In this document: positions 1-64,000 of the stretch, piece after piece
How the letters are laid out: every line of letters begins with the position of its first letter
How positions within the stretch are numbered: position 1 is the first letter of the stretch
Virus record (IMG/VR): IMGVR_UViG_3300042922_001018
DNA length: 64,000 nt
From: a virus
Lineage: Duplodnaviria > Heunggongvirae > Uroviricota > Caudoviricetes
Strand: one strand, 5' to 3'
Position numbers and translations under genes: made by a program
The notes under the pieces: model-generated
Seen by the model: only the letters and a program-made list of their open reading frames with translations
Databases searched by the model: none
Told to the model about the DNA's origin: nothing

Positions 1-465
1 GGCATCTCGGTCGTAACGCAGGAACGCCAGAGCGGGACCGACGACGAGAATCATCGAGACATAGTCGCTCCCGGACTTGTCCAGTCTGATGTATTCGGCG
101 ACGGCCTGAGAGAGCTGCGGCGTGGTCGCAGCATCGAACGTCTCTTTTGCTTCCGGCGTTTCGTCGCGGAACGAACCGAAGGTCTCTTCGTTGATGTGCC
201 TCCGCAGAAGCCCCGGCGCATCGACGAAGCGGCGGAGTTCGACATTGTCGTTCACCGGCATGATGGAGTGCGGGTCTCGTGCTCGGCGGAGCCTGTCCAG
301 TAGTCGGCTGCCGTCCGCGTGCCCGTCGAGTGCGGTCTCGTAGTACGCGTAGAAGTCATCCCACGCGTCGAAACCGAGCCGGACATCATCGGCGGTGTGG
401 CTCTCCGCGTGCAGACCCATGTGCTCGCAGACCATGGCGATGCCGGGGTCCGAATGCGCGGCCAT
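1..465 (-). CDS. Hypothetical protein, runs off the window edge (not in ORF track)
   Basis: ATG at 465 overlaps the TGA of the upstream gene; open for 155 codons (MAAHSDPGIAMVCEHMG...) to base 1. Confidence 0.7.
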   Translation of the reverse strand, partial: MAAHSDPGIAMVCEHMGLHAESHTADDVRLGFDAWDDFYAYYETALDGHADGSRLLDRLRRARDPHSIMPVNDNVELRRFVDAPGLLRRHINEETFGSFRDETPEAKETFDAATTPQLSQAVAEYIRLDKSGSDYVSMILVVGPALAFLRYDRDA

Positions 466-983
466 CAGGAGATGCCTGTCTCATGAAAGGCTACGGCGTA
501 CTCCGGGGCTAGTCCGTTCGTCCAGGAGAAGAGAACGTCGCGTGGCTGGAATCCGGCTCGGGCGAGCTGCGCGATGTACGAGGTGGGCACGCCCTTCGCG
601 TGGAGGTCGAGGAAAACGTGAGCGCTGTACCCATGGCCGAACGCATCTTCGCGAGGAACACCCGACTTGTACAGCAGGACGAGGTCTTCAGTGAAGACGA
701 CTTCTGTGCCGGTCATGGCGCCCTGCACGTACGTCGGTGGGACTCCGCCGATGTGCAGAATCGTGACCGCATCCTGGTTGTGGAGGGCATGGAACCCGGC
801 TTCGCGGTATTCGCTGGCACGAGCCGGAGTCATGCCGATGGAGGTGAAGTTGTTCACGATGACCTTCGCCTGCCAGTCTGTGCGAAGGCTGAGGCCGGGC
901 ATCGCGTCTTCCCACTCCTGAAGCTGCCGGGCGTTCACCTTCAGCGCGCGCATGAGACTGCGCCGACGCGTCCGAGTTGCCAT
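465..983 (-). CDS. Family B protein (C-terminal GVxxEY module)
   Basis: Start MATRTRR after TACCCT-N6; repeats GVPPTY, GVPTSY, final WTNGLAPEYA. Confidence 0.8.
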   Translation of the reverse strand: MATRTRRRSLMRALKVNARQLQEWEDAMPGLSLRTDWQAKVIVNNFTSIGMTPARASEYREAGFHALHNQDAVTILHIGGVPPTYVQGAMTGTEVVFTEDLVLLYKSGVPREDAFGHGYSAHVFLDLHAKGVPTSYIAQLARAGFQPRDVLFSWTNGLAPEYAVAFHETGIS

Positions 984-1037
984 ACCCACAGGGTACCGGC
1001 TTTCGACTCTGAGCGCAAGCCGCTGTAGGATAGAGGG

Positions 1038-1271
1038 ATGGAATGGTGCATGACTGCGGAAGGTGTCACTCAGCTTATCGTGGCTGGGGTGCTGCTTCTT
1101 GTGTGCGCCGCAGGCTTTGTAGCGGGCACATTGGCGAAATGGTCGGAGCATGTCCGGTTCCCGTTCGCCATCCTGATGCTGCTTCTCGCGGGCGCCCTGG
1201 TCGGCATCGCGGTCACTAGCGCCTTGAACCCGTGGATGGGAGCATCCTACGGCATCCTCGTTCGCTGCTAG
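1038..1271 (+). CDS. Small membrane protein
   Basis: TAGGAT-N6-ATG; two hydrophobic stretches. Confidence 0.6.
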   Translation: MEWCMTAEGVTQLIVAGVLLLVCAAGFVAGTLAKWSEHVRFPFAILMLLLAGALVGIAVTSALNPWMGASYGILVRC

Positions 1272-1654
1272 CGGGAGAGGCTGAGAGCGTACTCTACGGG
1301 TACGGCGTCTTCCCAGAAGCGGATAGTGTCTTCGGGGCCGATGCCCGCACGCATCAGTGCGTGCGCGTACACAGCCGGGATGCCTTCGCGAACGAGCACG
1401 TTGTGGTACTCGATGACTTCCTGGTAGCTCTGGACGACGTGGAATCGGTACGCCCCGCCGGTCTCGTACAGGTCGGCGATGAACGTGGGCGTGATGCCGT
1501 GCGCCCGATAAGCGCTGATGACTTTCCGGAGTTCCTTGTCGTCCACGTTTTGCAGATTGCCTGCCGCTCGGAACCAGGCTTGAAGCTCCCGAGCGGGGAC
1601 GCCGACGAGGAAGGCCCGGAAGCGGAAGGTGGGCGAGAGTCGGTCACCGGTCAT
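1268..1654 (-). CDS. Family B protein
   Basis: GIPAVYA...FWEDAVPVEYALSL at C-terminus. Confidence 0.8.
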   Translation of the reverse strand: MTGDRLSPTFRFRAFLVGVPARELQAWFRAAGNLQNVDDKELRKVISAYRAHGITPTFIADLYETGGAYRFHVVQSYQEVIEYHNVLVREGIPAVYAHALMRAGIGPEDTIRFWEDAVPVEYALSLSR

Positions 1655-2111
1655 CGAGGGAGCCTCCGACGATGTCGAGCGCGTAGTTGAGGGGTGTGCC
1701 GCGAGCGAGCGACTGGTACAGCGGTGTGTACCAACCTTCCTGCCACGCGCGGTCGAGTGCGTTCGCCGTCATGCCTCCTTTGAGGAGGACGGGGAGCTTC
1801 TCAATGGCTTCCGCTACGCCTTCGACTCGGCCGCTTTCCCGGAAGACCCGCGAGGTGACACCGAGGCAACCGATGTTGACCCAGGCTCGGACGACGGACG
1901 CGACGGCATCGAGGTCTTCGATTTGGATACGTCCACGGTAGGCGCCCTGATAGGTCTCGTAGTCGAAGACGGTGAGGAGGAACAGCCCGACCTCATGAGT
2001 GGGTGATGTGAGGTGGTCGTTCATCGACTGTAGGATTGCGTCGGAGTCTTCCTCGAAGAGACGTTCAACGGCGCGGCCGAGACCGCCCCGGTACATCTCA
2101 TTGGTGGTCAC
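1644..2111 (-). CDS. Family B protein (divergent)
   Basis: TATCAT-N6-GTG start; ends RGTPLNYALDI. Confidence 0.7.
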   Translation of the reverse strand: MTTNEMYRGGLGRAVERLFEEDSDAILQSMNDHLTSPTHEVGLFLLTVFDYETYQGAYRGRIQIEDLDAVASVVRAWVNIGCLGVTSRVFRESGRVEGVAEAIEKLPVLLKGGMTANALDRAWQEGWYTPLYQSLARGTPLNYALDIVGGSLDDR

Positions 2112-2170
2112 AGGCTGATGATACCACGACTGGCTGGACACGGGCTGATAGACCGTGTTACCATGTGCGC

Positions 2171-2647
2171 ATGACCGACGAGCTGTTCTTCCCGCCTTTC
2201 GACGCTTCGGCAGCGATGTGGCCTCTCACACTCATGATTCTCCTCCTCGTCGGAATCATGAGTGGCTTCTTCTTCGTGTGCGTCGTCGCGGCGAACTCTG
2301 AGTTCTCGTTGCGCTCCCGACTGGCGGGTGGTCTCACGGGAGTCGCCCTCATCGCGGTCTGTGTCACGGCCGGTGTCGCCGCGAAGGTGGAGGGCGACGC
2401 GCGGGAGGTTCGGTACCAGGCCATTCGTGACAACCGTACGGCATTCGTCGAAGACCGTGGCGTATTCGTTCCGGACTCGCAGTGGGAGAACCTGGACTTC
2501 CCCGCCGACAGGCCGACGGAAGATGAGCGGTTCGGTATCGCTCAGGCGGAGTACGACGGCAAGGTGGTGACGGTTCGTCTCGCATGGGAAGACGGCGAGT
2601 TGAAGTTGTACCGCACCGACGGTGAGGAACTCCTCCCGGTCAACTGA
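2171..2647 (+). CDS. Family C membrane protein
   Basis: TACCAT-N6-ATG; 2 TM segments then LDFPADRP..FG..VRLAWEDG. Confidence 0.8.
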   Translation: MTDELFFPPFDASAAMWPLTLMILLLVGIMSGFFFVCVVAANSEFSLRSRLAGGLTGVALIAVCVTAGVAAKVEGDAREVRYQAIRDNRTAFVEDRGVFVPDSQWENLDFPADRPTEDERFGIAQAEYDGKVVTVRLAWEDGELKLYRTDGEELLPVN

Positions 2648-2653
2648 CTTCGG

Positions 2654-3148
2654 TCAACCCCGGTACGAGTAGCGGTTGCTGTTCGTCCATTCGTTCTTTC
2701 TCCCGAGCGGCGGGATGAGGATTCGAGCGTACTCGACATCGAGACCATCTACCCATGCGAAGTACGCTTCCAGCTCACCGTCTCCGTGAGCGGCTATAGC
2801 TTCGGTGAAGGCGTCCGGCGACGATTCATCCGCGTAGAGGTCGGCGATACGGTGCACGAGCTTCGTAGCTGAGACGGCGTCATAACCCGGCCGCAGCAGC
2901 CCGAGGCCGATGAACCATCCGAGCTTGCTCAGGCTGGGATGCGTGTCTCCAGACGCCGTGTACTCGATGCAGGCGTTCGTCATCGCGTAGACGGTGTCTT
3001 CAGGCGCACACGGCTTAGAGCTTCCCTTCTCCCAGAAGCTGCGGGTGTCGTACCCGAATGCTCCGGTAAGGAAGTTCGCGATGTCGAGAGGGTGCGGCTG
3101 GGATTCGGCCCACTTCTGGCAGACGGCTATCCGTTCTTCAGGTGTCAC
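2654..3148 (-). CDS. Family B protein (divergent)
   Basis: GTG overlapping upstream stop; AWVDGLDVEYA near C-terminus. Confidence 0.7.
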   Translation of the reverse strand: MTPEERIAVCQKWAESQPHPLDIANFLTGAFGYDTRSFWEKGSSKPCAPEDTVYAMTNACIEYTASGDTHPSLSKLGWFIGLGLLRPGYDAVSATKLVHRIADLYADESSPDAFTEAIAAHGDGELEAYFAWVDGLDVEYARILIPPLGRKNEWTNSNRYSYRG

Positions 3149-3777
3149 AAGAGAACCTCCGTAGCGTATTCGATGGGCATGTCGTTCTGAAGGGCGTAGA
3201 GGGCGACGCGAACAGACGGCGCCCCGGTGAGGGTAGCGACGACGGTGTCCACTGACTTGCCCCGCTCGGTCACTAGAGACGCGAAGGCCGTGGTGGTCTC
3301 GATGAGCCACCGGTCACGTGTTCCGCGCTTCTTGTGGTCGGCGTAGACGGTGTCGAGAAGCGGCCGGAGGACTGTCAGCGTGTGGTCTCCGAAAACAGGC
3401 TCGATGAGCTTTCCGACTTCCCAGCCGGTGATGCCCGGTGAACTGAGTATGATGCTTGTGGTACCGACAACGTCCGGAACGACGTTGTGCTCCGAGCAGT
3501 GGTAGACCGCGAAACGTGACCGTGCGTATTGCGCGCGGGTGACCGAAACCTTCTCTCGGCGTCGGAAGGTGAAGAGGTCATCTTTGACCATCTGCGGAAG
3601 GATGACATCCCCGTTGTCGTGGACCTTCCCGAACCCGTTCTTCAGCGCCCAGGCGAGTTCGCGCTTGGTGGCGCGCTTCTTGGCTTCCGCGCGCTCGCGG
3701 CTGGTCGCGGCGTACAGGATGAAGGTGGCGAGCGCCACGATGGTTACGGACGCGACGATGAACGAGGGAGGGGTCAC
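3145..3777 (-). CDS. Family B protein with N-terminal TM helix
   Basis: Hydrophobic N-terminus; ends QNDMPIEYATEVLL. Confidence 0.75.
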   Translation of the reverse strand: MTPPSFIVASVTIVALATFILYAATSRERAEAKKRATKRELAWALKNGFGKVHDNGDVILPQMVKDDLFTFRRREKVSVTRAQYARSRFAVYHCSEHNVVPDVVGTTSIILSSPGITGWEVGKLIEPVFGDHTLTVLRPLLDTVYADHKKRGTRDRWLIETTTAFASLVTERGKSVDTVVATLTGAPSVRVALYALQNDMPIEYATEVLL

Positions 3778-3974
3778 GCGGGTCCGCCGGTCAGGTCTGC
3801 GTGGAGGCCGATGATGGTCTCGATGTGGTTCGCGCCGAGACCGAGAGTGTGCTCCGTGTTGATGCGGCGGAGAGTTGCTCCGTCCTGGAACGCGTACGTC
3901 AGAGCACGAAGCGCGTTCATCTCGTCCTGGGTGAAGGAGATGGTGACGGTGTTGCTCGGAGCGGTGGTTGCCAT
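3774..3974 (-). CDS. Small hypothetical protein
   Basis: Stop overlaps next gene's start; MATTAPSNTVTISF. Confidence 0.55.
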   Translation of the reverse strand: MATTAPSNTVTISFTQDEMNALRALTYAFQDGATLRRINTEHTLGLGANHIETIIGLHADLTGGPA

Positions 3975-4027
3975 GTCTCTATCATCCCTCATCGGGCGTC
4001 CGCTGTCAAGCCTGGTAGGGTGGGACC

Positions 4028-4534
4028 ATGACATCCGACCTTGACCTCTCTGCGCTTTCCATCTTCCCGAACATCAGCGGCACGTTCTGGGAAATCTTCT
4101 GGATGGTTACCCTTCTCGGCATCACGGTCGGTCTGGTCGCCGCCATCGTCACAGACTTCCGTGCGCCTCGTGGCTCGAAGTCTCCCACCATCAAGGGGCA
4201 GCGGTACCTCGGCGTTCTGACGCTGGTCGGTATCGTCGCAGCTTTCGGCGCCGGTATGCTCGGGACGGTCGTGGCGACGAACGAGTACCAGGCGGAGGTG
4301 TGCTCGACGCTCGAAGCGGCGTACGAGACGGAGCTTCGAGACTGCGATGCGCTGGACATCCCGACGGAGCAGCCGGACGGTCTCGAAATCTCGGTATACG
4401 GCGCGACCGACGCGATGGTGCCGGACGAGACCGGGAAGATGGTGCCGTTCAGTGTGACCCTGGTCTGGGATGGACAGTCGCTCCTCCTCGCGGCGACGGA
4501 GATGTTCGACAACATGGAGACTCCTGAAGACTGA
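4028..4534 (+). CDS. Family C membrane protein
   Basis: TAGGGT-N6-ATG; 2 TM; LDIPTEQP..YG..VTLVWDG. Confidence 0.8.
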   Translation: MTSDLDLSALSIFPNISGTFWEIFWMVTLLGITVGLVAAIVTDFRAPRGSKSPTIKGQRYLGVLTLVGIVAAFGAGMLGTVVATNEYQAEVCSTLEAAYETELRDCDALDIPTEQPDGLEISVYGATDAMVPDETGKMVPFSVTLVWDGQSLLLAATEMFDNMETPED

Positions 4535-4539
4535 AGTTC

Positions 4540-4590
4540 TGAATGAGAGAAGGCCCAACCGAGCGAATCGGGTGGGCCTTCTCTCATTCA
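4540..4590. terminator. Inverted repeat between convergent genes, likely bidirectional terminator
   Basis: 18-bp perfect IR TGAATGAGAGAAGGCCCA / TGGGCCTTCTCTCATTCA. Confidence 0.8.
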
Positions 4591-5424
4591 GAGGGCGGTG
4601 AGGTATTCCGCCGGTACCCCCGCACGGTAGCACTCCACGATGTCTGGGAGCGGCATCTTCAGGCTCGTCCCCATCTCGGCGTACCACAGCGGGATGCCCG
4701 CTTGATGGAGGTAGATGGCCACGCTTGCGTCCGTACCCGGAAGCCCTTGCCCCCATGACCCGGAAGTGGCGTCGGCGTACTCGCCGGAGACGCCGCCTCG
4801 GTACAGCTCGATGATGCGCTCAGCGGGCCATCTCGGAGAACCGGTGTTGTAGGTGGCGGCTACCGCTGCGGGCAGCCCTTCGCGGTAGAACAGCTCTATG
4901 TCATCCGGTCCCGAATACACCAGCGTCGGGTGCTGAGCTTCGACGATGGTCCTGACGTACTCGGCTGGGACGCCGCGGCGCTGAAGCTCATTCAACGTGC
5001 GGATGATGCTCGGCTCTTGGTGCCGCTTGTCAAGGCTCAGCGCGTTGAGATACGCGGCGTCGCCTTCGCAGAGTGCGCCGAACTCCCTGTAGGTACGCGT
5101 CCAGCTCACCGGCCATTCCAGACCGAAGGCGCGGAGGTAGACGGTTGCGTGTGCGAGTGTCTCCGGCATCGTATCGAGAAGCGCGATGTAGTTCATGATG
5201 GACCGGATGTCGTATTGCTTGCCGCCGATGGTGGCGCGACTTACGCGATGGAAACTGTCATGCAGCTCCGCCGGGAGAAGCTCGGTGTAGACCCGCGCTA
5301 GAGATTCGAAGTCGGGAAAGAGAAGCCGGGCTACATGGTACGGGTGGAGGTCGTAGTCGGCATACCCCCAGGCTTCAAGAGCTTCGGCGATGCGTTCGTC
5401 GGCATGCCTGGAAGCGTCTTTCAT
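4588..5424 (-). CDS. Family B protein (multiple repeats)
   Basis: GVPAEYV, GVSGEYA, GIPLWYA, GVPAEYL; start MKDASR overlaps upstream stop. Confidence 0.85.
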   Translation of the reverse strand: MKDASRHADERIAEALEAWGYADYDLHPYHVARLLFPDFESLARVYTELLPAELHDSFHRVSRATIGGKQYDIRSIMNYIALLDTMPETLAHATVYLRAFGLEWPVSWTRTYREFGALCEGDAAYLNALSLDKRHQEPSIIRTLNELQRRGVPAEYVRTIVEAQHPTLVYSGPDDIELFYREGLPAAVAATYNTGSPRWPAERIIELYRGGVSGEYADATSGSWGQGLPGTDASVAIYLHQAGIPLWYAEMGTSLKMPLPDIVECYRAGVPAEYLTAL

Positions 5425-5747
5425 CGCGCTCGCTGCCACCAGCGCTTCTTCGGCGCGGCGGGCACGAACGTCTGCCAATATGTCCAGAGAAGCTCAGCGG
5501 CTCGTTCAACCTCGATGCGGCCGTTCTGCGACTCCTTCTGGAGGAACCGGAGAATCTCCTTCTTGGTCGGCAGCTCGCGGTGCCACCAGTGGCTACCGGT
5601 ACCGGTGTAGTCGTAGGTTGCGTGGTGGTGGTCGTGAACGTGTCCGGGCGGCTGCATGCAGATGCTACCGGGTTCGAGGCAGTCTCCGGGGCACGGCTGC
5701 ATGCAGTACCGCTCGTACATCTGCTCAGGTGTGAGGAGTCCGGTCAT
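5421..5747 (-). CDS. Small Cys/His-rich hypothetical protein
   Basis: CMQPCPGDC..CMQPPGHVHDHHH; in operon context. Confidence 0.65.
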   Translation of the reverse strand: MTGLLTPEQMYERYCMQPCPGDCLEPGSICMQPPGHVHDHHHATYDYTGTGSHWWHRELPTKKEILRFLQKESQNGRIEVERAAELLWTYWQTFVPAAPKKRWWQRAR

Positions 5748-5751
5748 GCCG

Positions 5752-6591
5752 TCACCCTACCATGGAATCGACGAACACGTTCAGGTATTCGGTGGGCAGC
5801 CCGCTGTCCCAGGCTTGGATGATGGACGAGACCGGGACGCCTTGCCGCATCCCGTAGTCACCGTAGCTCGCTTCGACGCGCGACGCGTGGAGCTGGATGA
5901 TAGCGTCAGCGAACTCGTTCTCCGGGAGATTCTGTGAGAGCGGGTAGCCGTACGTGTCCGCGTATTCGACGGTCATGTCGTAGGACGAAAAGTGCGCGAT
6001 GCTTTCTGGTTCCCACATCATGAGCTTGTGTCCGTACTCGGCAGGCACGCCAGCATTGAAGAGGTGGAGACCGCGGTCGTGCTTGCGATACACCGCCGAG
6101 TCGTCGAGCTGGAGGCCTCGCACATACTCGGCAGGGACTCCGGCAGCGGCGTACTGGTAGAGCGCGTCGAAGATGTCCGAGGCGATGTCTTCCGACCAAT
6201 GCCCGAGCGTCTGGGGGAGCGCGGCGGCGCCGTATCCGGGCGGCAGCGCGAGGAAGCTGTCCAGGTTGGCGTGCTTGGGGAACACGGGGAGCGCATCGTT
6301 CTCCCCGCCGTTGTACCGCATGAGGCGCATGAAGTTCGCAACCTCAACAGCGTTCTCCGGCGTGGCATCGAAGACCTTCACAGCGAGTCGCATTACTTCG
6401 GGAATGTCATACTCCGTGGCACCGACCTTGAACCGTCCGAATGTGTCAAGCTCGGCGTGAAGCTGTGCGGGGACCGTCGCCTTGCAGAACTCCGAGAAGT
6501 GCTCCCAGGAGGTGAACAGCTTCTCCGCGTTGGTCTTCGCACCGTAGTCGCCGCCCCACTCCATGAGGGTGTCAAGGATGCGCTGGTCCAC
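5752..6591 (-). CDS. Family B protein (multiple repeats)
   Basis: TAGGCT-N6-GTG; GVPAEY x2, final AWDSGLPTEYL. Confidence 0.85.
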   Translation of the reverse strand: MDQRILDTLMEWGGDYGAKTNAEKLFTSWEHFSEFCKATVPAQLHAELDTFGRFKVGATEYDIPEVMRLAVKVFDATPENAVEVANFMRLMRYNGGENDALPVFPKHANLDSFLALPPGYGAAALPQTLGHWSEDIASDIFDALYQYAAAGVPAEYVRGLQLDDSAVYRKHDRGLHLFNAGVPAEYGHKLMMWEPESIAHFSSYDMTVEYADTYGYPLSQNLPENEFADAIIQLHASRVEASYGDYGMRQGVPVSSIIQAWDSGLPTEYLNVFVDSMVG

Positions 6592-6600
6592 GCGGCTAGC

Positions 6601-7047
6601 CTACTCGGTCTTGAAGGTCTGCGCAAGTTCGAGGGCGTACTCGATGGCGACGCCGTCATTCCAATACTGAATTACATGATGGGGTCCGAGACCCAACGCG
6701 ATGAGCGGCACAGCGTAGTCAATCGGAACTCCGTGTGCGCGGAGCACGTTGGAGACGAGGGTGATTTCCTCTCTGCTCGCGTTGCCGTCGGTCCACAGTG
6801 AGTGTGCCGCGCGTCCGGCGATGTAGGCTTCCATGAACGTGAAGGAGACCTCATCGCGCCAGTAGCGGATGATGTTCTCGGGGTGGATGTAACCGCGGAG
6901 GAACTCGATTGAGTAGGCTTCCGGTACGCCAGCGGCGGCGAGATTGTGATACGCGTCGGCGATACCGATGAGCAGTTCGCCCCGCCGGTTCTTGTACGCC
7001 TTGAAGGCTTCCGCGAACTCACGGGACGCGTTGAGTGCATTGCTCAT
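6601..7047 (-). CDS. Family B protein
   Basis: GVPEAY, GVPIDYA, YWNDGVAIEYALEL. Confidence 0.85.
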   Translation of the reverse strand: MSNALNASREFAEAFKAYKNRRGELLIGIADAYHNLAAAGVPEAYSIEFLRGYIHPENIIRYWRDEVSFTFMEAYIAGRAAHSLWTDGNASREEITLVSNVLRAHGVPIDYAVPLIALGLGPHHVIQYWNDGVAIEYALELAQTFKTE

Positions 7048-7448
7048 GTTTGGCGGCTACTGCTCGATGAGGGCTGCGCCAGCTCGATGGCGTACTCGGT
7101 GGCGAGTCCATTGTCCCAGGCCATCCGGATGACGGCCGGTGTTACACCTAGCCCTAGTAGCTCGATGGCGTAGCTTTCGGGAACGAGACTGCGTCGTAAG
7201 AGCAGCCCTGCGGCGACAGACTCGTCGTAGCCGATGACGGTGGCTCCGACCAGCTTTCGGTGTTCGAAGAACGCTTCATTGAACTCGCGCGAGACGTGCA
7301 GTGTTCGATACTTCCTGAGCGCTCGGCGAAGGCCGCGGCGGTCGTCAGTGTGCGCGGCTTCGAGCTTCGCCCGCCAGGCGACGTACTCGTCTGCGGGGAT
7401 GCGGTATCGTCGAGCGCCCAGCTTGACGATGAGGTCTGCGACAGACAT
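7044..7448 (-). CDS. Family B protein
   Basis: VPESYA, AWDNGLATEYAIEL. Confidence 0.8.
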   Translation of the reverse strand: MSVADLIVKLGARRYRIPADEYVAWRAKLEAAHTDDRRGLRRALRKYRTLHVSREFNEAFFEHRKLVGATVIGYDESVAAGLLLRRSLVPESYAIELLGLGVTPAVIRMAWDNGLATEYAIELAQPSSSSSRQT

Positions 7449-7454
7449 CGGTAG

Positions 7455-7955
7455 CTACCTGGCGGGGAGCGCCTCGTACTGAGGCGCTCCGTCTTCCTTG
7501 GTGGCGAGGTAGAAGCCGTCAGTGTCCCACACGAGGTGGACGACAGTCTCGGAGAACGCGCCCTTCCCGGTGCGCTCGTTGAAGGTCGTGGTTCCGTAGA
7601 CCTTGAAGTCTTCTTCGGGACGGTCAGCCGGATAGTAGAGGGACGGGCAGCGGCCGTCGAGGTCGATGTCGTACAGGTCTTCTGCGCTTGTGCAGAACGC
7701 TTCGCTCGCTTCGTTGTCGGCGCGCCACGTCATCGTGGTGGAGATGAGACCGACGACGACTGCGCAGGCAATGCCACCGAGGAATGCGCTCATGCCCCAC
7801 TGGAGCAGCGTGGTCTCGAAGTTGTCGCGGGGGTGCTTCCGGCGTACGATGAACACGATGAGGATGGCGGCGATGACCGGAAGAATCATGAGCGCGATGG
7901 CGATGCCTGCGACGAACGATTCGTTGGGTGCGGTAGACGGCACGAAGGGAAGCAT
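7455..7955 (-). CDS. Family C membrane protein
   Basis: TACACT-N6-ATG; 2 TM; LYYPADRP..YG..VHLVWD. Confidence 0.8.
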   Translation of the reverse strand: MLPFVPSTAPNESFVAGIAIALMILPVIAAILIVFIVRRKHPRDNFETTLLQWGMSAFLGGIACAVVVGLISTTMTWRADNEASEAFCTSAEDLYDIDLDGRCPSLYYPADRPEEDFKVYGTTTFNERTGKGAFSETVVHLVWDTDGFYLATKEDGAPQYEALPAR

Positions 7956-7959
7956 GCGG

Positions 7960-9100
7960 TGAGTGTATCACGATTCCGTTTGTGCTGTCTAGGAGCGTTG
8001 CGCGCGGCAGCGCCCGCGGGTTGGGTGCGAGGTGACGAGCCGCGAGCTTTGCTCGCTTGCGGGGCGCGCCAGCGCTGACGCGCTGGACTGGGGTTGCGGA
8101 TGGGCGTATTAATTAAGAGACTCGCGCCTGCGGCGCTCGCGCGTTCCGCTTCGCTCCACGCCTTAACGTAGACATCTCGATGACATCTCGTTCTCCTTCT
8201 CGTGGACATAGGCTCCTGCTCGTTCCTCGCGTCGCCTTCCGTTACGTGTGCTCTCCGCTGTACCATCTCGTGTACGCAACCGTTTCGTGTACGTGTGATG
8301 CTTCGCATCCGTACCTTCTCGTGAACATGATGACGTAAGTCTCTCCGGTCCTAAACCTTCCGCACTATCTGAGCCACTTCGTGTCTCCATCATGAACATC
8401 TTGTGTGCTACTCGTTCTACATCTCGTGTGCAGTATCGAACATCCTTCCGAACAACTACTGATACGTCACCTGGATAAGCGTTTCTGTGTGCATCATGAC
8501 ATTCACTTCGTGAACAGGACTCGTAAGTACGTTCGCATCGCAGATGGTGACGTACTCTCACACTGCGTGTGCGTGCTTCAAGCGGAGCTTGAATAAACAA
8601 CGCGTAGCGTTGTACACCGTGGCGCCGTTAAGGTGACGCGGTAAGCCCGCTCTCAGCGCACGAGGAACACGTTCCGTGGCACACCGTTCAGGTGGGGTAC
8701 GGCGCACGCAGTGCGAGTGGTCCGAAGGGGTCATGACGAGAACAGGATGTGCACGGGACGTGTACATGTTGGGCGAAGCCGCTGGAGAAGAATCACCGGG
8801 TGACCGGGGACTCTGATGCAGGGGGCCGTGGAGTGGAACGTCCAGTGGACGTTGCGTGGAACGGATTGTGACCCGAATGGGTTGAGACCCGATGGTAGGT
8901 TCCGTTGGGAGGGCGGGGGCCGCAGCTCGAAACGAACATGTTTTCGACTATGAACCGGGTTCGAAAATCGAACATGGCTTCGAAAAGGCATCAGCCGTAA
9001 CGGCAGTCTCGGCTTTCACATGAGCATCACGCCTCATAACGACACGTCAAGACCCCGAAAGTCGCCGCTCGAACGCACACGGATGAGGTACTCTAGATGC
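7960..9100. other. Long non-coding region, candidate oriT/oriV/ssDNA origin
   Basis: No convincing ORF; lower GC; TTAATTAA; many short hairpins; GACATCTCG repeats; divergent flanking genes; directly upstream of coupling-protein/relaxase-like genes. Confidence 0.5.
8932..8983. promoter_or_regulatory. Two LexA/SOS-box-like palindromes
   Basis: ACGAACATGTTTTCGA (8932-8947) and TCGAACATGGCTTCGA (8968-8983) versus actinobacterial consensus TCGAAC-N4-GTTCGA. Confidence 0.55.
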
Positions 9101-11623
9101 ATGTCGCTCACACAGGTCTTTCGCTTCACCCGTGCGGGTACTCTTGAACGTCAACCGCAGGCGTTCAACCAGAAGTCCGCGCAGGCATTCACGAACATCG
9201 CAGACGGCGCAACGCTCGTCGTAAAACGCGATGACAGCGGGCTGCGCTATTACCTCATCACCGCAGCAACTTCGTCGCAGGAAAACGCAGCACTTCTGCT
9301 CGCGCAGGCAGCCGCCGCTAGCGCACAGAAAACGGATGAACCTGTACGGCTCAACGACACGCGTTACGTCGCCGAAATGGTGGTCGAACCAGGGGCTTTT
9401 GCGGGACAGAACACGCAAGCTGGTAGCGACCCTCTCGTCGTCGCGAACTCGCTCGGTACGGTGCTCGGTGTAGGCGACTGGATTGCCGTCGGTTTGCGTC
9501 ACCCGAAGAAGGCTGAAGTGAAGCGCAATCAGGTGTGGCTGCGCGGTCGCGGTATCGTCACTCACCACTCCGATGCGACGAACGCTGTCGTCATTTCGAT
9601 GCTCGCCGGAAGCGACATTCAGGGCGCCGCTGAGAACATTCTGCGCAGCGTTGCGTCGGGACTTCCCGGCTTTGATTTGCGTGTTACTGCACGCCCCATT
9701 CGCATGCTCGAATCGCTCTACGGATGGTTGATTGCGTCCGGCGTGGGTGTACTCATTGCGGGCGGAACGTGGTTCGCACAGCAGAACCCTGAAGCACTCG
9801 AAGGCGTCGATGTTGCGTCACTTGCGTTCGGTGTTCCGAGCGGTATCGGCATCGTCATCGCAGGGCTTGTGGGTACTGTTCTGACCGCAACGAAGAAGCT
9901 TCCATCGCGCGTTACACGGCTGTTCCGCGGACTCGAAAACGGTACAGTTCCGCAGCCTTCGCAGCGCGTGTCGAACCCGAAGAAGCCGCAGGCGGAACGC
10001 ATCACGAAGGAGGGTCGTCACATCGAACGCTCGTTCGGCGACTACCCGCTTGCGCCGAACGCGTTCCTCGTCGGTCCCCAGATGCCGGTTTCTGTCATCG
10101 CTCCTCACGGTGGTGCGGAGTCAGGTTCGGGCGCTGCGCGTGAACGTCCGGCACCGCCTGAGTTGCGTCGTCGTGTCGGTCCCATCATCGGCAAGAACGA
10201 AGGTGCGCCCGCCTGCCTCGATGTCAAGATGGCGTGGGCCGGAACGCTTCTGTTCGGTGCGGCCGGTTCCGGTAAGTCGCAGCTCGTTCAGTCCATCTGG
10301 GGCTGGAACGCTTTCGACAAGATGCACCCTTCCGGCCTTGCCGGTAGCGCCGGAACTCAGAACGCGATGATTGCTCTGGAGTCGAAGGGTGATGGAGCGT
10401 ACGCGTACGAGGAGTGGTCGAAGCAGGCTGGCGACAAGCCTCTGCTCATCGAACTCGGCGACCCCGAGTCGTGGGGTATCGACCTCATCGCTGGTGGTGG
10501 CGGCACCATCCAGGAGCGCGCTCGTGACATCGTGGCGATGATGAAGTACGCGTTCAACGACGGCTCCATCATGGAAGCGTCGTTCGACACTCTCGCTCTC
10601 GTCTTCGGTGCGGCGCTCGTTGTTGACGAAGGCATCTGGAGCCAGGTGCCGGGTCTCGCACACGGAGCTTCGGCGTTCTACTACGCATCCGTACTTCTCG
10701 GTCAGCGTGGTGAAGAACTGGGTGTCCAGCTCGCCGCCGAGATTCGGTCGCAGGCGGTAACCCGTGGGTACGAGCCGGGTCATGACTGGCGTGAAGCAGC
10801 CGACGGCCTCCTACCGCTCTACGGCGATGGTGTCACTTCCTCGCAGCGTAAGAACCTCCTCCAGGCTCCGCGTAACAAGGTCTCCGCGCTCCTCGCCGCT
10901 GAGCAGTGGTGGCGCCGTCCTCGGAAGGTCACCTGGGACATGGTGCTCCAGAACCACGGTTCGGTCATCGTCAACACGGGTTCGACTCGGGGCGGTCACC
11001 TCGTGGACGACGAACTCTCGAAGCAGGTCTCGGCCATGCTGATGTACTCCCTCTACATGGCGATTCGTCGTGGGTGCTCGGGGTGGCAGGCTCAGGGCCG
11101 GTCGGTCTCCATCTTCTCCGATGAGCTGTCGATGCTCGCGGGTAACAGCCCCGAGGTCATCACCTTCCTCCGCGAGCAGGGTCGTTCGTTCGGTGTTCGC
11201 CAGACGTACGCGACCCAGTACCCGGAGCAGCTTGCTCCGGCGGTGCGTGACTCGGTGATGAACTTCGCGACGCTCGTGGCCTTCCAGCAGAACAACCCGA
11301 CGGTCATCCGTGGCCTCATCGACAACCTCTCTATGGATGGTAGCCAGTGGGAGACGGCCGACCTTGCGACGCTTCCGCGCTTCCACGCCGTTGTCCGGAC
11401 CGCCGAGAACGGCATCTCCCTGTCGGCGTTCACGGTGGCAGTCGAGAACTGGTGGGAGCAGCGCGAGACGTTCGGGGAGGCTCAGGGCTTCTTCGGTCCG
11501 GGCACAGTCTCAGGGTTCGGCCAGTCGTCTGCCGCCCCGGTGGCGCCGGTACAGCCCGCCCCGCCCATCGAGTACAACACTGACATCCGTCCCGGTTTCT
11601 CGCTGCCGCCTTCGGGCCAGTGA
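9101..11623 (+). CDS. VirD4/TraM-TraD-like type IV coupling ATPase
   Basis: 2 TM helices; Walker A GAAGSGKS; Walker B IFSDE; GRSFGV..ATQYPEQL; start after TACTCT-N6. Confidence 0.75.
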   Translation: MSLTQVFRFTRAGTLERQPQAFNQKSAQAFTNIADGATLVVKRDDSGLRYYLITAATSSQENAALLLAQAAAASAQKTDEPVRLNDTRYVAEMVVEPGAFAGQNTQAGSDPLVVANSLGTVLGVGDWIAVGLRHPKKAEVKRNQVWLRGRGIVTHHSDATNAVVISMLAGSDIQGAAENILRSVASGLPGFDLRVTARPIRMLESLYGWLIASGVGVLIAGGTWFAQQNPEALEGVDVASLAFGVPSGIGIVIAGLVGTVLTATKKLPSRVTRLFRGLENGTVPQPSQRVSNPKKPQAERITKEGRHIERSFGDYPLAPNAFLVGPQMPVSVIAPHGGAESGSGAARERPAPPELRRRVGPIIGKNEGAPACLDVKMAWAGTLLFGAAGSGKSQLVQSIWGWNAFDKMHPSGLAGSAGTQNAMIALESKGDGAYAYEEWSKQAGDKPLLIELGDPESWGIDLIAGGGGTIQERARDIVAMMKYAFNDGSIMEASFDTLALVFGAALVVDEGIWSQVPGLAHGASAFYYASVLLGQRGEELGVQLAAEIRSQAVTRGYEPGHDWREAADGLLPLYGDGVTSSQRKNLLQAPRNKVSALLAAEQWWRRPRKVTWDMVLQNHGSVIVNTGSTRGGHLVDDELSKQVSAMLMYSLYMAIRRGCSGWQAQGRSVSIFSDELSMLAGNSPEVITFLREQGRSFGVRQTYATQYPEQLAPAVRDSVMNFATLVAFQQNNPTVIRGLIDNLSMDGSQWETADLATLPRFHAVVRTAENGISLSAFTVAVENWWEQRETFGEAQGFFGPGTVSGFGQSSAAPVAPVQPAPPIEYNTDIRPGFSLPPSGQ

Positions 11624-11653
11624 GCCGCTGCGATTTCGTGATAGGGTGATGAC

Positions 11654-11950
11654 ATGACTCTCTACCTCGTCCAGGCTGTGACGTTCTTCATCCTCAGCCT
11701 CGCGTACATCGTGCGCGACTTCCCCTGGAAGAACTGGAACAGCAAGAGCAAGAGGCGGGTTTCGCTGACGCTCCTCGCCATTGCGCTGGTGGGCATCATC
11801 GCCATGCCTGTGATTCTGTTCACCGGCACGATGGGAGAGGATGCTCCGCCCTGGGTTCAGATGGTGACGCTCGCATCCATCGGCTTCTTCGTCATTACCG
11901 TGACCCTCTCTATCTTCGTCTGGCCCCGGAAGCGGGAGGGAGAGAAGTGA
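11654..11950 (+). CDS. Small 3-TM membrane protein
   Basis: TAGGGT-N6-ATG; hydrophobic; resembles next gene. Confidence 0.7.
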   Translation: MTLYLVQAVTFFILSLAYIVRDFPWKNWNSKSKRRVSLTLLAIALVGIIAMPVILFTGTMGEDAPPWVQMVTLASIGFFVITVTLSIFVWPRKREGEK

Positions 11951-12261
11951 ACCCGTTGACGCTTCAGTTCCTCTTCCAGACGCTCACCTTCCTTTCGCTG
12001 AGCATCTCGTTCATCATCCAGGCATTCGAGCTTCGCATCGGTGCGCGTGGCACGAACCGCGTACTCTCCTTCTTCTCGATTCTGGTCGCTACCCTTTTCG
12101 CGGCTGCCTGGGTCGTGACTGCCTGGCTTGTCCCCGCCGGAGCTGAGCCGACCGCGGTCTCCGATGCGCTCAGGTGGGTTGCTCTTGGTGCGACGGCGGT
12201 GGTGGGCTTGTCGGTGATTGCCCTTGTCCGTCAGCGCACTGTACGTTCGCGTGGGGAGTGA
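11947..12261 (+). CDS. Small 3-TM membrane protein
   Basis: Coupled overlap; QTLTFLSLS similar to QAVTFFILSL of previous gene. Confidence 0.7.
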   Translation: MNPLTLQFLFQTLTFLSLSISFIIQAFELRIGARGTNRVLSFFSILVATLFAAAWVVTAWLVPAGAEPTAVSDALRWVALGATAVVGLSVIALVRQRTVRSRGE

Positions 12262-13595
12262 GTGTGGAGTTCCATGACCTTCCCTCGGCGATTCCCGACC
12301 ACCCGCTCCGCACGAGCGAAAGAGTCGTAGACCCGTACTACGACGACATCTGGGCGCCGGGTTCCAGTGCCGCATGGACGACTGCGAAGCAGGCTACCGC
12401 TCAGGTCGCCCGCGGTTTCGCGCGCGTGCCGAAGCGGCTGGACATGCCTGCCGACGACGCATGGAACGCTGTCCTATCTCCGACTGCCTACAAGCGTGAG
12501 GCTCGGCTCAACGCTCTCGGAGCGCTCGACCAGTGGCGGACGCTGACCGCTGAACAGCTCGCTCTCTTCTCGGGTGACACGAAGATTGCCTCTGGCGGTA
12601 GCACGGTCATGAAGCAGCTCTTCGCTGCGGGGCTGGCCGATGTCGGCATCTTCGCGAACGCACTCATCAACTCGCGCAGTTCTCAGGTCGCCACCATCTA
12701 CCGCCCTGGCGCGAACAACGAGTTCGAGCGGAAGCTCGCTCCGCTCCTCACCTACCAGGAGTGGCTGAGCATTACGGGCGGGACGCCGTTCGATACGAAG
12801 TCGCAGTTCGACCGCCACAACCTCCTCGCGGCGGAGCTGGCGCTTCGTATCTCCGAGTTCTGTCACCCGGCTACGGTTCTCGGCGAGAAGCTCAGCACCA
12901 TCTCTGCACTCGCCTACGAGGGCTGGGGCGAACACGCCCCTCTTCAGACTCAGGGTCGCGCGGCGGACCTGACAGCCATCCGTGAGGACGGGCTGCGGGT
13001 GGCGCTCGAAATCACAGCGAACGCGACGGCCACCGGCTTCGAGCGCAAGGTGGAGAAGTGGGCGACGACCATCTCGAACCGGCGCCTCTCTGACTCGGGC
13101 CTGGTCGTCATCTTCGTCGTGGCATCGAAGCCGGGCACGCGCAACTTGCTCACGGATGTCCGAAAGCGGGTGGCGCGCGCCGTCCGGCTGTTCCCCGGTC
13201 TGAACCATGACCTGAGCGCGAACCGTATCGGCGTCGTGGACTGGCGCGACTGGTTCCCCGCTGTCGGACAAGTTCACTCTGGGTTCCCGAACCTCGATGC
13301 CTGGTTCTACGACCCGACCTCGGTGGATGAGGACGGCAAGGGTGAGTGGGTCCGTAGGAGCGTGTTCGACCTCTTCGACTACGGCTACGACCCGGCGCCC
13401 GGCCGCGACCCACTCCAGGTGCGTACGGGTGCGTCGGCGCTCCGTGCAACGCCGTCATGGCTGCGTGGCGAACCGGCCGAGACGGTGGAGTATGTCTTGG
13501 AGGCCGCGAAGCTTTCCGACGCGATGCCAGGCCACCAGCACGGCATCTTCGGCTCGGCGCCGCCCGCCCGCATGCGTGCGAGGCTCGGCGCGTAG
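12258..13595 (+). CDS. Replication-relaxation (Replic_Relax)-like protein, putative relaxase
   Basis: wHTH-like WRTLTAEQLA; RHNLLAAEL; ADL..VALEIT nuclease-like motif; located after coupling protein. Confidence 0.6.
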   Translation: MSVEFHDLPSAIPDHPLRTSERVVDPYYDDIWAPGSSAAWTTAKQATAQVARGFARVPKRLDMPADDAWNAVLSPTAYKREARLNALGALDQWRTLTAEQLALFSGDTKIASGGSTVMKQLFAAGLADVGIFANALINSRSSQVATIYRPGANNEFERKLAPLLTYQEWLSITGGTPFDTKSQFDRHNLLAAELALRISEFCHPATVLGEKLSTISALAYEGWGEHAPLQTQGRAADLTAIREDGLRVALEITANATATGFERKVEKWATTISNRRLSDSGLVVIFVVASKPGTRNLLTDVRKRVARAVRLFPGLNHDLSANRIGVVDWRDWFPAVGQVHSGFPNLDAWFYDPTSVDEDGKGEWVRRSVFDLFDYGYDPAPGRDPLQVRTGASALRATPSWLRGEPAETVEYVLEAAKLSDAMPGHQHGIFGSAPPARMRARLGA

Positions 13596-13627
13596 ACTGC
13601 CGCCCACTTCTGTGTTAGGCTTACCTT

Positions 13628-14173
13628 ATGAAGCCCACGGTTCTCAACGTCGCGGGGCCAGAGGGCGAGCCTGTCTCCCTCTCTTGGTCCTCAGACCGAG
13701 TGTTCCGTTTTCAGGGAAGGACGGGGTCGGGGAAGACAACAGCACTCCGCCAGGCTGTCGCTGACTTCGAGGCGCAGGGTGGCGAGGCTCTCGTACACGT
13801 TGAGAGCGCATGGCACGGCTATCTGTTCCCGACGAAGCTCTTCACGTTCTCAGCAGCGCGAGACACGGTCCCTTGCATTGAGGAGCTGACCACCGTCCGG
13901 TTGGACGGAGAAACACAGACCCCGCTCCTCTTCGCTATGGAGGATGTCACCCGTCATGACCAGGATGTGACGCTGACGACTCGCCTCCTTCAAGTTGCTC
14001 GTCACGCAGAAGCGCTGAACGCGTGGGTCATCGTCACCGGCCATGACTTCGCTGTCGGCTCACACGCCGCTGACGAACTGGCGGATTTTGCTCCGCGAGA
14101 GTACCAGTTCCAGAACTTCCCGAAATCCCAGTGGTACGCATACGACCGGGGCTATCGAGTAGGTTCGCAGTGA
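13628..14173 (+). CDS. Family D stand-alone P-loop (FtsK-like) domain
   Basis: GRTGSGKTT; LLFAMED; ARHAEALNAWVIVT. Confidence 0.75.
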   Translation: MKPTVLNVAGPEGEPVSLSWSSDRVFRFQGRTGSGKTTALRQAVADFEAQGGEALVHVESAWHGYLFPTKLFTFSAARDTVPCIEELTTVRLDGETQTPLLFAMEDVTRHDQDVTLTTRLLQVARHAEALNAWVIVTGHDFAVGSHAADELADFAPREYQFQNFPKSQWYAYDRGYRVGSQ

Positions 14174-14727
14174 ACGGACTCATGCCAGCATTCCCGCCGC
14201 TGATGCTCGGGTATACGCCGGATGGCCTAGAGGCGTACCTGGACTGGAAGAGCCGAGTAGTGCGGGTGACCGGGACTATCGACAGCGGAAAGACCACCAT
14301 CCTTGCGAACATCGTCAGCAAGTTCGATACGACTCGCGCCGATGTCCTCGTGTTCTGTCATCATGAACGTGACTCTGACTGGTTCCCCGGATGCTTCACT
14401 GGCGAACAGGTGACCGAGTTCCATGAGGAGCTGGACCGTCAGGTTTCTCGACGCCTTGCGGGTGAGACGAACCGCCCGCTTGTGGTTGTAGCGAACAAGC
14501 TCGCCGCTGCGGGTGACGCCATTCCAGACATCCTTCGTCTTTCCCGGCACGCCGAAGCACTGAACGCGTATGTGCTCACGGAGGACCGCAATCGGAGGAA
14601 GAGCTTCTACTCGGGTGAGTTCGAGGACGTTTCGGTGAGCACGGTCATCACGTCGTGGCCGCAGGCTGCTATCCGGCATGCAGGTTCCAGCTACGCGCTC
14701 CTCTTTCACCCGACCGTATTCGAGTGA
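14170..14727 (+). CDS. Family D stand-alone P-loop domain
   Basis: GTIDSGKTT; SRHAEALNAYVLT shared with previous gene. Confidence 0.75.
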   Translation: MNGLMPAFPPLMLGYTPDGLEAYLDWKSRVVRVTGTIDSGKTTILANIVSKFDTTRADVLVFCHHERDSDWFPGCFTGEQVTEFHEELDRQVSRRLAGETNRPLVVVANKLAAAGDAIPDILRLSRHAEALNAYVLTEDRNRRKSFYSGEFEDVSVSTVITSWPQAAIRHAGSSYALLFHPTVFE

Positions 14728-14770
14728 CCTGTCCGTCCGTGTAGCTGCTGGCACGGTGTAGACTGTGACC

Positions 14771-14962
14771 ATGAGTAACAACCAGGGCGGCGGCGACCGC
14801 CAGAACTACGTCCGGCGCCAGTTCGATGACGCGCAGCGCAGCCGTATGGATGTCGAAGGCTTCTGGAAGTCCTCTCGCGGTTCTCTGACCGCGATTATCG
14901 GCGTCGGCGTCATCGCTGTCGCCGCCGTGGTCAGCATCGTCTTCTCCTTCATCCCCGCATGA
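14771..14962 (+). CDS. Small protein with C-terminal TM
   Basis: TAGACT-N6-ATG; stop overlaps NERD start. Confidence 0.65.
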   Translation: MSNNQGGGDRQNYVRRQFDDAQRSRMDVEGFWKSSRGSLTAIIGVGVIAVAAVVSIVFSFIPA

Positions 14963-15531
14963 CCGGCTACGTTCTCGGGCGTCCCGGCGGTTCGCTGGGC
15001 AACAGCTCGTCATGGCTCGGCGCCGGGAAGGAAGAGCAGGCCAAGGTCGGAGCGGATGCCGAACGGAAGACGGCGTTGGTCACGGACCAGCGCGCGAAGA
15101 CCACAGAGGCGGTCGTTCTCCACGACCTTCGTATCCCGCTGCCGGGATACAAGGCGAACATAGACCACGTCTGGGTCTCTGGGGACACCGTCATCGTCAT
15201 GGACACGAAGCAGTGGGCAGGCGGCACGTACTGGACGCTCTTCGGGAAGACGCGGAACGGCTTCAAGCTGGTACCGCACGCTGACAAGCGAACGATTTCG
15301 GCCGCTGTCGTCGGCATCAGCAAGTACCTCACGGACCGCGGCATCAAGCTGAAGATGGCGACGCCGCTCCTGGTCGTATGGAGCAAGAACCCCATTTCGC
15401 ACCTCTTCTATCGTCCGGCGGGCGCGAAGTTCGTGAGCGGCGACGTGTTCAAGCGGGACGCGGTGCGACTGCTGCCGGGCAAGAAGGCGAACCCGGCCAT
15501 CGTCAACGCGCTCTCCGAGCTTCTCATCTAG
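14959..15531 (+). CDS. NERD-domain nuclease-related protein
   Basis: GADAE..VLHDLRIP..NIDHVWV..VIVMDTKQW. Confidence 0.8.
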   Translation: MTGYVLGRPGGSLGNSSSWLGAGKEEQAKVGADAERKTALVTDQRAKTTEAVVLHDLRIPLPGYKANIDHVWVSGDTVIVMDTKQWAGGTYWTLFGKTRNGFKLVPHADKRTISAAVVGISKYLTDRGIKLKMATPLLVVWSKNPISHLFYRPAGAKFVSGDVFKRDAVRLLPGKKANPAIVNALSELLI

Positions 15532-15539
15532 AGGGCATC

Positions 15540-16172
15540 ATGCAGCCGACCCTACTCGGCCTCACCCGAGCGCAGGAACCGGTTTTCTACGCCTGGGACC
15601 GACCTCTCCTCATCACCGATGCCCTTCGGGATGGGCGTCAGACGCAAGTCGCCGACGCGCTCGCCGCTTCAGCGCTTGCTTCAGGCGCGACGTTTGTACG
15701 CGCTGGTACCAGCAGCTACCGTTCGCGGGTCTTCAACCCCGGCGAGGGTACAGAGTTCGAGAACAGCCGGTACGGTGACGCGTTCGACGTTGTCGAGCGA
15801 TTGGCTGAGAATCGTGTAGCGTTCCTTGAACAGCACAATCGTCTGCTCGACGGATGGCGCGAGGCGGACGGCCCACTCATCTTGTTCATGGTGATGTCCG
15901 GTTTCCTCCTCACTGGAGACCTTCTTCGCCGCTTGCAGCTTCTCGCACGCGTCGGTGGACATCTCGGAGTGGCCGTCATTACTTTCCACAGCCCCGCGCT
16001 CACTGACTGGTCTGACTACCTGGACGCTCCCATCCATCAGCTTCACATCGGGGCTACAGTGGATGCTGACGGCGTATCTTTCAACCCGAGCGGTTCCGCC
16101 GCTGAGTCGTCGTACAGAGTAGCTGACGGGGCAACGGTGCGGTTCAAGGTCGAACCGGCCGTCGTGCGGTAG
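15540..16172 (+). CDS. Family D degenerate FtsK-like domain
   Basis: MQPTLLG; no Walker A; LARVGGHLGVAVIT. Confidence 0.65.
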   Translation: MQPTLLGLTRAQEPVFYAWDRPLLITDALRDGRQTQVADALAASALASGATFVRAGTSSYRSRVFNPGEGTEFENSRYGDAFDVVERLAENRVAFLEQHNRLLDGWREADGPLILFMVMSGFLLTGDLLRRLQLLARVGGHLGVAVITFHSPALTDWSDYLDAPIHQLHIGATVDADGVSFNPSGSAAESSYRVADGATVRFKVEPAVVR

Positions 16173-16181
16173 ACTTGGTGG

Positions 16182-16844
16182 GTGGAACCCACCTACCTCG
16201 GTCGCGACAATCGCGGCGTTCGTCACTCCCATGACTGGGACCGGCACGGAGGGCACCTCTCTATCACCTACGAGCGCTCGGATGTTATCCGATTCCCGTG
16301 GTTGGCTCGGTTCGTCTCAGTGCCAGGCCATGTGGAAGTCGTGCTCGGGGGTGACTACGCGCATGAGCTGAAGAAGTCGAAGCCGGGGGTGTTCGCACGG
16401 CTCTCCCACGTCGCCGCGCTTCCGTCGTTCGCTCTGTCTCGGGTCGAAGGCCTAGCTGACCGCCGTATCCGGCAAATCGAGAAGACCGGGACATGGGTTG
16501 GTCCTCGCATCATCCTTGTCCTGGATAACGCGAACTCGCTGGACCCAGACGAAGTAGACGTACTCGCGAGGCTCATCCGTGCGGGTGACCGACTCGGAGT
16601 ATCTGTCATCCTGTGTCGTGAGCAGAGGAAGAAGATGACGACCGGGCCGGGCGAGATGCGCCTCCAGCATGTGTTGCGCACCGAGACCGAGATGAACGAA
16701 CTGAGACTCGGTGTCATGATGCGCGGAAGGTACTCGGAGCCAGAATCCCCGAACCAGAATTCGGCCGTGTATGAGCCGTTCCGCGGCGAGAAGGTCTCCT
16801 TCGTTCTCGGCTACGAAACGCAGGCGGTATCCCCTGCGCGGTAA
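16182..16844 (+). CDS. Family D degenerate FtsK-like domain
   Basis: MEPTYLG; IILVLDNA; LIRAGDRLGVSVILC. Confidence 0.65.
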   Translation: MEPTYLGRDNRGVRHSHDWDRHGGHLSITYERSDVIRFPWLARFVSVPGHVEVVLGGDYAHELKKSKPGVFARLSHVAALPSFALSRVEGLADRRIRQIEKTGTWVGPRIILVLDNANSLDPDEVDVLARLIRAGDRLGVSVILCREQRKKMTTGPGEMRLQHVLRTETEMNELRLGVMMRGRYSEPESPNQNSAVYEPFRGEKVSFVLGYETQAVSPAR

Positions 16845-16861
16845 GGTAGACTGACTGAATC

Positions 16862-19800
16862 ATGGCAACGGCAAGAACCCGTAACTCTGCGCCTCCAAAG
16901 TCGAACGCAGGTATCATCGCGACAATCGTCGTTCTGGCGTCCATCGCGGCGTCGGTGCTCGGGCTGCCTGGATTCGCTATCCTCTGGCTTGGTCTGGCGG
17001 GTGCCGGGTTCGCGACCGTCGCACCACAGCTCACGGGGAAGAACCTGAAAGGCCAGCCGGAGCCGAACGGTGAGCAGGAGGAGATGGAACTCCGGAAGTT
17101 CCGTTTCTGGTCCGACTACCGCTGGCGTTCGTTCGTTCCTGGCACTGACTGGCTCCCGTTCGCAGAGGGGAAAACCTGGAAGGAGAAGCTCCGGCTCTCA
17201 GCCATCTGGGTAGTGGCCGTCGGTCTCGCGGCCGTCGCGTTCACGCTTCCCGTTGAAGTGCAGTTGCTCGGAAGCTTCCCGGACTTCGCTCATCTGGCTG
17301 AAGACCTTGCTCCGTACACCGACATCTTCCTTCTCCTGAATGTCCTGGGCGCATACATCGTGCCCATGCAGTTCACCGGTTCGGTTCGCCGCACGACGGA
17401 CCCTCAGGATGCGCAGTCCGTCGTTCCGTTCCACTCGAACATCATCTTGACGGTCATCGCGCCCGTCGTCGGTCTCGTCGCCGGTTTCGCGGCCCTCACC
17501 GCTCCCGCCATCGTGGAACGAGTGGTGGACCAGCCGGGTTACGAGTTCCCCATCCAGCCGCCCCTCGTTTTCGCGCTGGGCGTCTTCCTTGCCGCTTCCG
17601 GCAGCATCGCGTACCTGGCGAACAAGGCGGGGACGCTCGCTGACTGGGAGGAGCGCCGTGAGGCTCGGGCCACATGGAAGGTTGCGTTGACCCATCTGAA
17701 GGTGGACCCGCGGTTGACCGACCACAAGCTCGTTGGCGAGCAGGGTGTCATCCTGGACACGTTCGAGGCTCCCGGCGTTCCGAACGCCGATGGCATGCTC
17801 GCGTTGGCGCCGAAGCTCATTCCTCTTCTCGGTGCGGGTCGTCAGGCCGTCATGCTTCACACCCCGAACCTGTCTGGAGACGGTCAGCCTGTTCCTGGAA
17901 CGCGTCACCCGCAGATTTTCCAGGTCATCCAGTGGCCGGACGGGTCGATGCCTGACTTCACTCAGCTCGTTGACCCGGAGGTCGCAGAACTGGCGCTCCG
18001 CTCGGCCGCGGCGTGGGTCCACGATGAGCAGAAGCTCCCGCGCGCTGACCTCGTGAACGTGCAGCGTATCTCGACCGACGAGTCCGAGAGCCACGCGTAT
18101 CTGGCGACGTTCCTCGGTGAAGGCGCGATGTACCTCGACACGACCGGCGCAGCCATCGGACGCAGCCTGACCGGCATGGACGCTTTCGCTGAGCAGGGCC
18201 AGGGCGGCATCCTTCTGTACCTCGGCGACCTGGACAATGCAGAACTCGAAGACGACTCGGTTCGCGAGCGCATGCAGCGCACGGCGCAGACCTCCCGCTG
18301 GAACCAGCGATGGAAGGACGCTCTGAAGCAGGGCGTACAGGTTCCGGTCATCCAGCTCGAAGTTCATCGCAGCGCACGACTGGCTGACGGTACGATGCTG
18401 GAATACCAGCCGTTCGTCTTCAACCAGGGCGTCGGCGGGCCGAAGACGTACTTCGGTCACGAGGCGAACCTGAGCACCACGCTCGCGGCGGCGCCGTTCG
18501 TCGCCATCCTCGGCTTCCCCGCTTCCGGTGGTCGTCCCGGCGAGCGTCACCCGCAGGCTCTCGCTGTGGCGTGGTCGCAGAAGAACGTCCCGTCGTCACC
18601 GTCGAAGCTTGACCCGGCCGGTGACCGCGACGCAGTGAAGTGGGTCATCAGCGGAATGGTCGGTCGTGCGTTCGAGGCGGCTCGTCTGGCGCGCCCGGAG
18701 GTCGCCGCCGTCACCGCTCTCACGACGCAGGGCACACCTCAGCAGCGCTCGAAGCCACACATCTGGAAGATTGACCTCCGCCTGTACGACGGCGTGACCA
18801 TCACGGATGTGAAGAAGAACGCGGCGAAGCTCGGTCTGTCTCTGAACGTCGAGTGGCTCCGTATCACGGAGTTCACGGATGGCTGTACCATCGTTGCGGG
18901 TGTCAACCCGACCACCCGTGGTGTCGAGTTCGCTCGTCCGAGCGCGCGGAGCGAGATTCGTTCCTACCTGGACTACTGCCTCTCGCTCGACTGGGAGCAG
19001 GCGTTCATCGACGCGAAGGTCATCGGCTCGAACGGAGCTTCCACTCCGAAGCTGGTCAAGAGCGCCACGCTGCCGAAGAACGATGACGTGCAAGTCCTGA
19101 CCTTCTCCCTGCCGCCGGGTATCAGCCGCCCGCAGGTCGCCGAGGCCCGCGAGAAGCTCAGCGCTGCGACGAACAACTCGTTCTTCATCGTGCGTCCTGG
19201 CGGTTCCGCCAGCGAAGTCGAGCTGCTGGTGGCTCGGGAGAACCCGCTGAAGACTTCCATTCCGGTCAACTGGGACGAAGTCCGCAGTTCCTCTGTCGTT
19301 CCATTCGGCAGCACGGTGGAGGGCGAAGTCGCCGCGTACGACTGGAAGGAGTCCCCACATCTTCTCATCCTCGGTGGTTCCGGCTCTGGTAAGTCTGCGA
19401 CGCTTCAGGTTCTCCTGACGAGCGCGCTGTTCCGCAACGCCGAAGTCTACGTCGCTGACCCGTCGAAGGGCGCGGCTGACTTCCGGTTCGCGGAAGACTA
19501 CCTGAAGGCAGTCATCGTAGACACGGTTGAGACTTCCGCGATGATGAACGCCCTCTACGCTGAGGTCGTCCGTCGCAAGAACCTCAACTCGGCACACGGG
19601 GTCGGTAGCTACCGCGACCTCCCTGCGGAGATTCAGCCGCCGCACATTGTGGTGGTCATCGACGAGTTCACGAGCCTCATGATGGCGGACCGCCTGAAGA
19701 AGCCCAGCACGAATGACCCCGAGGTGCTCGCCGAGTACGAAGAACAGGTCCAAATCAATGACGCGAAGGCGAACATCGGCTCGAAGGCTGGCCGCATCGC

Positions 19801-21121
19801 TCGTGAGGCCCGTTCGGCCGGTGTGACGCTCATCCTGGCGACGCAGAAGCTCACGAGCGACACGCTGTCCTCGATTCCCGGCGCTGGCGACCTGAAGACG
19901 AACATGAGCCGTCTGCTCCTCGGCAAGACGACGTTCGGTGACCTCCAGGCCGGTCTCCGGTCGCCGACAGAGGCGCCGGACCTCGGGTCGCAGGTAAATG
20001 CCGGTCGAGGCATCTATGAGACGAGCATCGCAGCGGCTACCATCATTCAGGGCTGGTACGAGCCTGGCACGCCCGGTTCGCTCCTGTCTCAGCTCGTAGA
20101 GGCGGGCGTACCGACCCAGCCGAACAAGCTGGACGTGACGCCGTTCATGCCGAAGACCGACACGCAGGGAACGCCGTTCTCTGTCATCGGTGGGGACGCT
20201 CCCGCCGTGATGCAGCCAGTCGAAGCTCCTGTAGCGGTCGTTGAAGAGATGGAGATTGACCTCTCGGACGCGGACATTGAAGACATCGGCGAGGTGGACC
20301 TGTCAGACCTCGACTTCTCGGAGATGGAAGCTGACGATGATGTGGACGCGGACGAACTCGTCATCGAGCCGGTTGGCGGCTACGACGCGGCAACGACCGA
20401 TGACGAAGATGATGCCGACTGGGAAGCCATCATCGCGCAGATGAACAGCCGTGTCGAAGCCGAGGAGCAGGCTTCGGCCCCCGCCGCAGAGCCGGTCATC
20501 GAATGGCCCGCGGAGATTCATGCCACGCCGCCGGTTGAGCAGAACTACGCTCGTACTATCGGTGAAGACCTCTTCTTCGAGGGCGAACCGCGCAGCCGCG
20601 AGTACGAATGGGATGAGCTGGACCGTCTGCGGGACTGGCTCGCCGTCTACGAGGCGCCTAAGCGTATGGTCTGGATGGACCCGACTCTGACACAGCGCGA
20701 CTTCTTCGGCATCTCGAACGCGGAACACGCACGGGCGCTGATGGAAGCTGCGGGCATCGAAGACATCGTTCTTCCCGATGTGATGTCGGCAAGCGATGAG
20801 GAAGCGGCCGACGAGGAGTCGTTCATCGCGCCGGTCGTGGAGCACTCCGGTGAGGCGCTGGTCTACCAGCCCGGCACGGTCACTCTTCCCGAGGGCGAGA
20901 CTGACCCGTTCGACCTGGCTATGGCGGAGACTGAGAAGCCTGCGGCCCCCGCACGTCCGGCAGCACCCGCGCCTCTGCGGGAACTGACTCCGTCGGAGCT
21001 GGCTGCGGAGCGCGCGGCTGCGCGACGTGCGAAGAAGGAAGCTGACAAGAAGGCTGCCGCGGACGATGCATTCGCTCCGAAGACTCGCCGCGAGACTCCG
21101 ACGTTCGACGACCTGTTCTAA
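16862..21121 (+). CDS. Large membrane-anchored FtsK/SpoIIIE-domain ATPase
   Basis: N-terminal TMs; GGSGSGKS; VVIDE; ARSAGVTLILATQ; long acidic tail. Confidence 0.85.
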   Translation: MATARTRNSAPPKSNAGIIATIVVLASIAASVLGLPGFAILWLGLAGAGFATVAPQLTGKNLKGQPEPNGEQEEMELRKFRFWSDYRWRSFVPGTDWLPFAEGKTWKEKLRLSAIWVVAVGLAAVAFTLPVEVQLLGSFPDFAHLAEDLAPYTDIFLLLNVLGAYIVPMQFTGSVRRTTDPQDAQSVVPFHSNIILTVIAPVVGLVAGFAALTAPAIVERVVDQPGYEFPIQPPLVFALGVFLAASGSIAYLANKAGTLADWEERREARATWKVALTHLKVDPRLTDHKLVGEQGVILDTFEAPGVPNADGMLALAPKLIPLLGAGRQAVMLHTPNLSGDGQPVPGTRHPQIFQVIQWPDGSMPDFTQLVDPEVAELALRSAAAWVHDEQKLPRADLVNVQRISTDESESHAYLATFLGEGAMYLDTTGAAIGRSLTGMDAFAEQGQGGILLYLGDLDNAELEDDSVRERMQRTAQTSRWNQRWKDALKQGVQVPVIQLEVHRSARLADGTMLEYQPFVFNQGVGGPKTYFGHEANLSTTLAAAPFVAILGFPASGGRPGERHPQALAVAWSQKNVPSSPSKLDPAGDRDAVKWVISGMVGRAFEAARLARPEVAAVTALTTQGTPQQRSKPHIWKIDLRLYDGVTITDVKKNAAKLGLSLNVEWLRITEFTDGCTIVAGVNPTTRGVEFARPSARSEIRSYLDYCLSLDWEQAFIDAKVIGSNGASTPKLVKSATLPKNDDVQVLTFSLPPGISRPQVAEAREKLSAATNNSFFIVRPGGSASEVELLVARENPLKTSIPVNWDEVRSSSVVPFGSTVEGEVAAYDWKESPHLLILGGSGSGKSATLQVLLTSALFRNAEVYVADPSKGAADFRFAEDYLKAVIVDTVETSAMMNALYAEVVRRKNLNSAHGVGSYRDLPAEIQPPHIVVVIDEFTSLMMADRLKKPSTNDPEVLAEYEEQVQINDAKANIGSKAGRIAREARSAGVTLILATQKLTSDTLSSIPGAGDLKTNMSRLLLGKTTFGDLQAGLRSPTEAPDLGSQVNAGRGIYETSIAAATIIQGWYEPGTPGSLLSQLVEAGVPTQPNKLDVTPFMPKTDTQGTPFSVIGGDAPAVMQPVEAPVAVVEEMEIDLSDADIEDIGEVDLSDLDFSEMEADDDVDADELVIEPVGGYDAATTDDEDDADWEAIIAQMNSRVEAEEQASAPAAEPVIEWPAEIHATPPVEQNYARTIGEDLFFEGEPRSREYEWDELDRLRDWLAVYEAPKRMVWMDPTLTQRDFFGISNAEHARALMEAAGIEDIVLPDVMSASDEEAADEESFIAPVVEHSGEALVYQPGTVTLPEGETDPFDLAMAETEKPAAPARPAAPAPLRELTPSELAAERAAARRAKKEADKKAAADDAFAPKTRRETPTFDDLF

Positions 21122-21174
21122 ACGACACGCCGATGGTTCTGTCGGCGCCGGTTTGATGCTAGGATGAGACCATC

Positions 21175-21966
21175 ATGATGGGTTACTCTCACGCGGTCTC
21201 CGGCGCCGCCGGTTGGTTCGCCGTTACTTCGACCGCGGCGGGCTTCGGCTGGTACACGCTGGAGCCTACCCAGATTCTCGCGGGAGCGGTCGTCTGCGCT
21301 GGCGCAGCCCTCGCGCCGGACGCTGACCACCCAAGCGCAACGATTGCGTACTCGATTCCTGGTGTCGGCAAGGCGGTGACCGGAGCTATCGGTTCGGCGG
21401 CTGGCGGGCACCGGAAGGGCACGCATACCATCTGGGCCGTGTTCGTCATGCTAGCGGTCTGTTTCGGTCTGTCGGTCATTCCGCCGCTGGAGACTCAGTG
21501 GGGTCCGGTGAACCTATTCGCGTTCATCGCCACGCTCGCCCTGACCACTTTCGCAACGAAGGTGCTGAGGATTGCGAAGAACTGGGGACTGGCCTGGCTG
21601 ATGGGCGCGGGGTTCGCTATCGCCCTCCATTTCCTCATGCCGGATTCGTACACCTGGATTCCGATGTGCATTGCTATCGGCTACCTCATCCACCTTCTCG
21701 GTGACTTCTTGACCGTCGGCGGTCTCGCATGGTTCTACCCGTGGGTTCCGAAGCCTCCGGCCGCGTTCACGGCGACTCCGGTGGTGAATCGCCTGTGGAT
21801 GAAGAACGGCTACATGTCGCTCCCCATTCTCGGTCTGACCGGCTCTTGGCGTGAGAACTTCCTCGCTCTGCTGCTCCTGATGTACACCCTCTACGCATTC
21901 GCCGTGACTACTGGCTCCGTCTGGAACGTTGACCTCACCATCGGGGCACTCCTGAAGTACATCTGA
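21175..21966 (+). CDS. YdjM-like membrane metal-dependent hydrolase
   Basis: MMGYSH; LAPDADHP; HRKGTH; HLLGD. Confidence 0.8.
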   Translation: MMGYSHAVSGAAGWFAVTSTAAGFGWYTLEPTQILAGAVVCAGAALAPDADHPSATIAYSIPGVGKAVTGAIGSAAGGHRKGTHTIWAVFVMLAVCFGLSVIPPLETQWGPVNLFAFIATLALTTFATKVLRIAKNWGLAWLMGAGFAIALHFLMPDSYTWIPMCIAIGYLIHLLGDFLTVGGLAWFYPWVPKPPAAFTATPVVNRLWMKNGYMSLPILGLTGSWRENFLALLLLMYTLYAFAVTTGSVWNVDLTIGALLKYI

Positions 21967-22019
21967 TACGGGGTGTGTCGTACTCGGTTTCCGACGCGCC
22001 ATCGGGTAGCGTCGGAGTC

Positions 22020-22394
22020 ATGTCCCCGAAGTACCGCCCTGACGCCTACCGTAGGCTGTTCGAGCGGCTCGCGGACGAAGCCCTCGATGTAGAGTGGGGC
22101 GCGAACCGTATCGTCCTTGTATTCGCACGGCACGTCTACAAGCTGCCGCTGACGAAGCACGGGCTGGAGGCGAACCGGAAGGAAGCGCGCTGGTCCGAGC
22201 TTCACGGCAAGACGGGCGAGGCGCCGCACATCGCAGACTGCCATCTCGAACGCCTCGACGGTCTCGAAGTGCTGTGGATGGAGTACATCATCCCGCTCGA
22301 CGAACCGATGGTGCTCCCCGAGTGGGCGCTCGCTGTGGATGACATCCAAGTCGGGCATGACGTAGACAATCGGCTGGTTGCATACGACCTCTGA
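22020..22394 (+). CDS. Hypothetical protein, possibly minimal kinase-like fold
   Basis: GANRIV..VYKLP..NRKE..LWMEY..DIQVG. Confidence 0.55.
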   Translation: MSPKYRPDAYRRLFERLADEALDVEWGANRIVLVFARHVYKLPLTKHGLEANRKEARWSELHGKTGEAPHIADCHLERLDGLEVLWMEYIIPLDEPMVLPEWALAVDDIQVGHDVDNRLVAYDL

Positions 22395-22412
22395 CGCTGG
22401 TACGCTGTAGCC

Positions 22413-23090
22413 ATGTATCGGACCCTCGCTCCTATCGGTGTCTTCGCCGACGGGACTCCTTTCGGGTACGACACGGTCCGCGGCGGCTCCTTCATCCTTT
22501 CCGGCAACGCTGGAGCAGGAAAGACGGTAGCGATGCGCACCCTCGTCGGTGGCGCTCTCATCCGTGGGACCGAGGTTCTCTTGCTGTGGCCGGGGCATCG
22601 GCTGCGTCACGAGTACGGAACGTATGCGGAGGACTCGTCTTTCCGTGTCGCGAAAGGACCATCGCCGTCGGCAATCGCTCTAGGCGACTTGCTGCATCGA
22701 GACGGTTCCGAGCCGCGAATCCTCGTGGCGGTGGACGATTACACAACGCTGATGGACGGTGGCGTCGTCGGAGAAAGTCGCGTAAGCACGATTGCACGGC
22801 CGATTCTTCGGGAGAAGCTTCGTGACCTATGGGAACGGCGTGATGAGCTGAACATCGACTTTGCGTTCGCTGCGCAACAGCCGAGCTTCCCCTTCTTGTA
22901 CAGCACCTATGAGAAGTCGGGCACGACCGCACTGGTGTTCGGCGACACGAATTACAGCCAGGTGAACATGGCGTTCGGCTCGACCGACGGTACTCTTGTC
23001 CAGCCGGTAGAAGTTCGACGCGGCCAGGTGCTCGCGCGTCACCCCAACGGGGAGTTGCAGACGGCTGAGGTCTGGGCGCGTGACTTGTGA
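22413..23090 (+). CDS. Family D stand-alone FtsK-like ATPase domain
   Basis: TACGCT-N6-ATG; GNAGAGKT; LVAVDD; FAFAAQQP. Confidence 0.75.
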   Translation: MYRTLAPIGVFADGTPFGYDTVRGGSFILSGNAGAGKTVAMRTLVGGALIRGTEVLLLWPGHRLRHEYGTYAEDSSFRVAKGPSPSAIALGDLLHRDGSEPRILVAVDDYTTLMDGGVVGESRVSTIARPILREKLRDLWERRDELNIDFAFAAQQPSFPFLYSTYEKSGTTALVFGDTNYSQVNMAFGSTDGTLVQPVEVRRGQVLARHPNGELQTAEVWARDL

Positions 23091-23119
23091 CATGACGAGG
23101 CCCGTGGTACGCTAGCCGC

Positions 23120-23560
23120 ATGTCCCAGAACGAGGCCTCCCACCGGTATCTGACAGGCGTGCTTCGTAACGGCCGGTCCGCCATCGACATCGGCACTGAC
23201 TACCACCGTCTCATCGAGATGTTGTACGGAAGCTCCGTGACCGCGCGGCCCTGGGCTTTCGCCTTCAACCCGGAGCCGGTCCGCTACATGTACGCGGACT
23301 GCGACATTCTCCGCCGCGAGGCTGCGCCGGAGACGGCGCTGGAGCGCATCACGCCTCACATCGGTCCGGTCATGCATGATGCCTGGCTCGGCCCGTTCTC
23401 GTCGTTCACGTCCTACTTCCGTTACCGCTCCGTCGAGCGCGAGTTCGAAGCCCACGAGATTGAGCGGGCGCTTCATGCCTACCGGACATCGACCGAGTAC
23501 ACGGCGCCGGTCGTCTCATCCCGAGGACTCCTGTGGCCGTTCGCGACTCTGACGAGCTGA
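23120..23560 (+). CDS. Hypothetical protein
   Basis: TACGCT-N6-ATG; GC3-rich codons. Confidence 0.65.
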   Translation: MSQNEASHRYLTGVLRNGRSAIDIGTDYHRLIEMLYGSSVTARPWAFAFNPEPVRYMYADCDILRREAAPETALERITPHIGPVMHDAWLGPFSSFTSYFRYRSVEREFEAHEIERALHAYRTSTEYTAPVVSSRGLLWPFATLTS

Positions 23561-24186
23561 TACCGTTCGGCGAGTTTGCCGATGGAACCGCTGCCTGCCA
23601 CGACTTCGATAAGTACGGAGCACTGACGGTCTACGGCGTCATGCCGGAACAACGCGCCGCGACGCTGGCGACTATCGTCAATGGTGGTCGTGTACGTGAC
23701 TACGAAGGCTTCTACCTTTCCACGCGGCCGGAGGAGACGAAGGTACATGGCCTTCTGGCGAACGGGGTTCGCGCTTCGGCTTCGCTCGACGAGTTGCCGG
23801 TGCTCGCTGAAGATGCGGCTGAGCTTCTTGCTGAGCGTCGCAAGCAGTTCGCACTCGAAGGGTGGAACTCGTTCGCCGAGGCGCATGCTGTGGCCGATAT
23901 GTCTCGCGTGGTGTACGCGATAGACGGCTGGGAAGGCATCGCTGCGACCTTGCATTCGAACGACCCTCTCACTCTCCGAGAGAACGAGTTCCGCAGGCGT
24001 ACAGCGCAAGCTTCCATCGAGTTGTACCGGTTCGGGGCGCCCTACGGCATCCATGTCATCATGTCGCAGTTTACTCGTCTCCCAGACTCCACGGGGGCGT
24101 CTTTGACCATCGAGCGACCGGGCGTCGGAGCGTATGAAAATCAGCGGGATGAGCCTGCAACGGTAACCCTCTGGGAGAGGGACTAA
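23533..24186 (+). CDS. Family D degenerate FtsK-like domain
   Basis: IPFGEFADG similar to PIGVFADG of 22413; VVYAIDG; FGAPYGIHVIMSQ; start uncertain. Confidence 0.6.
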   Translation: MAVRDSDELIPFGEFADGTAACHDFDKYGALTVYGVMPEQRAATLATIVNGGRVRDYEGFYLSTRPEETKVHGLLANGVRASASLDELPVLAEDAAELLAERRKQFALEGWNSFAEAHAVADMSRVVYAIDGWEGIAATLHSNDPLTLRENEFRRRTAQASIELYRFGAPYGIHVIMSQFTRLPDSTGASLTIERPGVGAYENQRDEPATVTLWERD

Positions 24187-24227
24187 CACCCGCGTCGTCC
24201 TCCTAGCCGTGTGGTAAAGTGTCGTGT

Positions 24228-24818
24228 ATGGATACTCCCGACATCTTCTCCGGCTTCCACGACGAAACTGCGCAAGCTCTTGGCAGTGACGCCGTGTCGG
24301 CCGACGCGTCGGAGACCGCTTCCCGCCGGTCGCGTTCTGGCTCCGGCCGAAAGCAGCGTGCTTCGGGCAGCGCTTCCCGCTCGCGCGGCACTCAGCGTGC
24401 CTCGAACCGTCTGACCCGAGCTGTCGTCTCGAACGTCATCGAGAAGTATGAGCAGGTCGCTAGCCTGGATGCGGAGCAGTCTCGGTTCCTCGCCGCTTCC
24501 CTCGGTCTCCCGCCGGAGAGCGACGCGAAGGACATCGTATCCGTGGTGTACTCCGCGGCGACGAACATCAACCCGGTCGCCATCGTGGACAAGCTCCGCG
24601 GTATCGAAGACCCTGTGGAGCGCTACATCGCTGCGCTGTCTCTCCAGAAGACTGAGCAGAAGTCCGTCTGGAACCTGCTGACGGGTGTGACCGATGCTTC
24701 CGGCCGTCTGCCGGGCGATGACCGCCAGGCAGCGAAGCGACTCATCGACGCGCTGTCGAAGGTGGATGAGCTGACGCTCATCATGCTCTCGGAACTGAAG
24801 GCGCTGGGTAGTCGCTGA
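24228..24818 (+). CDS. Hypothetical protein
   Basis: TAAAGT-N7-ATG; coupled to next gene. Confidence 0.7.
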   Translation: MDTPDIFSGFHDETAQALGSDAVSADASETASRRSRSGSGRKQRASGSASRSRGTQRASNRLTRAVVSNVIEKYEQVASLDAEQSRFLAASLGLPPESDAKDIVSVVYSAATNINPVAIVDKLRGIEDPVERYIAALSLQKTEQKSVWNLLTGVTDASGRLPGDDRQAAKRLIDALSKVDELTLIMLSELKALGSR

Positions 24819-25336
24819 TGGCTCGCTGTCGTTCATGGCGTTACAACACAAGGTCCGGTGACTTCAACACGTTGCCGGGCGAGGACCGCGCGGTCTGGAC
24901 CCTCTGCACGAACAAGGTGCCGCGAGGCTTTCGCCGCTGCGACGAGTGCTTGAACGCGCTTCTGTTCCATCCGAACGAGCAGGTTCGCGTCGCTCTCGCG
25001 AAGGAGAAGGGCGCATCTCGCGCCACTCTGGAGCTTCTGGCAAACGATGACCCGTCGATGGTGGTCAGCTCGGAGGCGGAGAAAGCTCTTGCCCGTCTGG
25101 AGAAGTCTCCACGCCGGAACGCGCGCGCCACGGACATCGTTTCGGACACGACGAAGCACAAGCTGCACGAGCGCAAGAACGGCTCGTCTGGTCTGTGGGC
25201 TGATTCCCCGTCGATGGGAATGGACGCATTCGGCGAGAAGGTCGAAAACGGGGAAGAACCTCTCATTGTCCCCGCCCGTCCGGACGGACTCGACATCGCA
25301 CTCGGTACGGAAGGGATGTCTCCCAAGAGCAACTGA
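24818..25336 (+). CDS. Cys-motif plus HEAT/LRV-like repeat protein
   Basis: C..C..CDEC then HPNEQVRVALAKE..TLELLAND. Confidence 0.6.
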   Translation: MARCRSWRYNTRSGDFNTLPGEDRAVWTLCTNKVPRGFRRCDECLNALLFHPNEQVRVALAKEKGASRATLELLANDDPSMVVSSEAEKALARLEKSPRRNARATDIVSDTTKHKLHERKNGSSGLWADSPSMGMDAFGEKVENGEEPLIVPARPDGLDIALGTEGMSPKSN

Positions 25337-25382
25337 TGGACCGTTCACGGTTCTCCCAGTCTCGGGGTAGAATAGCTGAATC

Positions 25383-26471
25383 ATGGCAAAGAAAAACAAG
25401 TCGAACTCTATCTGGGAAGACGAGCAAGTCTCGGTCCCCAATGAAGAGCTAGTCAAGCAGTCCAAGGTCAAGAAGGCGTCACGCTTCAAGTGGCTCCGCC
25501 GCGGGGTCTGGCTATCTCTCATTCTCACGCCCATCCTGGCCATCGTCGCGCTCATGTGGTACATGGACTCTCAGAACCCTGAGCCGCCTGTCGAGCCGCC
25601 CACTTCGCTCGAAATCAACGACTCCATCGGCAAGGACGCGGCGACCACGACCGTTCGCGACTGGCTCTCCAGCGAGCCGCAGCCGATTCCCGGCGCCCAG
25701 CTTCTCTCCTGGAACGGCTTCACGACGCAGGACAAGCCCGCTGTCGCTGACGCTGAGACCAGCGAGACCGCGGCCGGTGTCTTCGTTCCGGACTGGAACA
25801 AGGAGACTCACTACTTCTCTGTACGCGCCGGTAACGGAACCCTGTTCCGCGTTTCGGTCGAGGTGGATGCTGACCGTACCCTCGGCGCTCGCGTCACGTC
25901 GCTGCCGTCTCTCGTTCCGCTTCTGCCTGAGGTGACGAGCGGTTGGGAAGACACCCCGGAGCCGTGGTTCGGATACCAGTCCACCCAGGTGACTGACAAC
26001 ATCACTGCCTCTGTGAACGACTGGCTGGCCGCGTACACGGGTGGAAACCCCGCGACTCTCCGTAACGTTGTCGGTGACGGTGACGACACCCACTTCTACA
26101 TGCCGCTTTCCGGAATCCAGCGGGCAACCGCTGTGGTTGAGCGTGTCGCTTACCTGCCCTCGGATGACCCGGACGCTCCGGTCATCGAGAACCCGGACAC
26201 GGTTATCGCTCGCGTACAGGTGAAGCTGCTCTGGAACGGCCAGGTTCAGGAGAACCTCGACGACTTCGCTGAGATGAGCTTCGACCTCCTCATCGAGGAT
26301 GCGAACACCGCTGCGCCGAGCATCGTCGCGTGGGGTGGCCCTGGCAGCGGTCCTTCTCTGAAGCCGTACCAGAACGCCGTGACCGGCATCACGCTCGACA
26401 GCGTCCCGGACCCGACGACGACTGACAACCAGGCTGGCGTTACGCCTCCGGCCGACACAACGGGAGAGTAA
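25383..26471 (+). CDS. TcpC/VirB8-like conjugative transfer protein
   Basis: Single N-terminal TM plus extracellular domains; immediately upstream of VirB4-like ATPase. Confidence 0.5.
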   Translation: MAKKNKSNSIWEDEQVSVPNEELVKQSKVKKASRFKWLRRGVWLSLILTPILAIVALMWYMDSQNPEPPVEPPTSLEINDSIGKDAATTTVRDWLSSEPQPIPGAQLLSWNGFTTQDKPAVADAETSETAAGVFVPDWNKETHYFSVRAGNGTLFRVSVEVDADRTLGARVTSLPSLVPLLPEVTSGWEDTPEPWFGYQSTQVTDNITASVNDWLAAYTGGNPATLRNVVGDGDDTHFYMPLSGIQRATAVVERVAYLPSDDPDAPVIENPDTVIARVQVKLLWNGQVQENLDDFAEMSFDLLIEDANTAAPSIVAWGGPGSGPSLKPYQNAVTGITLDSVPDPTTTDNQAGVTPPADTTGE

Positions 26472-26473
26472 TC

Positions 26474-29065
26474 GTGGCTCGTGTAGAACAAATCCCGGAA
26501 ACCCCGGTCTGGCCGACGCGCGTCAAGGCGAAGTACAGCCAGGGCCGTGTTCGCGGCGTGGACAACTCCACGTGGGCGTACTTCTCGGTCCCGCTCGGAC
26601 CCATCGCTGAAGCGAAGACCACGAAGCAGGCCGTCGAAGGTGGACACCCGCTGTTCGTCGCCCTGAACCTCCTCACGGAGACTTCAACCGGTCGCGGCAA
26701 CCGCCGTATCGCGAAGGCGTCGTACCGTGACATCCACCTTCTGCTGGTGAACTCGCCTACGCCGTTCCGTGCTCCGGCGGGGAACCCGATGGAAGGCTAC
26801 CTGAACCAGTCGTATCAGAATCACATCGTGCAGAAGCGCGACCTGATTCTCGGTGTCCGCCTGCGCGCCTCCACCGACCTCGGCATCGAGGGAACCCCCG
26901 GCTCTAAGCGCTGGTTCGGTTCCATCGTGGACTCGGTCGCGGAGACGCTGGCGTCTGACGGTGGTGCGCCCATCCACGAGTTCGACAAGGACTTCAAGCG
27001 CATCGAGTCGCTGTTCCTCCGTGCGGGCCTCGCGCCTGCCACGGCTGAGCAGCTTCGTCACGCTGACTCCTGGTGGGGTGACGGTCACGGCGCCGATGTT
27101 CCGGTGATGCGTCACAGCGACCACCTGAACTTCTTCGCATCCATGTCCGACGCGAAGCTGGCGGAACGCCTCTACGAAGACGGTATCCCGACGCGCTTCT
27201 GGTCGAACGAGTACGACGAGGTCGGCCGCGAGCTTCCCGAGGAAGTCTCGTCACTGCGTCAGCACGCGGTGACGTTCGCTTCGGTTCTCGACTTCGACCT
27301 CGGCTACCGTTCCATCGAGGATGGCATGGCTCGTTGGGCCTCCAACCTCGCCGACCGTGTGCCGCTGCGCGCGATTTCGATTCGTGGTCTGCTCGAACCC
27401 GCTGCGGTCAACCGCAATGAGGCGAAGAACCAGATTCGTCAGATTCGCGCCGACATCGACGAAGCGGCGAACGCTGGCAAGCTGGACCGTACCGAGCAGC
27501 AGGAGAAGCTCCAGGAACTCAGCCAGATTGAGTCCCTCCAGTCCGGCGATGGCGCTGTCCCCGTTCTCGTGGACGCGTCGGTTATCGTTGCGTTCGACGG
27601 AGAGGTGGAAGACATCCACACCGTTGAACCTCTCGGTATCACCCTCGCTCACATGGAGAACCGTCAGCCGCAGGCATGGCAGGAGACGATGATTGCGAGC
27701 ACCGCGAAAGCGAACCCGCATCTCCACGACCTCCCCATCACGACGATTTCGTTCGCGGGTCTCCAGTCGCTCTCCCAGGTGGGCGACTACAAGGGCGACC
27801 TGATGCTTGTCGGTTTCACTGAGCGTGACACTCAGCCCGCGTGGCTGAACCCGGTCGGTGCGTCTGCGGAAGACCTTTCGCCCATCATGCTGGTCGCAGC
27901 CGCGACCGGTGCGGGTAAGACGGTCGTCCTCCAGTGGCTCGCTGACCAGTCCGCACGTCTGAACCGTCCGACGGTCATCATCGACCCGAAGCCAGAATCG
28001 GACCTTTCCAGCATCGTGAACCTGACCGGCGGTCAGATTGCATCGCTTGACGACATCGTGTCGGCTGACGGTGTGTTCGACCCGGTGCGATTCTCGAAGT
28101 CGCCTCAGCTCGGGCTGGAGCTGGCTGTGTCCATGCTCATCGCGGTGAACCCGTGGGGTGGCTCGGGCGCTGACCAGTACGCTGCTGTCATCCAGTACGC
28201 GCTGGACTACGGCATCAAGAACGGTGCGAACTGTACCGGTCAGGCGCTCCGTATCGCGGAGGATGCAGGTCAGATTGACAAGAGCATCACGCTCCCCATC
28301 TGGCAGATGCTCCAGGCGTCGCCGCTGTTCCGTGCGTGCTTCGGTATGGACCCCCACACGAAGCCGCTGTCGGTCTCGAACGGCATCACGCTCATCCGCG
28401 TGGGTCACACGAACCTGGAACTGCCGGACCGCGGTGAGGACATCCGCACCGCGACGCCGAACAAGCGCGTCTCGGCTCAGATTGTCCGCATGATGCTCTT
28501 CGGCTCCATGGCGGCACTGACCGGTCGCGGTGGCGTTCTCCACCTCGACGAGTCGTGGATTATCGAGAAGACTTCGCCTTCCGAGCTGGAGCGCGTGGGT
28601 CGTCTCGCCCGTTCCATGAACGTGCTGCCGGTTCTGTACACGCAGACTCCGAGCGGTCCGGTGAACGCTGGCCTCACGGGCTACATCTCGCGTGGCCTCA
28701 TCGGTCACATCCGTGATGAGAACGAGGCTCGCGCGGCTCTGCGCCTGTTCGGTATCGAAGAGACGGAAGAGATGATGCGTCGCATCACCGCGCTCCCGAC
28801 GATGGGTGCTCACGGTTCGGTTGCTCCGAACTACGAGTCGCTCCGCGCGCTGCGTGACCCGCGTACCGGCAAGTTCCTCCGTGGTTCCGTCATGCTGTAC
28901 TCCGACCTGAACGGCCGTGTGTCGCCAGTCGAAATCAGCCTGCCCGCGCCGTTCCTGAAGGCCGCGTCTACGACGCCGGAAGAGGTGCAGCGCCGCAAGG
29001 CCGAGGAGGCGATGGCTCGCGAGCAGTTGGCTACCGCCGCCCAGGTCGCCGCAGGGGGTTACTGA
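26474..29065 (+). CDS. VirB4-like conjugative ATPase
   Basis: AATGAGKT; IIDPK; LHLDESW; RLARS..YTQ; 863 aa. Confidence 0.75.
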   Translation: MARVEQIPETPVWPTRVKAKYSQGRVRGVDNSTWAYFSVPLGPIAEAKTTKQAVEGGHPLFVALNLLTETSTGRGNRRIAKASYRDIHLLLVNSPTPFRAPAGNPMEGYLNQSYQNHIVQKRDLILGVRLRASTDLGIEGTPGSKRWFGSIVDSVAETLASDGGAPIHEFDKDFKRIESLFLRAGLAPATAEQLRHADSWWGDGHGADVPVMRHSDHLNFFASMSDAKLAERLYEDGIPTRFWSNEYDEVGRELPEEVSSLRQHAVTFASVLDFDLGYRSIEDGMARWASNLADRVPLRAISIRGLLEPAAVNRNEAKNQIRQIRADIDEAANAGKLDRTEQQEKLQELSQIESLQSGDGAVPVLVDASVIVAFDGEVEDIHTVEPLGITLAHMENRQPQAWQETMIASTAKANPHLHDLPITTISFAGLQSLSQVGDYKGDLMLVGFTERDTQPAWLNPVGASAEDLSPIMLVAAATGAGKTVVLQWLADQSARLNRPTVIIDPKPESDLSSIVNLTGGQIASLDDIVSADGVFDPVRFSKSPQLGLELAVSMLIAVNPWGGSGADQYAAVIQYALDYGIKNGANCTGQALRIAEDAGQIDKSITLPIWQMLQASPLFRACFGMDPHTKPLSVSNGITLIRVGHTNLELPDRGEDIRTATPNKRVSAQIVRMMLFGSMAALTGRGGVLHLDESWIIEKTSPSELERVGRLARSMNVLPVLYTQTPSGPVNAGLTGYISRGLIGHIRDENEARAALRLFGIEETEEMMRRITALPTMGAHGSVAPNYESLRALRDPRTGKFLRGSVMLYSDLNGRVSPVEISLPAPFLKAASTTPEEVQRRKAEEAMAREQLATAAQVAAGGY

Positions 29066-29196
29066 CCCACCCAGACCCCGCGTTCCGAACCTTGCCATGA
29101 TAAGGGACGCGGTTAGACGAGGGGCACTCCATCTCCGGAGTGTCCCTCGTCGCTTTCGTTTCATGCCTGAAAGCGCATGGTATGCTTGACAGCATC

Positions 29197-30405
29197 ATGC
29201 AGTTGGCCCCACCCCGCGAAATCGCAGAAGACCAGATACGGTCGATTGCGTCGGAAACCCTCCGAAAGACGAAGGGTCGTACCTCCACGGGACAGGCGCC
29301 GAAGGGTGAGATGCGCGCTTACGGCCGCGTCATCGGAGTTGAGCATTATGACCTCTCCGACCCGCTCGCAGAGGCAAAACGCGACATCTTGTGGGTTCTT
29401 CTCGGTCCTCGACTTGACATTGTGGAACCTGTTGTTGCGACCGTCGCTCGTCGTGACAACCTCTCCGGGTACATGCAAGACATCCTTCGTGACCGTCTCC
29501 GCGAGATTCTGGAGCAGAAGGTCATGGCCGACCCGCCGCAGGGTCTCGACCTTGACCGTGTTGTCAATGAAGGCACGAGTGCTGTCGCGTGGGCGAAGGC
29601 TGTTCTGGAGAAGAGCGCGCACCCCACAACGGTGAACCGTCTGAAGTACGGCGCGCATAAGGGAGCCATCCCTATCACCAAGGAGACTGAGCCTCTCCTC
29701 CCTCCGACATTCATCCCGGAGAACATGGAGTTCGACGCCCTGGTGGACGACATCACGGGTGATGTGAAGTATCAGAGGCCACGAACTCGTATCAAGGTTG
29801 CGGCCGACACTCTCCGCGAGGCTTACCAGCTCCCCATCCTGGAGACTTCGCCCTCCATCGAAATCCGCGAGCGCATCATCTCCGCCCTGGAGAAGGACAT
29901 GCAGCTCGCGCACATCGCTCTCCAGTACCGCATTGAAATCGGCGACACGATTGTAGACGGCGCCGACATCGACGAGTCCCTGATTCAGGTTCCGTTCGAG
30001 GCCGTCTTCGCATGGATGTGGTACTCGCAGTTCCAGGCGCAGCGTCTCTTCGAACTCGACCCTCTTGTCGCTCACATCGTTCTTCTGGATGCTCTCTCGC
30101 CGGACCCACGTCCAGGGCGCGAGCACATCCGCAAGGTGAAGAGCATTCTCCGCCTCGCTTCATCGAAGCCGGGCTGGCTCGGGACTATCTTCCCCGCGTA
30201 TGAAGCCTTCCTCGACTCGCGCTACGAGCTAGAGAATGAACGCTCTTCCGCCGGTCCGCGGGAAGCCGTGGAGGCAGATGTGTACGAGGAAGCGATGCGC
30301 AAGGTCATCGCGTTTCCCGGAAATCCGCTCCGTGTGGGGACGATGGGCGAGCTGGACGCGAAGCTCTATCGACTCACTAACGGCGACGACTCAACCCCTG
30401 CTTGA
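29197..30405 (+). CDS. Hypothetical protein, possible divergent sigma-factor-like regulator
   Basis: Solid ORF (start 29182 or 29197); segment QDILRD..GLDLDR..GTSAVAWA loosely resembles sigma region 2. Confidence 0.6.
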   Translation: MQLAPPREIAEDQIRSIASETLRKTKGRTSTGQAPKGEMRAYGRVIGVEHYDLSDPLAEAKRDILWVLLGPRLDIVEPVVATVARRDNLSGYMQDILRDRLREILEQKVMADPPQGLDLDRVVNEGTSAVAWAKAVLEKSAHPTTVNRLKYGAHKGAIPITKETEPLLPPTFIPENMEFDALVDDITGDVKYQRPRTRIKVAADTLREAYQLPILETSPSIEIRERIISALEKDMQLAHIALQYRIEIGDTIVDGADIDESLIQVPFEAVFAWMWYSQFQAQRLFELDPLVAHIVLLDALSPDPRPGREHIRKVKSILRLASSKPGWLGTIFPAYEAFLDSRYELENERSSAGPREAVEADVYEEAMRKVIAFPGNPLRVGTMGELDAKLYRLTNGDDSTPA

Positions 30406-30467
30406 CATTCACCTTCGGGCATACCGAAGCGCTTTTCGCATCATCCCCCGGTAATACGCGGATTCCG

Positions 30468-30476
30468 CCGCCTACA
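30468..30476 (+). promoter_or_regulatory. CCGCCTACA box
   Basis: 8 nt before ATG 30485. Confidence 0.75.
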
Positions 30477-30484
30477 CGGTAGAC

Positions 30485-31234
30485 ATGACGACTTCCCCGC
30501 TTTCGCTGTCCGGCATTCAGCCTCGTGACACGCACGGCCGCTTCTCTGAGAAGAGCGGTTCTGCACCCGAGGTCGGCCTCGACACGCCTCCGTCCCCGCT
30601 GGAGGCGAAGAACTTCACGGAGTTCCGCGAGCGGTTCCACAACCTCCCGACGCTGGAGGAGAAGGTCACTGTTGTCGAAGAGCGGTGGGATGCCTGGAGC
30701 CGTCGCGAGCGCATTCAGAACCTCGAAAAGGTCACCAACATCGCTTCCCTCAGCCCGAACTCTCCGCGGGTTCTCGACGAAATCTTCACGGGCGAGTACG
30801 GACCGAAGGCTGACGCAGCACTCGTAGCCAACGACTACCTCGCTGCTGGCGCCCGGTACAAGCTCCTCCTATCGTACCGCGCGAAGGAAGCCGATACCCA
30901 GGAAGAAGCAGACGACCGCGAGCGTGTTCTTCACGCAGCCGCATGGAGCCTGAAGTCACCTCGACACCGGATGGTTCTCGACATGCTTGCGACGGACACA
31001 GACGCTCGTGTCCGCGCCGCTGTCGCTCTGAACCGTCACACGTCTCCGGCGACGTTGGAGAAGCTTGCTCGTGACCCGGATGTCATCGTGCGGGAGCACG
31101 CGGTCTACAACGACTCGACACCCGCCGCGGCGAAGGTGCACACCGCTCTGAGCGTGGACGTTCCACAAGAAGACTACGCTCAACTGAAGCACGCCTTCCT
31201 CGACCGTCACCGCCCCCTCGACGAAGCGGTCTGA
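30485..31234 (+). CDS. Family A protein with LRV/HEAT-like repeats
   Basis: PRDTHGRFSEKSGSAPEV; DARVRAAVALNRHTSPATLEKLARD. Confidence 0.85.
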   Translation: MTTSPLSLSGIQPRDTHGRFSEKSGSAPEVGLDTPPSPLEAKNFTEFRERFHNLPTLEEKVTVVEERWDAWSRRERIQNLEKVTNIASLSPNSPRVLDEIFTGEYGPKADAALVANDYLAAGARYKLLLSYRAKEADTQEEADDRERVLHAAAWSLKSPRHRMVLDMLATDTDARVRAAVALNRHTSPATLEKLARDPDVIVREHAVYNDSTPAAAKVHTALSVDVPQEDYAQLKHAFLDRHRPLDEAV

Positions 31235-31277
31235 GTTACATCTATGTAACATGGGCACCATGTTGCACATTTGTAAC
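31235..31277. promoter_or_regulatory. Tandem AT-rich palindromic operator-like sites
   Basis: GTTACATCTATGTAAC (31235-31250) and GTTGCACATTTGTAAC (31262-31277). Confidence 0.5.
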
Positions 31278-31290
31278 ACAGCTCGTATTG

Positions 31291-31299
31291 CCGCCTACA
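31291..31299 (+). promoter_or_regulatory. CCGCCTACA box
   Basis: 7 nt before ATG 31307. Confidence 0.8.
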
Positions 31300-31306
31300 A
31301 CTGGGC

Positions 31307-31990
31307 ATGACGTTCGATGAGTCCAATGTGCGCCGACACTCTTCTGGGCAGTTCGCCGAGAAGCACGGAAGCGCGCCTGAGCTGACGCTTGGCCAGGACG
31401 GTACGCGCATGCTGGGGAGTACCGTGATGCTGTACGAAGGCAACGGCGTCTACCGCGAAGAGCCGAAGGCCGTGTCGGAAGAGATGCGCGCATACAACCG
31501 CCAGGTAGCTGAAGCGCGCAGGCGCGCAGATGCCGTCGCCGCGCTCTACAACGAAGACATGGAACTCTACGAGCACCTCTCGGCGGATGATGACCAGGAC
31601 ACCATCGACCGGTACCAGAAGATTGCCCAGCAGTACCGCGACATCGCGGCTTTCGAGCGACAGTGGGTTGAGGAGCACGACGGTGAGCTGCCGAGCTTCG
31701 TCCCGAACGAGAAGAAGAGCCGCGAGTTCGCGCGAGCAGTACGTGAACGTTTCGACATCACCCCGGTGCGCTACGTCCAGTTGCTCAACCGTGTACCCGA
31801 TGTCGCTCGCCTTCGGGAGAATCTCATTGAAGATGGCGCGACTGAGAAGTCCGCCGCTCTCGAAGCTATCGTCCAGTTCACGGGTGGCCGTCCTCCACGT
31901 CCGCGCTTCCTGACGAAGCGCCAGCAGGACGAAGACTTCGACCGCTGGGAGTCTCAGCACGAGGCAGAGATGCAGCGAGGTTTCGGATGA
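31307..31990 (+). CDS. Family A protein
   Basis: MTFDESNVRRHSSGQFAEKHGSAPEL. Confidence 0.85.
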   Translation: MTFDESNVRRHSSGQFAEKHGSAPELTLGQDGTRMLGSTVMLYEGNGVYREEPKAVSEEMRAYNRQVAEARRRADAVAALYNEDMELYEHLSADDDQDTIDRYQKIAQQYRDIAAFERQWVEEHDGELPSFVPNEKKSREFARAVRERFDITPVRYVQLLNRVPDVARLRENLIEDGATEKSAALEAIVQFTGGRPPRPRFLTKRQQDEDFDRWESQHEAEMQRGFG

Positions 31991-32355
31991 CCTCCGTGCT
32001 CGACCAGCCGCGCACGCACTCCGGCCGTTTTTCCGTCAAGACCGGAACACAGCCGGAACTTACGCTGCCCATGCTCTCCGGCGGAGACCCGCCACTTCCC
32101 CACACTGACACAGGCGAAGGTCCGGGCGTTCAAGTGTCCGTTGACCTTCGCGGTGGGAACTACAAGCACCCGAAGTTCGGAACGTTCCATCGTGACGGTT
32201 GCGGCGACGCCGTAGACCTGGAACCCCTTGGGGTTGCGCGCACTTACCGCGATGTGCGAGACTTGGCACGCACCCTCGGTCCGAACTTCAACCTCCCCAC
32301 TGCCACCATCAAGCGCAAGTGCGCTGACTGCCTGAAAGCTGCCCTAGGAGACTGA
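31987..32355 (+). CDS. Family A protein with Cys motif
   Basis: PRTHSGRFSVKTG; HRDGC...CADC; ATGA overlap. Confidence 0.8.
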   Translation: MTSVLDQPRTHSGRFSVKTGTQPELTLPMLSGGDPPLPHTDTGEGPGVQVSVDLRGGNYKHPKFGTFHRDGCGDAVDLEPLGVARTYRDVRDLARTLGPNFNLPTATIKRKCADCLKAALGD

Positions 32356-32356
32356 C

Positions 32357-33292
32357 ATGACGTTCGCAGAGACCGACCACCCGCGCGAGAGCGATGGCAA
32401 GTTCGCCGAGAAGACCGGCGCAGCACCGGAGGTAGAGCTGGACGGCTTCCTCCTGTCGCCTGAAGCAGAACCAGTAGACTTCCCGAACGGGCAGCACGTC
32501 CTCTACAAGCGATGGGACGGCGATGCCCCGGCCCGTATCCTTCACGGTGACCCGTACGAGGACACCGGCAACCGTGTCTACACGCTCATCATGGATGACG
32601 GTAACACGTGGTCCGGCGTCTATGCGGAAGAACTCCGAGTTGACCCGAGCGTCGATTCCACCGACTCGATTGCTCGCTCCGCGTCGTTCGATGCCGGATA
32701 CAAGCTGGTCCGCGAGATGACGGACGGCCGGGTCTCCCGTTCGGAGCGTATGCACCTTGTGGACATCGAGGCTGGTATCAACGAGGCCATGAACGAAGAG
32801 TGGCGTAACCAGGCTCTCCGCGGCTTCGCGCGTCTTGGCGAAGAGACCGAAGGCACCGAGGACAAGCACCTCCGAGACATCATCGACGAGGCAGTGGACG
32901 ACGCCCACGCATCGCTGAAGCGTCGCGGGTTCCTGGAAGGCGAGGAGCGGGAGCTGGCGGTCACGCGGCAGACGGCACTGGCGCTGTTCTACCGCAACCG
33001 TATCGACGACTCGTCGGATGACTGGACGCAGGACCACTACGACCACGTGACTCGCGCATGGCGCGAAGCAGTCGGCCCCATCCACCCTGACGACGAAGCC
33101 CGTCCGGCTTCGTGGGACGCGACGCAGCACACCGCGATGTCGCCTGCCCGGAAGTACGAAGACTACAGCGACAAGGAGCTGCGCGAGCAGCGTGACCGCG
33201 CTTGGTCGGAGTACCGCGCAGACGGCGAACCCGGCGCCCGTCGTGCAGCTCAGGTGTTGGACGCTGCGGCCGAGCACCGCGGACTTCAGTGA
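32357..33292 (+). CDS. Family A protein, acidic, multi-module
   Basis: MTFAETDHPRESDGKFAEKTG; AGGAG SD. Confidence 0.85.
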   Translation: MTFAETDHPRESDGKFAEKTGAAPEVELDGFLLSPEAEPVDFPNGQHVLYKRWDGDAPARILHGDPYEDTGNRVYTLIMDDGNTWSGVYAEELRVDPSVDSTDSIARSASFDAGYKLVREMTDGRVSRSERMHLVDIEAGINEAMNEEWRNQALRGFARLGEETEGTEDKHLRDIIDEAVDDAHASLKRRGFLEGEERELAVTRQTALALFYRNRIDDSSDDWTQDHYDHVTRAWREAVGPIHPDDEARPASWDATQHTAMSPARKYEDYSDKELREQRDRAWSEYRADGEPGARRAAQVLDAAAEHRGLQ

Positions 33293-33822
33293 CCTTCGTC
33301 GCGACGGAGCGTGTGAACCCCACTGGGTCCACCGGCCGTGAAGGGTTTGACCCTTCACAACATCCACGGTCATCCTCCGGCCGGTTCACTGAGAAGACTG
33401 GCTCCTTGCCGGAGGTGGAACTCGGCTATCGGTGGAAGGAAATCTGGGAGTTCGATGACGGCTGGACGATGGCTGTCGAGCAGGCGAACAGTTACTACCC
33501 CGAGTTCAAGCGCGGGTGGCTCCGATTGCCAGACGGCACCCCTATCGGCATGATTCACTGGTCCACGAAAGACGCAGAGCCGTGCATCTGCGACATCGAA
33601 GTGCGCGACGAGTATCGCGGGCAGGGCTTGGCGAAGCGGCTCATTCATTCGGTCGAAGACCAGATTGGTGGGCGACTACACACGACAGGTAGCTTCACAC
33701 CGGAAGGCCGCGCCGCGCTGGCAGCCGCCACACCACAGGCCTCAGGGTACCCGGCGAGGCAGCATGATTTCAGGTCGATGACGTTCATCCATGACTGGGA
33801 TGCGCTCCAGACGAACAGCTAA
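33289..33822 (+). CDS. Family A protein with GNAT acetyltransferase domain
   Basis: HPRSSSGRFTEKTG; IEVRDEYRGQGLAKRL acetyl-CoA motif; FTPEG. Confidence 0.8.
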   Translation: MTFVATERVNPTGSTGREGFDPSQHPRSSSGRFTEKTGSLPEVELGYRWKEIWEFDDGWTMAVEQANSYYPEFKRGWLRLPDGTPIGMIHWSTKDAEPCICDIEVRDEYRGQGLAKRLIHSVEDQIGGRLHTTGSFTPEGRAALAAATPQASGYPARQHDFRSMTFIHDWDALQTNS

Positions 33823-33833
33823 GAAGCTCGTTG

Positions 33834-33842
33834 CCGCCTACA
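33834..33842 (+). promoter_or_regulatory. CCGCCTACA box
   Basis: 7 nt before ATG 33850. Confidence 0.8.
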
Positions 33843-33849
33843 TTCGGGC

Positions 33850-34230
33850 ATGACATTCTCCGAGACTGAGGTCCGCCGAGACGCGGGCGGTAAGTTCGCC
33901 GAGAAGCTTGGCGCTTCGCCGGAGGTAACTCTTCCCCCGGCGCCGTTCGAGAGCTACGAGGTACGCGGTGTCAAGCCGGGTGACCTCGTGGACACTGAGA
34001 GCAACACGCACGACGGGCCTTTCGACTTCGCGTTCATGCACAACCGAGCTTTCCGCCAGGCATGGAAGTCTGCGGGGCGTCCGCGCCATCTTCGCGTTCT
34101 ACAGGCGGGCCGAGCGAAAGAGGACGGCCACACGGACAACGCCATCATTTTCGACCTCGGCGGGGAGCCGTTCGAGTTGACTTTCCATCGCGACCGCGAG
34201 ATGCTTGTTTCGCGCCCGAACAAGGAGTGA
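33850..34230 (+). CDS. Family A protein
   Basis: MTFSETEVRRDAGGKFAEKLG. Confidence 0.85.
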   Translation: MTFSETEVRRDAGGKFAEKLGASPEVTLPPAPFESYEVRGVKPGDLVDTESNTHDGPFDFAFMHNRAFRQAWKSAGRPRHLRVLQAGRAKEDGHTDNAIIFDLGGEPFELTFHRDREMLVSRPNKE

Positions 34231-34233
34231 GCC

Positions 34234-35034
34234 ATGAGCTTCAACGAGTCTGAAATCAACCGCGCCACTGACGGCAAGTTCTCCGAGAAGGAGGGCACCC
34301 CGCCTGAGGACGGCTTCGCGAAAGAGCTGGCTGACACTCTCTGGTCCATCCGTGAGCGTGACGCCCGAGAAGGCGTCTGCGGCGTGGACTACGACCACAC
34401 CGAGACCACCACGTATGAGGACGACGAACTCGTTCAGTGGAAGTGCGAAGAGTGCGGTGCGGAGGGCGAAGTTGACCTCACCGAAGAGCCGGGCGACCTT
34501 CTGTCGGGCAAGACGATGGATGACCTGATGGGCCGCACCGCCGACGAGCCGGGCGCTCTGAACGGTTTCCGTCTGGACGACCTCATTATCTACGAAGACG
34601 GCGAAGACGGCGACGATGAGGACGACGACTTCGACATCACCCGCAAGTTCTCGTACCAGCGTTCCTACCCAGGTATGAGCGGCATCCCCGCAACTTCCAC
34701 CAAGCACTGCGCTGAGTGCGGGGACGAGATGCGGGTGAACGCCGAAGGAGTCTCGAACCACATCGCCGCCGACGGCGGCATCGACTACGACAAGGACGCT
34801 CAGCACGCAGCCATTGACGACGCCGCGTACGGCGACGCCGATGAGAGCAATGTGCTCTTCGTTACGGATGACGGGTTCGAGGTTCAGCGTGCCACCGACG
34901 AAGGCTCGTACGCGGTGTACGCGGCTGACGGCACGTTCCTCACGAACGTCACCAGCGCATCGGAGGACCACCTCAGCATCGAGGATGAAGTTCGAGAGCG
35001 TCTGGCAGAGCTGAAGGCCGCTAGCGGACAGTAA
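34234..35034 (+). CDS. Family A protein, very acidic, with CxxC motifs
   Basis: NRATDGKFSEKEG; CEEC, CAEC; AAGGAG SD. Confidence 0.85.
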   Translation: MSFNESEINRATDGKFSEKEGTPPEDGFAKELADTLWSIRERDAREGVCGVDYDHTETTTYEDDELVQWKCEECGAEGEVDLTEEPGDLLSGKTMDDLMGRTADEPGALNGFRLDDLIIYEDGEDGDDEDDDFDITRKFSYQRSYPGMSGIPATSTKHCAECGDEMRVNAEGVSNHIAADGGIDYDKDAQHAAIDDAAYGDADESNVLFVTDDGFEVQRATDEGSYAVYAADGTFLTNVTSASEDHLSIEDEVRERLAELKAASGQ

Positions 35035-35041
35035 CGCTGTA

Positions 35042-35050
35042 CCGCCTACA
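35042..35050 (+). promoter_or_regulatory. CCGCCTACA box
   Basis: 7 nt before ATG 35058. Confidence 0.8.
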
Positions 35051-35057
35051 GACGGTC

Positions 35058-35858
35058 ATGACATTCGCCGAATCTGAGCACCCGCGCGCCACCGACGGTA
35101 AGTTCGCTGAGAAGGTCGGCGCCGCGCCTTCCATCTCGCTGGACGTGAAGCCACCCATCACGGCGAAGGTCGTGCATCAGCAGTGGATTGGCGATTACGC
35201 GGTCGATACCGGCGAGGAGACGGAGTTCGACATCCGGGCGGTTCTCGACGCGGCGCCCCTGGAGGACATTCGCTCGATGGAAAGCTCTGGCGACCGGGAC
35301 TGGCTTCACTTCGATGCTGTCAACGCTGGCCTCATTGAACCCGCCGAAGGACCGTTCTACATCGACACGTTCGCTGCTGAAGAAGACCTCGAAGAGTACA
35401 TCGCGGCTCGCGAGGCGGCAGGCCAGGAAGACCCGGTAGCGGAGCTGGAGCCGTCTCAGAAGCTTGTCCGCGAACGCGTTGGCGCGGCACTCCAGGGCGC
35501 TCGCGGCGCTCTCCCGCTGTCCATCATCACCATGGACGGGAGCGAAGACGGAGACCTCAGCGCAAGCCGCACCGGGCATCTTGTTGCTGACGGCATCCTG
35601 CGGGCGCAGCACTCTTTGAACGCGCTCGCGGTGGACTCCGCACGTCTCGATGAGTCCGACCGTAAGCACCTGTCCGACATCGACCAGCTTCGTGACCTCA
35701 TCAGCTACGACCGTCTGAACCAGGCCACGGTGACCCCGGAGAGCCGACAGAAGGTTGTTCGTATCGTCGCTGGTCTGAACGACTACCTGTGGAACCGTGA
35801 AAACCACCTGTCTCAGCAGGACACGCTCGAATCTCAGCCCGCCGCATCTGTCGAGTGA
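35058..35858 (+). CDS. Family A protein
   Basis: MTFAESEHPRATDGKFAEKVG. Confidence 0.85.
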   Translation: MTFAESEHPRATDGKFAEKVGAAPSISLDVKPPITAKVVHQQWIGDYAVDTGEETEFDIRAVLDAAPLEDIRSMESSGDRDWLHFDAVNAGLIEPAEGPFYIDTFAAEEDLEEYIAAREAAGQEDPVAELEPSQKLVRERVGAALQGARGALPLSIITMDGSEDGDLSASRTGHLVADGILRAQHSLNALAVDSARLDESDRKHLSDIDQLRDLISYDRLNQATVTPESRQKVVRIVAGLNDYLWNRENHLSQQDTLESQPAASVE

Positions 35859-35921
35859 CGACCTTGCTCGTGCAGAGGTAAGCACCCCGCGGAGGCCCGG
35901 CCGCTAGACTGAGGCCTGACC

Positions 35922-36353
35922 ATGACCTTTCTCGTTGACCTTCTCATGCCGAAGCGTCCGCCTCGCGGCGAGCGCGAACCCGGCCTGTCAACCATGGCCA
36001 TCGCCGAAGTCCCTTTCAAGCACGAAAGAAATCGTGACGCATTCGAGCCGTGGGCGCTGCGCCCCGTCATCCACACGCTCCACCCCGTCATCACTCATGT
36101 GACCGATGAGGGAGACCCGCACTGGGAGGTCTGGTTCGTCCACAACAACCGACCGGTTGTTCTCGCGGTCCCTTCTCCCGGCGTCGGGGAACTGTCGATG
36201 GATGACCTCACTGAGTACCTGTCGAAGTCGGTCTCCCATGAACGTCAGGGCACCGCCTCCGCGGATGAGCTGCGGGCTGCGCGTTTCGCCCGCCGCGTCC
36301 GCGAGATGGTGTGCCTGGAGACATGGCCAGAACCACAGCCGCCTACCATTTGA
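35922..36353 (+). CDS. Hypothetical protein (no family A leader)
   Basis: GC3-rich ORF between family A genes. Confidence 0.65.
   Translation: MTFLVDLLMPKRPPRGEREPGLSTMAIAEVPFKHERNRDAFEPWALRPVIHTLHPVITHVTDEGDPHWEVWFVHNNRPVVLAVPSPGVGELSMDDLTEYLSKSVSHERQGTASADELRAARFARRVREMVCLETWPEPQPPTI
36339..36347 (+). promoter_or_regulatory. CCGCCTACC box (variant)
   Basis: 7 nt before ATG 36355, inside the end of the upstream CDS. Confidence 0.7.
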
Positions 36354-36354
36354 C

Positions 36355-37113
36355 ATGACCTTCGACCCGAATGACCACCCACGCTCGACAGACGGCACCT
36401 TCGCAGAGAAGGTCGGTTCGAGCGCGGAGGTGAAGCTCTCCGTTAGTGAGCTGGACCACGGGCTATTCGACGATGTGCGGACACAGGCTGGCGAAGCGTA
36501 CGAGACGTACGGTCGAGCGCTCGCTACCGAGCGTATCCAGCGCAAATACCCGACCGCTGTGCGCGCCACGGTCGCGGTAACCCAACACGATGAGGTCACG
36601 GTCTCTTCTATCGAAGATGCAGACGGCGTACTCCTCTGGGAGGCGAGCGAACTGAACGAAGGCGACGCTATCCACCACGCTGCCGCAAGCATCCCGGCCG
36701 ACGCTGTGCAGAACGGTTCGTACCTCGACCTCGGCGGAACACCTGACTCGCAGGAGGCGTTCACGCACTACCACCGCGCTGCAACTGAGACGCAGGCGGT
36801 CGCGGTGCAGGCGCTAGCGAACAGCATCCGTCTCCGCTTCCCCGAGGCGGTATCGGTGGAGATGGACGCGGACGACGCGGATGACGATGACCCGGACATC
36901 GAGCGCCGCCCGACCGCGGTGTTCAACGCTGCTGGCGAGAAGATGTGGACTTCAGGCTCGGGCGATGAGAGCATCTTCGCTCCCAACAGCCGCGACCGCG
37001 AGTACCTTCAGTACGCGAACTTCGAGTACGACGGTGACACGGATGCGATGGTCGTCCGCCTGCCTGTGAACCTTTTCGATGAGTCCACGTGGCCTGAGTC
37101 CACACCTTTCTGA
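36355..37113 (+). CDS. Family A protein, acidic, internal duplication
   Basis: MTFDPNDHPRSTDGTFAEKVG. Confidence 0.85.
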   Translation: MTFDPNDHPRSTDGTFAEKVGSSAEVKLSVSELDHGLFDDVRTQAGEAYETYGRALATERIQRKYPTAVRATVAVTQHDEVTVSSIEDADGVLLWEASELNEGDAIHHAAASIPADAVQNGSYLDLGGTPDSQEAFTHYHRAATETQAVAVQALANSIRLRFPEAVSVEMDADDADDDDPDIERRPTAVFNAAGEKMWTSGSGDESIFAPNSRDREYLQYANFEYDGDTDAMVVRLPVNLFDESTWPESTPF

Positions 37114-37132
37114 ACCAAGGAGCAACACCAAC

Positions 37133-37954
37133 ATGACTTTCAGCGAGACCGATGTCGTACGCGACGCCGCGGGTAAGTTCTCGGAGAAGACCGGCTCGGC
37201 GCCGGACATCTCAGTGACCCCGCCCAAGAAGACATACATCTACCGCGTGGAAGGCGACGACCACGAGACCGAGGACGTAGAAGCATCCAGCGAGGAAGAG
37301 GCGCTGAACATCGCCGCAGAGCTGTTCGAGGAGCGCTACAGCGGTGACGAAGAAGATGATGACGATGACTCCGAACCGACGGATGTCCGTGACCTTCTGT
37401 TCGTGAAGGCGGTCTACGAAGGCGACATCAACGACTACGACGACGAGTGGACGAAGGTCACGCCGGGCAAGCACTTCCACGACCCGAACTACGAGCATGT
37501 CGCTGGACGATACGCGGGCTACGAGGTGAAGAACTACCGGAAGCTCCCCATCGGGATGGAAGGTGGCGCATTCACCGCGAGCATCTGGCGTGACGGCAAG
37601 CGTGTCATGCTTGTCGAGAACGCGGGCAACGGCGGCGCGAACACGTACACTGACCTGAGCAGCCCGAAGACCCCGCTTCGGCACCGTGGCGAAGAGATTG
37701 ACCGCTTCAAGAAAACCGCAAGCGCCATGTACGGCCCGGACAAGTACGAGAGCGATGATGCGCTCTTCGCGTTCGTGCAACTCGGTAGCGAGGTTGACCG
37801 CTTGGCCCGCATCAACGGTTGGTCGCGTACAGAGACCGCCGAAGCGATGGCAGAGGACTACGAGAAGCAGATGGCCGAGTTCGGAAGCAAGGCGGATGAA
37901 GTTGAACTCGCGGCGCTCCGCGACCCGTCCATCATCTCGCGCCTGACCGACTGA
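37133..37954 (+). CDS. Family A protein, acidic
   Basis: MTFSETDVVRDAAGKFSEKTG; AAGGAG SD. Confidence 0.85.
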   Translation: MTFSETDVVRDAAGKFSEKTGSAPDISVTPPKKTYIYRVEGDDHETEDVEASSEEEALNIAAELFEERYSGDEEDDDDDSEPTDVRDLLFVKAVYEGDINDYDDEWTKVTPGKHFHDPNYEHVAGRYAGYEVKNYRKLPIGMEGGAFTASIWRDGKRVMLVENAGNGGANTYTDLSSPKTPLRHRGEEIDRFKKTASAMYGPDKYESDDALFAFVQLGSEVDRLARINGWSRTETAEAMAEDYEKQMAEFGSKADEVELAALRDPSIISRLTD

Positions 37955-37993
37955 TTTTCCACGACCTACCACGGCCAGTGGTAGACTCTTAGA

Positions 37994-38692
37994 GTGACCC
38001 GGAAAATCCTGACTGCCATCGGTGCGGTATTCGTGTTGTCTGGACTCGGTCTCCTCAGCTTCCTCGGCGTCGGGTTCTTCGCGGACCAGAGCGAGCTTGA
38101 CCAGAAACAGCAGGACACGCAGGCGCTCATCCAGGAATGGGACGGTGGTTCGGCTACCCGCGTTGACACCGCGCCGACTGGTGACATCCCCGTTACCACG
38201 CGGCCAGCTACCTACGACGAGTTCGGCGTTCTCTATGTCCCGCGATGGGGCGCAGACTATGTCGCGCCCATCCTCGAAGGCGACAAGACGAAGGAAGTCT
38301 CTTCGTGGCACGGTGTTGACCACTACCCGAGTTCGCAGATGCCGGGAGAGCTGGGCAACTTCGTCGTCACCGGCCACAACGGCCGGAACGAGACGGGGCG
38401 CTTCTCTCACCTGTCGCAGAGCGAAGTAGGCGACCTCGTCTATGTCGAAACCGCAGACGGTTGGTACACCTACAAGCTGACTTCGTTCGAGACCATCGAC
38501 CCGTCCGAGAACGAAGTGCTTCTCCCCGTCCCTCGTGAGGAAGGCGTCGCGCCTACGAAGAGCGTCATCACGCTCATTTCCTGCACGCGCGAATGGTGGG
38601 GAACCACCGGGCGTTACGTTGCCTACGGCGACTTCGTAGAGTTCACCCCGCGCGCGGCGGGCGCCCCTGCCGATGTAACGGCGATGCGTTGA
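37994..38692 (+). CDS. Sortase (class E-like)
   Basis: N-terminal TM; NFVVTGH; TLISC; downstream R. Confidence 0.9.
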   Translation: MTRKILTAIGAVFVLSGLGLLSFLGVGFFADQSELDQKQQDTQALIQEWDGGSATRVDTAPTGDIPVTTRPATYDEFGVLYVPRWGADYVAPILEGDKTKEVSSWHGVDHYPSSQMPGELGNFVVTGHNGRNETGRFSHLSQSEVGDLVYVETADGWYTYKLTSFETIDPSENEVLLPVPREEGVAPTKSVITLISCTREWWGTTGRYVAYGDFVEFTPRAAGAPADVTAMR

Positions 38693-38820
38693 CCGCTCCT
38701 GCGCGCTGGAACTACCGGCGAAGTAGTTAACCAGACACAGCACCATTCCGTCTTGCCACTGTCAAGATAGGGCGCTCGTACTTGTCCGCCAAACGGATGA
38801 CACCGTGTATACTGATGTAC

Positions 38821-41800
38821 ATGCTGCGAAAGTCATCTATCGCCCTCGGGGCCACTCTCACTCTTGTCGGTTCAATGATTGCACTGCCGGGCGTTGCCCT
38901 CGCAGCGCCGGGAGACGCCGTCTCCATCCCTGATACAAGCCTCCGCGAAGCCGTCAAGGCCGCGGTCGGCCACCAGCCTGACAACCTCGCCGACCCCACC
39001 GAGGGGGAGATGGCGTCCATCACCAACCTGAACCTGAGCGGTCGGAACGTCACCGACCTCACGGGTATCCAGTACGCGACGGCCCTCACCTCGCTCAACC
39101 TCTCCGGCAATGCGGTCACGGACATTACGCCGCTGACGACGTTGACGGGTCTGGTCACCTTGGACCTCTCGCTCACGCCGGTCACCACCATCGAGCCGCT
39201 CGCGGGCAAGACCGCTCTCGCCTCACTCGACCTGACCGCGACCAACTCCAACGAGACCGCCGCGGAGACGACCTTCTCGACCCTCACCGGTCTGGAGTTC
39301 CTCGACCTGTCCAGCACTGACCTCACCGAGGAGGCTGCCGCAGCGACCAGCGTCATCGAACTCATCATCGACGACAACCTCGCCACGAACCTGGACGGGT
39401 ACGAGGCGCTCACCAACCTGCGTGCGCTGTACGCAGACAACAACCCCTTCGAGAACCTCGACGGTCTGAAGGGCAAGAACCTCGACTACCTCGGGGCTGG
39501 CGTTACCCAGGTGCGTGACCTTTCCGGCATCACCGCCCAGAACGGTCGCGTGCTCACCGAGGTTCCGCTCTCTGCGGGCGTCGGCGAAGATGTGGACCTC
39601 ACGGTGACTGGCGTCGGAACCACAGGCCAGGTCGAGCTGTCCGTCGCCGCTGGCACCTACGACCCGGACGAGCAGACCGTCTCCTACCCGGCTGCGGGCG
39701 CGTTCCAGGCATCCTGGAACCAGCTTTCGGGTGAGTCCTTCCAGTTCACCGGCAACCTCAACATCGAGGTTGCCGCGACCGCCCCTTCGGGTGTTACGGA
39801 CTTCGATGTCTCTGGCCGCATCGCATCGGCCAACCTCAACTGGGCGCTTCCGAACACCAACGGCCTCGGCGACATCGACGAGTACACCATCGTGCTCTCC
39901 AACGATGGTTTCGTCACTTCCACCCAGGTCTCGGCACCGGGCGACGCAACGTCTCTCGTCATTCCGGACCTCGAAGGCGGCAACTACACCGCGCGCATCA
40001 CGTACACGACGACCGAAGGCGCGCTCTCCCCTGAGTCCACCGCCGCATTCACGGTCTACGCCGAGCCTTTCCCCGTTCCGGGCAATGTCGATGCCTCCTA
40101 CATCGAGGCGAGCGATTCGATTGGCTTCCGGTGGACCGGCGGTGCGCCCAGCTACATCCTGACGGTCACGGATGACATGGGTGAGACGACCGAGTTCACG
40201 GTCAACGACACCAGCATCACTATCCCTGCTTCCGAGTTCGCTGACCCGGCACGCCTGACATTCACCGTCGAAGCCGGTGACGACCAGGGGTCGCTCGGCG
40301 CCGTTTCTACCCCGACTGTCATCAACACGGAGACTGGCTACGTCGGCCCCGTGACTGTCGGCGCGGCTGTCACCAACGTCGTAGCTGGCGAGATGGACGC
40401 AGAGCGCATGGCCGTCCCGGTCAGCTTCGATGTCCCGGAGGGCACGCAGAACGTCCGCTACACCTACGACGGCGGCGCAGGCATCGGCCTTGTGACGGCG
40501 TTCGAGACGCTGGAAGCTGGCCCCAACACCATCTACATTCCGGTTCGGTCGGGCCAGGAGTACAGCGTCGTCATCGCCGCTCGCACCGAGAGCAGCGACT
40601 ATGTGGCCGCTCCCGCTGTTGAGTTCGAGGCTCCAGAACTCGGTTCTGTAACGGGCCTCGTCGGTACTCTCGGTGACGGCAACGTCACGCTGAACTGGAA
40701 CCCGGTCGCGGGCGCCGCAAGCTACGAGGTCACTGTGATTCTCGAAACGACACAGACCCCGGTCTTCATCCCGGTAGACGGAACGACCGCAACACTGACC
40801 TTCAGTGACTTCCCTGCGAACAACGAGCAGTACGAAATCGGTGTCCGCGCGGTGGACGCGAACGGCGGCAAGGGTCTCTTCTCCACTATCCTCGAAGTGA
40901 ACCCCGGCGCCGAGTACGTCGGCCCGAGCAACGGGATGCTCCCGGCGCCCACCAACCTCGCCAGCACCTACAACGCGGCAGACAACACGTTCACCTTCAC
41001 GTGGACGGGTGACGCGGCGGCTGACCGTTACATCCTCTCGATGAACGGCATGGATTACCTGGCGGACGAGCCGACTCTGACAGTTTCGGCCGGTGCCGCG
41101 GGTACCGAGTACGATGTCATCGTCTACCAGCGGGCTATCGGCGGGCAGTACGGCCCCGGTACCTCCATCGACGTGGTGACCCCGGATGACGGCCCTGTCG
41201 TTCCGAGTGAACTGAGCGGTGTCGTCGTGGACGGCGATGTCGTCGCTAGCTGGCCCGCAATCCCCGGCGCTGTCAGCTACGAAGTCGGTATCGGCGACCT
41301 CGACCGGAACTCGGGTGACCTCGTTCCCGTGGACGGCACTTCCGTCACTGTCCCGGACGGCGCTACGCGTACGTTCATCCTGACGGTGGCTGGTCTCAAC
41401 GCCGACGGCGAGCAGGTCCAGGGTACGAGCTACCAGGGCATCTGGAACGCTGGCGGGACCGAGTTCCTCGAACTGACCCCGCCGCCCGCAGGCATCGAGG
41501 TCGGCACTGTCACCGCCACTGACGAAGCGGTGACGGTCGATTGGGAAGCCATCGACGCCGACTTCTACCGCGTGATGGCGACCAACGGTACTGAGACCCT
41601 CGTCTCGCCGGTCCTGACCGGAGACGTGTCCTCCTACGCCTTCGACCGCGCAGCGTTCGCTCCTGGTTCGACCTGGACCTTCACGGTGACCGCGCGTGAC
41701 GCATCCTCCGTGTGGTCCGCGCCTGCCGGTGCTGAACTCGCCTTCCCCGCTGATGGCGGTTCGGGCGACGGCGGCTCCGGCGATGGTTCTGGTGACGGTG

Positions 41801-41994
41801 GCTCGGGTGATGGCTCCGGAGACGGCACTGGCGCCACTGCTGGTGACGCTACCGGTACCGACCCCATCAAGCAGTCCGGTGAAGGCGACCTGTCGCTTCT
41901 CGCCGGTGGCCTCCTGGTCGCCGCTGGCGCTGGCCTGATGGTCGCCCCGCTCGTCCGTCGCAAGAAGGGTCTGGCGGGCGCCAACGCCTCGTAA
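38821..41994 (+). CDS. Cell-wall-anchored surface protein with internalin-like LRRs and Fn3-like domains
   Basis: Signal peptide; IPDTSLREAV cap; LxxLNLSGN repeats; WxPVxGAxSYEV Fn3 motifs; GGSGD linker; IKQSG plus TM plus RRKK. Confidence 0.85.
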   Translation: MLRKSSIALGATLTLVGSMIALPGVALAAPGDAVSIPDTSLREAVKAAVGHQPDNLADPTEGEMASITNLNLSGRNVTDLTGIQYATALTSLNLSGNAVTDITPLTTLTGLVTLDLSLTPVTTIEPLAGKTALASLDLTATNSNETAAETTFSTLTGLEFLDLSSTDLTEEAAAATSVIELIIDDNLATNLDGYEALTNLRALYADNNPFENLDGLKGKNLDYLGAGVTQVRDLSGITAQNGRVLTEVPLSAGVGEDVDLTVTGVGTTGQVELSVAAGTYDPDEQTVSYPAAGAFQASWNQLSGESFQFTGNLNIEVAATAPSGVTDFDVSGRIASANLNWALPNTNGLGDIDEYTIVLSNDGFVTSTQVSAPGDATSLVIPDLEGGNYTARITYTTTEGALSPESTAAFTVYAEPFPVPGNVDASYIEASDSIGFRWTGGAPSYILTVTDDMGETTEFTVNDTSITIPASEFADPARLTFTVEAGDDQGSLGAVSTPTVINTETGYVGPVTVGAAVTNVVAGEMDAERMAVPVSFDVPEGTQNVRYTYDGGAGIGLVTAFETLEAGPNTIYIPVRSGQEYSVVIAARTESSDYVAAPAVEFEAPELGSVTGLVGTLGDGNVTLNWNPVAGAASYEVTVILETTQTPVFIPVDGTTATLTFSDFPANNEQYEIGVRAVDANGGKGLFSTILEVNPGAEYVGPSNGMLPAPTNLASTYNAADNTFTFTWTGDAAADRYILSMNGMDYLADEPTLTVSAGAAGTEYDVIVYQRAIGGQYGPGTSIDVVTPDDGPVVPSELSGVVVDGDVVASWPAIPGAVSYEVGIGDLDRNSGDLVPVDGTSVTVPDGATRTFILTVAGLNADGEQVQGTSYQGIWNAGGTEFLELTPPPAGIEVGTVTATDEAVTVDWEAIDADFYRVMATNGTETLVSPVLTGDVSSYAFDRAAFAPGSTWTFTVTARDASSVWSAPAGAELAFPADGGSGDGGSGDGSGDGGSGDGSGDGTGATAGDATGTDPIKQSGEGDLSLLAGGLLVAAGAGLMVAPLVRRKKGLAGANAS

Positions 41995-42008
41995 CACAAG
42001 CCCAACCG

Positions 42009-42045
42009 CACTGACCGCCCCGGCTATTTGTCGGGGCGGTCAGTG
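42009..42045 (+). terminator. Intrinsic terminator-like hairpin
   Basis: 14-bp IR CACTGACCGCCCCG / CGGGGCGGTCAGTG. Confidence 0.75.
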
Positions 42046-42087
42046 TTCGTTCAGCATCCCGAAAACCCCTGATAGACTGAAGCAGAA

Positions 42088-43800
42088 ATGACGAACCCCG
42101 CACCAGCCACCGGACTCCAGCGCCTCAAAGTGACCGCGCCGAATGGCATCAGCCTGGGCAACAAGTCCCAGATTGACAAGCTCATCGGAGTCGTGGAGAA
42201 GACGCATGGAACGGGCTGGCGCCTCGCATCGGTAGACGAGGAGAACCGCCAGCTCCACCTTACGCGTGTCTCCGAAGTGGTCAACCTGAAGAAGTCCGAG
42301 ACTCGCAAGGACGCCTTCGATGTGTCCCTGCCCCGTGAGTACAAGGCATCCGATGCCGAACGTGCCGCGGCCGAGCTGGAATCGAATCCCGACTACGCAG
42401 GGTATGTCATGACGGACTTCAACCCATTCCTTCACGTGGCTACTCTCACCCGTCTCTCGAAGGAAGAAATCGTCGCGCGCGGCTACCTTGCGCAGACGCT
42501 CGGCGTCAAGCCGTGGGACATCCAGGTGCAGTCCACCGCAGTAGGTGGATACGCGGTCAAGCTGCCTCGCCAGTACGTCCCGGCGAAGCATGACGACAAG
42601 CTCACTGAGGTCGTCGAGACAGCCGTCGGTGCGCCCGGCTGGTACATCCAGTTCAACCCGAAGGAACGCACCGCGGAAATCATCCCCGGCGACCTTCCGA
42701 CGTTCCCGGCCATGATTCCCTTCCCGCTCGCGAAGGCTCTGAAGTCTGGGGACAACGTATTGCAGTTCGGCGAGCGCCTCGGCCCGAACTCGAACTCGCC
42801 CGGTGGCCCCGCCATCATCGACTTCGACAGCGCGGCCCACAGTCTCCTCTCCGGTACATCCGGCTCGGGTAAGACGGTGACCATCAACGGCATGATTACG
42901 TGGCAGCTCCTCACCGGCCACGAACTCGTTGTCATCGACTTGCCGCACAAGGCGGTGGACTTCACGTGGTGCCGCGAGTTCGTACGCGACGGCGGCTGGG
43001 GCTGTGACTCGCTGGAAGCCAGCGTGGCAGCTCTGGAAATGGTGTACCGCGAGGGCATGGAGCGCGCGAAGATTCTGAAGGAACACGATGTCACGAAGGT
43101 GGATGAGCTGCCGAAGCACCTTCGGATGAAGCCCATCTTCGTCGTCGTGGACGAGCTGAGCGGTCTGCTCATCCTTGAAGAGGTGCCGAAGGGTCTCGCG
43201 AAGGACAACCCGATGGTGCTGGAAGCGAACCGTATCAACCTGCTGAAGCAGACGCTCCTGAACCGCATCAAGAAGATTGCGGCCGAGCTGCGATTCGTGA
43301 AGATTCGCCTCCTGCTCTCATCCCAGGTCTCCTCGACCGATACGGGCGTCCCCACATCCCTGCGCATGAACCTGGCGAACAAGATGCTTCAGGGCACGAA
43401 CCCGACGGACAACAACCGTCGCCTCGCGCTCTCTGACGCTCTCTCCGTACCGAAGGTGCCGACCCACGTCCGTGAAGACCCGAAGGCCGGTAAGGGTGTC
43501 GGTGTGGCCGAGCTGGAGGGTCAGACGCCTGCGGTGTACAAGGGCTACTACGCTCCTGTCTCCGAGTACAAGAAGGCTATCGAAGCGCGCGGCTGCAAGA
43601 AGACGATGCGCCCTGCTCCGACTCCGGAAGAGATTGCTCGCTTCACGCCGAGCATCGACGAGGAAGACGCGGCGAAGGGCTTCGGACGCCAGAAGCGCAC
43701 GCTAGAGCCGTGGGAGATGGACGCGGACGGCAGGCCGTTGTCCGGCTTCGAGCGCGCGAACGCAGCGAAGCACGCCGCGACGGTCGGCGCCCGCGGCTGA
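42088..43800 (+). CDS. FtsK/SpoIIIE-domain ATPase (no obvious TM)
   Basis: GTSGSGKT; VVVDE; ELRFVKIRLLLSSQ. Confidence 0.85.
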   Translation: MTNPAPATGLQRLKVTAPNGISLGNKSQIDKLIGVVEKTHGTGWRLASVDEENRQLHLTRVSEVVNLKKSETRKDAFDVSLPREYKASDAERAAAELESNPDYAGYVMTDFNPFLHVATLTRLSKEEIVARGYLAQTLGVKPWDIQVQSTAVGGYAVKLPRQYVPAKHDDKLTEVVETAVGAPGWYIQFNPKERTAEIIPGDLPTFPAMIPFPLAKALKSGDNVLQFGERLGPNSNSPGGPAIIDFDSAAHSLLSGTSGSGKTVTINGMITWQLLTGHELVVIDLPHKAVDFTWCREFVRDGGWGCDSLEASVAALEMVYREGMERAKILKEHDVTKVDELPKHLRMKPIFVVVDELSGLLILEEVPKGLAKDNPMVLEANRINLLKQTLLNRIKKIAAELRFVKIRLLLSSQVSSTDTGVPTSLRMNLANKMLQGTNPTDNNRRLALSDALSVPKVPTHVREDPKAGKGVGVAELEGQTPAVYKGYYAPVSEYKKAIEARGCKKTMRPAPTPEEIARFTPSIDEEDAAKGFGRQKRTLEPWEMDADGRPLSGFERANAAKHAATVGARG

Positions 43801-43846
43801 AGCTCCGCTATGGATGGGTAGCGACTCCCCGTGGTACCATGTTGGG

Positions 43847-44311
43847 ATGAGCAACCGTGACTTGTACTACGCCTCCGGCAGACAGCCTGTCCGTCTCCTC
43901 TTCGTTCTCATCCCGCTTCTTTTCGTTGGTGGCGGCGGGTTCATTCTCGGCGCTGGAGGCCTCCTCGCTTACCTCACCGGGGCAGGAAATCCGCTCGCAC
44001 CTTTCATTGTGCTACTCGTCGTCAGCGCAATCGCTGCTGTAGGCGCGGTCCTGACGCTGCGGAGGGTCCGGCGGTACCACCAGGCCTCGGAGGCCGCTCT
44101 CACGGCGTTTGCGGCAGAAGCCGGAGTCGTAGACCCGAACGGCGTATTGAAGCTCTCGACGGTTGTCCCCGAAGGCTATGAGCACCGCTTCGGCGGGGGT
44201 TCTGTTCTCCTCAACGGGCAACCCGTTATGGCAGAGTTGGTCTCCACGCGCGAGCGTATCGAGCTTCGAGTAGGGAACGGCTCACCGGCCGTCATCGCGG
44301 CGTTGGTCTGA
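43847..44311 (+). CDS. Family C-like membrane protein (divergent)
   Basis: TACCAT-N6-ATG; 2 TM; RFG..VMAELV..NGSP. Confidence 0.65.
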   Translation: MSNRDLYYASGRQPVRLLFVLIPLLFVGGGGFILGAGGLLAYLTGAGNPLAPFIVLLVVSAIAAVGAVLTLRRVRRYHQASEAALTAFAAEAGVVDPNGVLKLSTVVPEGYEHRFGGGSVLLNGQPVMAELVSTRERIELRVGNGSPAVIAALV

Positions 44312-44318
44312 GCGCGGC

Positions 44319-45083
44319 TCAGTCGATACGACGGTAGACGGTCTCGACGCCGTATTCAGACTTCGAGCTGATGACGATGTCGCCGCCACGGTCGAAGACT
44401 TCGTCGTCCGGGGTGATGGTCGCCTCGGAGCCGCTGTCCCACTTGATACGACCGTTCTTCGAAGAGACAACAGTACGGTCGTCCGCCATGCGAGCGGAGA
44501 CGCCACCGTTACGGTAGGTCTGTGTCGCCACGTCGTACCCAGCCTGTGAGACGACAGCGAACTTGGCACCCGGTTCGAAGCGACGGCCAGCTTCCGCCTT
44601 CGAGAGTGGCTTGTCGATGCGCTCGCGGTAGACGTAGTGGCTCGCGTCGGAGTAAAGCACGATGAGCGGGAGGTCAAGGCGCGCGGTCTTGAAGCCCTGA
44701 CTGGTCACCCAGTCGCCGTAGTTGAGGTCGTTCCACAGCTCTCCCGCAGGAATCGGCTCACCGATGTGCTCACCGCGCGCATTCAGCTCGGTCCAGTTCT
44801 CGTTGTCGAACTTCTGGTATCGGACCGGCTTCGGGTTCTCCACCTTGGGGTCAACGACGGTCAGGACAGAGGTACGAGGCGCGTCGAAAAACTCATCGTC
44901 GTCCGCTGGCTGAAGCGGAAGATACGGCCGCATCGGGCGGTCCCCACGGTCGAGGTCATTGTCCCAGCGGCTTGAAGCCCACGGGTTACCTGATGCGGCA
45001 AGGCTCACTTCAGGGGTGCCGCCAACCTTCTCCGAGAAGCGTCCAGCGTTATCTCGGGATACGTCCAGCTCATTGAAAGTCAT
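44319..45083 (-). CDS. Family A protein
   Basis: MTFNELDVSRDNAGRFSEKVG. Confidence 0.85.
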   Translation of the reverse strand: MTFNELDVSRDNAGRFSEKVGGTPEVSLAASGNPWASSRWDNDLDRGDRPMRPYLPLQPADDDEFFDAPRTSVLTVVDPKVENPKPVRYQKFDNENWTELNARGEHIGEPIPAGELWNDLNYGDWVTSQGFKTARLDLPLIVLYSDASHYVYRERIDKPLSKAEAGRRFEPGAKFAVVSQAGYDVATQTYRNGGVSARMADDRTVVSSKNGRIKWDSGSEATITPDDEVFDRGGDIVISSKSEYGVETVYRRID

Positions 45084-45090
45084 GCCCGCA

Positions 45091-45099
45091 TGTAGGCGG
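45091..45099 (-). promoter_or_regulatory. CCGCCTACA box
   Basis: 7 nt before ATG 45083. Confidence 0.8.
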
Positions 45100-45204
45100 C
45101 TACAGCCCCGCCAACACTATCTCACAACCGCCTTCGAAGAGGCTCCTGGACCTCGTTCACCTTCGGGAACCCTCTTTAGTAGGCTCAGGGAGAGAGGACA
45201 CGAA

Positions 45205-45756
45205 ATGGCATCAGTTCTAGTAGAAGACCGGGTTGGGCTTGACCCCACCGGCAACGAGTATGTCGCGGAGTACGCCGAGGTACCCCAGCGTGAGGACGGG
45301 TCGAAGTACCCATTCGCGCTCATCGCTCCGACCACACCAGGCACCGTATTTTCCGACTCCCTGACCGAACTCGTCGAAGGCATTATCGACGGGTACGACG
45401 AAGCGGAAGACGATGACGATGCCCTGTGGATGCGAGTCAACCACCTCGCTACCCTCGCGTGGCAGGCCCAGGCATCCACGCTCCTCCATGAAGGAGACCG
45501 AGCAGATTCTCCTGTTCGCTTCTTCGACGAGGACACCATCACGGCGGTCTTCGCGGACAAGCTCGACATCCTCGACTTCGAGGAGTGGGCGGTCCAGTAC
45601 CCGCTCTTCCTCCTCACGACTTCCTATGCTCCGTACACTCAGGCTCCGCGCCCGAAGGGCGAGTGGATTGTCTGGCTCGACCCGTACACCGAGCGGACGT
45701 ACCTCGAAGCTCTGGCGCACCTCGGTTACTGCGAAGTCGTCGTCCTCGAAAACTGA
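45205..45756 (+). CDS. Hypothetical acidic protein
   Basis: GAGG SD; MASVLVEDR. Confidence 0.75.
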   Translation: MASVLVEDRVGLDPTGNEYVAEYAEVPQREDGSKYPFALIAPTTPGTVFSDSLTELVEGIIDGYDEAEDDDDALWMRVNHLATLAWQAQASTLLHEGDRADSPVRFFDEDTITAVFADKLDILDFEEWAVQYPLFLLTTSYAPYTQAPRPKGEWIVWLDPYTERTYLEALAHLGYCEVVVLEN

Positions 45757-45792
45757 CTTGTCGTACGGGGCGACGCCTGGTAGCCTTGCCCC

Positions 45793-46182
45793 GTGAGCTT
45801 CCTGTGGCTGCAAGTCCGTCTCGTGGACATCTTGACATTCAAGCTGTCCAACGCGCGCTGCGCCTACGTTCACCGGCAAATCGTTGAGAACCAGCCAGGT
45901 GGCTGGTGGGTCGTAGATACCATCGGCTTCAAGAAGGAGGCTCGCTTCCTGCGGGCCTTGGACCGAGAAGCCCTCGACTCGTACGCCGCTGCCGGGGCTA
46001 TCATCGCGTCTCGGTTGCCGTTCACGGCTGATGGCGCGTCCCTCGGCCGCTCGCTCAGAGCCATCCATGCATCCGGGTCATCTATCAGCGCAGGGCTAGA
46101 AGTCTTCCGGGTTCTCAGCCCAGAGAAAGCATGCGCTGTCCTCGAAGATGGTGTGCCCCTCGAATACATCCACGCGTTCTGA
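45793..46182 (+). CDS. Family B protein
   Basis: TAGCCT-N6-GTG; ends DGVPLEYIHAF. Confidence 0.7.
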   Translation: MSFLWLQVRLVDILTFKLSNARCAYVHRQIVENQPGGWWVVDTIGFKKEARFLRALDREALDSYAAAGAIIASRLPFTADGASLGRSLRAIHASGSSISAGLEVFRVLSPEKACAVLEDGVPLEYIHAF

Positions 46183-46231
46183 CTGGACACCCTTCCGCTC
46201 GCGTGGTACTGTGGCATCGAATGGAGGCGCG

Positions 46232-47005
46232 ATGACTGACTACGCGAAGGTGTACGGGTACGACCCGCACACGTCCAGCAAGGTAATGCCTGTCGCGCTG
46301 GCATCCATCATCGTTGCGGTTATCAGTCTGTGCGTAACCGCTGTCGCGTTCGCCAATGCGGAGGCTGTTGGTGCGCTCACCGCCCCCATCGCCGTCACCG
46401 CGTTCGTATTCGCATTGCAGGCTGACAACATCGACCCCATCGGCCGAACCCTGGCGTACCGCATCCCGCTCCGATACCGCGAAGTCGTGCGGAAGGGATA
46501 CAACTACGGGTGGCGAGACCACTTCAAAACGAGTCCGCGCGCTGCCGTGTTCGCGAAGTCGATGATTGTCGCCGACCACGCTGAGTTCACCATCAACAGC
46601 GAGAAGACAGGTGGAGGCGGGAGGACGAGCGCTGCTGGCGTACGGTTCTGGGGCTTCTTCCACGACGACAACGAGCGAGAACTCAACCCGTTCTTCGCAT
46701 CCTGGAAGGCAGCTCGCTCCCTTGACGCGGACGAAATCCCCTGGGACGAGATGCCGAAGCTCTTGGCGTTCGCTGCCGACGCGAGTCGCTTTATCGCTTC
46801 CCGTGACCCCGAGGATGCTCGGACCCTCACGGAAATCACTCTTGCATGGCACAAGTCGGGAATGTCCGCAGAAGACGCTCTCGGCATCATCGACCGCTAC
46901 CCTCTCGCACTGGCAAAGATGCTTCTCGCGGGTGTTCCTCTAGAGTACGCTATGACGCTCACGGACACCGTCCCTGGGGTAACCGGCATCGACAACCTAT
47001 GGTAG
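46232..47005 (+). CDS. Family B protein with N-terminal TMs
   Basis: GGAGG SD; ends AGVPLEYAMTL. Confidence 0.75.
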   Translation: MTDYAKVYGYDPHTSSKVMPVALASIIVAVISLCVTAVAFANAEAVGALTAPIAVTAFVFALQADNIDPIGRTLAYRIPLRYREVVRKGYNYGWRDHFKTSPRAAVFAKSMIVADHAEFTINSEKTGGGGRTSAAGVRFWGFFHDDNERELNPFFASWKAARSLDADEIPWDEMPKLLAFAADASRFIASRDPEDARTLTEITLAWHKSGMSAEDALGIIDRYPLALAKMLLAGVPLEYAMTLTDTVPGVTGIDNLW

Positions 47006-47014
47006 GCTAGTACA

Positions 47015-49288
47015 GTGACAGACGATACGGAACGCGAAGAACAGACTGACGCCCACTTCACCATCGAACTCCTGGCGCGAGCGGTCCAGCTTGCGACAGG
47101 CAACGACGACGCTGGACCTCGTGAGGGCCAGGCGGCGTTCACGAAGAACGTGGCGAACGCCATGACTCTCGGCGGTGAAGGCGAAGTCGTCGGCATCATG
47201 CCGACCGGTACGGGTAAGTCGTTCGCCGCCCTCTCGACGGCAGCGGCACGTGCCGTGCGTCACCGCGAGCGTTCCGTCATCTCCACCGAGTCGCTTTCGC
47301 TCCAGGCCCAGTACGCGGAGAAGGACGCTCCGACCATGCAGGCGGCGGTCCTCGACCTCACCGGCTACGAACTCGACGTGGCCGTGATGAAGGGCTTCTC
47401 GAACTACGTCTGCGGACAGCGCGCCGCTATGAGTGCCAAAGCCGCCCTCAGCCTGGACAGTGCGCCGGTCACGGCGAAGCAGCTTCGCGACGCCGCAGAG
47501 CGCCTCTTCAAGGGCGAAGGTACGCCCGCCCCTCTCATGGAAGAACTCGGCGCCGACGGCGATACAGTTCTGCCGCTGGTGGAGTGGGCGCTCGGGCAGC
47601 ACTTCGGTCCTGAGACGGAAGAGGTCGGTGACCGCTTCTCGTACGAGGGCAAGATGACCGGCCGCGACTGGAATGCCGTCAGCATTTCGTCTGCGGACTG
47701 CATCGGCAAGGAGTGCCCGCTTCGTGATGTCTGCAAGGTCGTCAAGTCTCGTGAGCACGCGCGCAACGCCGACATCGTCATCACGAACCACTCGATTCTC
47801 GCCGTCCAGGCTGCGAACAACATCCCAGTTCTCATTGGCAACCCGAACCTGAAGCGTGAGAGCGACGAGGAGGGCTTCAAGCACCTCATCGTGGACGAGG
47901 CGCACACGCTCCCTGGCCAGGTCCGCGCGCAGGGTTCCAACGAACTCTCCGGCGGCAAGGTCATCAGCGCGGCCCGTGCGGTCAGTCGAGTCATCGACGA
48001 CGCGGCCTGGGTGAAGCGTGGTGAGCAGCTCGCCGAACTGGTCGAGCAGCAGATTTCGCAGCTCTCGGGCGGCAAGGACGAGCGCAAGCTGGTCGTCGAA
48101 GATGACCCGATGCTGGCCCCGCTCGCTGGCGCCGCGAAGGCGTGGGCGAAGGAGGGAACGTCGTTCCTGAAGATTGCCACGACCTCGTCGGTTCCTGAGG
48201 TGCGCATCCGTGCGAACCGTGCGAACAACGCACTGACGATGCTGGTCGCTGCGGCGGAGAACATCGCGGAGTACAAGGCGGGGGTCGCTCGCTGGATTGA
48301 GCGTCCGTCGTACGGCGGACCGAAGCGTGGCGCTCAGTGGCACGTTGCTCACGCCTCCCCTGTCGATGTCTCGAACGCCATCAAGAACTCGCTCTGGAAC
48401 ACCCCGGTTCGACCCGACAAGGATGGCGTCTTCCCGGATGCTGACCCCATCACCGGCATCGTGATGAGCGCTACGCTCCCGTCACGCTTCGGTATGCAGG
48501 TCGGCATGGAAGTCCAGGAGAAGGACTACCCGAGTCCGTTCGACACGGCATACGGTTCGTCCGTCCTCTACATCCCCCGCGCAGACAACCCGGTGGACAT
48601 CGGAGAACTCGGCGCGCCGAACCGTTGGAGTGGTAAGACCACTTTCGACACGAAGAAGCACGCCCTCTGGGCCGCTGAGCACATCGTCGAGCTGTGCCAG
48701 GCGAACGGTGGTGCCGCGCTCGTCATCGGTGCAACAGGCGACAACGCTCGCCTGTACGCGGACATGCTGCGCATGAAGACGAACCTTCGGGTACTCTCCC
48801 AGTGGGACGGTGAAGGTCTTCGTCAGCTCATGGACGAATGGCGCGAAGATGAGAACTCGGTTCTCGTTGGAACCCGTTCGCTCATGACGGGTGTGGACGC
48901 ACCGGGCCAGACCTGTTCCCTGGTCATCCTGGACCGTCCGCCGCGCTCGGCCGGTAACCCGGTGGACGACGCTCGTGTGGACGCGCTCACTCAGCGCCTC
49001 GGTGACAAGTGGGCGGCAGACCGTTACGTCTACGTCGCGGATGCCACCGCCCTCACTGAGCAGGCCGCTGGTCGTCTCATCCGTTCGGTCAGCGACCACG
49101 GCATGTTCGCGCTCCTGGACCCGCGGCTGCTGAAGGTCGGCACCTACAAGTACCCGGCCCCGACCCGCGACCTCTACATGAAGTCAGTTCGCCGGTTCGA
49201 CAACAAGATGGCGGGCAAGGAAGAGTCGCGTGCATGGCTTCGCGCTCAGCAGGCGTCGCGGATGACGGACAACTCCGACGCCCTCTAA
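47015..49288 (+). CDS. dinG: DinG-family ATP-dependent helicase
   Basis: REGQ; PTGTGKS; KGFSNYVC; Cys cluster; VITNH; IVDEAH; MSATL; GVDAPG; QAAGRLIR. Confidence 0.9.
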   Translation: MTDDTEREEQTDAHFTIELLARAVQLATGNDDAGPREGQAAFTKNVANAMTLGGEGEVVGIMPTGTGKSFAALSTAAARAVRHRERSVISTESLSLQAQYAEKDAPTMQAAVLDLTGYELDVAVMKGFSNYVCGQRAAMSAKAALSLDSAPVTAKQLRDAAERLFKGEGTPAPLMEELGADGDTVLPLVEWALGQHFGPETEEVGDRFSYEGKMTGRDWNAVSISSADCIGKECPLRDVCKVVKSREHARNADIVITNHSILAVQAANNIPVLIGNPNLKRESDEEGFKHLIVDEAHTLPGQVRAQGSNELSGGKVISAARAVSRVIDDAAWVKRGEQLAELVEQQISQLSGGKDERKLVVEDDPMLAPLAGAAKAWAKEGTSFLKIATTSSVPEVRIRANRANNALTMLVAAAENIAEYKAGVARWIERPSYGGPKRGAQWHVAHASPVDVSNAIKNSLWNTPVRPDKDGVFPDADPITGIVMSATLPSRFGMQVGMEVQEKDYPSPFDTAYGSSVLYIPRADNPVDIGELGAPNRWSGKTTFDTKKHALWAAEHIVELCQANGGAALVIGATGDNARLYADMLRMKTNLRVLSQWDGEGLRQLMDEWREDENSVLVGTRSLMTGVDAPGQTCSLVILDRPPRSAGNPVDDARVDALTQRLGDKWAADRYVYVADATALTEQAAGRLIRSVSDHGMFALLDPRLLKVGTYKYPAPTRDLYMKSVRRFDNKMAGKEESRAWLRAQQASRMTDNSDAL

Positions 49289-49290
49289 GC

Positions 49291-49335
49291 AACGCGAGAG
49301 CCGCCCCGAAACCTTCTCGGGGCGGCTCTCGCGTT
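49291..49335. terminator. Inverted repeat between convergent genes
   Basis: 19-bp IR AACGCGAGAGCCGCCCCGA / TCGGGGCGGCTCTCGCGTT. Confidence 0.8.
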
Positions 49336-49337
49336 CT

Positions 49338-49700
49338 CTAGTTGAGGACTTGCGTGCTGAGGGTGTAATCGGAAGCCGTGGCGTTCAGCATCACGGTCGC
49401 CTCCACGTCATACTCGGTGCCGTCATCCTCGAACGAGCACGTGATGACCTTGCCATCCGACAGGTCGAGAGCGGCATCGCCGCAGTCGATGTCCGGGCGG
49501 GAGCTTGCGTTCGCTTCCACCGCGTCAGCGACGCGAGCCGCGAACGATTCAGCGGATACCGGCAGCGTGGCACCTTCCTCGAACTCGACGTACTCCTCGG
49601 TGGGAGCTGCCGAGGTTGGCGCCGGAGCGTTGCCACCTGAGCAACCGGCCATGAACATGACGGCAAGGACGATGGGGGCGAGAGCCGCTACTTTACGCAT
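49338..49700 (-). CDS. Lipoprotein (DUF4333-like)
   Basis: Lipobox MAGC; IDC...ITC pair; TATGCT-N6-ATG. Confidence 0.7.
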   Translation of the reverse strand: MRKVAALAPIVLAVMFMAGCSGGNAPAPTSAAPTEEYVEFEEGATLPVSAESFAARVADAVEANASSRPDIDCGDAALDLSDGKVITCSFEDDGTEYDVEATVMLNATASDYTLSTQVLN

Positions 49701-49740
49701 AGGCCTAGCATACCGCAGAATCGCCGTGTAGACTAGTCGC

Positions 49741-50076
49741 ATGCCGAACGATGTCATGACGCTGGTCTACCGCTTGTACGCGGCCGACGGCGCCCTGCTG
49801 TATGTCGGCATCACGGAAGAGCTGGACAAGCGCTTCCTGCGCCATTCTGCGCGCCTCTGGTGGCCGGAGGTAGCGTCGGTGCTCCTGGAGGCGTACGAGA
49901 CGCGTAGAGACGCCCTGAGGGTCGAGTCGTGGGCGATTTACACCGAAGGCCCGGTGCACAACCGACTCCGGCCGGATGCTGATGAAGATGAACTGCCGCA
50001 GCCTTTGAGCAGTGTCATCTCCGGCATCGAAGCTTTCACGCCGCGTCCGCGCCCGAGATTGCGAGGCCGGAGATGA
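49741..50076 (+). CDS. GIY-YIG nuclease family protein
   Basis: VYRLY..LLYVGIT..RFLRH..E..AI..EGPVHN. Confidence 0.8.
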   Translation: MPNDVMTLVYRLYAADGALLYVGITEELDKRFLRHSARLWWPEVASVLLEAYETRRDALRVESWAIYTEGPVHNRLRPDADEDELPQPLSSVISGIEAFTPRPRPRLRGRR

Positions 50077-50948
50077 GCGTCCAGTACACCGAGGCCGACT
50101 ACCACGTTGGCCATCCGGTACTGAAGCGCCAGCTCGCGCGCTGGCAGGTCAAGCCGTACCCGAACGACAGTGACCCTCGCCCGCTGCCTACACATGAGGC
50201 GATGCAAGACCACTTCGAGACGCCCGAAGAACTCGTGACCTACATCGGGATGATACTGGCGGATGTCCCGCACAACGACATCCTGGATGATTTCATGCGC
50301 GGCGAAGCTCGGCCTTACTACACTCGCGGCGAGTACATCGTAGACGCGATGCACCTCGTGACGTTGCTCTCAGCTCAGTTTGAGGAGCGGCCGGTGGAGA
50401 GCGACGAATGGAAGACGCTTCTTGCCAGCGCGTTGCGCGCAGTTCGCCGCTTCGGCCCGGCGCCGTCGAACAAGCAGTTGAGTCAGACCATCAAGAGCCT
50501 ACGCCGTTACCCGGTGGTGGACACGGGAGCGTTACTCGGCCGTCATACTCACCACGAAACGGGAAGTCCGACTCGACGAGAGTCGTACCGTGCCAAGGCT
50601 CTCATCGAGTCGGGATATGCGCTGCAAACGGGCGTAGCCTTCGACTACCTGGACCGGCTGGCGGGCGCTTCACTCCCGCTATTCGGCAACAGTCTGCGTT
50701 TTGTGATTCATGCGGCGGAATGGGAGGATGCAGGCGTGGACCCCGAGTACGCGGGTTCGCTGGCTCGACCGTTGGAAGTAGCGGATGGCCTAGGACCGCT
50801 GACTGAAGGCGTCATCGTCCTGCATCAAGGTGGCGTGCCCGCCGAGTATGCGCGCACGTGCGCGCTGCATCAGATGTCAGCAGCGAGCATCGTCGCAGCC
50901 TGGAAGAACAACCTGGCGCCGGAGTACGCGGTCAGCTTCCTGTCCTGA
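50073..50948 (+). CDS. Family B protein
   Basis: GVDPEYA, GVPAEYA, AWKNNLAPEYA. Confidence 0.85.
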   Translation: MSVQYTEADYHVGHPVLKRQLARWQVKPYPNDSDPRPLPTHEAMQDHFETPEELVTYIGMILADVPHNDILDDFMRGEARPYYTRGEYIVDAMHLVTLLSAQFEERPVESDEWKTLLASALRAVRRFGPAPSNKQLSQTIKSLRRYPVVDTGALLGRHTHHETGSPTRRESYRAKALIESGYALQTGVAFDYLDRLAGASLPLFGNSLRFVIHAAEWEDAGVDPEYAGSLARPLEVADGLGPLTEGVIVLHQGGVPAEYARTCALHQMSAASIVAAWKNNLAPEYAVSFLS

Positions 50949-50953
50949 AACGA

Positions 50954-50993
50954 CTCTGCCGCCCGAGCCTGTGGAAGCACTCGGGCGGCAGAG
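50954..50993. terminator. Inverted repeat between convergent genes
   Basis: 14-bp IR CTCTGCCGCCCGAG / CTCGGGCGGCAGAG. Confidence 0.75.
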
Positions 50994-51009
50994 GGTCTGT
51001 GAAGGTCGG

Positions 51010-51411
51010 TTAGGCCGCAGCGTCCGACGAAGCATCAGCGGCCCGCGAGGGTTCCGCTTGTTCGCCGAAGTTGACTTGTACCTTCCGGGCCTTCGCCTTC
51101 TCGGAAGAAGGCAGCGTCACGGTGAGAACGCCAGCGTCGTAGGACGCGGTGACGGCATCGGGGTCTACGAAGTTTCCTACCTCGAAGACGAAGCTGTAGT
51201 TGCCGGGGACTCCCATGAGACCTCGAACTACACGCTCCATGCCTTCCGGGTTGAACGGTTCGCGTTCCGCCATGATGGAAAGCTTGCCGTTCTCCACCGA
51301 GGCGTCGATGGAGCCAGGACGTACGCCTGGCATGTCAACACGGATGACGAGCTTGTCGTCTCCGCGGTAGGCTTCGGTCGTGCCGAACAGCATGTCGAAA
51401 GGGTTTGCCAT
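51010..51411 (-). CDS. hsp20: Hsp20/alpha-crystallin small heat shock protein
   Basis: DMPGV..SID; ASYDAGVLTVTLP; AGGAG SD. Confidence 0.9.
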   Translation of the reverse strand: MANPFDMLFGTTEAYRGDDKLVIRVDMPGVRPGSIDASVENGKLSIMAEREPFNPEGMERVVRGLMGVPGNYSFVFEVGNFVDPDAVTASYDAGVLTVTLPSSEKAKARKVQVNFGEQAEPSRAADASSDAAA

Positions 51412-51434
51412 GTTCTTCTCCTGTTCTGTTCACA

Positions 51435-51455
51435 GTTGAGCCGGGTTCGCTCAAC
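51435..51455. promoter_or_regulatory. HAIR operator (HspR)
   Basis: GTTGAGC-N7-GCTCAAC upstream of hsp20. Confidence 0.85.
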
Positions 51456-51481
51456 TTCCTTCTCCCATTGTACCACATGTG

Positions 51482-51508
51482 CTAGCAGTCGAGGCAGGAG
51501 AGTGCTAA
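51482..51508. promoter_or_regulatory. CIRCE operator (HrcA)
   Basis: CTAGCAGTC-N9-GAGTGCTAA versus TTAGCACTC-N9-GAGTGCTAA. Confidence 0.85.
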
Positions 51509-51880
51509 CGCGCCGGAGCTGAAAACCGGTCGTGGTAAGATGAAATACGGACAAGGAGGTTGCATGACTGTTCAAGTTACCCACCCACCCCTAGTCCGCG
51601 CCGTGCCGATTTCGATGCGAACGGTACGCCGCGCGAATCGCAGCTTCATGGGAGGCCGGTCTCCTCCGTGAGATGAACTGTTGAGTCTGCAACGTCTGGT
51701 AAGCGAGACGTATCTTCCCCTCATGGTCCCAACCGTAAACCACGTGCCATTTGAGTCGGGTGGACGACATCTGAGACGAACCCTTCGGACAGACCCACGG
51801 ACTGACTGACGCCCTCGCTGTGTATTCGCGGGGGCGTCGGCCTTGTTGCGGCAACCTGCGAGAGCTGGTACGCTTCACGC

Positions 51881-52360
51881 ATGGAGAAGGACGCACGTAT
51901 CGCACACGTCTGGGATGACATGGACCATCCTGCCGAAGCGTGGGCACTCGTCGCCGCGGCCGATAAGCGTTTCGCTTACAGCCTCGGTATGGCGGAAGCG
52001 GTCTCGCTTTTCGAAGCCATCGACACCGCGCTGGCCGCAGCGGTTCCTCAGAGCTATCTCGCCCTCTTGCTGGAGACGACGGACGACTGGAACGGAGCGG
52101 GCCTGATTGCTGAAGTGGCTGCCTCCGCGTATTCCTACAAGATGGACCCCGAGTACGTGCAAGCCGTCTATCTACTGGAGTATCGTTTCGACGACTGGAA
52201 GACGCTGAGCGAGCGCCTTGTAGAACTCTACCTCGGTGGTGTGCCCGCTGAGTACGCGAAGCAGACCGCGTCCGGGAGTCTCTACGTGGCTGACATCACT
52301 GCGGCGTGGCAAGCCGGTATCGCGTCAGAATACGTGGCTCCAATGGTAGGCCAGGAATGA
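51881..52360 (+). CDS. Family B protein
   Basis: TACGCT-N6-ATG; MDPEYV, GVPAEYA, AWQAGIASEYV. Confidence 0.85.
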   Translation: MEKDARIAHVWDDMDHPAEAWALVAAADKRFAYSLGMAEAVSLFEAIDTALAAAVPQSYLALLLETTDDWNGAGLIAEVAASAYSYKMDPEYVQAVYLLEYRFDDWKTLSERLVELYLGGVPAEYAKQTASGSLYVADITAAWQAGIASEYVAPMVGQE

Positions 52361-52387
52361 CCGTCCCGCTCATGGTAAGGTGAGAGG

Positions 52388-52876
52388 GTGACTGACGACC
52401 GGTTCGGTAAGCTCGAAAGAGAGCTTGTGTTCCCCGCGCTCACGATGAAGATGTACTTCGAGTTCGAAGAACGCCAGGGACGCGAGCTGGGTCCGGCAAT
52501 CGGCGCCCAGCTCATCGAAGCTATCGACTACGCGCTTGTCCACTCGAAGGCCGCGACAAGCTACCTGGAGCAACTCCTCGTCTGCTCAACTGGCGACTGG
52601 GGAACCTCCATGCTCGCTATGGGGACAGCACGCACAGCGTACCGTCATCGGATGGACCCCGAATACGTCATCGACATCATCCGATGCCCATTCGTGTCAA
52701 GCGGGCGGGACGAAGACGAACGGATAGAGAACCGTCTGCTCGCCCTGCATCATGCGGGAGTACCGAAAGAGTACGCCCTGTCGCTGCGTGTTGCGAGCCT
52801 GAGCGTAGAAGAAGTCGTCTCCGCCTGGCAGTCCGGCATCGCCGCTGAGTACGCAGTCGTCTCGATGGGCCGATGA
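52388..52876 (+). CDS. Family B protein (close paralog of previous)
   Basis: TAAGGT-N6-GTG; MDPEYV, GVPKEYA, AWQSGIAAEYA. Confidence 0.85.
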   Translation: MTDDRFGKLERELVFPALTMKMYFEFEERQGRELGPAIGAQLIEAIDYALVHSKAATSYLEQLLVCSTGDWGTSMLAMGTARTAYRHRMDPEYVIDIIRCPFVSSGRDEDERIENRLLALHHAGVPKEYALSLRVASLSVEEVVSAWQSGIAAEYAVVSMGR

Positions 52877-52877
52877 C

Positions 52878-53282
52878 ATGACCTCGTATCAAGAACGCAT
52901 CCGGTCTGAGTTCCCCGGCTTGTACTCCAGCTCGCTGGCGCGTGTCATCCAGGCCGAAACCGTCCCCGAAGACTACCTCCGCGTCTTGCTTCTCGACGCG
53001 GACGAGTTCTTCGACACGATGGTCATTGCTCTCGTAGCGCCGCAGTGCGCGGCGGCGGGAGTCCCAGCCGAGTATCTCCGTGACACCTGGCGGCTGCCTT
53101 TCTCCGGCGGTCAGGACGACGGCATGCCGGAACGACTCATCGAGCTCTATGCCGCCGGAGTACCCAGAGAATACGCGAGCCAGCTATCGCACCCGAGACG
53201 AGACGTAGGCGACATCATCTCTGCGTGGTCTGCGGGACTGGCGCCGGAGTACGCAGAAGAACTCTGGCGGGCAGTCGGTTAA
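52878..53282 (+). CDS. Family B protein
   Basis: GVPAEYL, GVPREYA, AWSAGLAPEYA. Confidence 0.85.
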   Translation: MTSYQERIRSEFPGLYSSSLARVIQAETVPEDYLRVLLLDADEFFDTMVIALVAPQCAAAGVPAEYLRDTWRLPFSGGQDDGMPERLIELYAAGVPREYASQLSHPRRDVGDIISAWSAGLAPEYAEELWRAVG

Positions 53283-53752
53283 GCCGCGGCTGGGTCGGCG
53301 TACTTCGAGCGGTCGAGAGTACGGTGCTTGTCGCTCCGCCGGTTCACCCAGTTGGTGACGATAGTCCATGGCTGCTTCTTGTGCTCGCCGGGTCGCATGA
53401 CCATCACGATGTCGTCCTGGTTGCTTGACGGGTGCGGGACGCGGACAAGCAGCTTCGAGACTCGCCCTCCCGAAACAGACACCTCGATGACCTGGCATTC
53501 GCGCAGGTCTACCTTGTCCAGCTTCGGGATGTAGTTGTACCGGTCGTTCTCACGCTCTCGGTCGGCGTGGCCGGTGTATTCGCAGAAGATTTCACGCTGA
53601 GGCACAGTCACATTCGAGGGGATGCCGATGTCACGGTGATACGTGATTTCGTCGGCGGGCTTCTGGAACAGAGCGACCTCCGGCTGTGAGCCGACCTTGT
53701 TGTCGAAACGTCCGTCAGTCTGACGCCGGACATTGGCCTCGTTGAATGTCAT
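53279..53752 (-). CDS. Family A protein, possible RNase-like cargo
   Basis: RRQTDGRFDNKVG; YTGHADRER...IVTNW. Confidence 0.8.
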   Translation of the reverse strand: MTFNEANVRRQTDGRFDNKVGSQPEVALFQKPADEITYHRDIGIPSNVTVPQREIFCEYTGHADRERENDRYNYIPKLDKVDLRECQVIEVSVSGGRVSKLLVRVPHPSSNQDDIVMVMRPGEHKKQPWTIVTNWVNRRSDKHRTLDRSKYADPAAA

Positions 53753-53759
53753 GCCGGAG

Positions 53760-53768
53760 TGTAGGCGG
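53760..53768 (-). promoter_or_regulatory. CCGCCTACA box
   Basis: 7 nt before ATG 53752. Confidence 0.8.
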
Positions 53769-53806
53769 ACTTGCCAGGGGAAGCGTGTCCGTGTACTATC
53801 GGTGGC

Positions 53807-54268
53807 ATGTCTTCAGCCATGCGGTATCCCGGCACCCGAGGAACGGTCGAACAGTTCTTCACGCTCTGGTACAGCGTCCCGCAGCACTTCGCGGGGTTCG
53901 AGTCGCCCGAAGACATCATCACGCACCTGGCTAGTCTCGGCTTCGACATGCGACTCTACCGTCGTCGGCCATCCAAGAAGCTGGCACTGCACGAGAAGCA
54001 CGCGAACGGCATGCAGCTCAGCGTTCACGAGGGCGCGCGCCTCCTCGGCGTCTTCAGCAACGATGTGGAGTACACCCGGAAGTTCCTTACGGCGATGACC
54101 GACGACATGGTACTGATGGAGGCTAACGCCAACCTCCGACAGTTGCACCATGTCAGAGTCGAGCCGGGCTACGCTGCACGCCTCGGAAGCGCGGGCGTAG
54201 CCGCGCGCACCATCACTGCCATGTGGGCTGAGGGTGTGGCCGAAGAGTACGTTCTGGCAATCGCTTAG
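53807..54268 (+). CDS. Family B protein
   Basis: TACTAT-N7-ATG; ends MWAEGVAEEYVLAIA. Confidence 0.8.
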   Translation: MSSAMRYPGTRGTVEQFFTLWYSVPQHFAGFESPEDIITHLASLGFDMRLYRRRPSKKLALHEKHANGMQLSVHEGARLLGVFSNDVEYTRKFLTAMTDDMVLMEANANLRQLHHVRVEPGYAARLGSAGVAARTITAMWAEGVAEEYVLAIA

Positions 54269-54903
54269 ACGATACCGTTCAGCGCGAAGTCGTCGCGATG
54301 GCGCCAATCCGCTGAAGTCTGGACATGGTTCGGACGGACCCACTTGGCTACGAGCTGCCCGAACTCCCCAGCGGGAATGCGCCCTGCCGAGCGCATGACG
54401 AAACCTTCAGAGGTCTGCGTGTCCTTTCCGCTCGCCTTCCATGCGTCAATCGCCGAGGCGGCATCCGAACCGCGGTACAGCACTGGCACCGTCTTCAGTC
54501 CGAGAAGTTCTGCCATCTCCGCAGTGGAATCCCAGTCGAGAAGGTCGCCCGAGTCATCCCACATCCCGAACACCAGGAAAATCGACTCCAGAGAGGCGTA
54601 CGCGACGCTACGACGCGCGTACAGGCTTTCCCCGGACACGCGCCACCCCTCGGGGATATCGTGCCGCACAGAGGCCCACAGCGCTTTGGCAGGGGAGTCC
54701 CACGGTTGGGACTTCGAGTCGAGGGAGCGGGCGTAGAAGTCATCGCTCATCATCGTGAGATTCCCGCCGTCCATCTTCTCCGTGACGACGTAGTCGGGGA
54801 GGCTCAGGAAGCTCTGGTAGGCCGTCGCAGACATGATGCGGTCATCGTTCGTCGCCCCTGGCGAGAACGGCAGATGCGAAGTCCGCGGGTACTTGGTGGC
54901 CAT
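54265..54903 (-). CDS. RNA ligase family nucleotidyltransferase
   Basis: KYPRTSHLPFSPG; motif I TEKMDG; SGE; EGFVMR; AKWVR. Confidence 0.85.
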   Translation of the reverse strand: MATKYPRTSHLPFSPGATNDDRIMSATAYQSFLSLPDYVVTEKMDGGNLTMMSDDFYARSLDSKSQPWDSPAKALWASVRHDIPEGWRVSGESLYARRSVAYASLESIFLVFGMWDDSGDLLDWDSTAEMAELLGLKTVPVLYRGSDAASAIDAWKASGKDTQTSEGFVMRSAGRIPAGEFGQLVAKWVRPNHVQTSADWRHRDDFALNGIV

Positions 54904-54963
54904 CCTTCGACCCTATCAGATTTGACGAGCGAAGGGAAGGGGTAACGCTGGTAGACTAGGCCC

Positions 54964-55455
54964 ATGCAGTTCGCATTCCCCGACGTTTTCGCGCCTATGT
55001 ACGCGACTCTTCTGGTGTGCGGTGTTATCGCTCTCGTCGGCACTGTCGTCGGCGTCATTGCCGTCCGGACGGCGGCGCCGATGGAGCAGGGCGTGAGGGC
55101 GACCCTTTCCACAGTCATCACGATTCTCCTTGCCGTCGTTGTGGCTGCCATCGTCAACCCGATGCTGGGTGACGCACAACGGAACACCCTCGAAACGGAA
55201 CAGCGCGATTGGGTGCAGTCCGAGTACAACATCACGCTGACCGATGAGCAGTTCGAGGCGCTGCGCTTCCCAGGCCTTGACCCTGGGGAAGGAACCGTTA
55301 CCTACGGCACAACGGAAGTGACGCAGTGGGACGCCCCGGTAACCGTCAAGCTCATCTCGGAGGACGGTCGATTCTCGGTTGTCATGGCGAATGGCTCGCC
55401 GCTGCCCGAAGAAGCACCGCCACCACCGAGTGACGAACCTGTGAGTGAGCCGTAA
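54964..55455 (+). CDS. Family C membrane protein
   Basis: TAGACT shortly before ATG; 2 TM; LRFP..YGTT..VKLISEDG. Confidence 0.8.
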   Translation: MQFAFPDVFAPMYATLLVCGVIALVGTVVGVIAVRTAAPMEQGVRATLSTVITILLAVVVAAIVNPMLGDAQRNTLETEQRDWVQSEYNITLTDEQFEALRFPGLDPGEGTVTYGTTEVTQWDAPVTVKLISEDGRFSVVMANGSPLPEEAPPPPSDEPVSEP

Positions 55456-55458
55456 ACT

Positions 55459-55467
55459 CCGCCTACA
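55459..55467 (+). promoter_or_regulatory. CCGCCTACA box
   Basis: 7 nt before ATG 55475. Confidence 0.8.
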
Positions 55468-55474
55468 GCCAGGC

Positions 55475-56263
55475 ATGACCTTCGACTCATCTCAACATCC
55501 GCGCAACACGGACGGTAAGTTCTCTGAGAAGGTCGGTTCACAGGCCGAAGTATCGCTTCCGGCTGCCCAGAAGCCGGATACGCTCGTCCAAGATGTCAAG
55601 GACGCCTGGGATGAACGACACGCGAAGAAAGCCGACATCTCCTTCCGTATCGAAGAAGCAACCGCTGTCATGCGCTCCTCGCAATGGCACCCGGCCATGC
55701 CAGACATGGGCGACAGTCGTGAGAAAGACAAGTACCTCTCGGCGGAGTATCGACTAGCGGAAGCTCTCGCTGAACGTGACGCCAGCCGGATGCTCGTGGC
55801 TCGCGCTGTAGGTACAGCAGGGAAATCGACGGGAAGCGTTGAAGCGGGGGTTGTCGGCGGGACCGGTAATGCGCTCGCATCTCTCATCTCCCTGCCTCGC
55901 ACGCTGAAGATGTTCCGCCTGAAGCGGCTTGCGGCGCGGCATCCGGAGCTACGAGAGCTGGACGCAACTGTGAACTCGCGGCCGGAGACTCGACGCGAGC
56001 TTATCGACAGTCGCGCCGCCGCCTTCGCTCGCGAGAACGGCAGGCCGGACCCTGCGCAGTTCGCGGCCTGGCTGCGAGACTTCTACCGGCTGGACTTTCC
56101 CATGGACGCGAACGCTACCCCGCAAGAGCGCGCAGTTCGCCGGGACGCAGAGCTGACCCGCGCCAACGTCCTTCCCGCTGCGCGTGAGGCGTACTTGTCG
56201 AATGACCCGCAGCGGTACATCGACGGCCTTGACCCCCGGAGGACGGACCTCAACCAGTGGTAG
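55475..56263 (+). CDS. Family A protein
   Basis: MTFDSSQHPRNTDGKFSEKVG. Confidence 0.85.
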   Translation: MTFDSSQHPRNTDGKFSEKVGSQAEVSLPAAQKPDTLVQDVKDAWDERHAKKADISFRIEEATAVMRSSQWHPAMPDMGDSREKDKYLSAEYRLAEALAERDASRMLVARAVGTAGKSTGSVEAGVVGGTGNALASLISLPRTLKMFRLKRLAARHPELRELDATVNSRPETRRELIDSRAAAFARENGRPDPAQFAAWLRDFYRLDFPMDANATPQERAVRRDAELTRANVLPAAREAYLSNDPQRYIDGLDPRRTDLNQW

Positions 56264-56264
56264 A

Positions 56265-56273
56265 CCGCCTACA
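56265..56273 (+). promoter_or_regulatory. CCGCCTACA box
   Basis: 7 nt before ATG 56281. Confidence 0.8.
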
Positions 56274-56280
56274 TTCGGGC

Positions 56281-56907
56281 ATGACTTTCAACCCGACCGA
56301 ACACCCGCGCGCGAACGACGGCAAGTTCGCCGAGAAGCTCGGCTCCGCCGCCGAGGTATCCCTCGATGCTGGTCCGGACTTCGAGAAGCTTGCCGCGAAG
56401 GCGAACCGCGCCGGGAAGCGCTCCGGCGACAAGCGTCTTGACATCACCGATGGTGACGCCGCCCTTGTCGAAGAGCTGACCGCAGCGCTGCGCGACCCTC
56501 GTGTCCCCGAGTCCGTGTTCGATGCAGCGGCGACGTTCGCCGAGCGGCTCGAAGATGCCAACTTCCACAGCGCTGTCCGCCGCCTGGACGCGGCGGTCGG
56601 TGAAGCTGCGTACCGTTCTGACCCGAGTGCTCCGGTCAAGAACCCGGCTGCTGTCATGCAGGCGTCTGCTGACATGGACCTTGTCCGCACGGCCGCTGAC
56701 CAGTACGGCTCTCGGATTCACCAGACCTACCTGGAGACACAGGACGCGGCTACCGCTGCTGAATGGGCGCAGGAGCGTATCGACAACAATCTGGTCTTCA
56801 ACCCGAACCTGGATGAGGAACTTGCTCGCGAGCTTCACGGGCGAGTAACCGGCTGGCGCCGCAGCGAACTTCTGGCGAACCCGAGCCTGCCCGCAGACCT
56901 TCGCTGA
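56281..56907 (+). CDS. Family A protein
   Basis: MTFNPTEHPRANDGKFAEKLG; LRV-like C-terminus. Confidence 0.85.
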   Translation: MTFNPTEHPRANDGKFAEKLGSAAEVSLDAGPDFEKLAAKANRAGKRSGDKRLDITDGDAALVEELTAALRDPRVPESVFDAAATFAERLEDANFHSAVRRLDAAVGEAAYRSDPSAPVKNPAAVMQASADMDLVRTAADQYGSRIHQTYLETQDAATAAEWAQERIDNNLVFNPNLDEELARELHGRVTGWRRSELLANPSLPADLR

Positions 56908-56929
56908 GCTGCGCGCACACGGGCATCCA

Positions 56930-56938
56930 CCGCCTACA
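56930..56938 (+). promoter_or_regulatory. CCGCCTACA box
   Basis: 7 nt before ATG 56946. Confidence 0.8.
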
Positions 56939-56945
56939 TCCGGGC

Positions 56946-57998
56946 ATGACTTTCGACTCCGCTGCTCACCCCCGCGCTACCGATGGCACCTTCGCTGAGA
57001 AGGTAGGCGCAAGCCCCGAAATCGCGTTGCCACAGGACGAAGGTCTCCACGTCATCGGGCTACCGCGCGATGAAGGCATGGGCATCATCTACACCGACCT
57101 CGACGTTCTCCAGTACGCGAAGGACTACTACGAAGAGGACTGGGAGACCAGCGAAGACCGCGAAGCCATCCTTGCTGAGCGCCGTGACGAGTACCTGACG
57201 TACCGCCAGACGACCAATGGCATCGAGGAAGCCGCTCGCTACTTCAACTCCGGTGCCAAGGAGACCGTTCTGGACGGCGATGAAGAAGTGGAACTCGCAG
57301 ACCTGCCCGCTACCGTCCGCCACAACGCTATCGAAGCGGCGCTCGCCGTTGAGGCAGACGACGTGGAAGGCATCCGCGCCATTTACGCGCTCGGCGAGAA
57401 CGCTTCCGACGAATGGAACGACCACGAGTTCGGCGGCGAACTGGCCGACATCATCGGGACGAAGATTCTCACCGACCCGCTGAAGCTCCCCCGCGACGAT
57501 GAAGGACGCCCGGTCTATGACTTCGAAGGCGTAGCCCAGCGCGAGAAGTACCACCGTGCCGCGAAGGCATCCCTGGAGGTGCTTGCATCGGGCGCGAAGA
57601 TTCCTGCGAACCTTGACCACTGGGGACGTGTGTACTGGGCCGCTGAAGAGAAGCGTACTCCCGCTGAACTTGCGAAGGTACTCCTCACCGAGTCCGAAGG
57701 CGAGTTCGCTCGCGTCATCCTCGACCACAAGAAGGTCACGCCTGAGATGGTCACGTACGCCGCCCGCTCGAACGATGGTGCCGTACAGCACGCCGTTATC
57801 CAGCACCCGAAGGTCACAGCCGCCGCTCTCCGGGAGGTGCAGGCTCGCGTCGAACGCGACTACGCTCACGCCACCGACCCGCTGAACGCGTGGGGCACGA
57901 TGAAGTCGTACTACGACCAGTCGGCCGCGCAGGCATCACGCTTCATGGGCTACATCTCGGATGCACGTGGGCGTCTCGGCGCCGACGGCGCATGGTAA
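56946..57998 (+). CDS. Family A protein
   Basis: MTFDSAAHPRATDGTFAEKVG. Confidence 0.85.
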   Translation: MTFDSAAHPRATDGTFAEKVGASPEIALPQDEGLHVIGLPRDEGMGIIYTDLDVLQYAKDYYEEDWETSEDREAILAERRDEYLTYRQTTNGIEEAARYFNSGAKETVLDGDEEVELADLPATVRHNAIEAALAVEADDVEGIRAIYALGENASDEWNDHEFGGELADIIGTKILTDPLKLPRDDEGRPVYDFEGVAQREKYHRAAKASLEVLASGAKIPANLDHWGRVYWAAEEKRTPAELAKVLLTESEGEFARVILDHKKVTPEMVTYAARSNDGAVQHAVIQHPKVTAAALREVQARVERDYAHATDPLNAWGTMKSYYDQSAAQASRFMGYISDARGRLGADGAW

Positions 57999-58007
57999 AC
58001 TAGAGAG

Positions 58008-58736
58008 ATGGACCTTTCCGCACTACACCGAGTTCGAGAGGAAGCCGAAAACGGCTCCGTCTCTGGTGATGCTGCGAAGGACGCTATTCTCGCCGTCATG
58101 TTCGGTACGGCTGATGACGTGGCGCTCTTCCAGGCTGCTCTCGCTGCTGCCGACGCGGCCGACTCCGCAGGAGACACGAACGTTGCCCGCGCGCTTCGAG
58201 ACGGTGTGAAAGCGAAGGCTGACCTGGATTACCGCACGCTCGCTAAGGGCGATGACGGTGAGTACATCTGGCCGGTGAAATCTTCAGACTCCCGTGAGGA
58301 GTCGGCGGTCGCCGTTCGCGCGCTTGCTGCCGAAGCGGGCGAATACATCAAGGCCCACGAGCGTGAACGCATCACCTGGGCGTACGATGACGACCGCACT
58401 GTCGCTGAACTCAGCGCCGTACTGATGAACGAGTTCAGTGCCGAGTTCTACCGTGCGGTTCTCCTCCGCGATGACTGCACGCCGGAGATGGTGGACTACT
58501 GCTCCTACCACCCAAGCATCTCCGTCATCCACTCTGTCGCCGTCCACCCTGCTGCGGGCGAGGCCACGCTTCGTCGCATTGAGGGCATGGCTTTGCATGA
58601 GGCGGATGAGGCGGAGACTGCTGGACAGTCGGCAGAAGGCGACACGTTCCTGTCTCTGGAGCAGAAGGAAGCTGCGGCCCGTGCTCTCGTGTACGCCGCA
58701 CGGATGAACCGCATGCGCCGTTTCGGTATTGCCTGA
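58008..58736 (+). CDS. Paralog of the 56946 C-terminal domain lacking the family A peptide
   Basis: TAAACT-N6-ATG; RTVAEL..TPEMV..HP matches RTPAEL..TPEMV..HP. Confidence 0.75.
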   Translation: MDLSALHRVREEAENGSVSGDAAKDAILAVMFGTADDVALFQAALAAADAADSAGDTNVARALRDGVKAKADLDYRTLAKGDDGEYIWPVKSSDSREESAVAVRALAAEAGEYIKAHERERITWAYDDDRTVAELSAVLMNEFSAEFYRAVLLRDDCTPEMVDYCSYHPSISVIHSVAVHPAAGEATLRRIEGMALHEADEAETAGQSAEGDTFLSLEQKEAAARALVYAARMNRMRRFGIA

Positions 58737-58774
58737 GCGATTGCGTTCTGGTACGCTGGGGTACGGAGGACATC

Positions 58775-58939
58775 ATGGCTCACACGTTGAAGCGTTCTGA
58801 CAAGCACATGGCACAGGAGTGCCGCTACGGCTGCTGCACCGAAGTCTACGGCAAGGGCATCAAGCTCACGCGGCGTCGCGTGAAGCGCGTGAGCGAGGGC
58901 CAGTTCAAGCGCGAGCTGCGTTCCGGCGTTCTCGGATGA
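58775..58939 (+). CDS. Small basic Cys-containing protein (54 aa, not in ORF track)
   Basis: GGAGG SD; MAHTLKR..CRYGCC..RRRVKR; ATGA overlap with next ORF. Confidence 0.65.
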   Translation: MAHTLKRSDKHMAQECRYGCCTEVYGKGIKLTRRRVKRVSEGQFKRELRSGVLG

Positions 58940-59187
58940 GCCGTCCGAAGAAGACGGCCAATCTCGAATCGGCGGAGCGTTTTGCGCGCCGCCACAGGTT
59001 CTACATCCACGCCGACGGTCGCCGGATGCCCATTCTCGTTCGGTCCAGCTCCGGACTCTCGGCTACAGCGCATGTACGCGCTCGCGCGGAGCGTCTGCGA
59101 CTCATTCTCGGGCCACCGCTCCCAACCCCTGACGAACCCACGCGACGGAAGCCAGTACGGCGCAGAATCCTGCCACCTCCGCGGTAG
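58936..59187 (+). CDS. Small basic hypothetical protein
   Basis: Start overlaps upstream stop; MSRPKK. Confidence 0.45.
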   Translation: MSRPKKTANLESAERFARRHRFYIHADGRRMPILVRSSSGLSATAHVRARAERLRLILGPPLPTPDEPTRRKPVRRRILPPPR

Positions 59188-59208
59188 CCTCCTGGTAGGC
59201 TAGGTCGC

Positions 59209-59661
59209 ATGGTCACCGCCTTCATCAACCCGCAAGTGTTCACTATCGCCGGTATCATCGCGGTCATCCTGACAGCTACGGCGGTGATGCTCGTCAAGCG
59301 AGCGCGACGACCGAAGAGGTTCTCTTGGAAGGTCGAAGCGGCTCTCGGTGTGCTCGTCCTCGCCTCCGGCTGGCTGGTAAGCACCGTCACGTTCAACATC
59401 CAGACCGGCCTCATGAACAGCGCCCGACAGGCGTCCATCGAGGAGACGTACGGCATCAAGCTCGGAAGCGACGGTCTTGCAGACCTGAAAGCTCCCCGCG
59501 GCGCGCCCCCGGCGCCGGAGGAGGGCAAGTTTACGAGCTTCGGTGTCACCCAGGTCGTTCACGAGCGCCAGGTCTTGACTATTTTCCTGTCCTGGGACGG
59601 CGAACAGTTTGAGCTTCGTGATGAAGACGGAGAGCCGCTGCCGAAGGTACAGGCAGAGTAA
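59209..59661 (+). CDS. Family C membrane protein
   Basis: TAGGCT-N7-ATG; 2 TM; FG..IFLSWDG..DGEPLP. Confidence 0.8.
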   Translation: MVTAFINPQVFTIAGIIAVILTATAVMLVKRARRPKRFSWKVEAALGVLVLASGWLVSTVTFNIQTGLMNSARQASIEETYGIKLGSDGLADLKAPRGAPPAPEEGKFTSFGVTQVVHERQVLTIFLSWDGEQFELRDEDGEPLPKVQAE

Positions 59662-60198
59662 CTAGGCTGGGATGTACCGGCCGGTGACCTCGAAGGTCTG
59701 ACCGGTCAACGGCGCGAGAGCCGCAATCCATCGAGCCGCGGTGTGCTCTCCCGGCTGGATGTACGCCAGCGTGACGTGCGGCGTGTACGCCGGGAAGCAG
59801 TCGATGTGAGGCAGCAAGCGCAGCCGGTCATGGCCTTCCTCCAGGTTCGCGGTGACCACGAGCTTCGCTACGACACAAGAGAACTCAGGGGTCGGGAAGA
59901 CGTGGATACGCTCGACTGTCACCGGCTCCGGTGTCCACCCCTCCAGCACACGGTCCACGTGGGCAGCGGGCACGGTCTCCAGAATGCCCTGATGCAGGGT
60001 GAGATGCGCGGAGGTCTCCGCCACCGCGCCCTGCGCGTACCGTGTCTTGTGCGTCGTCCCGAAGAACAGCTCGTCCGGCCCGTCGATGTAAGCGCTGACC
60101 GGGATGTTCGCAACATCCAACATGATGGCATCCAGGCTGTATAGGTCGATGCCGACCTCAGGGTAGATGTCTTCGTGGTCGAACGCAGAGAACGTCAT
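59662..60198 (-). CDS. 2H phosphoesterase (Acb1-like candidate)
   Basis: Two HxT motifs: AHLTL and YTPHVTLAY. Confidence 0.8.
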   Translation of the reverse strand: MTFSAFDHEDIYPEVGIDLYSLDAIMLDVANIPVSAYIDGPDELFFGTTHKTRYAQGAVAETSAHLTLHQGILETVPAAHVDRVLEGWTPEPVTVERIHVFPTPEFSCVVAKLVVTANLEEGHDRLRLLPHIDCFPAYTPHVTLAYIQPGEHTAARWIAALAPLTGQTFEVTGRYIPA

Positions 60199-60235
60199 GC
60201 GCTCATCATAGCGCAGAAATCACTGCCGCGCACAT

Positions 60236-61267
60236 TCAGCGGGCGTCGAACCCTTCGACGCGCTTCACGTAATCCTGGTAGTGCGATGCCTGTGTCTCGG
60301 TGAGCTTCGAGAGGTCAACACGCTTCGTCATGCCGCCCCAGCCATCCGGCACGTCACGTACGGCGCCGGGGACCGTGAGAAGCTGCTGCTTGAACTCGGT
60401 GAACCCGGCCTCGACCTCTTCCGGTGTCGCCTGCCAACCCAGGTCGTAGACCGACTGGTAGTTGATACGGGGAGCCTGCGTGAATGTGGAGCCAGGCTTG
60501 AAGTCGCCGCTCAGCTCTACCGCGGGGACATTCCGGATGCGCTCGAAGGACTGGTCATCCCCACGGTCGCGAGCGACCTCCAGAGCCTTCTGGACGGCCT
60601 CTTCGCGCTGGTCGAGTGGGAACACCCAGTCGTTCACAGGACGGCCGTCTGGGGTCTTGTAGCGCGAGACAGACTCGATACCGAGTGCCGTGCTGCCGTG
60701 GTTACCGCCCATGCCGTACGTGCTCACCGCATACACCGGCTCTTCCGCCTTCGTCCAGACCTCGTCGCCGAGAACGAAGAGCTGGTTCGCACGAGTCTGA
60801 ATGTCCATCGCTACGCCCGCGGGAGTTCCCTCATCGGAGTAGGGGCCGCGCCAGCCGCCTTCGAACATGCTCTTGATGTCGTCCGCCGAGGTCTTCGACT
60901 TCACGTACAGCTCGCCGTTGTGAACGCGGTACTCGCCCGGCGTGAACTGGTCACCGTTGAACGAGATGGCGACCGGCGCGTCGTCGTCGCCGAGAATGGA
61001 GACAGTAGCCTCCAGGTCAATCGTGCGTTCGATGTCACGCGGCTTGCGAGCGCGGGGCGGGATGACATTGCGTTCCGTCCAGTTGACGGTCAGCGGGACA
61101 ATCAGTTCCGGCTCGTATGGGCCACCGAGGGAGAGTTCCGGAGCTTGTGGACGGTCCCCGTCCACTGCGCGCAGCGATTCGCTAAGCGATATCTCTGCCG
61201 CCGACCCCTGCTTCTCCGAGAAGCGGCCGATGGTGTCGCGCTGGATGTTGGTCTCGTTGAACGTCAT
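60236..61267 (-). CDS. Family A protein
   Basis: MTFNETNIQRDTIGRFSEKQG. Confidence 0.85.
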   Translation of the reverse strand: MTFNETNIQRDTIGRFSEKQGSAAEISLSESLRAVDGDRPQAPELSLGGPYEPELIVPLTVNWTERNVIPPRARKPRDIERTIDLEATVSILGDDDAPVAISFNGDQFTPGEYRVHNGELYVKSKTSADDIKSMFEGGWRGPYSDEGTPAGVAMDIQTRANQLFVLGDEVWTKAEEPVYAVSTYGMGGNHGSTALGIESVSRYKTPDGRPVNDWVFPLDQREEAVQKALEVARDRGDDQSFERIRNVPAVELSGDFKPGSTFTQAPRINYQSVYDLGWQATPEEVEAGFTEFKQQLLTVPGAVRDVPDGWGGMTKRVDLSKLTETQASHYQDYVKRVEGFDAR

Positions 61268-61274
61268 GCCCAGA

Positions 61275-61283
61275 TGTAGGCGG
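61275..61283 (-). promoter_or_regulatory. CCGCCTACA box, within an inverted repeat
   Basis: 7 nt before ATG 61267; TAGGCGGAG 61277-61285 pairs with CTCCGCCTA 61302-61310. Confidence 0.8.
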
Positions 61284-61316
61284 AGATGTAACCCAGATAG
61301 GCTCCGCCTAGGCCGG

Positions 61317-62027
61317 TTACGACTCGCGCTTGTGCTTGCGCAGCTTCCGCGACGATGTCAGCGTGACCTGACCTCCGCACTCCGGGCACGTTCCCCAGTT
61401 GCCGGAGTAGTACCCGACACGGTGCGGCTTCTCCCGGTCCAGGTTCGAGCCGGTTCCGGGGCACACGGACTCATCCACTGGCTTCGTGGTCAGTTCCGTT
61501 GGCGCGCTCGGGAAGCAGATGGTGCAGAGCGTCGCGCCGTGCTCTTTCACTGCTTCCGCCTCCGTCAAACCGGAGACGTTCGGGAGCCACGAGACTCGCG
61601 TCGTCGGGCGGAACGAAGAGCAATACTGCGAGCTGTGGATGTGCTCGACCAGGAAGAAGCGATTCCAGCCCTTGTACAGCTCCTTGTCGAGCTTCTCGGC
61701 TTCGACACGGAACGGGGCAGCCTCTTCAAGGAGCCGGTCGGATTCCTTGAACTGCGCGTCGATGCGAGGGATGAGACGCTCACGGGCAGTGGCCGAATAC
61801 TGCCCCAGTGTCTTACGGGTCTTCGTCGCAGACTTGTACAGTGCTGCGGCCTGGTCCCGAATGTCGTAGTAGGCGTTCCATGTTTCAGCGATACGGGTGT
61901 CCGCATCTCGCGCGGCAGCAATCTCAGTCGCGCGGTCGGTAGCGAGATTCAGCTCCGGCGCAGACCCGAGCTTGTCAGCGAACCGTCCGACAGTGTCGCG
62001 GTTATGCTCGGTCTCGTTGAATGTCAT
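61317..62027 (-). CDS. Family A protein with Cys/His zinc-binding-like cargo
   Basis: HNRDTVGRFADKLG; HIHSSQYC..CTICFPSAP; CPG..CPEC..H. Confidence 0.85.
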   Translation of the reverse strand: MTFNETEHNRDTVGRFADKLGSAPELNLATDRATEIAAARDADTRIAETWNAYYDIRDQAAALYKSATKTRKTLGQYSATARERLIPRIDAQFKESDRLLEEAAPFRVEAEKLDKELYKGWNRFFLVEHIHSSQYCSSFRPTTRVSWLPNVSGLTEAEAVKEHGATLCTICFPSAPTELTTKPVDESVCPGTGSNLDREKPHRVGYYSGNWGTCPECGGQVTLTSSRKLRKHKRES

Positions 62028-62469
62028 GCCCGGATGTAGGCGGGTTCCGAGACACGCGAACGGCGAAAAGGATACCGAGGACCGTGCCCATCAGAGGCAA
62101 CGTTCCTACGATGAGAATGACAAGATGCGGAAAGAACTCGAAGCTGGAGGAGTCATAGTACGGGCTGCCTTGTCCTACGACAACATACGAGTAGAGCGCC
62201 GCAGTCGCAGTGTTCACGCCGAGGTAGGACAGGACGCCAGACCAGCCTAGTTTTAACGACGGGTACAGGAACAGTCCCGCGAATACGGTCTCAGCGACAA
62301 TACCGTAAAGTAGGACGTTGCCAAAGCCGACCCAGATATCTTCAGGTAGACCTTGGGTAGCTGTACCCGCAGTGCCATTGCCAAGCCAGTATGCGTTAGC
62401 GATAACGGATGCAGCCGCCGCCGATACGGCAAACACCACGCTGGACAGGAAGAGAACGAGAAACTTCAT
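62002..62469 (-). CDS. Multi-TM membrane protein (tandem paralog)
   Basis: ANAYWL; LKLGWSGVLSYL; lower GC. Confidence 0.7.
   Translation of the reverse strand: MKFLVLFLSSVVFAVSAAAASVIANAYWLGNGTAGTATQGLPEDIWVGFGNVLLYGIVAETVFAGLFLYPSLKLGWSGVLSYLGVNTATAALYSYVVVGQGSPYYDSSSFEFFPHLVILIVGTLPLMGTVLGILFAVRVSRNPPTSGHDIQRDRA
62035..62043 (-). promoter_or_regulatory. CCGCCTACA box
   Basis: 7 nt before ATG 62027. Confidence 0.8.
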
Positions 62470-62888
62470 GCTGCCAGACGCTCTCTCTTCGCACCCCAGA
62501 TGATGAGAAGCGTGATACCCAGGACGACAGGCGCCGCGAAGACGTAGACGATGGCGAGCGCCGCCCATCCGGCGTAGTTCGCCGGGTCTGCGTTGGTGAC
62601 CTGGATGAAACATGTCCACGCCGCGGCGGCAGCGTTCACAACGAGGTACGAGATGACCCCGGACCGACCAAGACGCAGTGATGCATACCCGAACAGGACC
62701 AGGAACAGAGCTTCAGCGCTAAGGCCAGTGACGAGAGCGGGGAGAACATCGTCCCACACCGTCTCCTGCCGGTAACCTTCAAGGTCGGGAACGAGCGGAG
62801 CGTTCAGCCAGTAGACGTTCGCGAGGAACGTGGCGACAGCAGCGGAGAGGCCGAATACCGCGCTCCCACCGAACAGCAGTCGCTTCAC
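62466..62888 (-). CDS. Multi-TM membrane protein (tandem paralog)
   Basis: ANVYWL; LRLGRSGVISYL; GTG overlaps NUDIX stop. Confidence 0.7.
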   Translation of the reverse strand: MKRLLFGGSAVFGLSAAVATFLANVYWLNAPLVPDLEGYRQETVWDDVLPALVTGLSAEALFLVLFGYASLRLGRSGVISYLVVNAAAAAWTCFIQVTNADPANYAGWAALAIVYVFAAPVVLGITLLIIWGAKRERLAA

Positions 62889-63526
62889 GCCCACCGCCAC
62901 ATGGCCGAGGGTCGTCCACGGCCCGAGGCGCCAGCCGGAGCTTCCAGCTTCTCCACAGCCTTGTTCGAGGCTAGCCATCGGCCGAAGTTGGAAGCGTGTG
63001 TCGGCCAGGCACCCAGCGCTTCTGAGAGCGCGAGCGCGTCGCTCGTCGAGAACTTGGACCCGAGCAGTGCCTTGGTCGCGGGTACGTCTACCCAGAGAAG
63101 CTGCGAGAGACGCGCGAGCGCGGCCTTGACTATGTTGTCGTGGTCGAACGGCAGCCCAGCGGCCTCCGCTGCCGGGGTCCAGGTGACACGGGTGCTCGGC
63201 GTCCTGCCGAACTCCTGCACAGACAGAAGGGCGATGGAGATGGTGGCGCCGCGAGGGTCGCGGTTCGTTCCGTCGAACGCTCCGAACTGCGTGAGGTATC
63301 CGCTGTGCTCAGCGAGGATGCCAGCCTTCGAGTTCAGGGCGCGGAACGCGGCGTGCTGAATGGTCTCACCCTGCATGAGCAGGACTCCGGGGAGCGCCTG
63401 CTCACCGACGAACGGCTCGAAAACTCGTCGTCCGGTTCCGACTTCGAGCGTAGCAGCGCCCGTGTTGAACCTCACCGGCACCACGTCGATGCTGATGAGA
63501 GGCTGTTCGTTCTGGTCTACTTTCAT
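62885..63526 (-). CDS. NUDIX/NrtR-like regulator (ADP-ribose NUDIX plus wHTH)
   Basis: EPFVGEQALPG; RDPRG; LPFDH; SNF..GRP..W; degenerate Nudix box. Confidence 0.8.
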   Translation of the reverse strand: MKVDQNEQPLISIDVVPVRFNTGAATLEVGTGRRVFEPFVGEQALPGVLLMQGETIQHAAFRALNSKAGILAEHSGYLTQFGAFDGTNRDPRGATISIALLSVQEFGRTPSTRVTWTPAAEAAGLPFDHDNIVKAALARLSQLLWVDVPATKALLGSKFSTSDALALSEALGAWPTHASNFGRWLASNKAVEKLEAPAGASGRGRPSAMWRWA

Positions 63527-63571
63527 GATGGCTCTGTCCCTACCGTAACATCTGACGCGCGAACGCGCAAC

Positions 63572-64000
63572 TCAGTGCTTCCGGCTCAGGCTCCCTCCTC
63601 GTACATTCGCCACATCGCTGATGACGATGACCGCGTTCGGGTCCGCCTTCTCGACCGCTTCCGTCATCTCGGCTTCTTCCATCCGGGTGAAGTACGCCAT
63701 GACGATTTTCACGTCGTTGACCATGTCGTCGTTGTGGGCATCCAGGTAGATGACCTTCCGGCCGATAGCCTTATGGATAGCCTCCCCGACCGCGAGGTGG
63801 TTCTGGGACACAATCTGGGCGCTCTTGCTCTCATAACCGCCCTCCATCACTCGCTTAATCATCGTGCTCGCGAAGAAGTAGAACATGATGAACGAGTACA
63901 TCGCAGCTTCCCACGAGTAGACGAACGCCGCCGCGAGGAAGATGAGAACGTTCACGGAGAGGATGAACTTCTCCACGTCGATGTTCGTGCGCTTCGACAC
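63572..64000 (-). CDS. YitT-family membrane protein, C-terminal part (truncated)
   Basis: TM segments; ADPNAVIVISDVANVRGG DUF2179-like end. Confidence 0.8.
   Translation of the reverse strand: MSKRTNIDVEKFILSVNVLIFLAAAFVYSWEAAMYSFIMFYFFASTMIKRVMEGGYESKSAQIVSQNHLAVGEAIHKAIGRKVIYLDAHNDDMVNDVKIVMAYFTRMEEAEMTEAVEKADPNAVIVISDVANVRGGSLSRKH

What the first reader, a model, noticed from the sequence alone, without database searches (positions are those of the whole stretch)
30468..62043. Candidate new protein-targeting system: 17 unrelated cargo proteins share one N-terminal peptide tag
Seen: genes starting at 30485, 31307, 31987, 32357, 33289, 33850, 34234, 35058, 36355, 37133, 55475, 56281, 56946 (+) and 45083, 53752, 61267, 62027 (-) all carry a ~28-aa N-terminal peptide. 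Its typical form is MTFxExx[HV]xR-x3-G[KR]F[AS]EKxG-xxPE[VIL]xL, and R-x3-G-x-F-x2-K-x-G is invariant in 17/17. After the tag the proteins are unrelated: GNAT, LRV/HEAT repeats, Cys/His fingers, an RNase-like fold, acidic domains. None has a signal peptide or TM. Inference: the constant tag is an address label (docking, packaging or translocation signal) that loads a variable effector library into a delivery device. That device could be the element's own conjugation machinery (VirB4/T4CP/FtsK nearby) or a capsid encoded outside the window. I recall similar short HPRxxxG[KR]F peptides in phage-associated proteins but cannot verify this here.
Basis: partly seen in the sequence, partly recalled or inferred. 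Interest (0 to 1): 0.95.

Follow-up and report, generated by a model that had tools for sequence, protein, structure and literature searches.

The report
Shared address tag on megaplasmid proteins
Seventeen unrelated soluble proteins of a giant actinobacterial conjugative plasmid share one ~28-residue starting peptide and one private promoter, and the core of that peptide also heads enzyme modules carried in phage heads, so it probably labels proteins that travel with mobile DNA into the next cell (not tested experimentally).

Summary
Confirmed. All 17 genes carry the tag (R-x3-G-x-F-x2-K-x-G invariant, conserved as protein, bodies unrelated, none membrane-spanning). Twelve follow a private leaderless-type box (CCGCCTAC, 8-9 nt before ATG) absent from untagged window genes; the other five are downstream operon members. 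The window belongs to a 450-kb contig of an actinobacterial megaplasmid family. Three complete Micrococcales relatives carry about 45-60 tagged genes each and show no terminase, portal or capsid match. The proven conjugative pMP7017 has six weakly related tags. Tagged cargo includes ArdC, LPD28/29 and a sigma-like protein; one cargo is a phage gene with the tag grafted at its start. The tag core recurs in phages before modules fused to portal, MuF and head protease. A second box is plasmid-specific (58-78% vs under 1%). Best reading: a header for proteins co-delivered with DNA, here by conjugation (0.45); no receptor or transfer is shown. Rivals: docking or stability role after entry (0.25), phage-capsid loading (0.2). 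I found no published description. This scan noted the tag before, in other windows of this genome and in many phages.

The parts
30485..31234 (+). Tagged gene, 249 aa, LRV/HEAT repeats; box at 30468-30475 (9 nt before ATG)
31307..31990 (+). Tagged gene, 227 aa, partial DUF3263 hit; box at 31291-31298
31987..32355 (+). Tagged gene, 122 aa; start overlaps upstream stop (operon member, no own box)
32357..33292 (+). Tagged gene, 311 aa, acidic; operon member with ribosome-binding site
33289..33822 (+). Tagged gene, 177 aa, GTG start overlapping upstream stop, extended tag, GNAT acetyltransferase
33850..34230 (+). Tagged gene, 126 aa; box at 33834-33841
34234..35034 (+). Tagged gene, 266 aa, acidic with Cys/His pairs; operon member
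35058..35858 (+). Tagged gene, 266 aa; body has a tagged homolog in the Arthrobacter zg-Y1110 plasmid; box at 35042-35049
36355..37113 (+). Tagged gene, 252 aa; box at 36339-36346
37133..37954 (+). Tagged gene, 273 aa, acidic; operon member
44319..45083 (-). Tagged gene, 254 aa; box at 45092-45099
53279..53752 (-). Tagged gene, 157 aa, body matches phage family phrog_24108 (E 3e-29); box at 53761-53768
55475..56263 (+). Tagged gene, 262 aa; box at 55459-55466
56281..56907 (+). Tagged gene, 208 aa; box at 56265-56272
56946..57998 (+). Tagged gene, 350 aa; box at 56930-56937
60236..61267 (-). Tagged gene, 343 aa, DUF8359; homologs tagged in pS16, untagged in two other plasmids; box at 61276-61283
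61317..62027 (-). Tagged gene, 236 aa, Cys/His protein (phrog_2433); body is an untagged gene in Microbacterium phages at 50-57% identity; box at 62036-62043
9101..11623 (+). Coupling-protein-like ATPase (homologs named 'type IV secretory system conjugative DNA transfer family'); candidate reader of the tag, untested
12264..13595 (+). Relaxase-like protein; model resembles a Replic_Relax cluster (TM 0.48/0.60); conserved in the relatives
16862..21121 (+). FtsK/SpoIIIE-family ATPase, 1419 aa, backbone gene
26474..29065 (+). VirB4-like ATPase (AAA_10), 42-45% identical to Micrococcales megaplasmids, 27% to pMP7017
42088..43800 (+). Second FtsK-like ATPase, 570 aa, backbone gene

Best explanation
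The peptide is a portable N-terminal header that marks a library of soluble invasion effectors for delivery into the next host cell together with the mobile DNA, in this element through its own conjugation system. Shown: the tag, its protein-level conservation, unrelated soluble cargo, a private promoter-like box, family-wide spread among megaplasmids with type IV secretion ATPases and no detectable virion genes, and a core shared with phage head-module effectors. Inferred: (1) the box is a -10-only promoter read by a plasmid-encoded sigma factor, so all cargo is made together in the donor; (2) a plasmid protein, the coupling protein or an adaptor, binds the two-part tag (core R...G-x-F plus the plasmid-only [ED]..[VIL]-x-L box); (3) cargo passes to the recipient and blunts defences or redirects transcription before plasmid genes are expressed; (4) new cargo is recruited by grafting the box-plus-tag cassette onto captured genes.
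For: Tag and box go together: 12/17 in the window against 0.01 expected, no untagged gene; 51 of 57 box-bearing genes in related metagenome loci have the strict tag and four more a degenerate one (those loci were fetched by a box-plus-start pattern). Complete relatives hold about 60 (pS16), 43 (zg-Y1110) and 47 (pACHL01) tags and no Terminase_6N, Terminase_6C, Phage_capsid or Phage_portal match, with controls ringing. pMP7017, a conjugative megaplasmid (PMC10832533), has six unrelated proteins with a shared leader ending in R-x3-4-G-x-[FY]; profile match to the window tag P 51%, E 1.5e-4. Cargo classes match polyvalent invasion proteins (PMC5512222): ArdcN plus MPTase-PolyVal, LPD29, LPD28, GNAT, and a sigma-region-2 protein conserved in three plasmids. 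No membrane segment in 0/114 tagged vs 17/134 untagged same-box genes, p 2e-5. Second box in 58-78% of plasmid tags vs 0/54 and 1/126 phage copies. Tag grafted at the start of a phage gene. Conjugation systems are known to move plasmid proteins (PMC8406263, PMC11288057).
Against: No experiment and no identified receptor. Translocation signals reported for the F system are C-terminal or internal and heterogeneous (PMC11288057), not a uniform N-terminal motif. The core is shared with tailed phages, which have no coupling protein, so the core cannot be a signal for the conjugation machine alone. The link to the pMP7017 leader is weak. The remaining 386 kb of this contig could not be searched for virion genes.
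Confidence: 0.45

Rival explanations
1. The tag acts inside the cell and not in transport. It docks the cargo on a conserved target (DNA, RNA polymerase, ribosome) or sets its lifetime through a protease or chaperone, and the genes are simply an early regulon switched on in the new host.
For: One core works in phages of many phyla and in plasmids, which suits a universal host partner or DNA. Portal-fused modules are already tethered in the head and need no loading signal. The tag is low-confidence in the model, pLDDT under 50 for residues 1-30, as for a linear motif. Early expression in recipients is known for F leading-region genes (PMC9849209, title and abstract only).
Against: It does not explain the strict exclusion of membrane proteins, the plasmid-only second box, or plasmid-specific consensus drift. 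In phages the motif sits in head-module genes, pointing to proteins made before transfer.
Confidence: 0.25
2. The tag loads cargo into phage capsids: either those of phages that infect the plasmid-bearing cell (hitch-hiking or sabotage of progeny), or an unrecognised virion of the element itself.
For: The window tag is very close to the phage motif (profile P 98.9%, E 3e-17). Stand-alone N-terminally tagged small genes exist in viral contigs. Some cargo comes from actinophages. The family carries phage-like features: tRNA arrays of 37-42 genes and nucleotide-metabolism genes.
Against: No terminase, portal or capsid match in complete relatives, and no such gene among the conserved core. Tags of pACHL01, zg-Y1110 and pMP7017 have drifted into plasmid-specific consensuses, which suits a plasmid-encoded reader. 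Two large actinophages tested (E3, Alice) have no convincing motif.
Confidence: 0.2
3. The tag is a passenger of a promoter-plus-start cassette that recombines in front of captured genes and helps leaderless translation, with no protein-level role.
For: Box and tag are adjacent and move together; the DNA repeat spans both.
Against: Third codon positions vary most. Five window genes keep the tag without the box. The motif occurs deep inside phage polyproteins. Many untagged genes use a related box.
Confidence: 0.07

Closest known systems
Polyvalent proteins of phages and conjugative elements, with ArdC-N as proposed header (Iyer et al. 2017, PMC5512222)
   Same: Early-invasion effectors proposed to travel with the DNA; shared domains (ArdC-N, MPTase, LPD28, LPD29, GNAT, ART); the motif separates modules of phage polyvalent proteins.
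   Different: Here each effector is a separate single-domain gene with its own 28-residue tag and a common promoter. I found no mention of this motif in the passages of that paper that I read.
Phage T4 capsid-targeting sequence of internal proteins (own knowledge; reviewed in PMC9026906 and PMC9958956, listed, not read)
   Same: Short shared N-terminal peptide on unrelated proteins that are delivered with the genome.
   Different: Unrelated sequence. The T4 peptide is about 10 residues and is cut off by the prohead protease. This element has no detectable head genes, and in phage polyproteins the putative cut lies before the motif.
Protein co-transfer by conjugative type IV secretion (pED208/F; PMC8406263, PMC11288057)
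   Same: Plasmid proteins reach the recipient through the conjugation channel, dependent on the coupling protein.
   Different: Those signals are C-terminal or internal with no common motif, and substrates number in the tens without a dedicated tag or regulon.
Bifidobacterium megaplasmid pMP7017 and its 34-bp plasmid-specific regulon motif (PMC10832533)
   Same: Homologous transfer ATPases, tRNA array, a plasmid-specific upstream motif, six proteins with a shared leader; the motif precedes one of them directly and heads the gene run holding two more.
   Different: Only six leaders, weakly similar; promoters are not leaderless; the paper has no mention of 'N-terminal'.
Portal- and MuF-fused effectors of tailed phages (e.g. 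Pseudomonas phage Orisa03 gene 4)
   Same: Same core motif between portal and ADP-ribosyltransferase domains.
   Different: Phage copies are followed by a Gly-rich linker, not the plasmid second box.

Membership tests
Any catalogued domain or motif | Tag matches a Pfam, PHROG, NCBIfam or PDB entry | tested here: not met
   No family covers the tag in window proteins; no PDB match. Within giant phage proteins it matches only short stretches of longer PHROG profiles such as phrog_15528 and phrog_30637.
Polyvalent proteins (Iyer 2017) | 2-15 disparate domains in one polypeptide | tested here: not met
   Window proteins are 122-350 aa with at most one recognised domain.
Polyvalent proteins (Iyer 2017) | Domains from the polyvalent repertoire, including solo forms | tested here: met
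   Tagged ArdcN+MPTase, LPD29, LPD28 in relatives; GNAT in the window.
Polyvalent proteins (Iyer 2017) | Encoded by a conjugative element or a portal-terminase phage | tested here: met
   VirB4-like, coupling-protein-like and relaxase-like genes.
T4-type capsid-targeting sequence | Encoded with its own head genes and prohead protease | tested here: inconclusive
   None detected in complete relatives or in the window; the rest of this contig could not be searched.
T4-type capsid-targeting sequence | Tagged proteins present in virions, tag removed on maturation | not testable with these tools
   Needs particle proteomics.
Conjugative T4SS protein substrates | Cognate coupling protein and VirB4 on the element | tested here: met
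Conjugative T4SS protein substrates | Coupling-protein-dependent transfer shown by reporter | not testable with these tools
   Needs a Cre translocation assay.
pMP7017/pACHL01-like actinobacterial megaplasmids | Shared backbone: VirB4, coupling ATPase, two FtsK-like ATPases, relaxase-like gene | tested here: met
   The four ATPases have homologs in all four plasmids compared; the relaxase-like gene in the three Micrococcales plasmids.
Full-length paralog family | Homology beyond the N-terminus | tested here: not met
   Best body-vs-body E 0.023.

The most novel reading that the evidence does not exclude
A family of actinobacterial conjugative megaplasmids took over the header motif of phage head cargo, added a plasmid-specific second box, and uses it with a private promoter to load tens of interchangeable effectors, including a sigma-like factor, into its mating channel: one signal family serving both virion ejection and conjugative protein delivery.
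Probability: 0.35. Interest if true: 0.9.

Novelty: new variant of a known kind. Interest (0 to 1): 0.74.

Why it matters
How conjugative elements and tailed phages choose the proteins that travel with their DNA is largely open; known conjugative signals have no common motif. A 28-residue tag would make this directly testable in cultured strains (B. breve with pMP7017, P. chlorophenolicus A6 with pACHL01). It would also mark hundreds of unannotated genes as candidate anti-defence or host-takeover proteins, and might serve as a protein-delivery label for actinobacteria.

Tried and rejected
Complex prediction of the tag with the coupling-protein-like domain (residues 345-830): no answer, score 0.00, which is no evidence either way. 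Run search: no RNA holder listed, so transcription starts could not be checked; the box remains a promoter by inference. The box-plus-start pattern gave 0 hits in viral and genome contigs. tblastn of the tag against cultured phages gave nothing. Paper searches for motif strings, for the record ids, and for two concept combinations gave 0; the library lacks most subscription papers. PDB fold search of the relaxase-like model gave only weak nuclease hits. Atlas gave nothing for the conserved 45205-45756 protein, a neighbour of tagged genes in four elements and a possible adaptor. Rejected: pure DNA repeat or recombination site (codon pattern); paralog family; N-degron, because the Phe is not terminal in stand-alone forms; 29182-30405 as a sigma factor, since it has no Pfam or PHROG hit. 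My first profile missed the pMP7017 leaders; they were found by a looser pattern search, so that link is post hoc.
Full report
Observation. All 17 genes exist at the stated starts and carry the tag. Five residues, R-x3-G-x-F-x2-K-x-G, are invariant. Shuffled N-termini give 0.003 matches on average, third codon positions are the least conserved (0.43 against 0.60 and 0.69), and the bodies are unrelated. The tag region has pLDDT under 50 in a model of the 62027 protein while the following helices score 77-98, so it behaves as a linear motif.

A second part of the system. Twelve tagged genes have the box CCGCCTAC 8 or 9 nt before the ATG; 0.01 would be expected by chance, and no untagged window gene has it. 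The other five lie within 0-19 nt of, or overlap, the stop of an upstream tagged gene. Many untagged genes instead have an ordinary extended -10 at a similar distance, which suggests leaderless promoters of two kinds (inference). In 224 kb of related metagenome loci, 51 of 57 box-bearing genes have the strict tag and four more a degenerate one; these loci were fetched with a box-plus-start pattern, so the count is partly selected.

What the element is. The window lies on a 450,372-bp soil metagenome contig. Its VirB4-like protein is 42-45% identical to proteins of 375-608 kb plasmids of Curtobacterium, Arthrobacter and relatives, and 27% to Bifidobacterium pMP7017, a conjugative megaplasmid (PMC10832533). 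The shared backbone has a coupling-protein-like ATPase, an adjacent protein whose model resembles Replic_Relax (TM 0.48/0.60), two FtsK-like ATPases and a helicase. pACHL01 also encodes type IV and Tad pili, DnaE and a sigma factor, and the three Micrococcales plasmids carry 37-42 tRNA genes. Terminase_6N, Phage_capsid and Phage_portal find nothing in five complete relatives and Terminase_6C nothing in four, while control genomes ring. It is best read as a conjugative megaplasmid; a very divergent virion is not excluded.

The tag in relatives. Scanning complete plasmids for the box revealed degenerate tags that my first profile missed. Plasmid-specific profiles count about 60 in pS16, 43 in zg-Y1110 and 47 in pACHL01. 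The loop between R and G-x-F varies in length, and each plasmid has its own dominant form. In zg-Y1110 and pACHL01 the same -10-like box also serves untagged genes, but these carry a -35-like element (42/62 and 34/56) that tagged genes lack (1/31 and 2/23; p 5e-10 and 2e-5). Tagged genes are therefore a separate promoter class. pMP7017 has six annotated or open genes with unrelated bodies and a shared leader ending in R-x3-4-G-x-[FY]. Its similarity to the window tag is weak (P 51%, E 1.5e-4); a low-scoring Atlas lead (0.76) also pointed to a 336-aa LPD28 cluster, which matches the size and domain of one of them.

The cargo. None of 114 tagged proteins has a membrane segment, against 17 of 134 untagged genes with the same box (p 2e-5), and tagged bodies are more acidic. 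Most are unannotated: 8 Pfam families among 93 proteins. Those that are named fit early-invasion roles listed for polyvalent proteins (PMC5512222): ArdcN with MPTase-PolyVal, LPD29, LPD28, a ParB-like nuclease, GNAT. A tagged protein with a weak sigma-70 region 2 match (E 3e-4) is conserved in three plasmids. The body of the 62027 gene is an untagged gene in Microbacterium phages Honk, Zeta1847 and Rie18 at 51-57% identity, and the tag replaces the phage start; another homolog has a different tag variant. The 61267 body is tagged here and in pS16 but untagged in the other two plasmids. The tag is thus portable.

The phage side. The window profile finds 545 cluster representatives; of the best 150, 111 are small proteins tagged at the N-terminus and 39 are giant proteins with repeated internal copies of the core. 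One lies in a portal gene block and carries ART-PolyVal. In 39 viral loci the motif sits on proteins matching portal, minor head, head morphogenesis and head protease families, or at the start of small genes. In cultured phage Orisa03 it lies between the portal and an ADP-ribosyltransferase domain. Window and phage profiles align at P 98.9%. Within a giant protein the five residues before each copy resemble each other (0.34 against 0.11 between proteins and 0.09-0.10 at control positions), as expected of protease sites that would free each module with the motif at its start (inference; internal duplication could contribute). The second half of the plasmid tag, [ED]..[VIL]-x-L, is present in 58-78% of plasmid tags and in 1 of 180 phage copies.

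Mechanism. The common thread is proteins that accompany a genome into a new cell. In an element with a conjugation machine and no detectable head genes, the simplest route is the mating channel, which is known to pass proteins in other systems (PMC8406263, PMC11288057). The plasmid-only second box and plasmid-specific drift suggest a plasmid-encoded reader. I put this at 0.45. The shared core is the main difficulty: phages have no coupling protein, so the core may instead bind DNA or a conserved host part (0.25) or load cargo into phage heads (0.2). No receptor, transfer or transcript was shown here.

Novelty. No library entry covers the tag, and paper searches found no description, within the limits of an open-access library. 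Cargo tags are a known kind (T4 targeting sequence, ArdC-N header), so I class it as a new variant. Earlier notes of this scan reached a similar reading for other windows of this genome and for many phages; they are not independent evidence. What I tested myself and rely on: the promoter-class split, the plasmid-only second box, absence of virion matches in complete relatives, tag grafting on a phage gene, and the leaders in pMP7017, which offer a ready experimental system.

Noticed in passing
window 25001-45000: Flat contig depth of 358-960 in three 2025 soil runs, which may be the source samples. Library type is unknown; if these were viral fractions, the capsid rival would gain weight.
   Followed up: partly
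L087:17317-18351 (pACHL01), L075:8045-9064, L043:5272-6309: Tagged sigma-like protein with region-2 and region-3-like segments by eye and no obvious region 4; a candidate reader of the -35-less promoters, or a factor delivered to start transcription.
   Followed up: partly
window 45205-45756: Conserved unknown 183-aa gene that lies near tagged genes in this window, pS16, zg-Y1110 and pACHL01; possible adaptor, no Atlas or PHROG hit.
   Followed up: partly
window 465-8000, 51881-54268: Several untagged small genes end in a similar tail with a P-x-E-Y-A-like pattern (seen by eye); may be a second shared module.
   Followed up: no
window 38782-41994 and 37994-38692: Large LRR/fibronectin-III surface protein preceded by a membrane-anchored gene with a pMP7017 homolog (possibly a sortase); may serve mating-pair contact.
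   Followed up: no
window 62885-64000 and L150:3760-9143: Nudix-like regulator, YitT membrane protein, NAMPT and phosphoribosyltransferase genes: an NAD-salvage block of the kind phages use against NAD-depleting defences (own knowledge).
   Followed up: no
window 54265-54903 and 59662-60198: RNA ligase and 2H phosphoesterase genes, suggesting RNA repair.
   Followed up: no
window 33289-33370: Extended, partly duplicated tag in front of the GNAT gene; the same extension occurs in database proteins P0050, P0075 and P0077.
   Followed up: partly
pMP7017 (L092-L101): The published 34-bp regulon motif ends in a CCACAT element similar to the box of the Micrococcales plasmids, hinting at a homologous plasmid-specific regulator.
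   Followed up: partly

Follow-up and report, generated by a model that had tools for sequence, protein, structure and literature searches.

What is read from a nine-base word that recurs, at an almost fixed distance, in front of start codons on an actinobacterial mobile element? It could be a promoter, the operator of a regulator, a signal for the ribosome or the end of a mobile cassette. The window, by which we mean the whole 64-kb stretch of DNA under analysis, comes from an actinobacterial plasmid-like contig of 450 kb that carries transfer genes; the analysis covered 27% of this contig.

The box precedes tagged genes in the window

The word CCGCCTACA, here called the box, has 11 exact copies in the window versus 0.47 expected from shuffled sequences (maximum 2). 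A search for the box followed by N7 and ATG with one mismatch allowed also gave 11 sites, including the variant CCGCCTACC at 36339. A sequence-only reading of this DNA had listed 12 copies (11 exact and the variant), and all of its coordinates and strands proved right. As it had also stated, each of the 12 lies 7 nt, once 8 nt (30468), 5′ of the ATG of a tagged gene, and each is co-oriented with that gene.

30468-30476, + strand: box CCGCCTACA, N8, ATG at 30485; the gene encodes LRV/HEAT repeats and its tag is degenerate
31291-31299, + strand: box, N7, ATG at 31307; tagged gene 31307-31990
33834-33842, + strand: box, N7, ATG at 33850; tagged gene 33850-34230
35042-35050, + strand: box, N7, ATG at 35058; tagged gene 35058-35858, directly past the stop codon of the upstream gene
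36339-36347, + strand: variant box CCGCCTACC, N7, ATG at 36355; tagged gene 36355-37113, with the same variant in the L204 orthologue
45091-45099, - strand: box, N7, ATG at 45083; tagged gene 44319-45083
53760-53768, - strand: box, N7, ATG at 53752; tagged gene 53279-53752
55459-55467, + strand: box, N7, ATG at 55475; tagged gene 55475-56263
56265-56273, + strand: box, N7, ATG at 56281; tagged gene 56281-56907
56930-56938, + strand: box, N7, ATG at 56946; tagged gene 56946-57998
61275-61283, - strand: box, N7, ATG at 61267; tagged gene 60236-61267
62035-62043, - strand: box, N7, ATG at 62027; tagged gene 61317-62027

The ORF behind every window box opens with the common tag M-T-F-x-E-x-x-[HV]-[PR]-R-x-x-x-G-[KR]-F-x-E-K-x-G-x-x-P-E-V-x-L, an address-like stretch of about 30 residues that is joined to unrelated protein bodies, with the box travelling along. 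Boxes often stand only 20-40 nt past the stop codon of the upstream gene. One-mismatch and relaxed copies elsewhere in the window were all intragenic noise, and therefore within the window the box heads tagged genes only. The absence of a Shine-Dalgarno site and of a shared -35 element, both claimed earlier, was confirmed, as the spacer contains no such site and the alignment of 62 sites holds no information upstream of -17.

Five further tagged genes in the window have no box. Each is joined to the preceding boxed unit by an ATGA/GTGA overlap or an AGGAG site, in agreement with the sequence-only reading.

31987-37954, + strand: five unboxed tagged genes, with starts at 31987, 32357, about 33289-33340 (inside the GNAT ORF 33202-33822), 34234 and 37133

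The box stands at the head of transcription units and is conserved between divergent flanks

The survey of tagged genes was extended by 57 kb of the contig and by 24 related metagenome pieces. An exact box at N7/8 was found before 65 of 114 tagged ORFs, with one-mismatch boxes at four more and a box 37-39 nt upstream, combined with a Shine-Dalgarno leader, at another four. No box was found for the other 41, most of which are internal genes led by a Shine-Dalgarno site (AGGAG-type) or overlap the gene upstream. Among tagged ORFs, the box and a Shine-Dalgarno site at the start are mutually exclusive, and the box heads transcription units and is missing before internal operon genes, as a promoter would be.

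The association with the tag is not strict. The gene behind the box at 92272 (extended coordinates) has no N-terminal tag and a 22-nt leader containing GAAGGAG, and the box at 111429 of the same replicon is followed by a 39-nt leader; L197:70 is a further box at a distance from its start codon. One untagged boxed gene was found in a related contig, and one boxed gene carries its tag at the C-terminus, 800 nt from the box. The earlier statement that the box precedes no other gene thus holds in the window and fails outside it, where the gene at 92272 lacks an N-terminal tag and that in the related contig is untagged.

In 12 orthologous pairs the box is 100% identical versus 30-32% for its flanks. 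Paralogues share 47% identity at the third codon positions of the tag and 26% in the upstream flanks. The box is therefore an island of conservation. Across the 62 sites GGC is preferred at -3 to -1, with C at -1 in 97%, a conservation that, like that at +4 to +9, is partly produced by the site-search pattern. No RNA structure was found at 19 box sites (mean z +0.29), and no inverted repeat is present at the box, the flanks of which are unrelated.

Untagged window genes have host-type promoters

The sequence-only reading had remarked that other genes mostly use TANNNT. Indeed, 20 window ORFs have this motif, mostly as TGN-TANNNT, with exactly 6 nt between it and their first start codon; two of them are:

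47003-47008, + strand: TGG-TAGGCT, 6 nt before GTG 47015 of an untagged helicase gene
54952-54957, + strand: TGG-TAGACT (host-type extended -10), 6 nt before ATG 54964; untagged gene

Given this spacing at untagged genes, leaderless expression is the norm here, and the box sits at the position equivalent to their TANNNT. Assuming that the first base of the ATG is the transcription start, the box TA is one base nearer that start than the host-type TA in the window is to its own. The box was rejected as a housekeeping sigma-A -10 element because the sixth hexamer position, the base after TACA-N, is variable (C, T, A or G), cultured relatives have CACACA, and the spacing is one base off TANNNT-N6.

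Leaderless sigma-A promoters with TANNNT 6-7 nt before an A/GTG start are used in Mycobacterium, Streptomyces and Corynebacterium. The box is like these in that its -10 region abuts the start codon with no Shine-Dalgarno site, and in that the transcript presumably starts at the first base of the codon. It differs from them in being CCGCCTACA, with a GC-rich upstream half where TGN would be, and in being confined to a plasmid family.

The core of the box recurs before untagged and RNA genes in cultured relatives

Comparison with cultured relatives (pACHL01, pS16 and four other plasmids) showed that the core CCGC-N-Y-ACA is kept in all of them. The T of the box TA is not conserved there, the sequence being CACACA. 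In each of five cultured relatives there are 115-213 core copies. In pACHL01, zgY1110 and pPA-B-2242, 73-104 copies of the core have a -35 element (cGGnGAG) as their partner, and these -35-paired cores precede untagged leaderless genes as well as genes led by a Shine-Dalgarno site with leaders of ~35-40 nt. Among the non-leaderless class A cores of the relatives, 78 of 145 have a Shine-Dalgarno site and an ORF within 150 nt, and tRNA-Ala, tRNA-Phe and tmRNA genes of pACHL01 are preceded by cores at a distance of 37-170 nt. Since it precedes untagged, Shine-Dalgarno-led, tRNA and tmRNA genes, the core acts as a transcription signal; it is independent of translation signals, serving leadered and RNA genes as a promoter does.

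The -35 element separates two groups of boxed leaderless genes in three relatives. Where it is present, 1 of 48, 2 of 29 and 1 of 47 genes are tagged; where it is absent, the counts are 21 of 40, 24 of 43 and 29 of 48. Untagged core occurrences number about 50 per plasmid. In 401 genomes of the host order, the pattern was at background, with about 2-12 copies per genome versus 53-95 leaderless copies per plasmid. The sequence-only reading had proposed a -10-only leaderless promoter for tagged genes. The leaderless distance, the lack of a -35, the difference from TANNNT and the background level in the host order all speak for such a promoter, but its restriction to the tag did not survive, as the core is a general plasmid promoter core with a -35 in three relatives.

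A putative sigma factor is encoded by the element and its relatives

An element-encoded sigma factor or polymerase had been suggested as the reader. A sigma-like gene is present on the element and five relatives. The relatives yielded no RNA polymerase beta subunit.

L226, 18744-19577, 55 kb past the end of the window: sigma-like protein, 278 aa
pACHL01, 357317-358354: tagged sigma-like protein
zgY1110, 269064-268042: tagged sigma-like protein

The model of the 278-aa protein (pLDDT 86) had sigma factors as all of its top 50 Foldseek matches, with a probability of about 1; differences in domain orientation kept the TM scores low (0.23-0.32). Its alignments with sigma-B, sigma-S, sigma-A and FliA, all full-length chains, span about 280 columns. 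By Pfam, region 3 was below threshold in the protein itself (17.5 bits), and among 42 members of its family region 3 was detected in 14 and region 2 in 3. In a PDB profile search, 12 of 13 weak matches were sigma factors. Together, the model and profiles place the protein in the sigma-70 family, with regions 2, 3 and 4 recognizable by sequence or predicted fold.

This divergent gene adjoins a ParA-like gene in a block with conserved synteny across all six replicons (the element and five relatives) and that also encodes a small protein with no Pfam match. What ties the sigma-like protein to the box is co-occurrence in six related replicons, which represent few independent events. The protein's sigma4-like C-terminal part is an odd fit with a promoter that has no -35. 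Other plasmid sigma genes in the relatives are group-1-like, SigF-like and tagged ECF-like.

The box is probably the core of a plasmid-family promoter

We consider it probable that the box is the core of a leaderless, -35-free promoter of this plasmid family, read by a plasmid-encoded divergent sigma factor. It would be the extended -10, or -10 region, element of a class of promoters restricted to a family of giant actinobacterial plasmids, at which host core RNA polymerase carrying the plasmid sigma binds CCGC-N-Y-ACA, here CCGCCTACA, with no -35 required. The transcript would begin with the A of the ATG, 7-8 nt past the box, with C at -1 and A at +1, and therefore the first gene of each tagged unit would be on a leaderless mRNA, with later genes of the unit using ordinary Shine-Dalgarno sites. 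In the studied replicon the box may thereby mark a regulon of presumably co-regulated tagged proteins, and replication, transfer and other genes would use the host-type TGN-TANNNT leaderless promoters.

A broader scheme, which we regard as unlikely, is a two-tier private code on CCGC-N-Y-ACA, in which cores with a -35 serve general plasmid genes and tRNA arrays and those without serve the tag regulon. Products of the latter are presumed to travel with the DNA, including the tagged sigma-like protein, which could be delivered to start plasmid transcription in a new host.

Of the other explanations, it is quite unlikely that the box is the operator of a plasmid-encoded activator or repressor overlapping a weak promoter read by a host sigma, with no contact to a private sigma. 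An invariant 9-bp word is the size of a half-site, and in the published case most like this one, a plasmid-specific motif of pMP7017 that overlaps the -10 has been taken as a transcription factor site (PMC10832533). However, there is no host-type -10 in or beside the box, where the last hexamer base is not T and relatives have CACACA, the -35 that accompanies the core (cGGnGAG) is not of sigma-A type, and the word is asymmetric and single-copy. The distance from box to start codon is fixed within one base, as it would be for a -10 element. The box could also be an mRNA signal that brings ribosomes, or a factor of the plasmid, to the AUG where a Shine-Dalgarno site would otherwise do so. In favour of this, the box, 7 nt before the ATG and often only 20-40 nt past the upstream stop codon, is at the position of a ribosome-binding site, and the start-associated sequences of Cluster K mycobacteriophages are equally locked to the start codon (PMC3203893). 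We find this very improbable. The longest match of box and spacer to the reverse complement of the 16S 3′ tail (taken as the typical sequence) is 3 nt, and no RNA structure was seen. Internal tagged operon genes use AGGAG and never the box, the box also occurs 22-39 nt upstream of Shine-Dalgarno-led starts, and in relatives the core precedes tRNA and tmRNA genes. A translation signal of Shine-Dalgarno or start-associated type was therefore rejected on the 3-nt match and the internal cistrons.

There is similarly little chance that the box and tag codons form the end of a mobile 5′ cassette, that is, a recombination site conserved by copying rather than by being read. Box and tag do travel together on unrelated protein bodies, and the sequence-only reading had offered a recombination-prone 5′ module as its alternative. 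That idea is weakened by the age of the tag codons, the synonymous sites of which are nearly randomized (47% identity) while the box is invariant, and by unrelated flanks with neither inverted repeat nor structure. It is further weakened by the boxed gene with a C-terminal tag, by boxes 22-39 nt from the tag codons, and by the many cores without any tag in relatives. The plasmid-family promoter remains our preferred reading.

If this reading is right, a plasmid family of 0.4-0.6 Mb, carried by common bacteria of soil and plants (Arthrobacter, Pseudarthrobacter, Paenarthrobacter and Curtobacterium), has its own promoter language, and a set of tagged, possibly transferred proteins could be read from DNA alone. 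As several of the carriers, among them the well-studied strain A6 with pACHL01, are in culture, start sites, reader and timing are directly testable. The box also offers an easy means of finding such elements, and the cargo they carry, in metagenomes.

Comparison with known systems

A literature search found no paper describing the box motif. The late promoters of phage T4 (TATAAATA) have gp55 as their reader, aided by gp33 and the gp45 clamp, and late mRNAs are leadered. The box is like them in being a short -10-only element with no -35 that serves a mobile-genome regulon with a proposed element-encoded sigma-like reader; it is unlike them in that its mRNAs would be leaderless, it is not known to depend on a clamp and its core in relatives also works with a -35. 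The sequence-only reading had drawn the T4 analogy, but a T4-type system, with a truncated gp55-like sigma that lacks domain 4, was rejected, as the candidate aligns with full sigma2-3-4 factors and has their predicted architecture, unlike gp55.

HrpL serves the type III effectors of Pseudomonas syringae through the hrp box, a bipartite ECF promoter whose transcripts have leaders and ribosome-binding sites. There, as proposed here, a dedicated alternative-sigma promoter marks genes with a short N-terminal signal or tag, and promoter and signal can be placed before unrelated protein bodies. The box differs in its lack of a -35 and its putatively leaderless mRNAs, and hrp products carry an export signal whereas the tag here is only address-like. 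SigN (ZpdN) of the Bacillus subtilis plasmid pBS32 is a plasmid sigma with its own consensus and a bipartite promoter. It offers a parallel for a plasmid-encoded sigma, here a candidate, driving plasmid genes from its own promoter consensus, but belongs to another phylum and has no link to leaderless starts or tagged proteins.

The start-associated sequence of Cluster K mycobacteriophages is a 13-bp asymmetric word 3-7 bp before starts, mostly ATG, in the non-structural genome half; it is almost absent from hosts, contains the AGGAG Shine-Dalgarno core and has been given a proposed translational role (PMC3203893). The box has no AGGAG core, and its own core precedes RNA genes in relatives. In pMP7017 of Bifidobacterium breve, a distant relative of the element by its VirB4-like ATPase (26.5% identity), a plasmid-specific 34-bp motif at 19 promoters drives about 24% of genes, holds a canonical TATACT -10, which it overlaps, and serves genes with 5′ UTRs (PMC10832533). 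Both motifs are conserved and plasmid-only, absent from host chromosomes there and at background level in hosts here; the box, unlike the pMP7017 motif, has no canonical -10 and is linked to a tag.

The box and the tagged genes of the window

The nine-base box CCGCCTACA has eleven copies in the window of 64 kb, where shuffles that preserve dinucleotides lead one to expect 0.47. With one mismatch allowed, the pattern box-N7-ATG returned 11 sites, among them the variant CCGCCTACC at 36339, and the box at 30468 has a spacer of 8 nt. All 12 window boxes are directed at an ORF that opens with a common peptide of about 30 residues, the address-like tag (consensus MTF-x-E-..-HPR-...-G-K/R-F-x-E-K-x-G-..-PEV-x-L), and the remaining window sequences that match the box loosely or with one mismatch were intragenic and noise-like. 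The sequence-only reading had described twelve copies placed seven (once eight) nucleotides ahead of tagged ORFs, which the motif count and pattern search confirmed in every detail. It had also placed the five unboxed tagged genes behind boxed units, and each was indeed found downstream of such a unit, joined by a four-base overlap or preceded by an AGGAG site. In the GNAT acetyltransferase ORF, taken at its longest (33202-33822), the tag lies about 45-60 residues inside; the real start is probably the GTG near 33289, which overlaps the upstream stop codon.

Untagged genes had been said to use mostly TANNNT, and this was borne out. At least 20 window ORFs, and 37 ORFs in the extended 121 kb, carry TANNNT exactly 6 nt before the first start codon, with TGG or TGN ahead of most of these hexamers. 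In the VirB4-like and coupling-protein-like genes a hexamer of this kind lies a few bases farther from the start. The TANNNT-N6 sites are ordinary actinobacterial extended -10 promoters, predicted to give leaderless mRNAs; the box occupies the -10 place with a sequence other than TANNNT and in a register off by one base. The start codon of nearly every untagged gene stands 6 nt behind TGG-TA-NNN-T (window 4028, 5747, 11654, 47015, the GTG start of the untagged helicase gene, 54964, 58008, 59209 and others), so that most of the element is seemingly expressed leaderless, and leaderless mRNAs appear to be its prevailing expression mode.

Conservation of the box in related elements

The window corresponds to about 206260-270259 of a 450,372-bp JGI metagenome contig (Ga0456364_0000048). 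Its gene products include ATPases, one of them VirB4-like and two FtsK/coupling-protein-like, together with a helicase and a surface protein that has LRR and fn3 domains.

Judged by the VirB4-like protein, at 42-45% identity, the closest named relatives are plasmids of 0.37-0.61 Mb hosted by Pseudarthrobacter (pACHL01, pPA-B-2242), Arthrobacter, Paenarthrobacter and Curtobacterium (pS16, pCPAA3), and Bifidobacterium megaplasmids are farther off. This protein had no match among phages, and Megablast of 20 kb against phage and plasmid collections returned none. Contig positions 270-327 kb (sequence pieces L221-L226) encode a DnaE-type polymerase of the element's own (1480 aa), SSB and NucS. NAD salvage is represented by a NAMPT/PRPP pair, and RNA ligases, a Dam-like methylase and an M23 peptidase also belong to this gene set, which is unusually autonomous for a plasmid.

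The same contig was walked 57 kb past the window, with extended coordinates continuing the window numbering, and statements on the exclusivity of the box refer to the part read (27% of the contig). Boxes away from an N-terminal tag at the usual distance were found there and on related pieces:
Extended 92272, box 6 nt past the dnaE stop codon, followed by a 22-nt leader with GAAGGAG
Extended 92303-93127 (L224:14480-15304), 274-aa protein after dnaE, starting 28 kb past the window end, without an N-terminal tag
Extended 111429 and L197:70, box 39 nt ahead of Shine-Dalgarno-led tagged genes
L216 (related contig), boxed GNAT-like gene in which the tag is absent altogether

The tag core recurs at the C-terminus of the dnaE-adjacent 274-aa protein (..RRTNGQFDYRRGSYPEVRLR), which argues that the box goes with the tag in the protein and not with 5' coding DNA. 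The earlier claim that the box precedes tagged genes only thus holds within the window; outside it, the untagged boxed gene on L216 and the C-terminal tag behind 92272 depart from it.

A metagenome scan with the box plus the first tag codons recovered 24 fragments from related elements, together about 170 kb. The census was seeded on the tag, not the box, and covered 114 tagged ORFs whose upstream DNA could be read.

Sequence upstream of tagged ORFs in the census
Exact box at N7/8: 65/114
One-mismatch box at N7/8: 4/114
Exact box 37-39 nt upstream with a Shine-Dalgarno leader: 4/114
Box absent, an AGGAG-type site in most cases: 41/114

Across 62 unique box-N7-ATG sites, every position upstream of -17 carried at most 0.3 bit, hence no -35. 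GGC was favoured at -3 to -1, and C stood at -1 in 97% of the sites, partly an effect of the search pattern. Twelve orthologous pairs share 52-86% identity in their protein bodies and 69% in the spacer, but only the random level of 30-32% in the flanks ahead of the box. Paralogues on the contig agree at 47% of third codon positions in the tag and at 26% of positions in the upstream flanks, with the box invariant. This divergence around an unchanged box indicates that selection on the DNA word itself, rather than recent copying, has kept it. Among the matches listed, a scan of species-genome contigs for CCGCCTACA-N7-ATGAC gave scattered single chance matches only.

Two classes of core in related plasmids

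Five plasmids were taken whole or nearly whole: pACHL01, pPA-B-2242 and the Arthrobacter sp. zg-Y1110 plasmid (zgY1110), all from Micrococcaceae, and pS16 and pCPAA3. Exact GCCTACA-N7-ATG gave at most one match, a chance level, in the six plasmids searched; the related plasmids carry CCGCACACA or CCGCGCACA in place of the window's word. Per plasmid, 53-95 cores lie 7-9 nt before the ATG of an ORF with 50 codons or more.

The CCGC-N-Y-ACA core in related plasmids (copies; commonest core; tagged/all boxed leaderless genes with -35; the same without -35)
pACHL01: 199; CCGCACACA; 1/48; 21/40
pPA-B-2242: 166; CCGCACACA; 2/29; 24/43
zgY1110: 213; CCGCACACA; 1/47; 29/48
pS16: 115; CCGCGCACA
pCPAA3: 122; CCGCGCACA

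Class A, found in the three Micrococcaceae plasmids, consists of a -35-like cGGnGAG at -38 to -32, the core and then T, and its targets are untagged genes with varied N-termini. It is also located ahead of Shine-Dalgarno-led genes, whose leaders would measure about 35-40 nt, and ahead of tRNA and tmRNA genes in the pACHL01 array. Among non-leaderless class A cores, 25/51, 20/42 and 33/52 in these three plasmids head Shine-Dalgarno-led genes. The array piece L128 (pACHL01 27520-36918) holds 40 tRNA genes and a tmRNA gene, with class A cores interspersed. Class B has the identical core without a -35 and heads genes with a tag variant, ..RQPxGIPxGGQFA..H.EP..L, which is present in pACHL01. In pS16 and pCPAA3, nearly all leaderless cores are without a -35, and most of them stand before tagged genes, whose tags fall into several subtypes. 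These patterns point to the absence of a -35 together with a tag as a family-wide rule. Across the family the word is not confined to tagged genes, as it is in the window's replicon as far as read.

On host chromosomes (401 genomes from the order containing Microbacterium), CCGC-N-Y-ACA-N7/8-ATG had about 2-12 matches per genome, and a reversed control pattern matched about half as often. Host chromosomes thus appear not to use this promoter. Only one of the 401 genomes (G346) was an outlier, with 29 matches in 5.4 Mb, and may harbour a related element.

Alternative explanations of the box

Reading the box as a translation signal is contradicted by several features. In the relatives its core precedes RNA genes and lies at variable distances from Shine-Dalgarno-led starts, which argues for a transcription signal instead. 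Some boxes are upstream of leaders, internal cistrons carry AGGAG and not the box, and neither complementarity to the anti-Shine-Dalgarno sequence nor RNA structure was seen (the region around the box showed no folding signal). It is possible that the box is an operator for a regulator acting at a host promoter, but a host-type -10 and a host-type -35 are both absent.

The sequence-only reading had offered as its alternative that box and tag form a recombination-prone 5' module. This is contradicted by the age of the tag codons, the unrelated flanks, the case of the C-terminal tag and the class A genes, which are untagged.

Candidate readers of the box

Sigma-70-type genes are present in all five relatives, and besides the ParA-linked 278-aa type the plasmid sigma candidates include a group-1-like, a SigF-like and a tagged ECF-like factor. 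An RNA polymerase beta subunit was found in none of the five by a search whose control was valid, and a search for a single-subunit polymerase (PF00940) had no match in the relatives and none in the control genomes either, which makes its result uninformative. The loci of interest are:
L226:15177-19580, three-gene block following a ParA-like ATPase gene
pACHL01 377249-380221 (L143:15249-18218), 990-aa fusion of a DEAD/ResIII helicase, sigma-70 regions 2, 3 and 4 and a helicase-associated domain
pACHL01 (NC_011879.1) 357317-358354 (L001:37376-38413), tagged sigma-like protein
zgY1110 plasmid 269064-268042 (L160:8045-9064, minus strand), tagged sigma-like protein

The ParA gene and the three-gene block are syntenic in all six replicons, that is, the five relatives and the window's contig. 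The third gene of the block (278 aa) had only a sub-threshold Pfam match to region 3, and a profile search with it found about 160 relatives; of 42 aligned members, 14 matched region 3 and three matched region 2. Sigma factors made up 12 of 13 weak matches in a PDB sequence search with this family. The top 50 Foldseek matches of the 278-aa AlphaFold model (pLDDT 86) were all sigma factors over the whole length, with low TM scores because the domains are packed differently. In pACHL01 the homologue of this protein is encoded by an HTH-domain gene at 330755-331642. The first gene of the block (270 aa) did not resemble the sigma-like family by profile and had no Foldseek match below 1e-3, and the middle gene had no Pfam match. 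In VIA the 270-aa protein matched sigma domain 2 best (Z 6.8-6.9), a level that helical proteins can reach by chance.

Among the five relatives, a group-1-like sigma is limited to the three plasmids with class A promoters. The zgY1110 version is a separate 370-aa protein; in pACHL01 the sigma is part of the 990-aa fusion, and the fusion gene has a class A promoter upstream. Alignment of the fusion with its zgY1110 and pPA-B-2242 counterparts is confined to the sigma part. Class A possibly pairs with the group-1-like sigma and class B with another factor, which might be the ParA-linked one, with related plasmids giving few independent observations. The tagged sigma-like protein has a -35-less box upstream and a weak match to sigma-70 region 2 (17-21 bits). 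Its identity is 53% between pACHL01 and zgY1110, 50-59% for pPA-B-2242 and 26-30% for pS16 and pCPAA3. Carrying the address tag, this protein could be a delivered transcription starter.

Comparison with known systems

A literature search turned up no paper dealing with the motif or with how these plasmids are transcribed. The significance of the box lies in its tens to hundreds of copies per replicon and its tie to the tagged-protein set, and cultured carriers allow direct tests. The box falls outside the sigma-A, T4-late and Shine-Dalgarno/SAS classes because one defining feature of each was looked for and was absent. Its layout is like that of leaderless actinobacterial promoters. T4 late promoters are -10-only and element-specific, and so is the box; to that extent the analogy drawn in the sequence-only reading stands, but membership of the T4-late class does not. 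In the HrpL/hrp-box regulon a private promoter is coupled with a protein address signal, and by analogy the box would likewise couple the two. A plasmid-specific promoter motif has been described for pMP7017 (PMC10832533), and the box is likewise restricted to a megaplasmid family.
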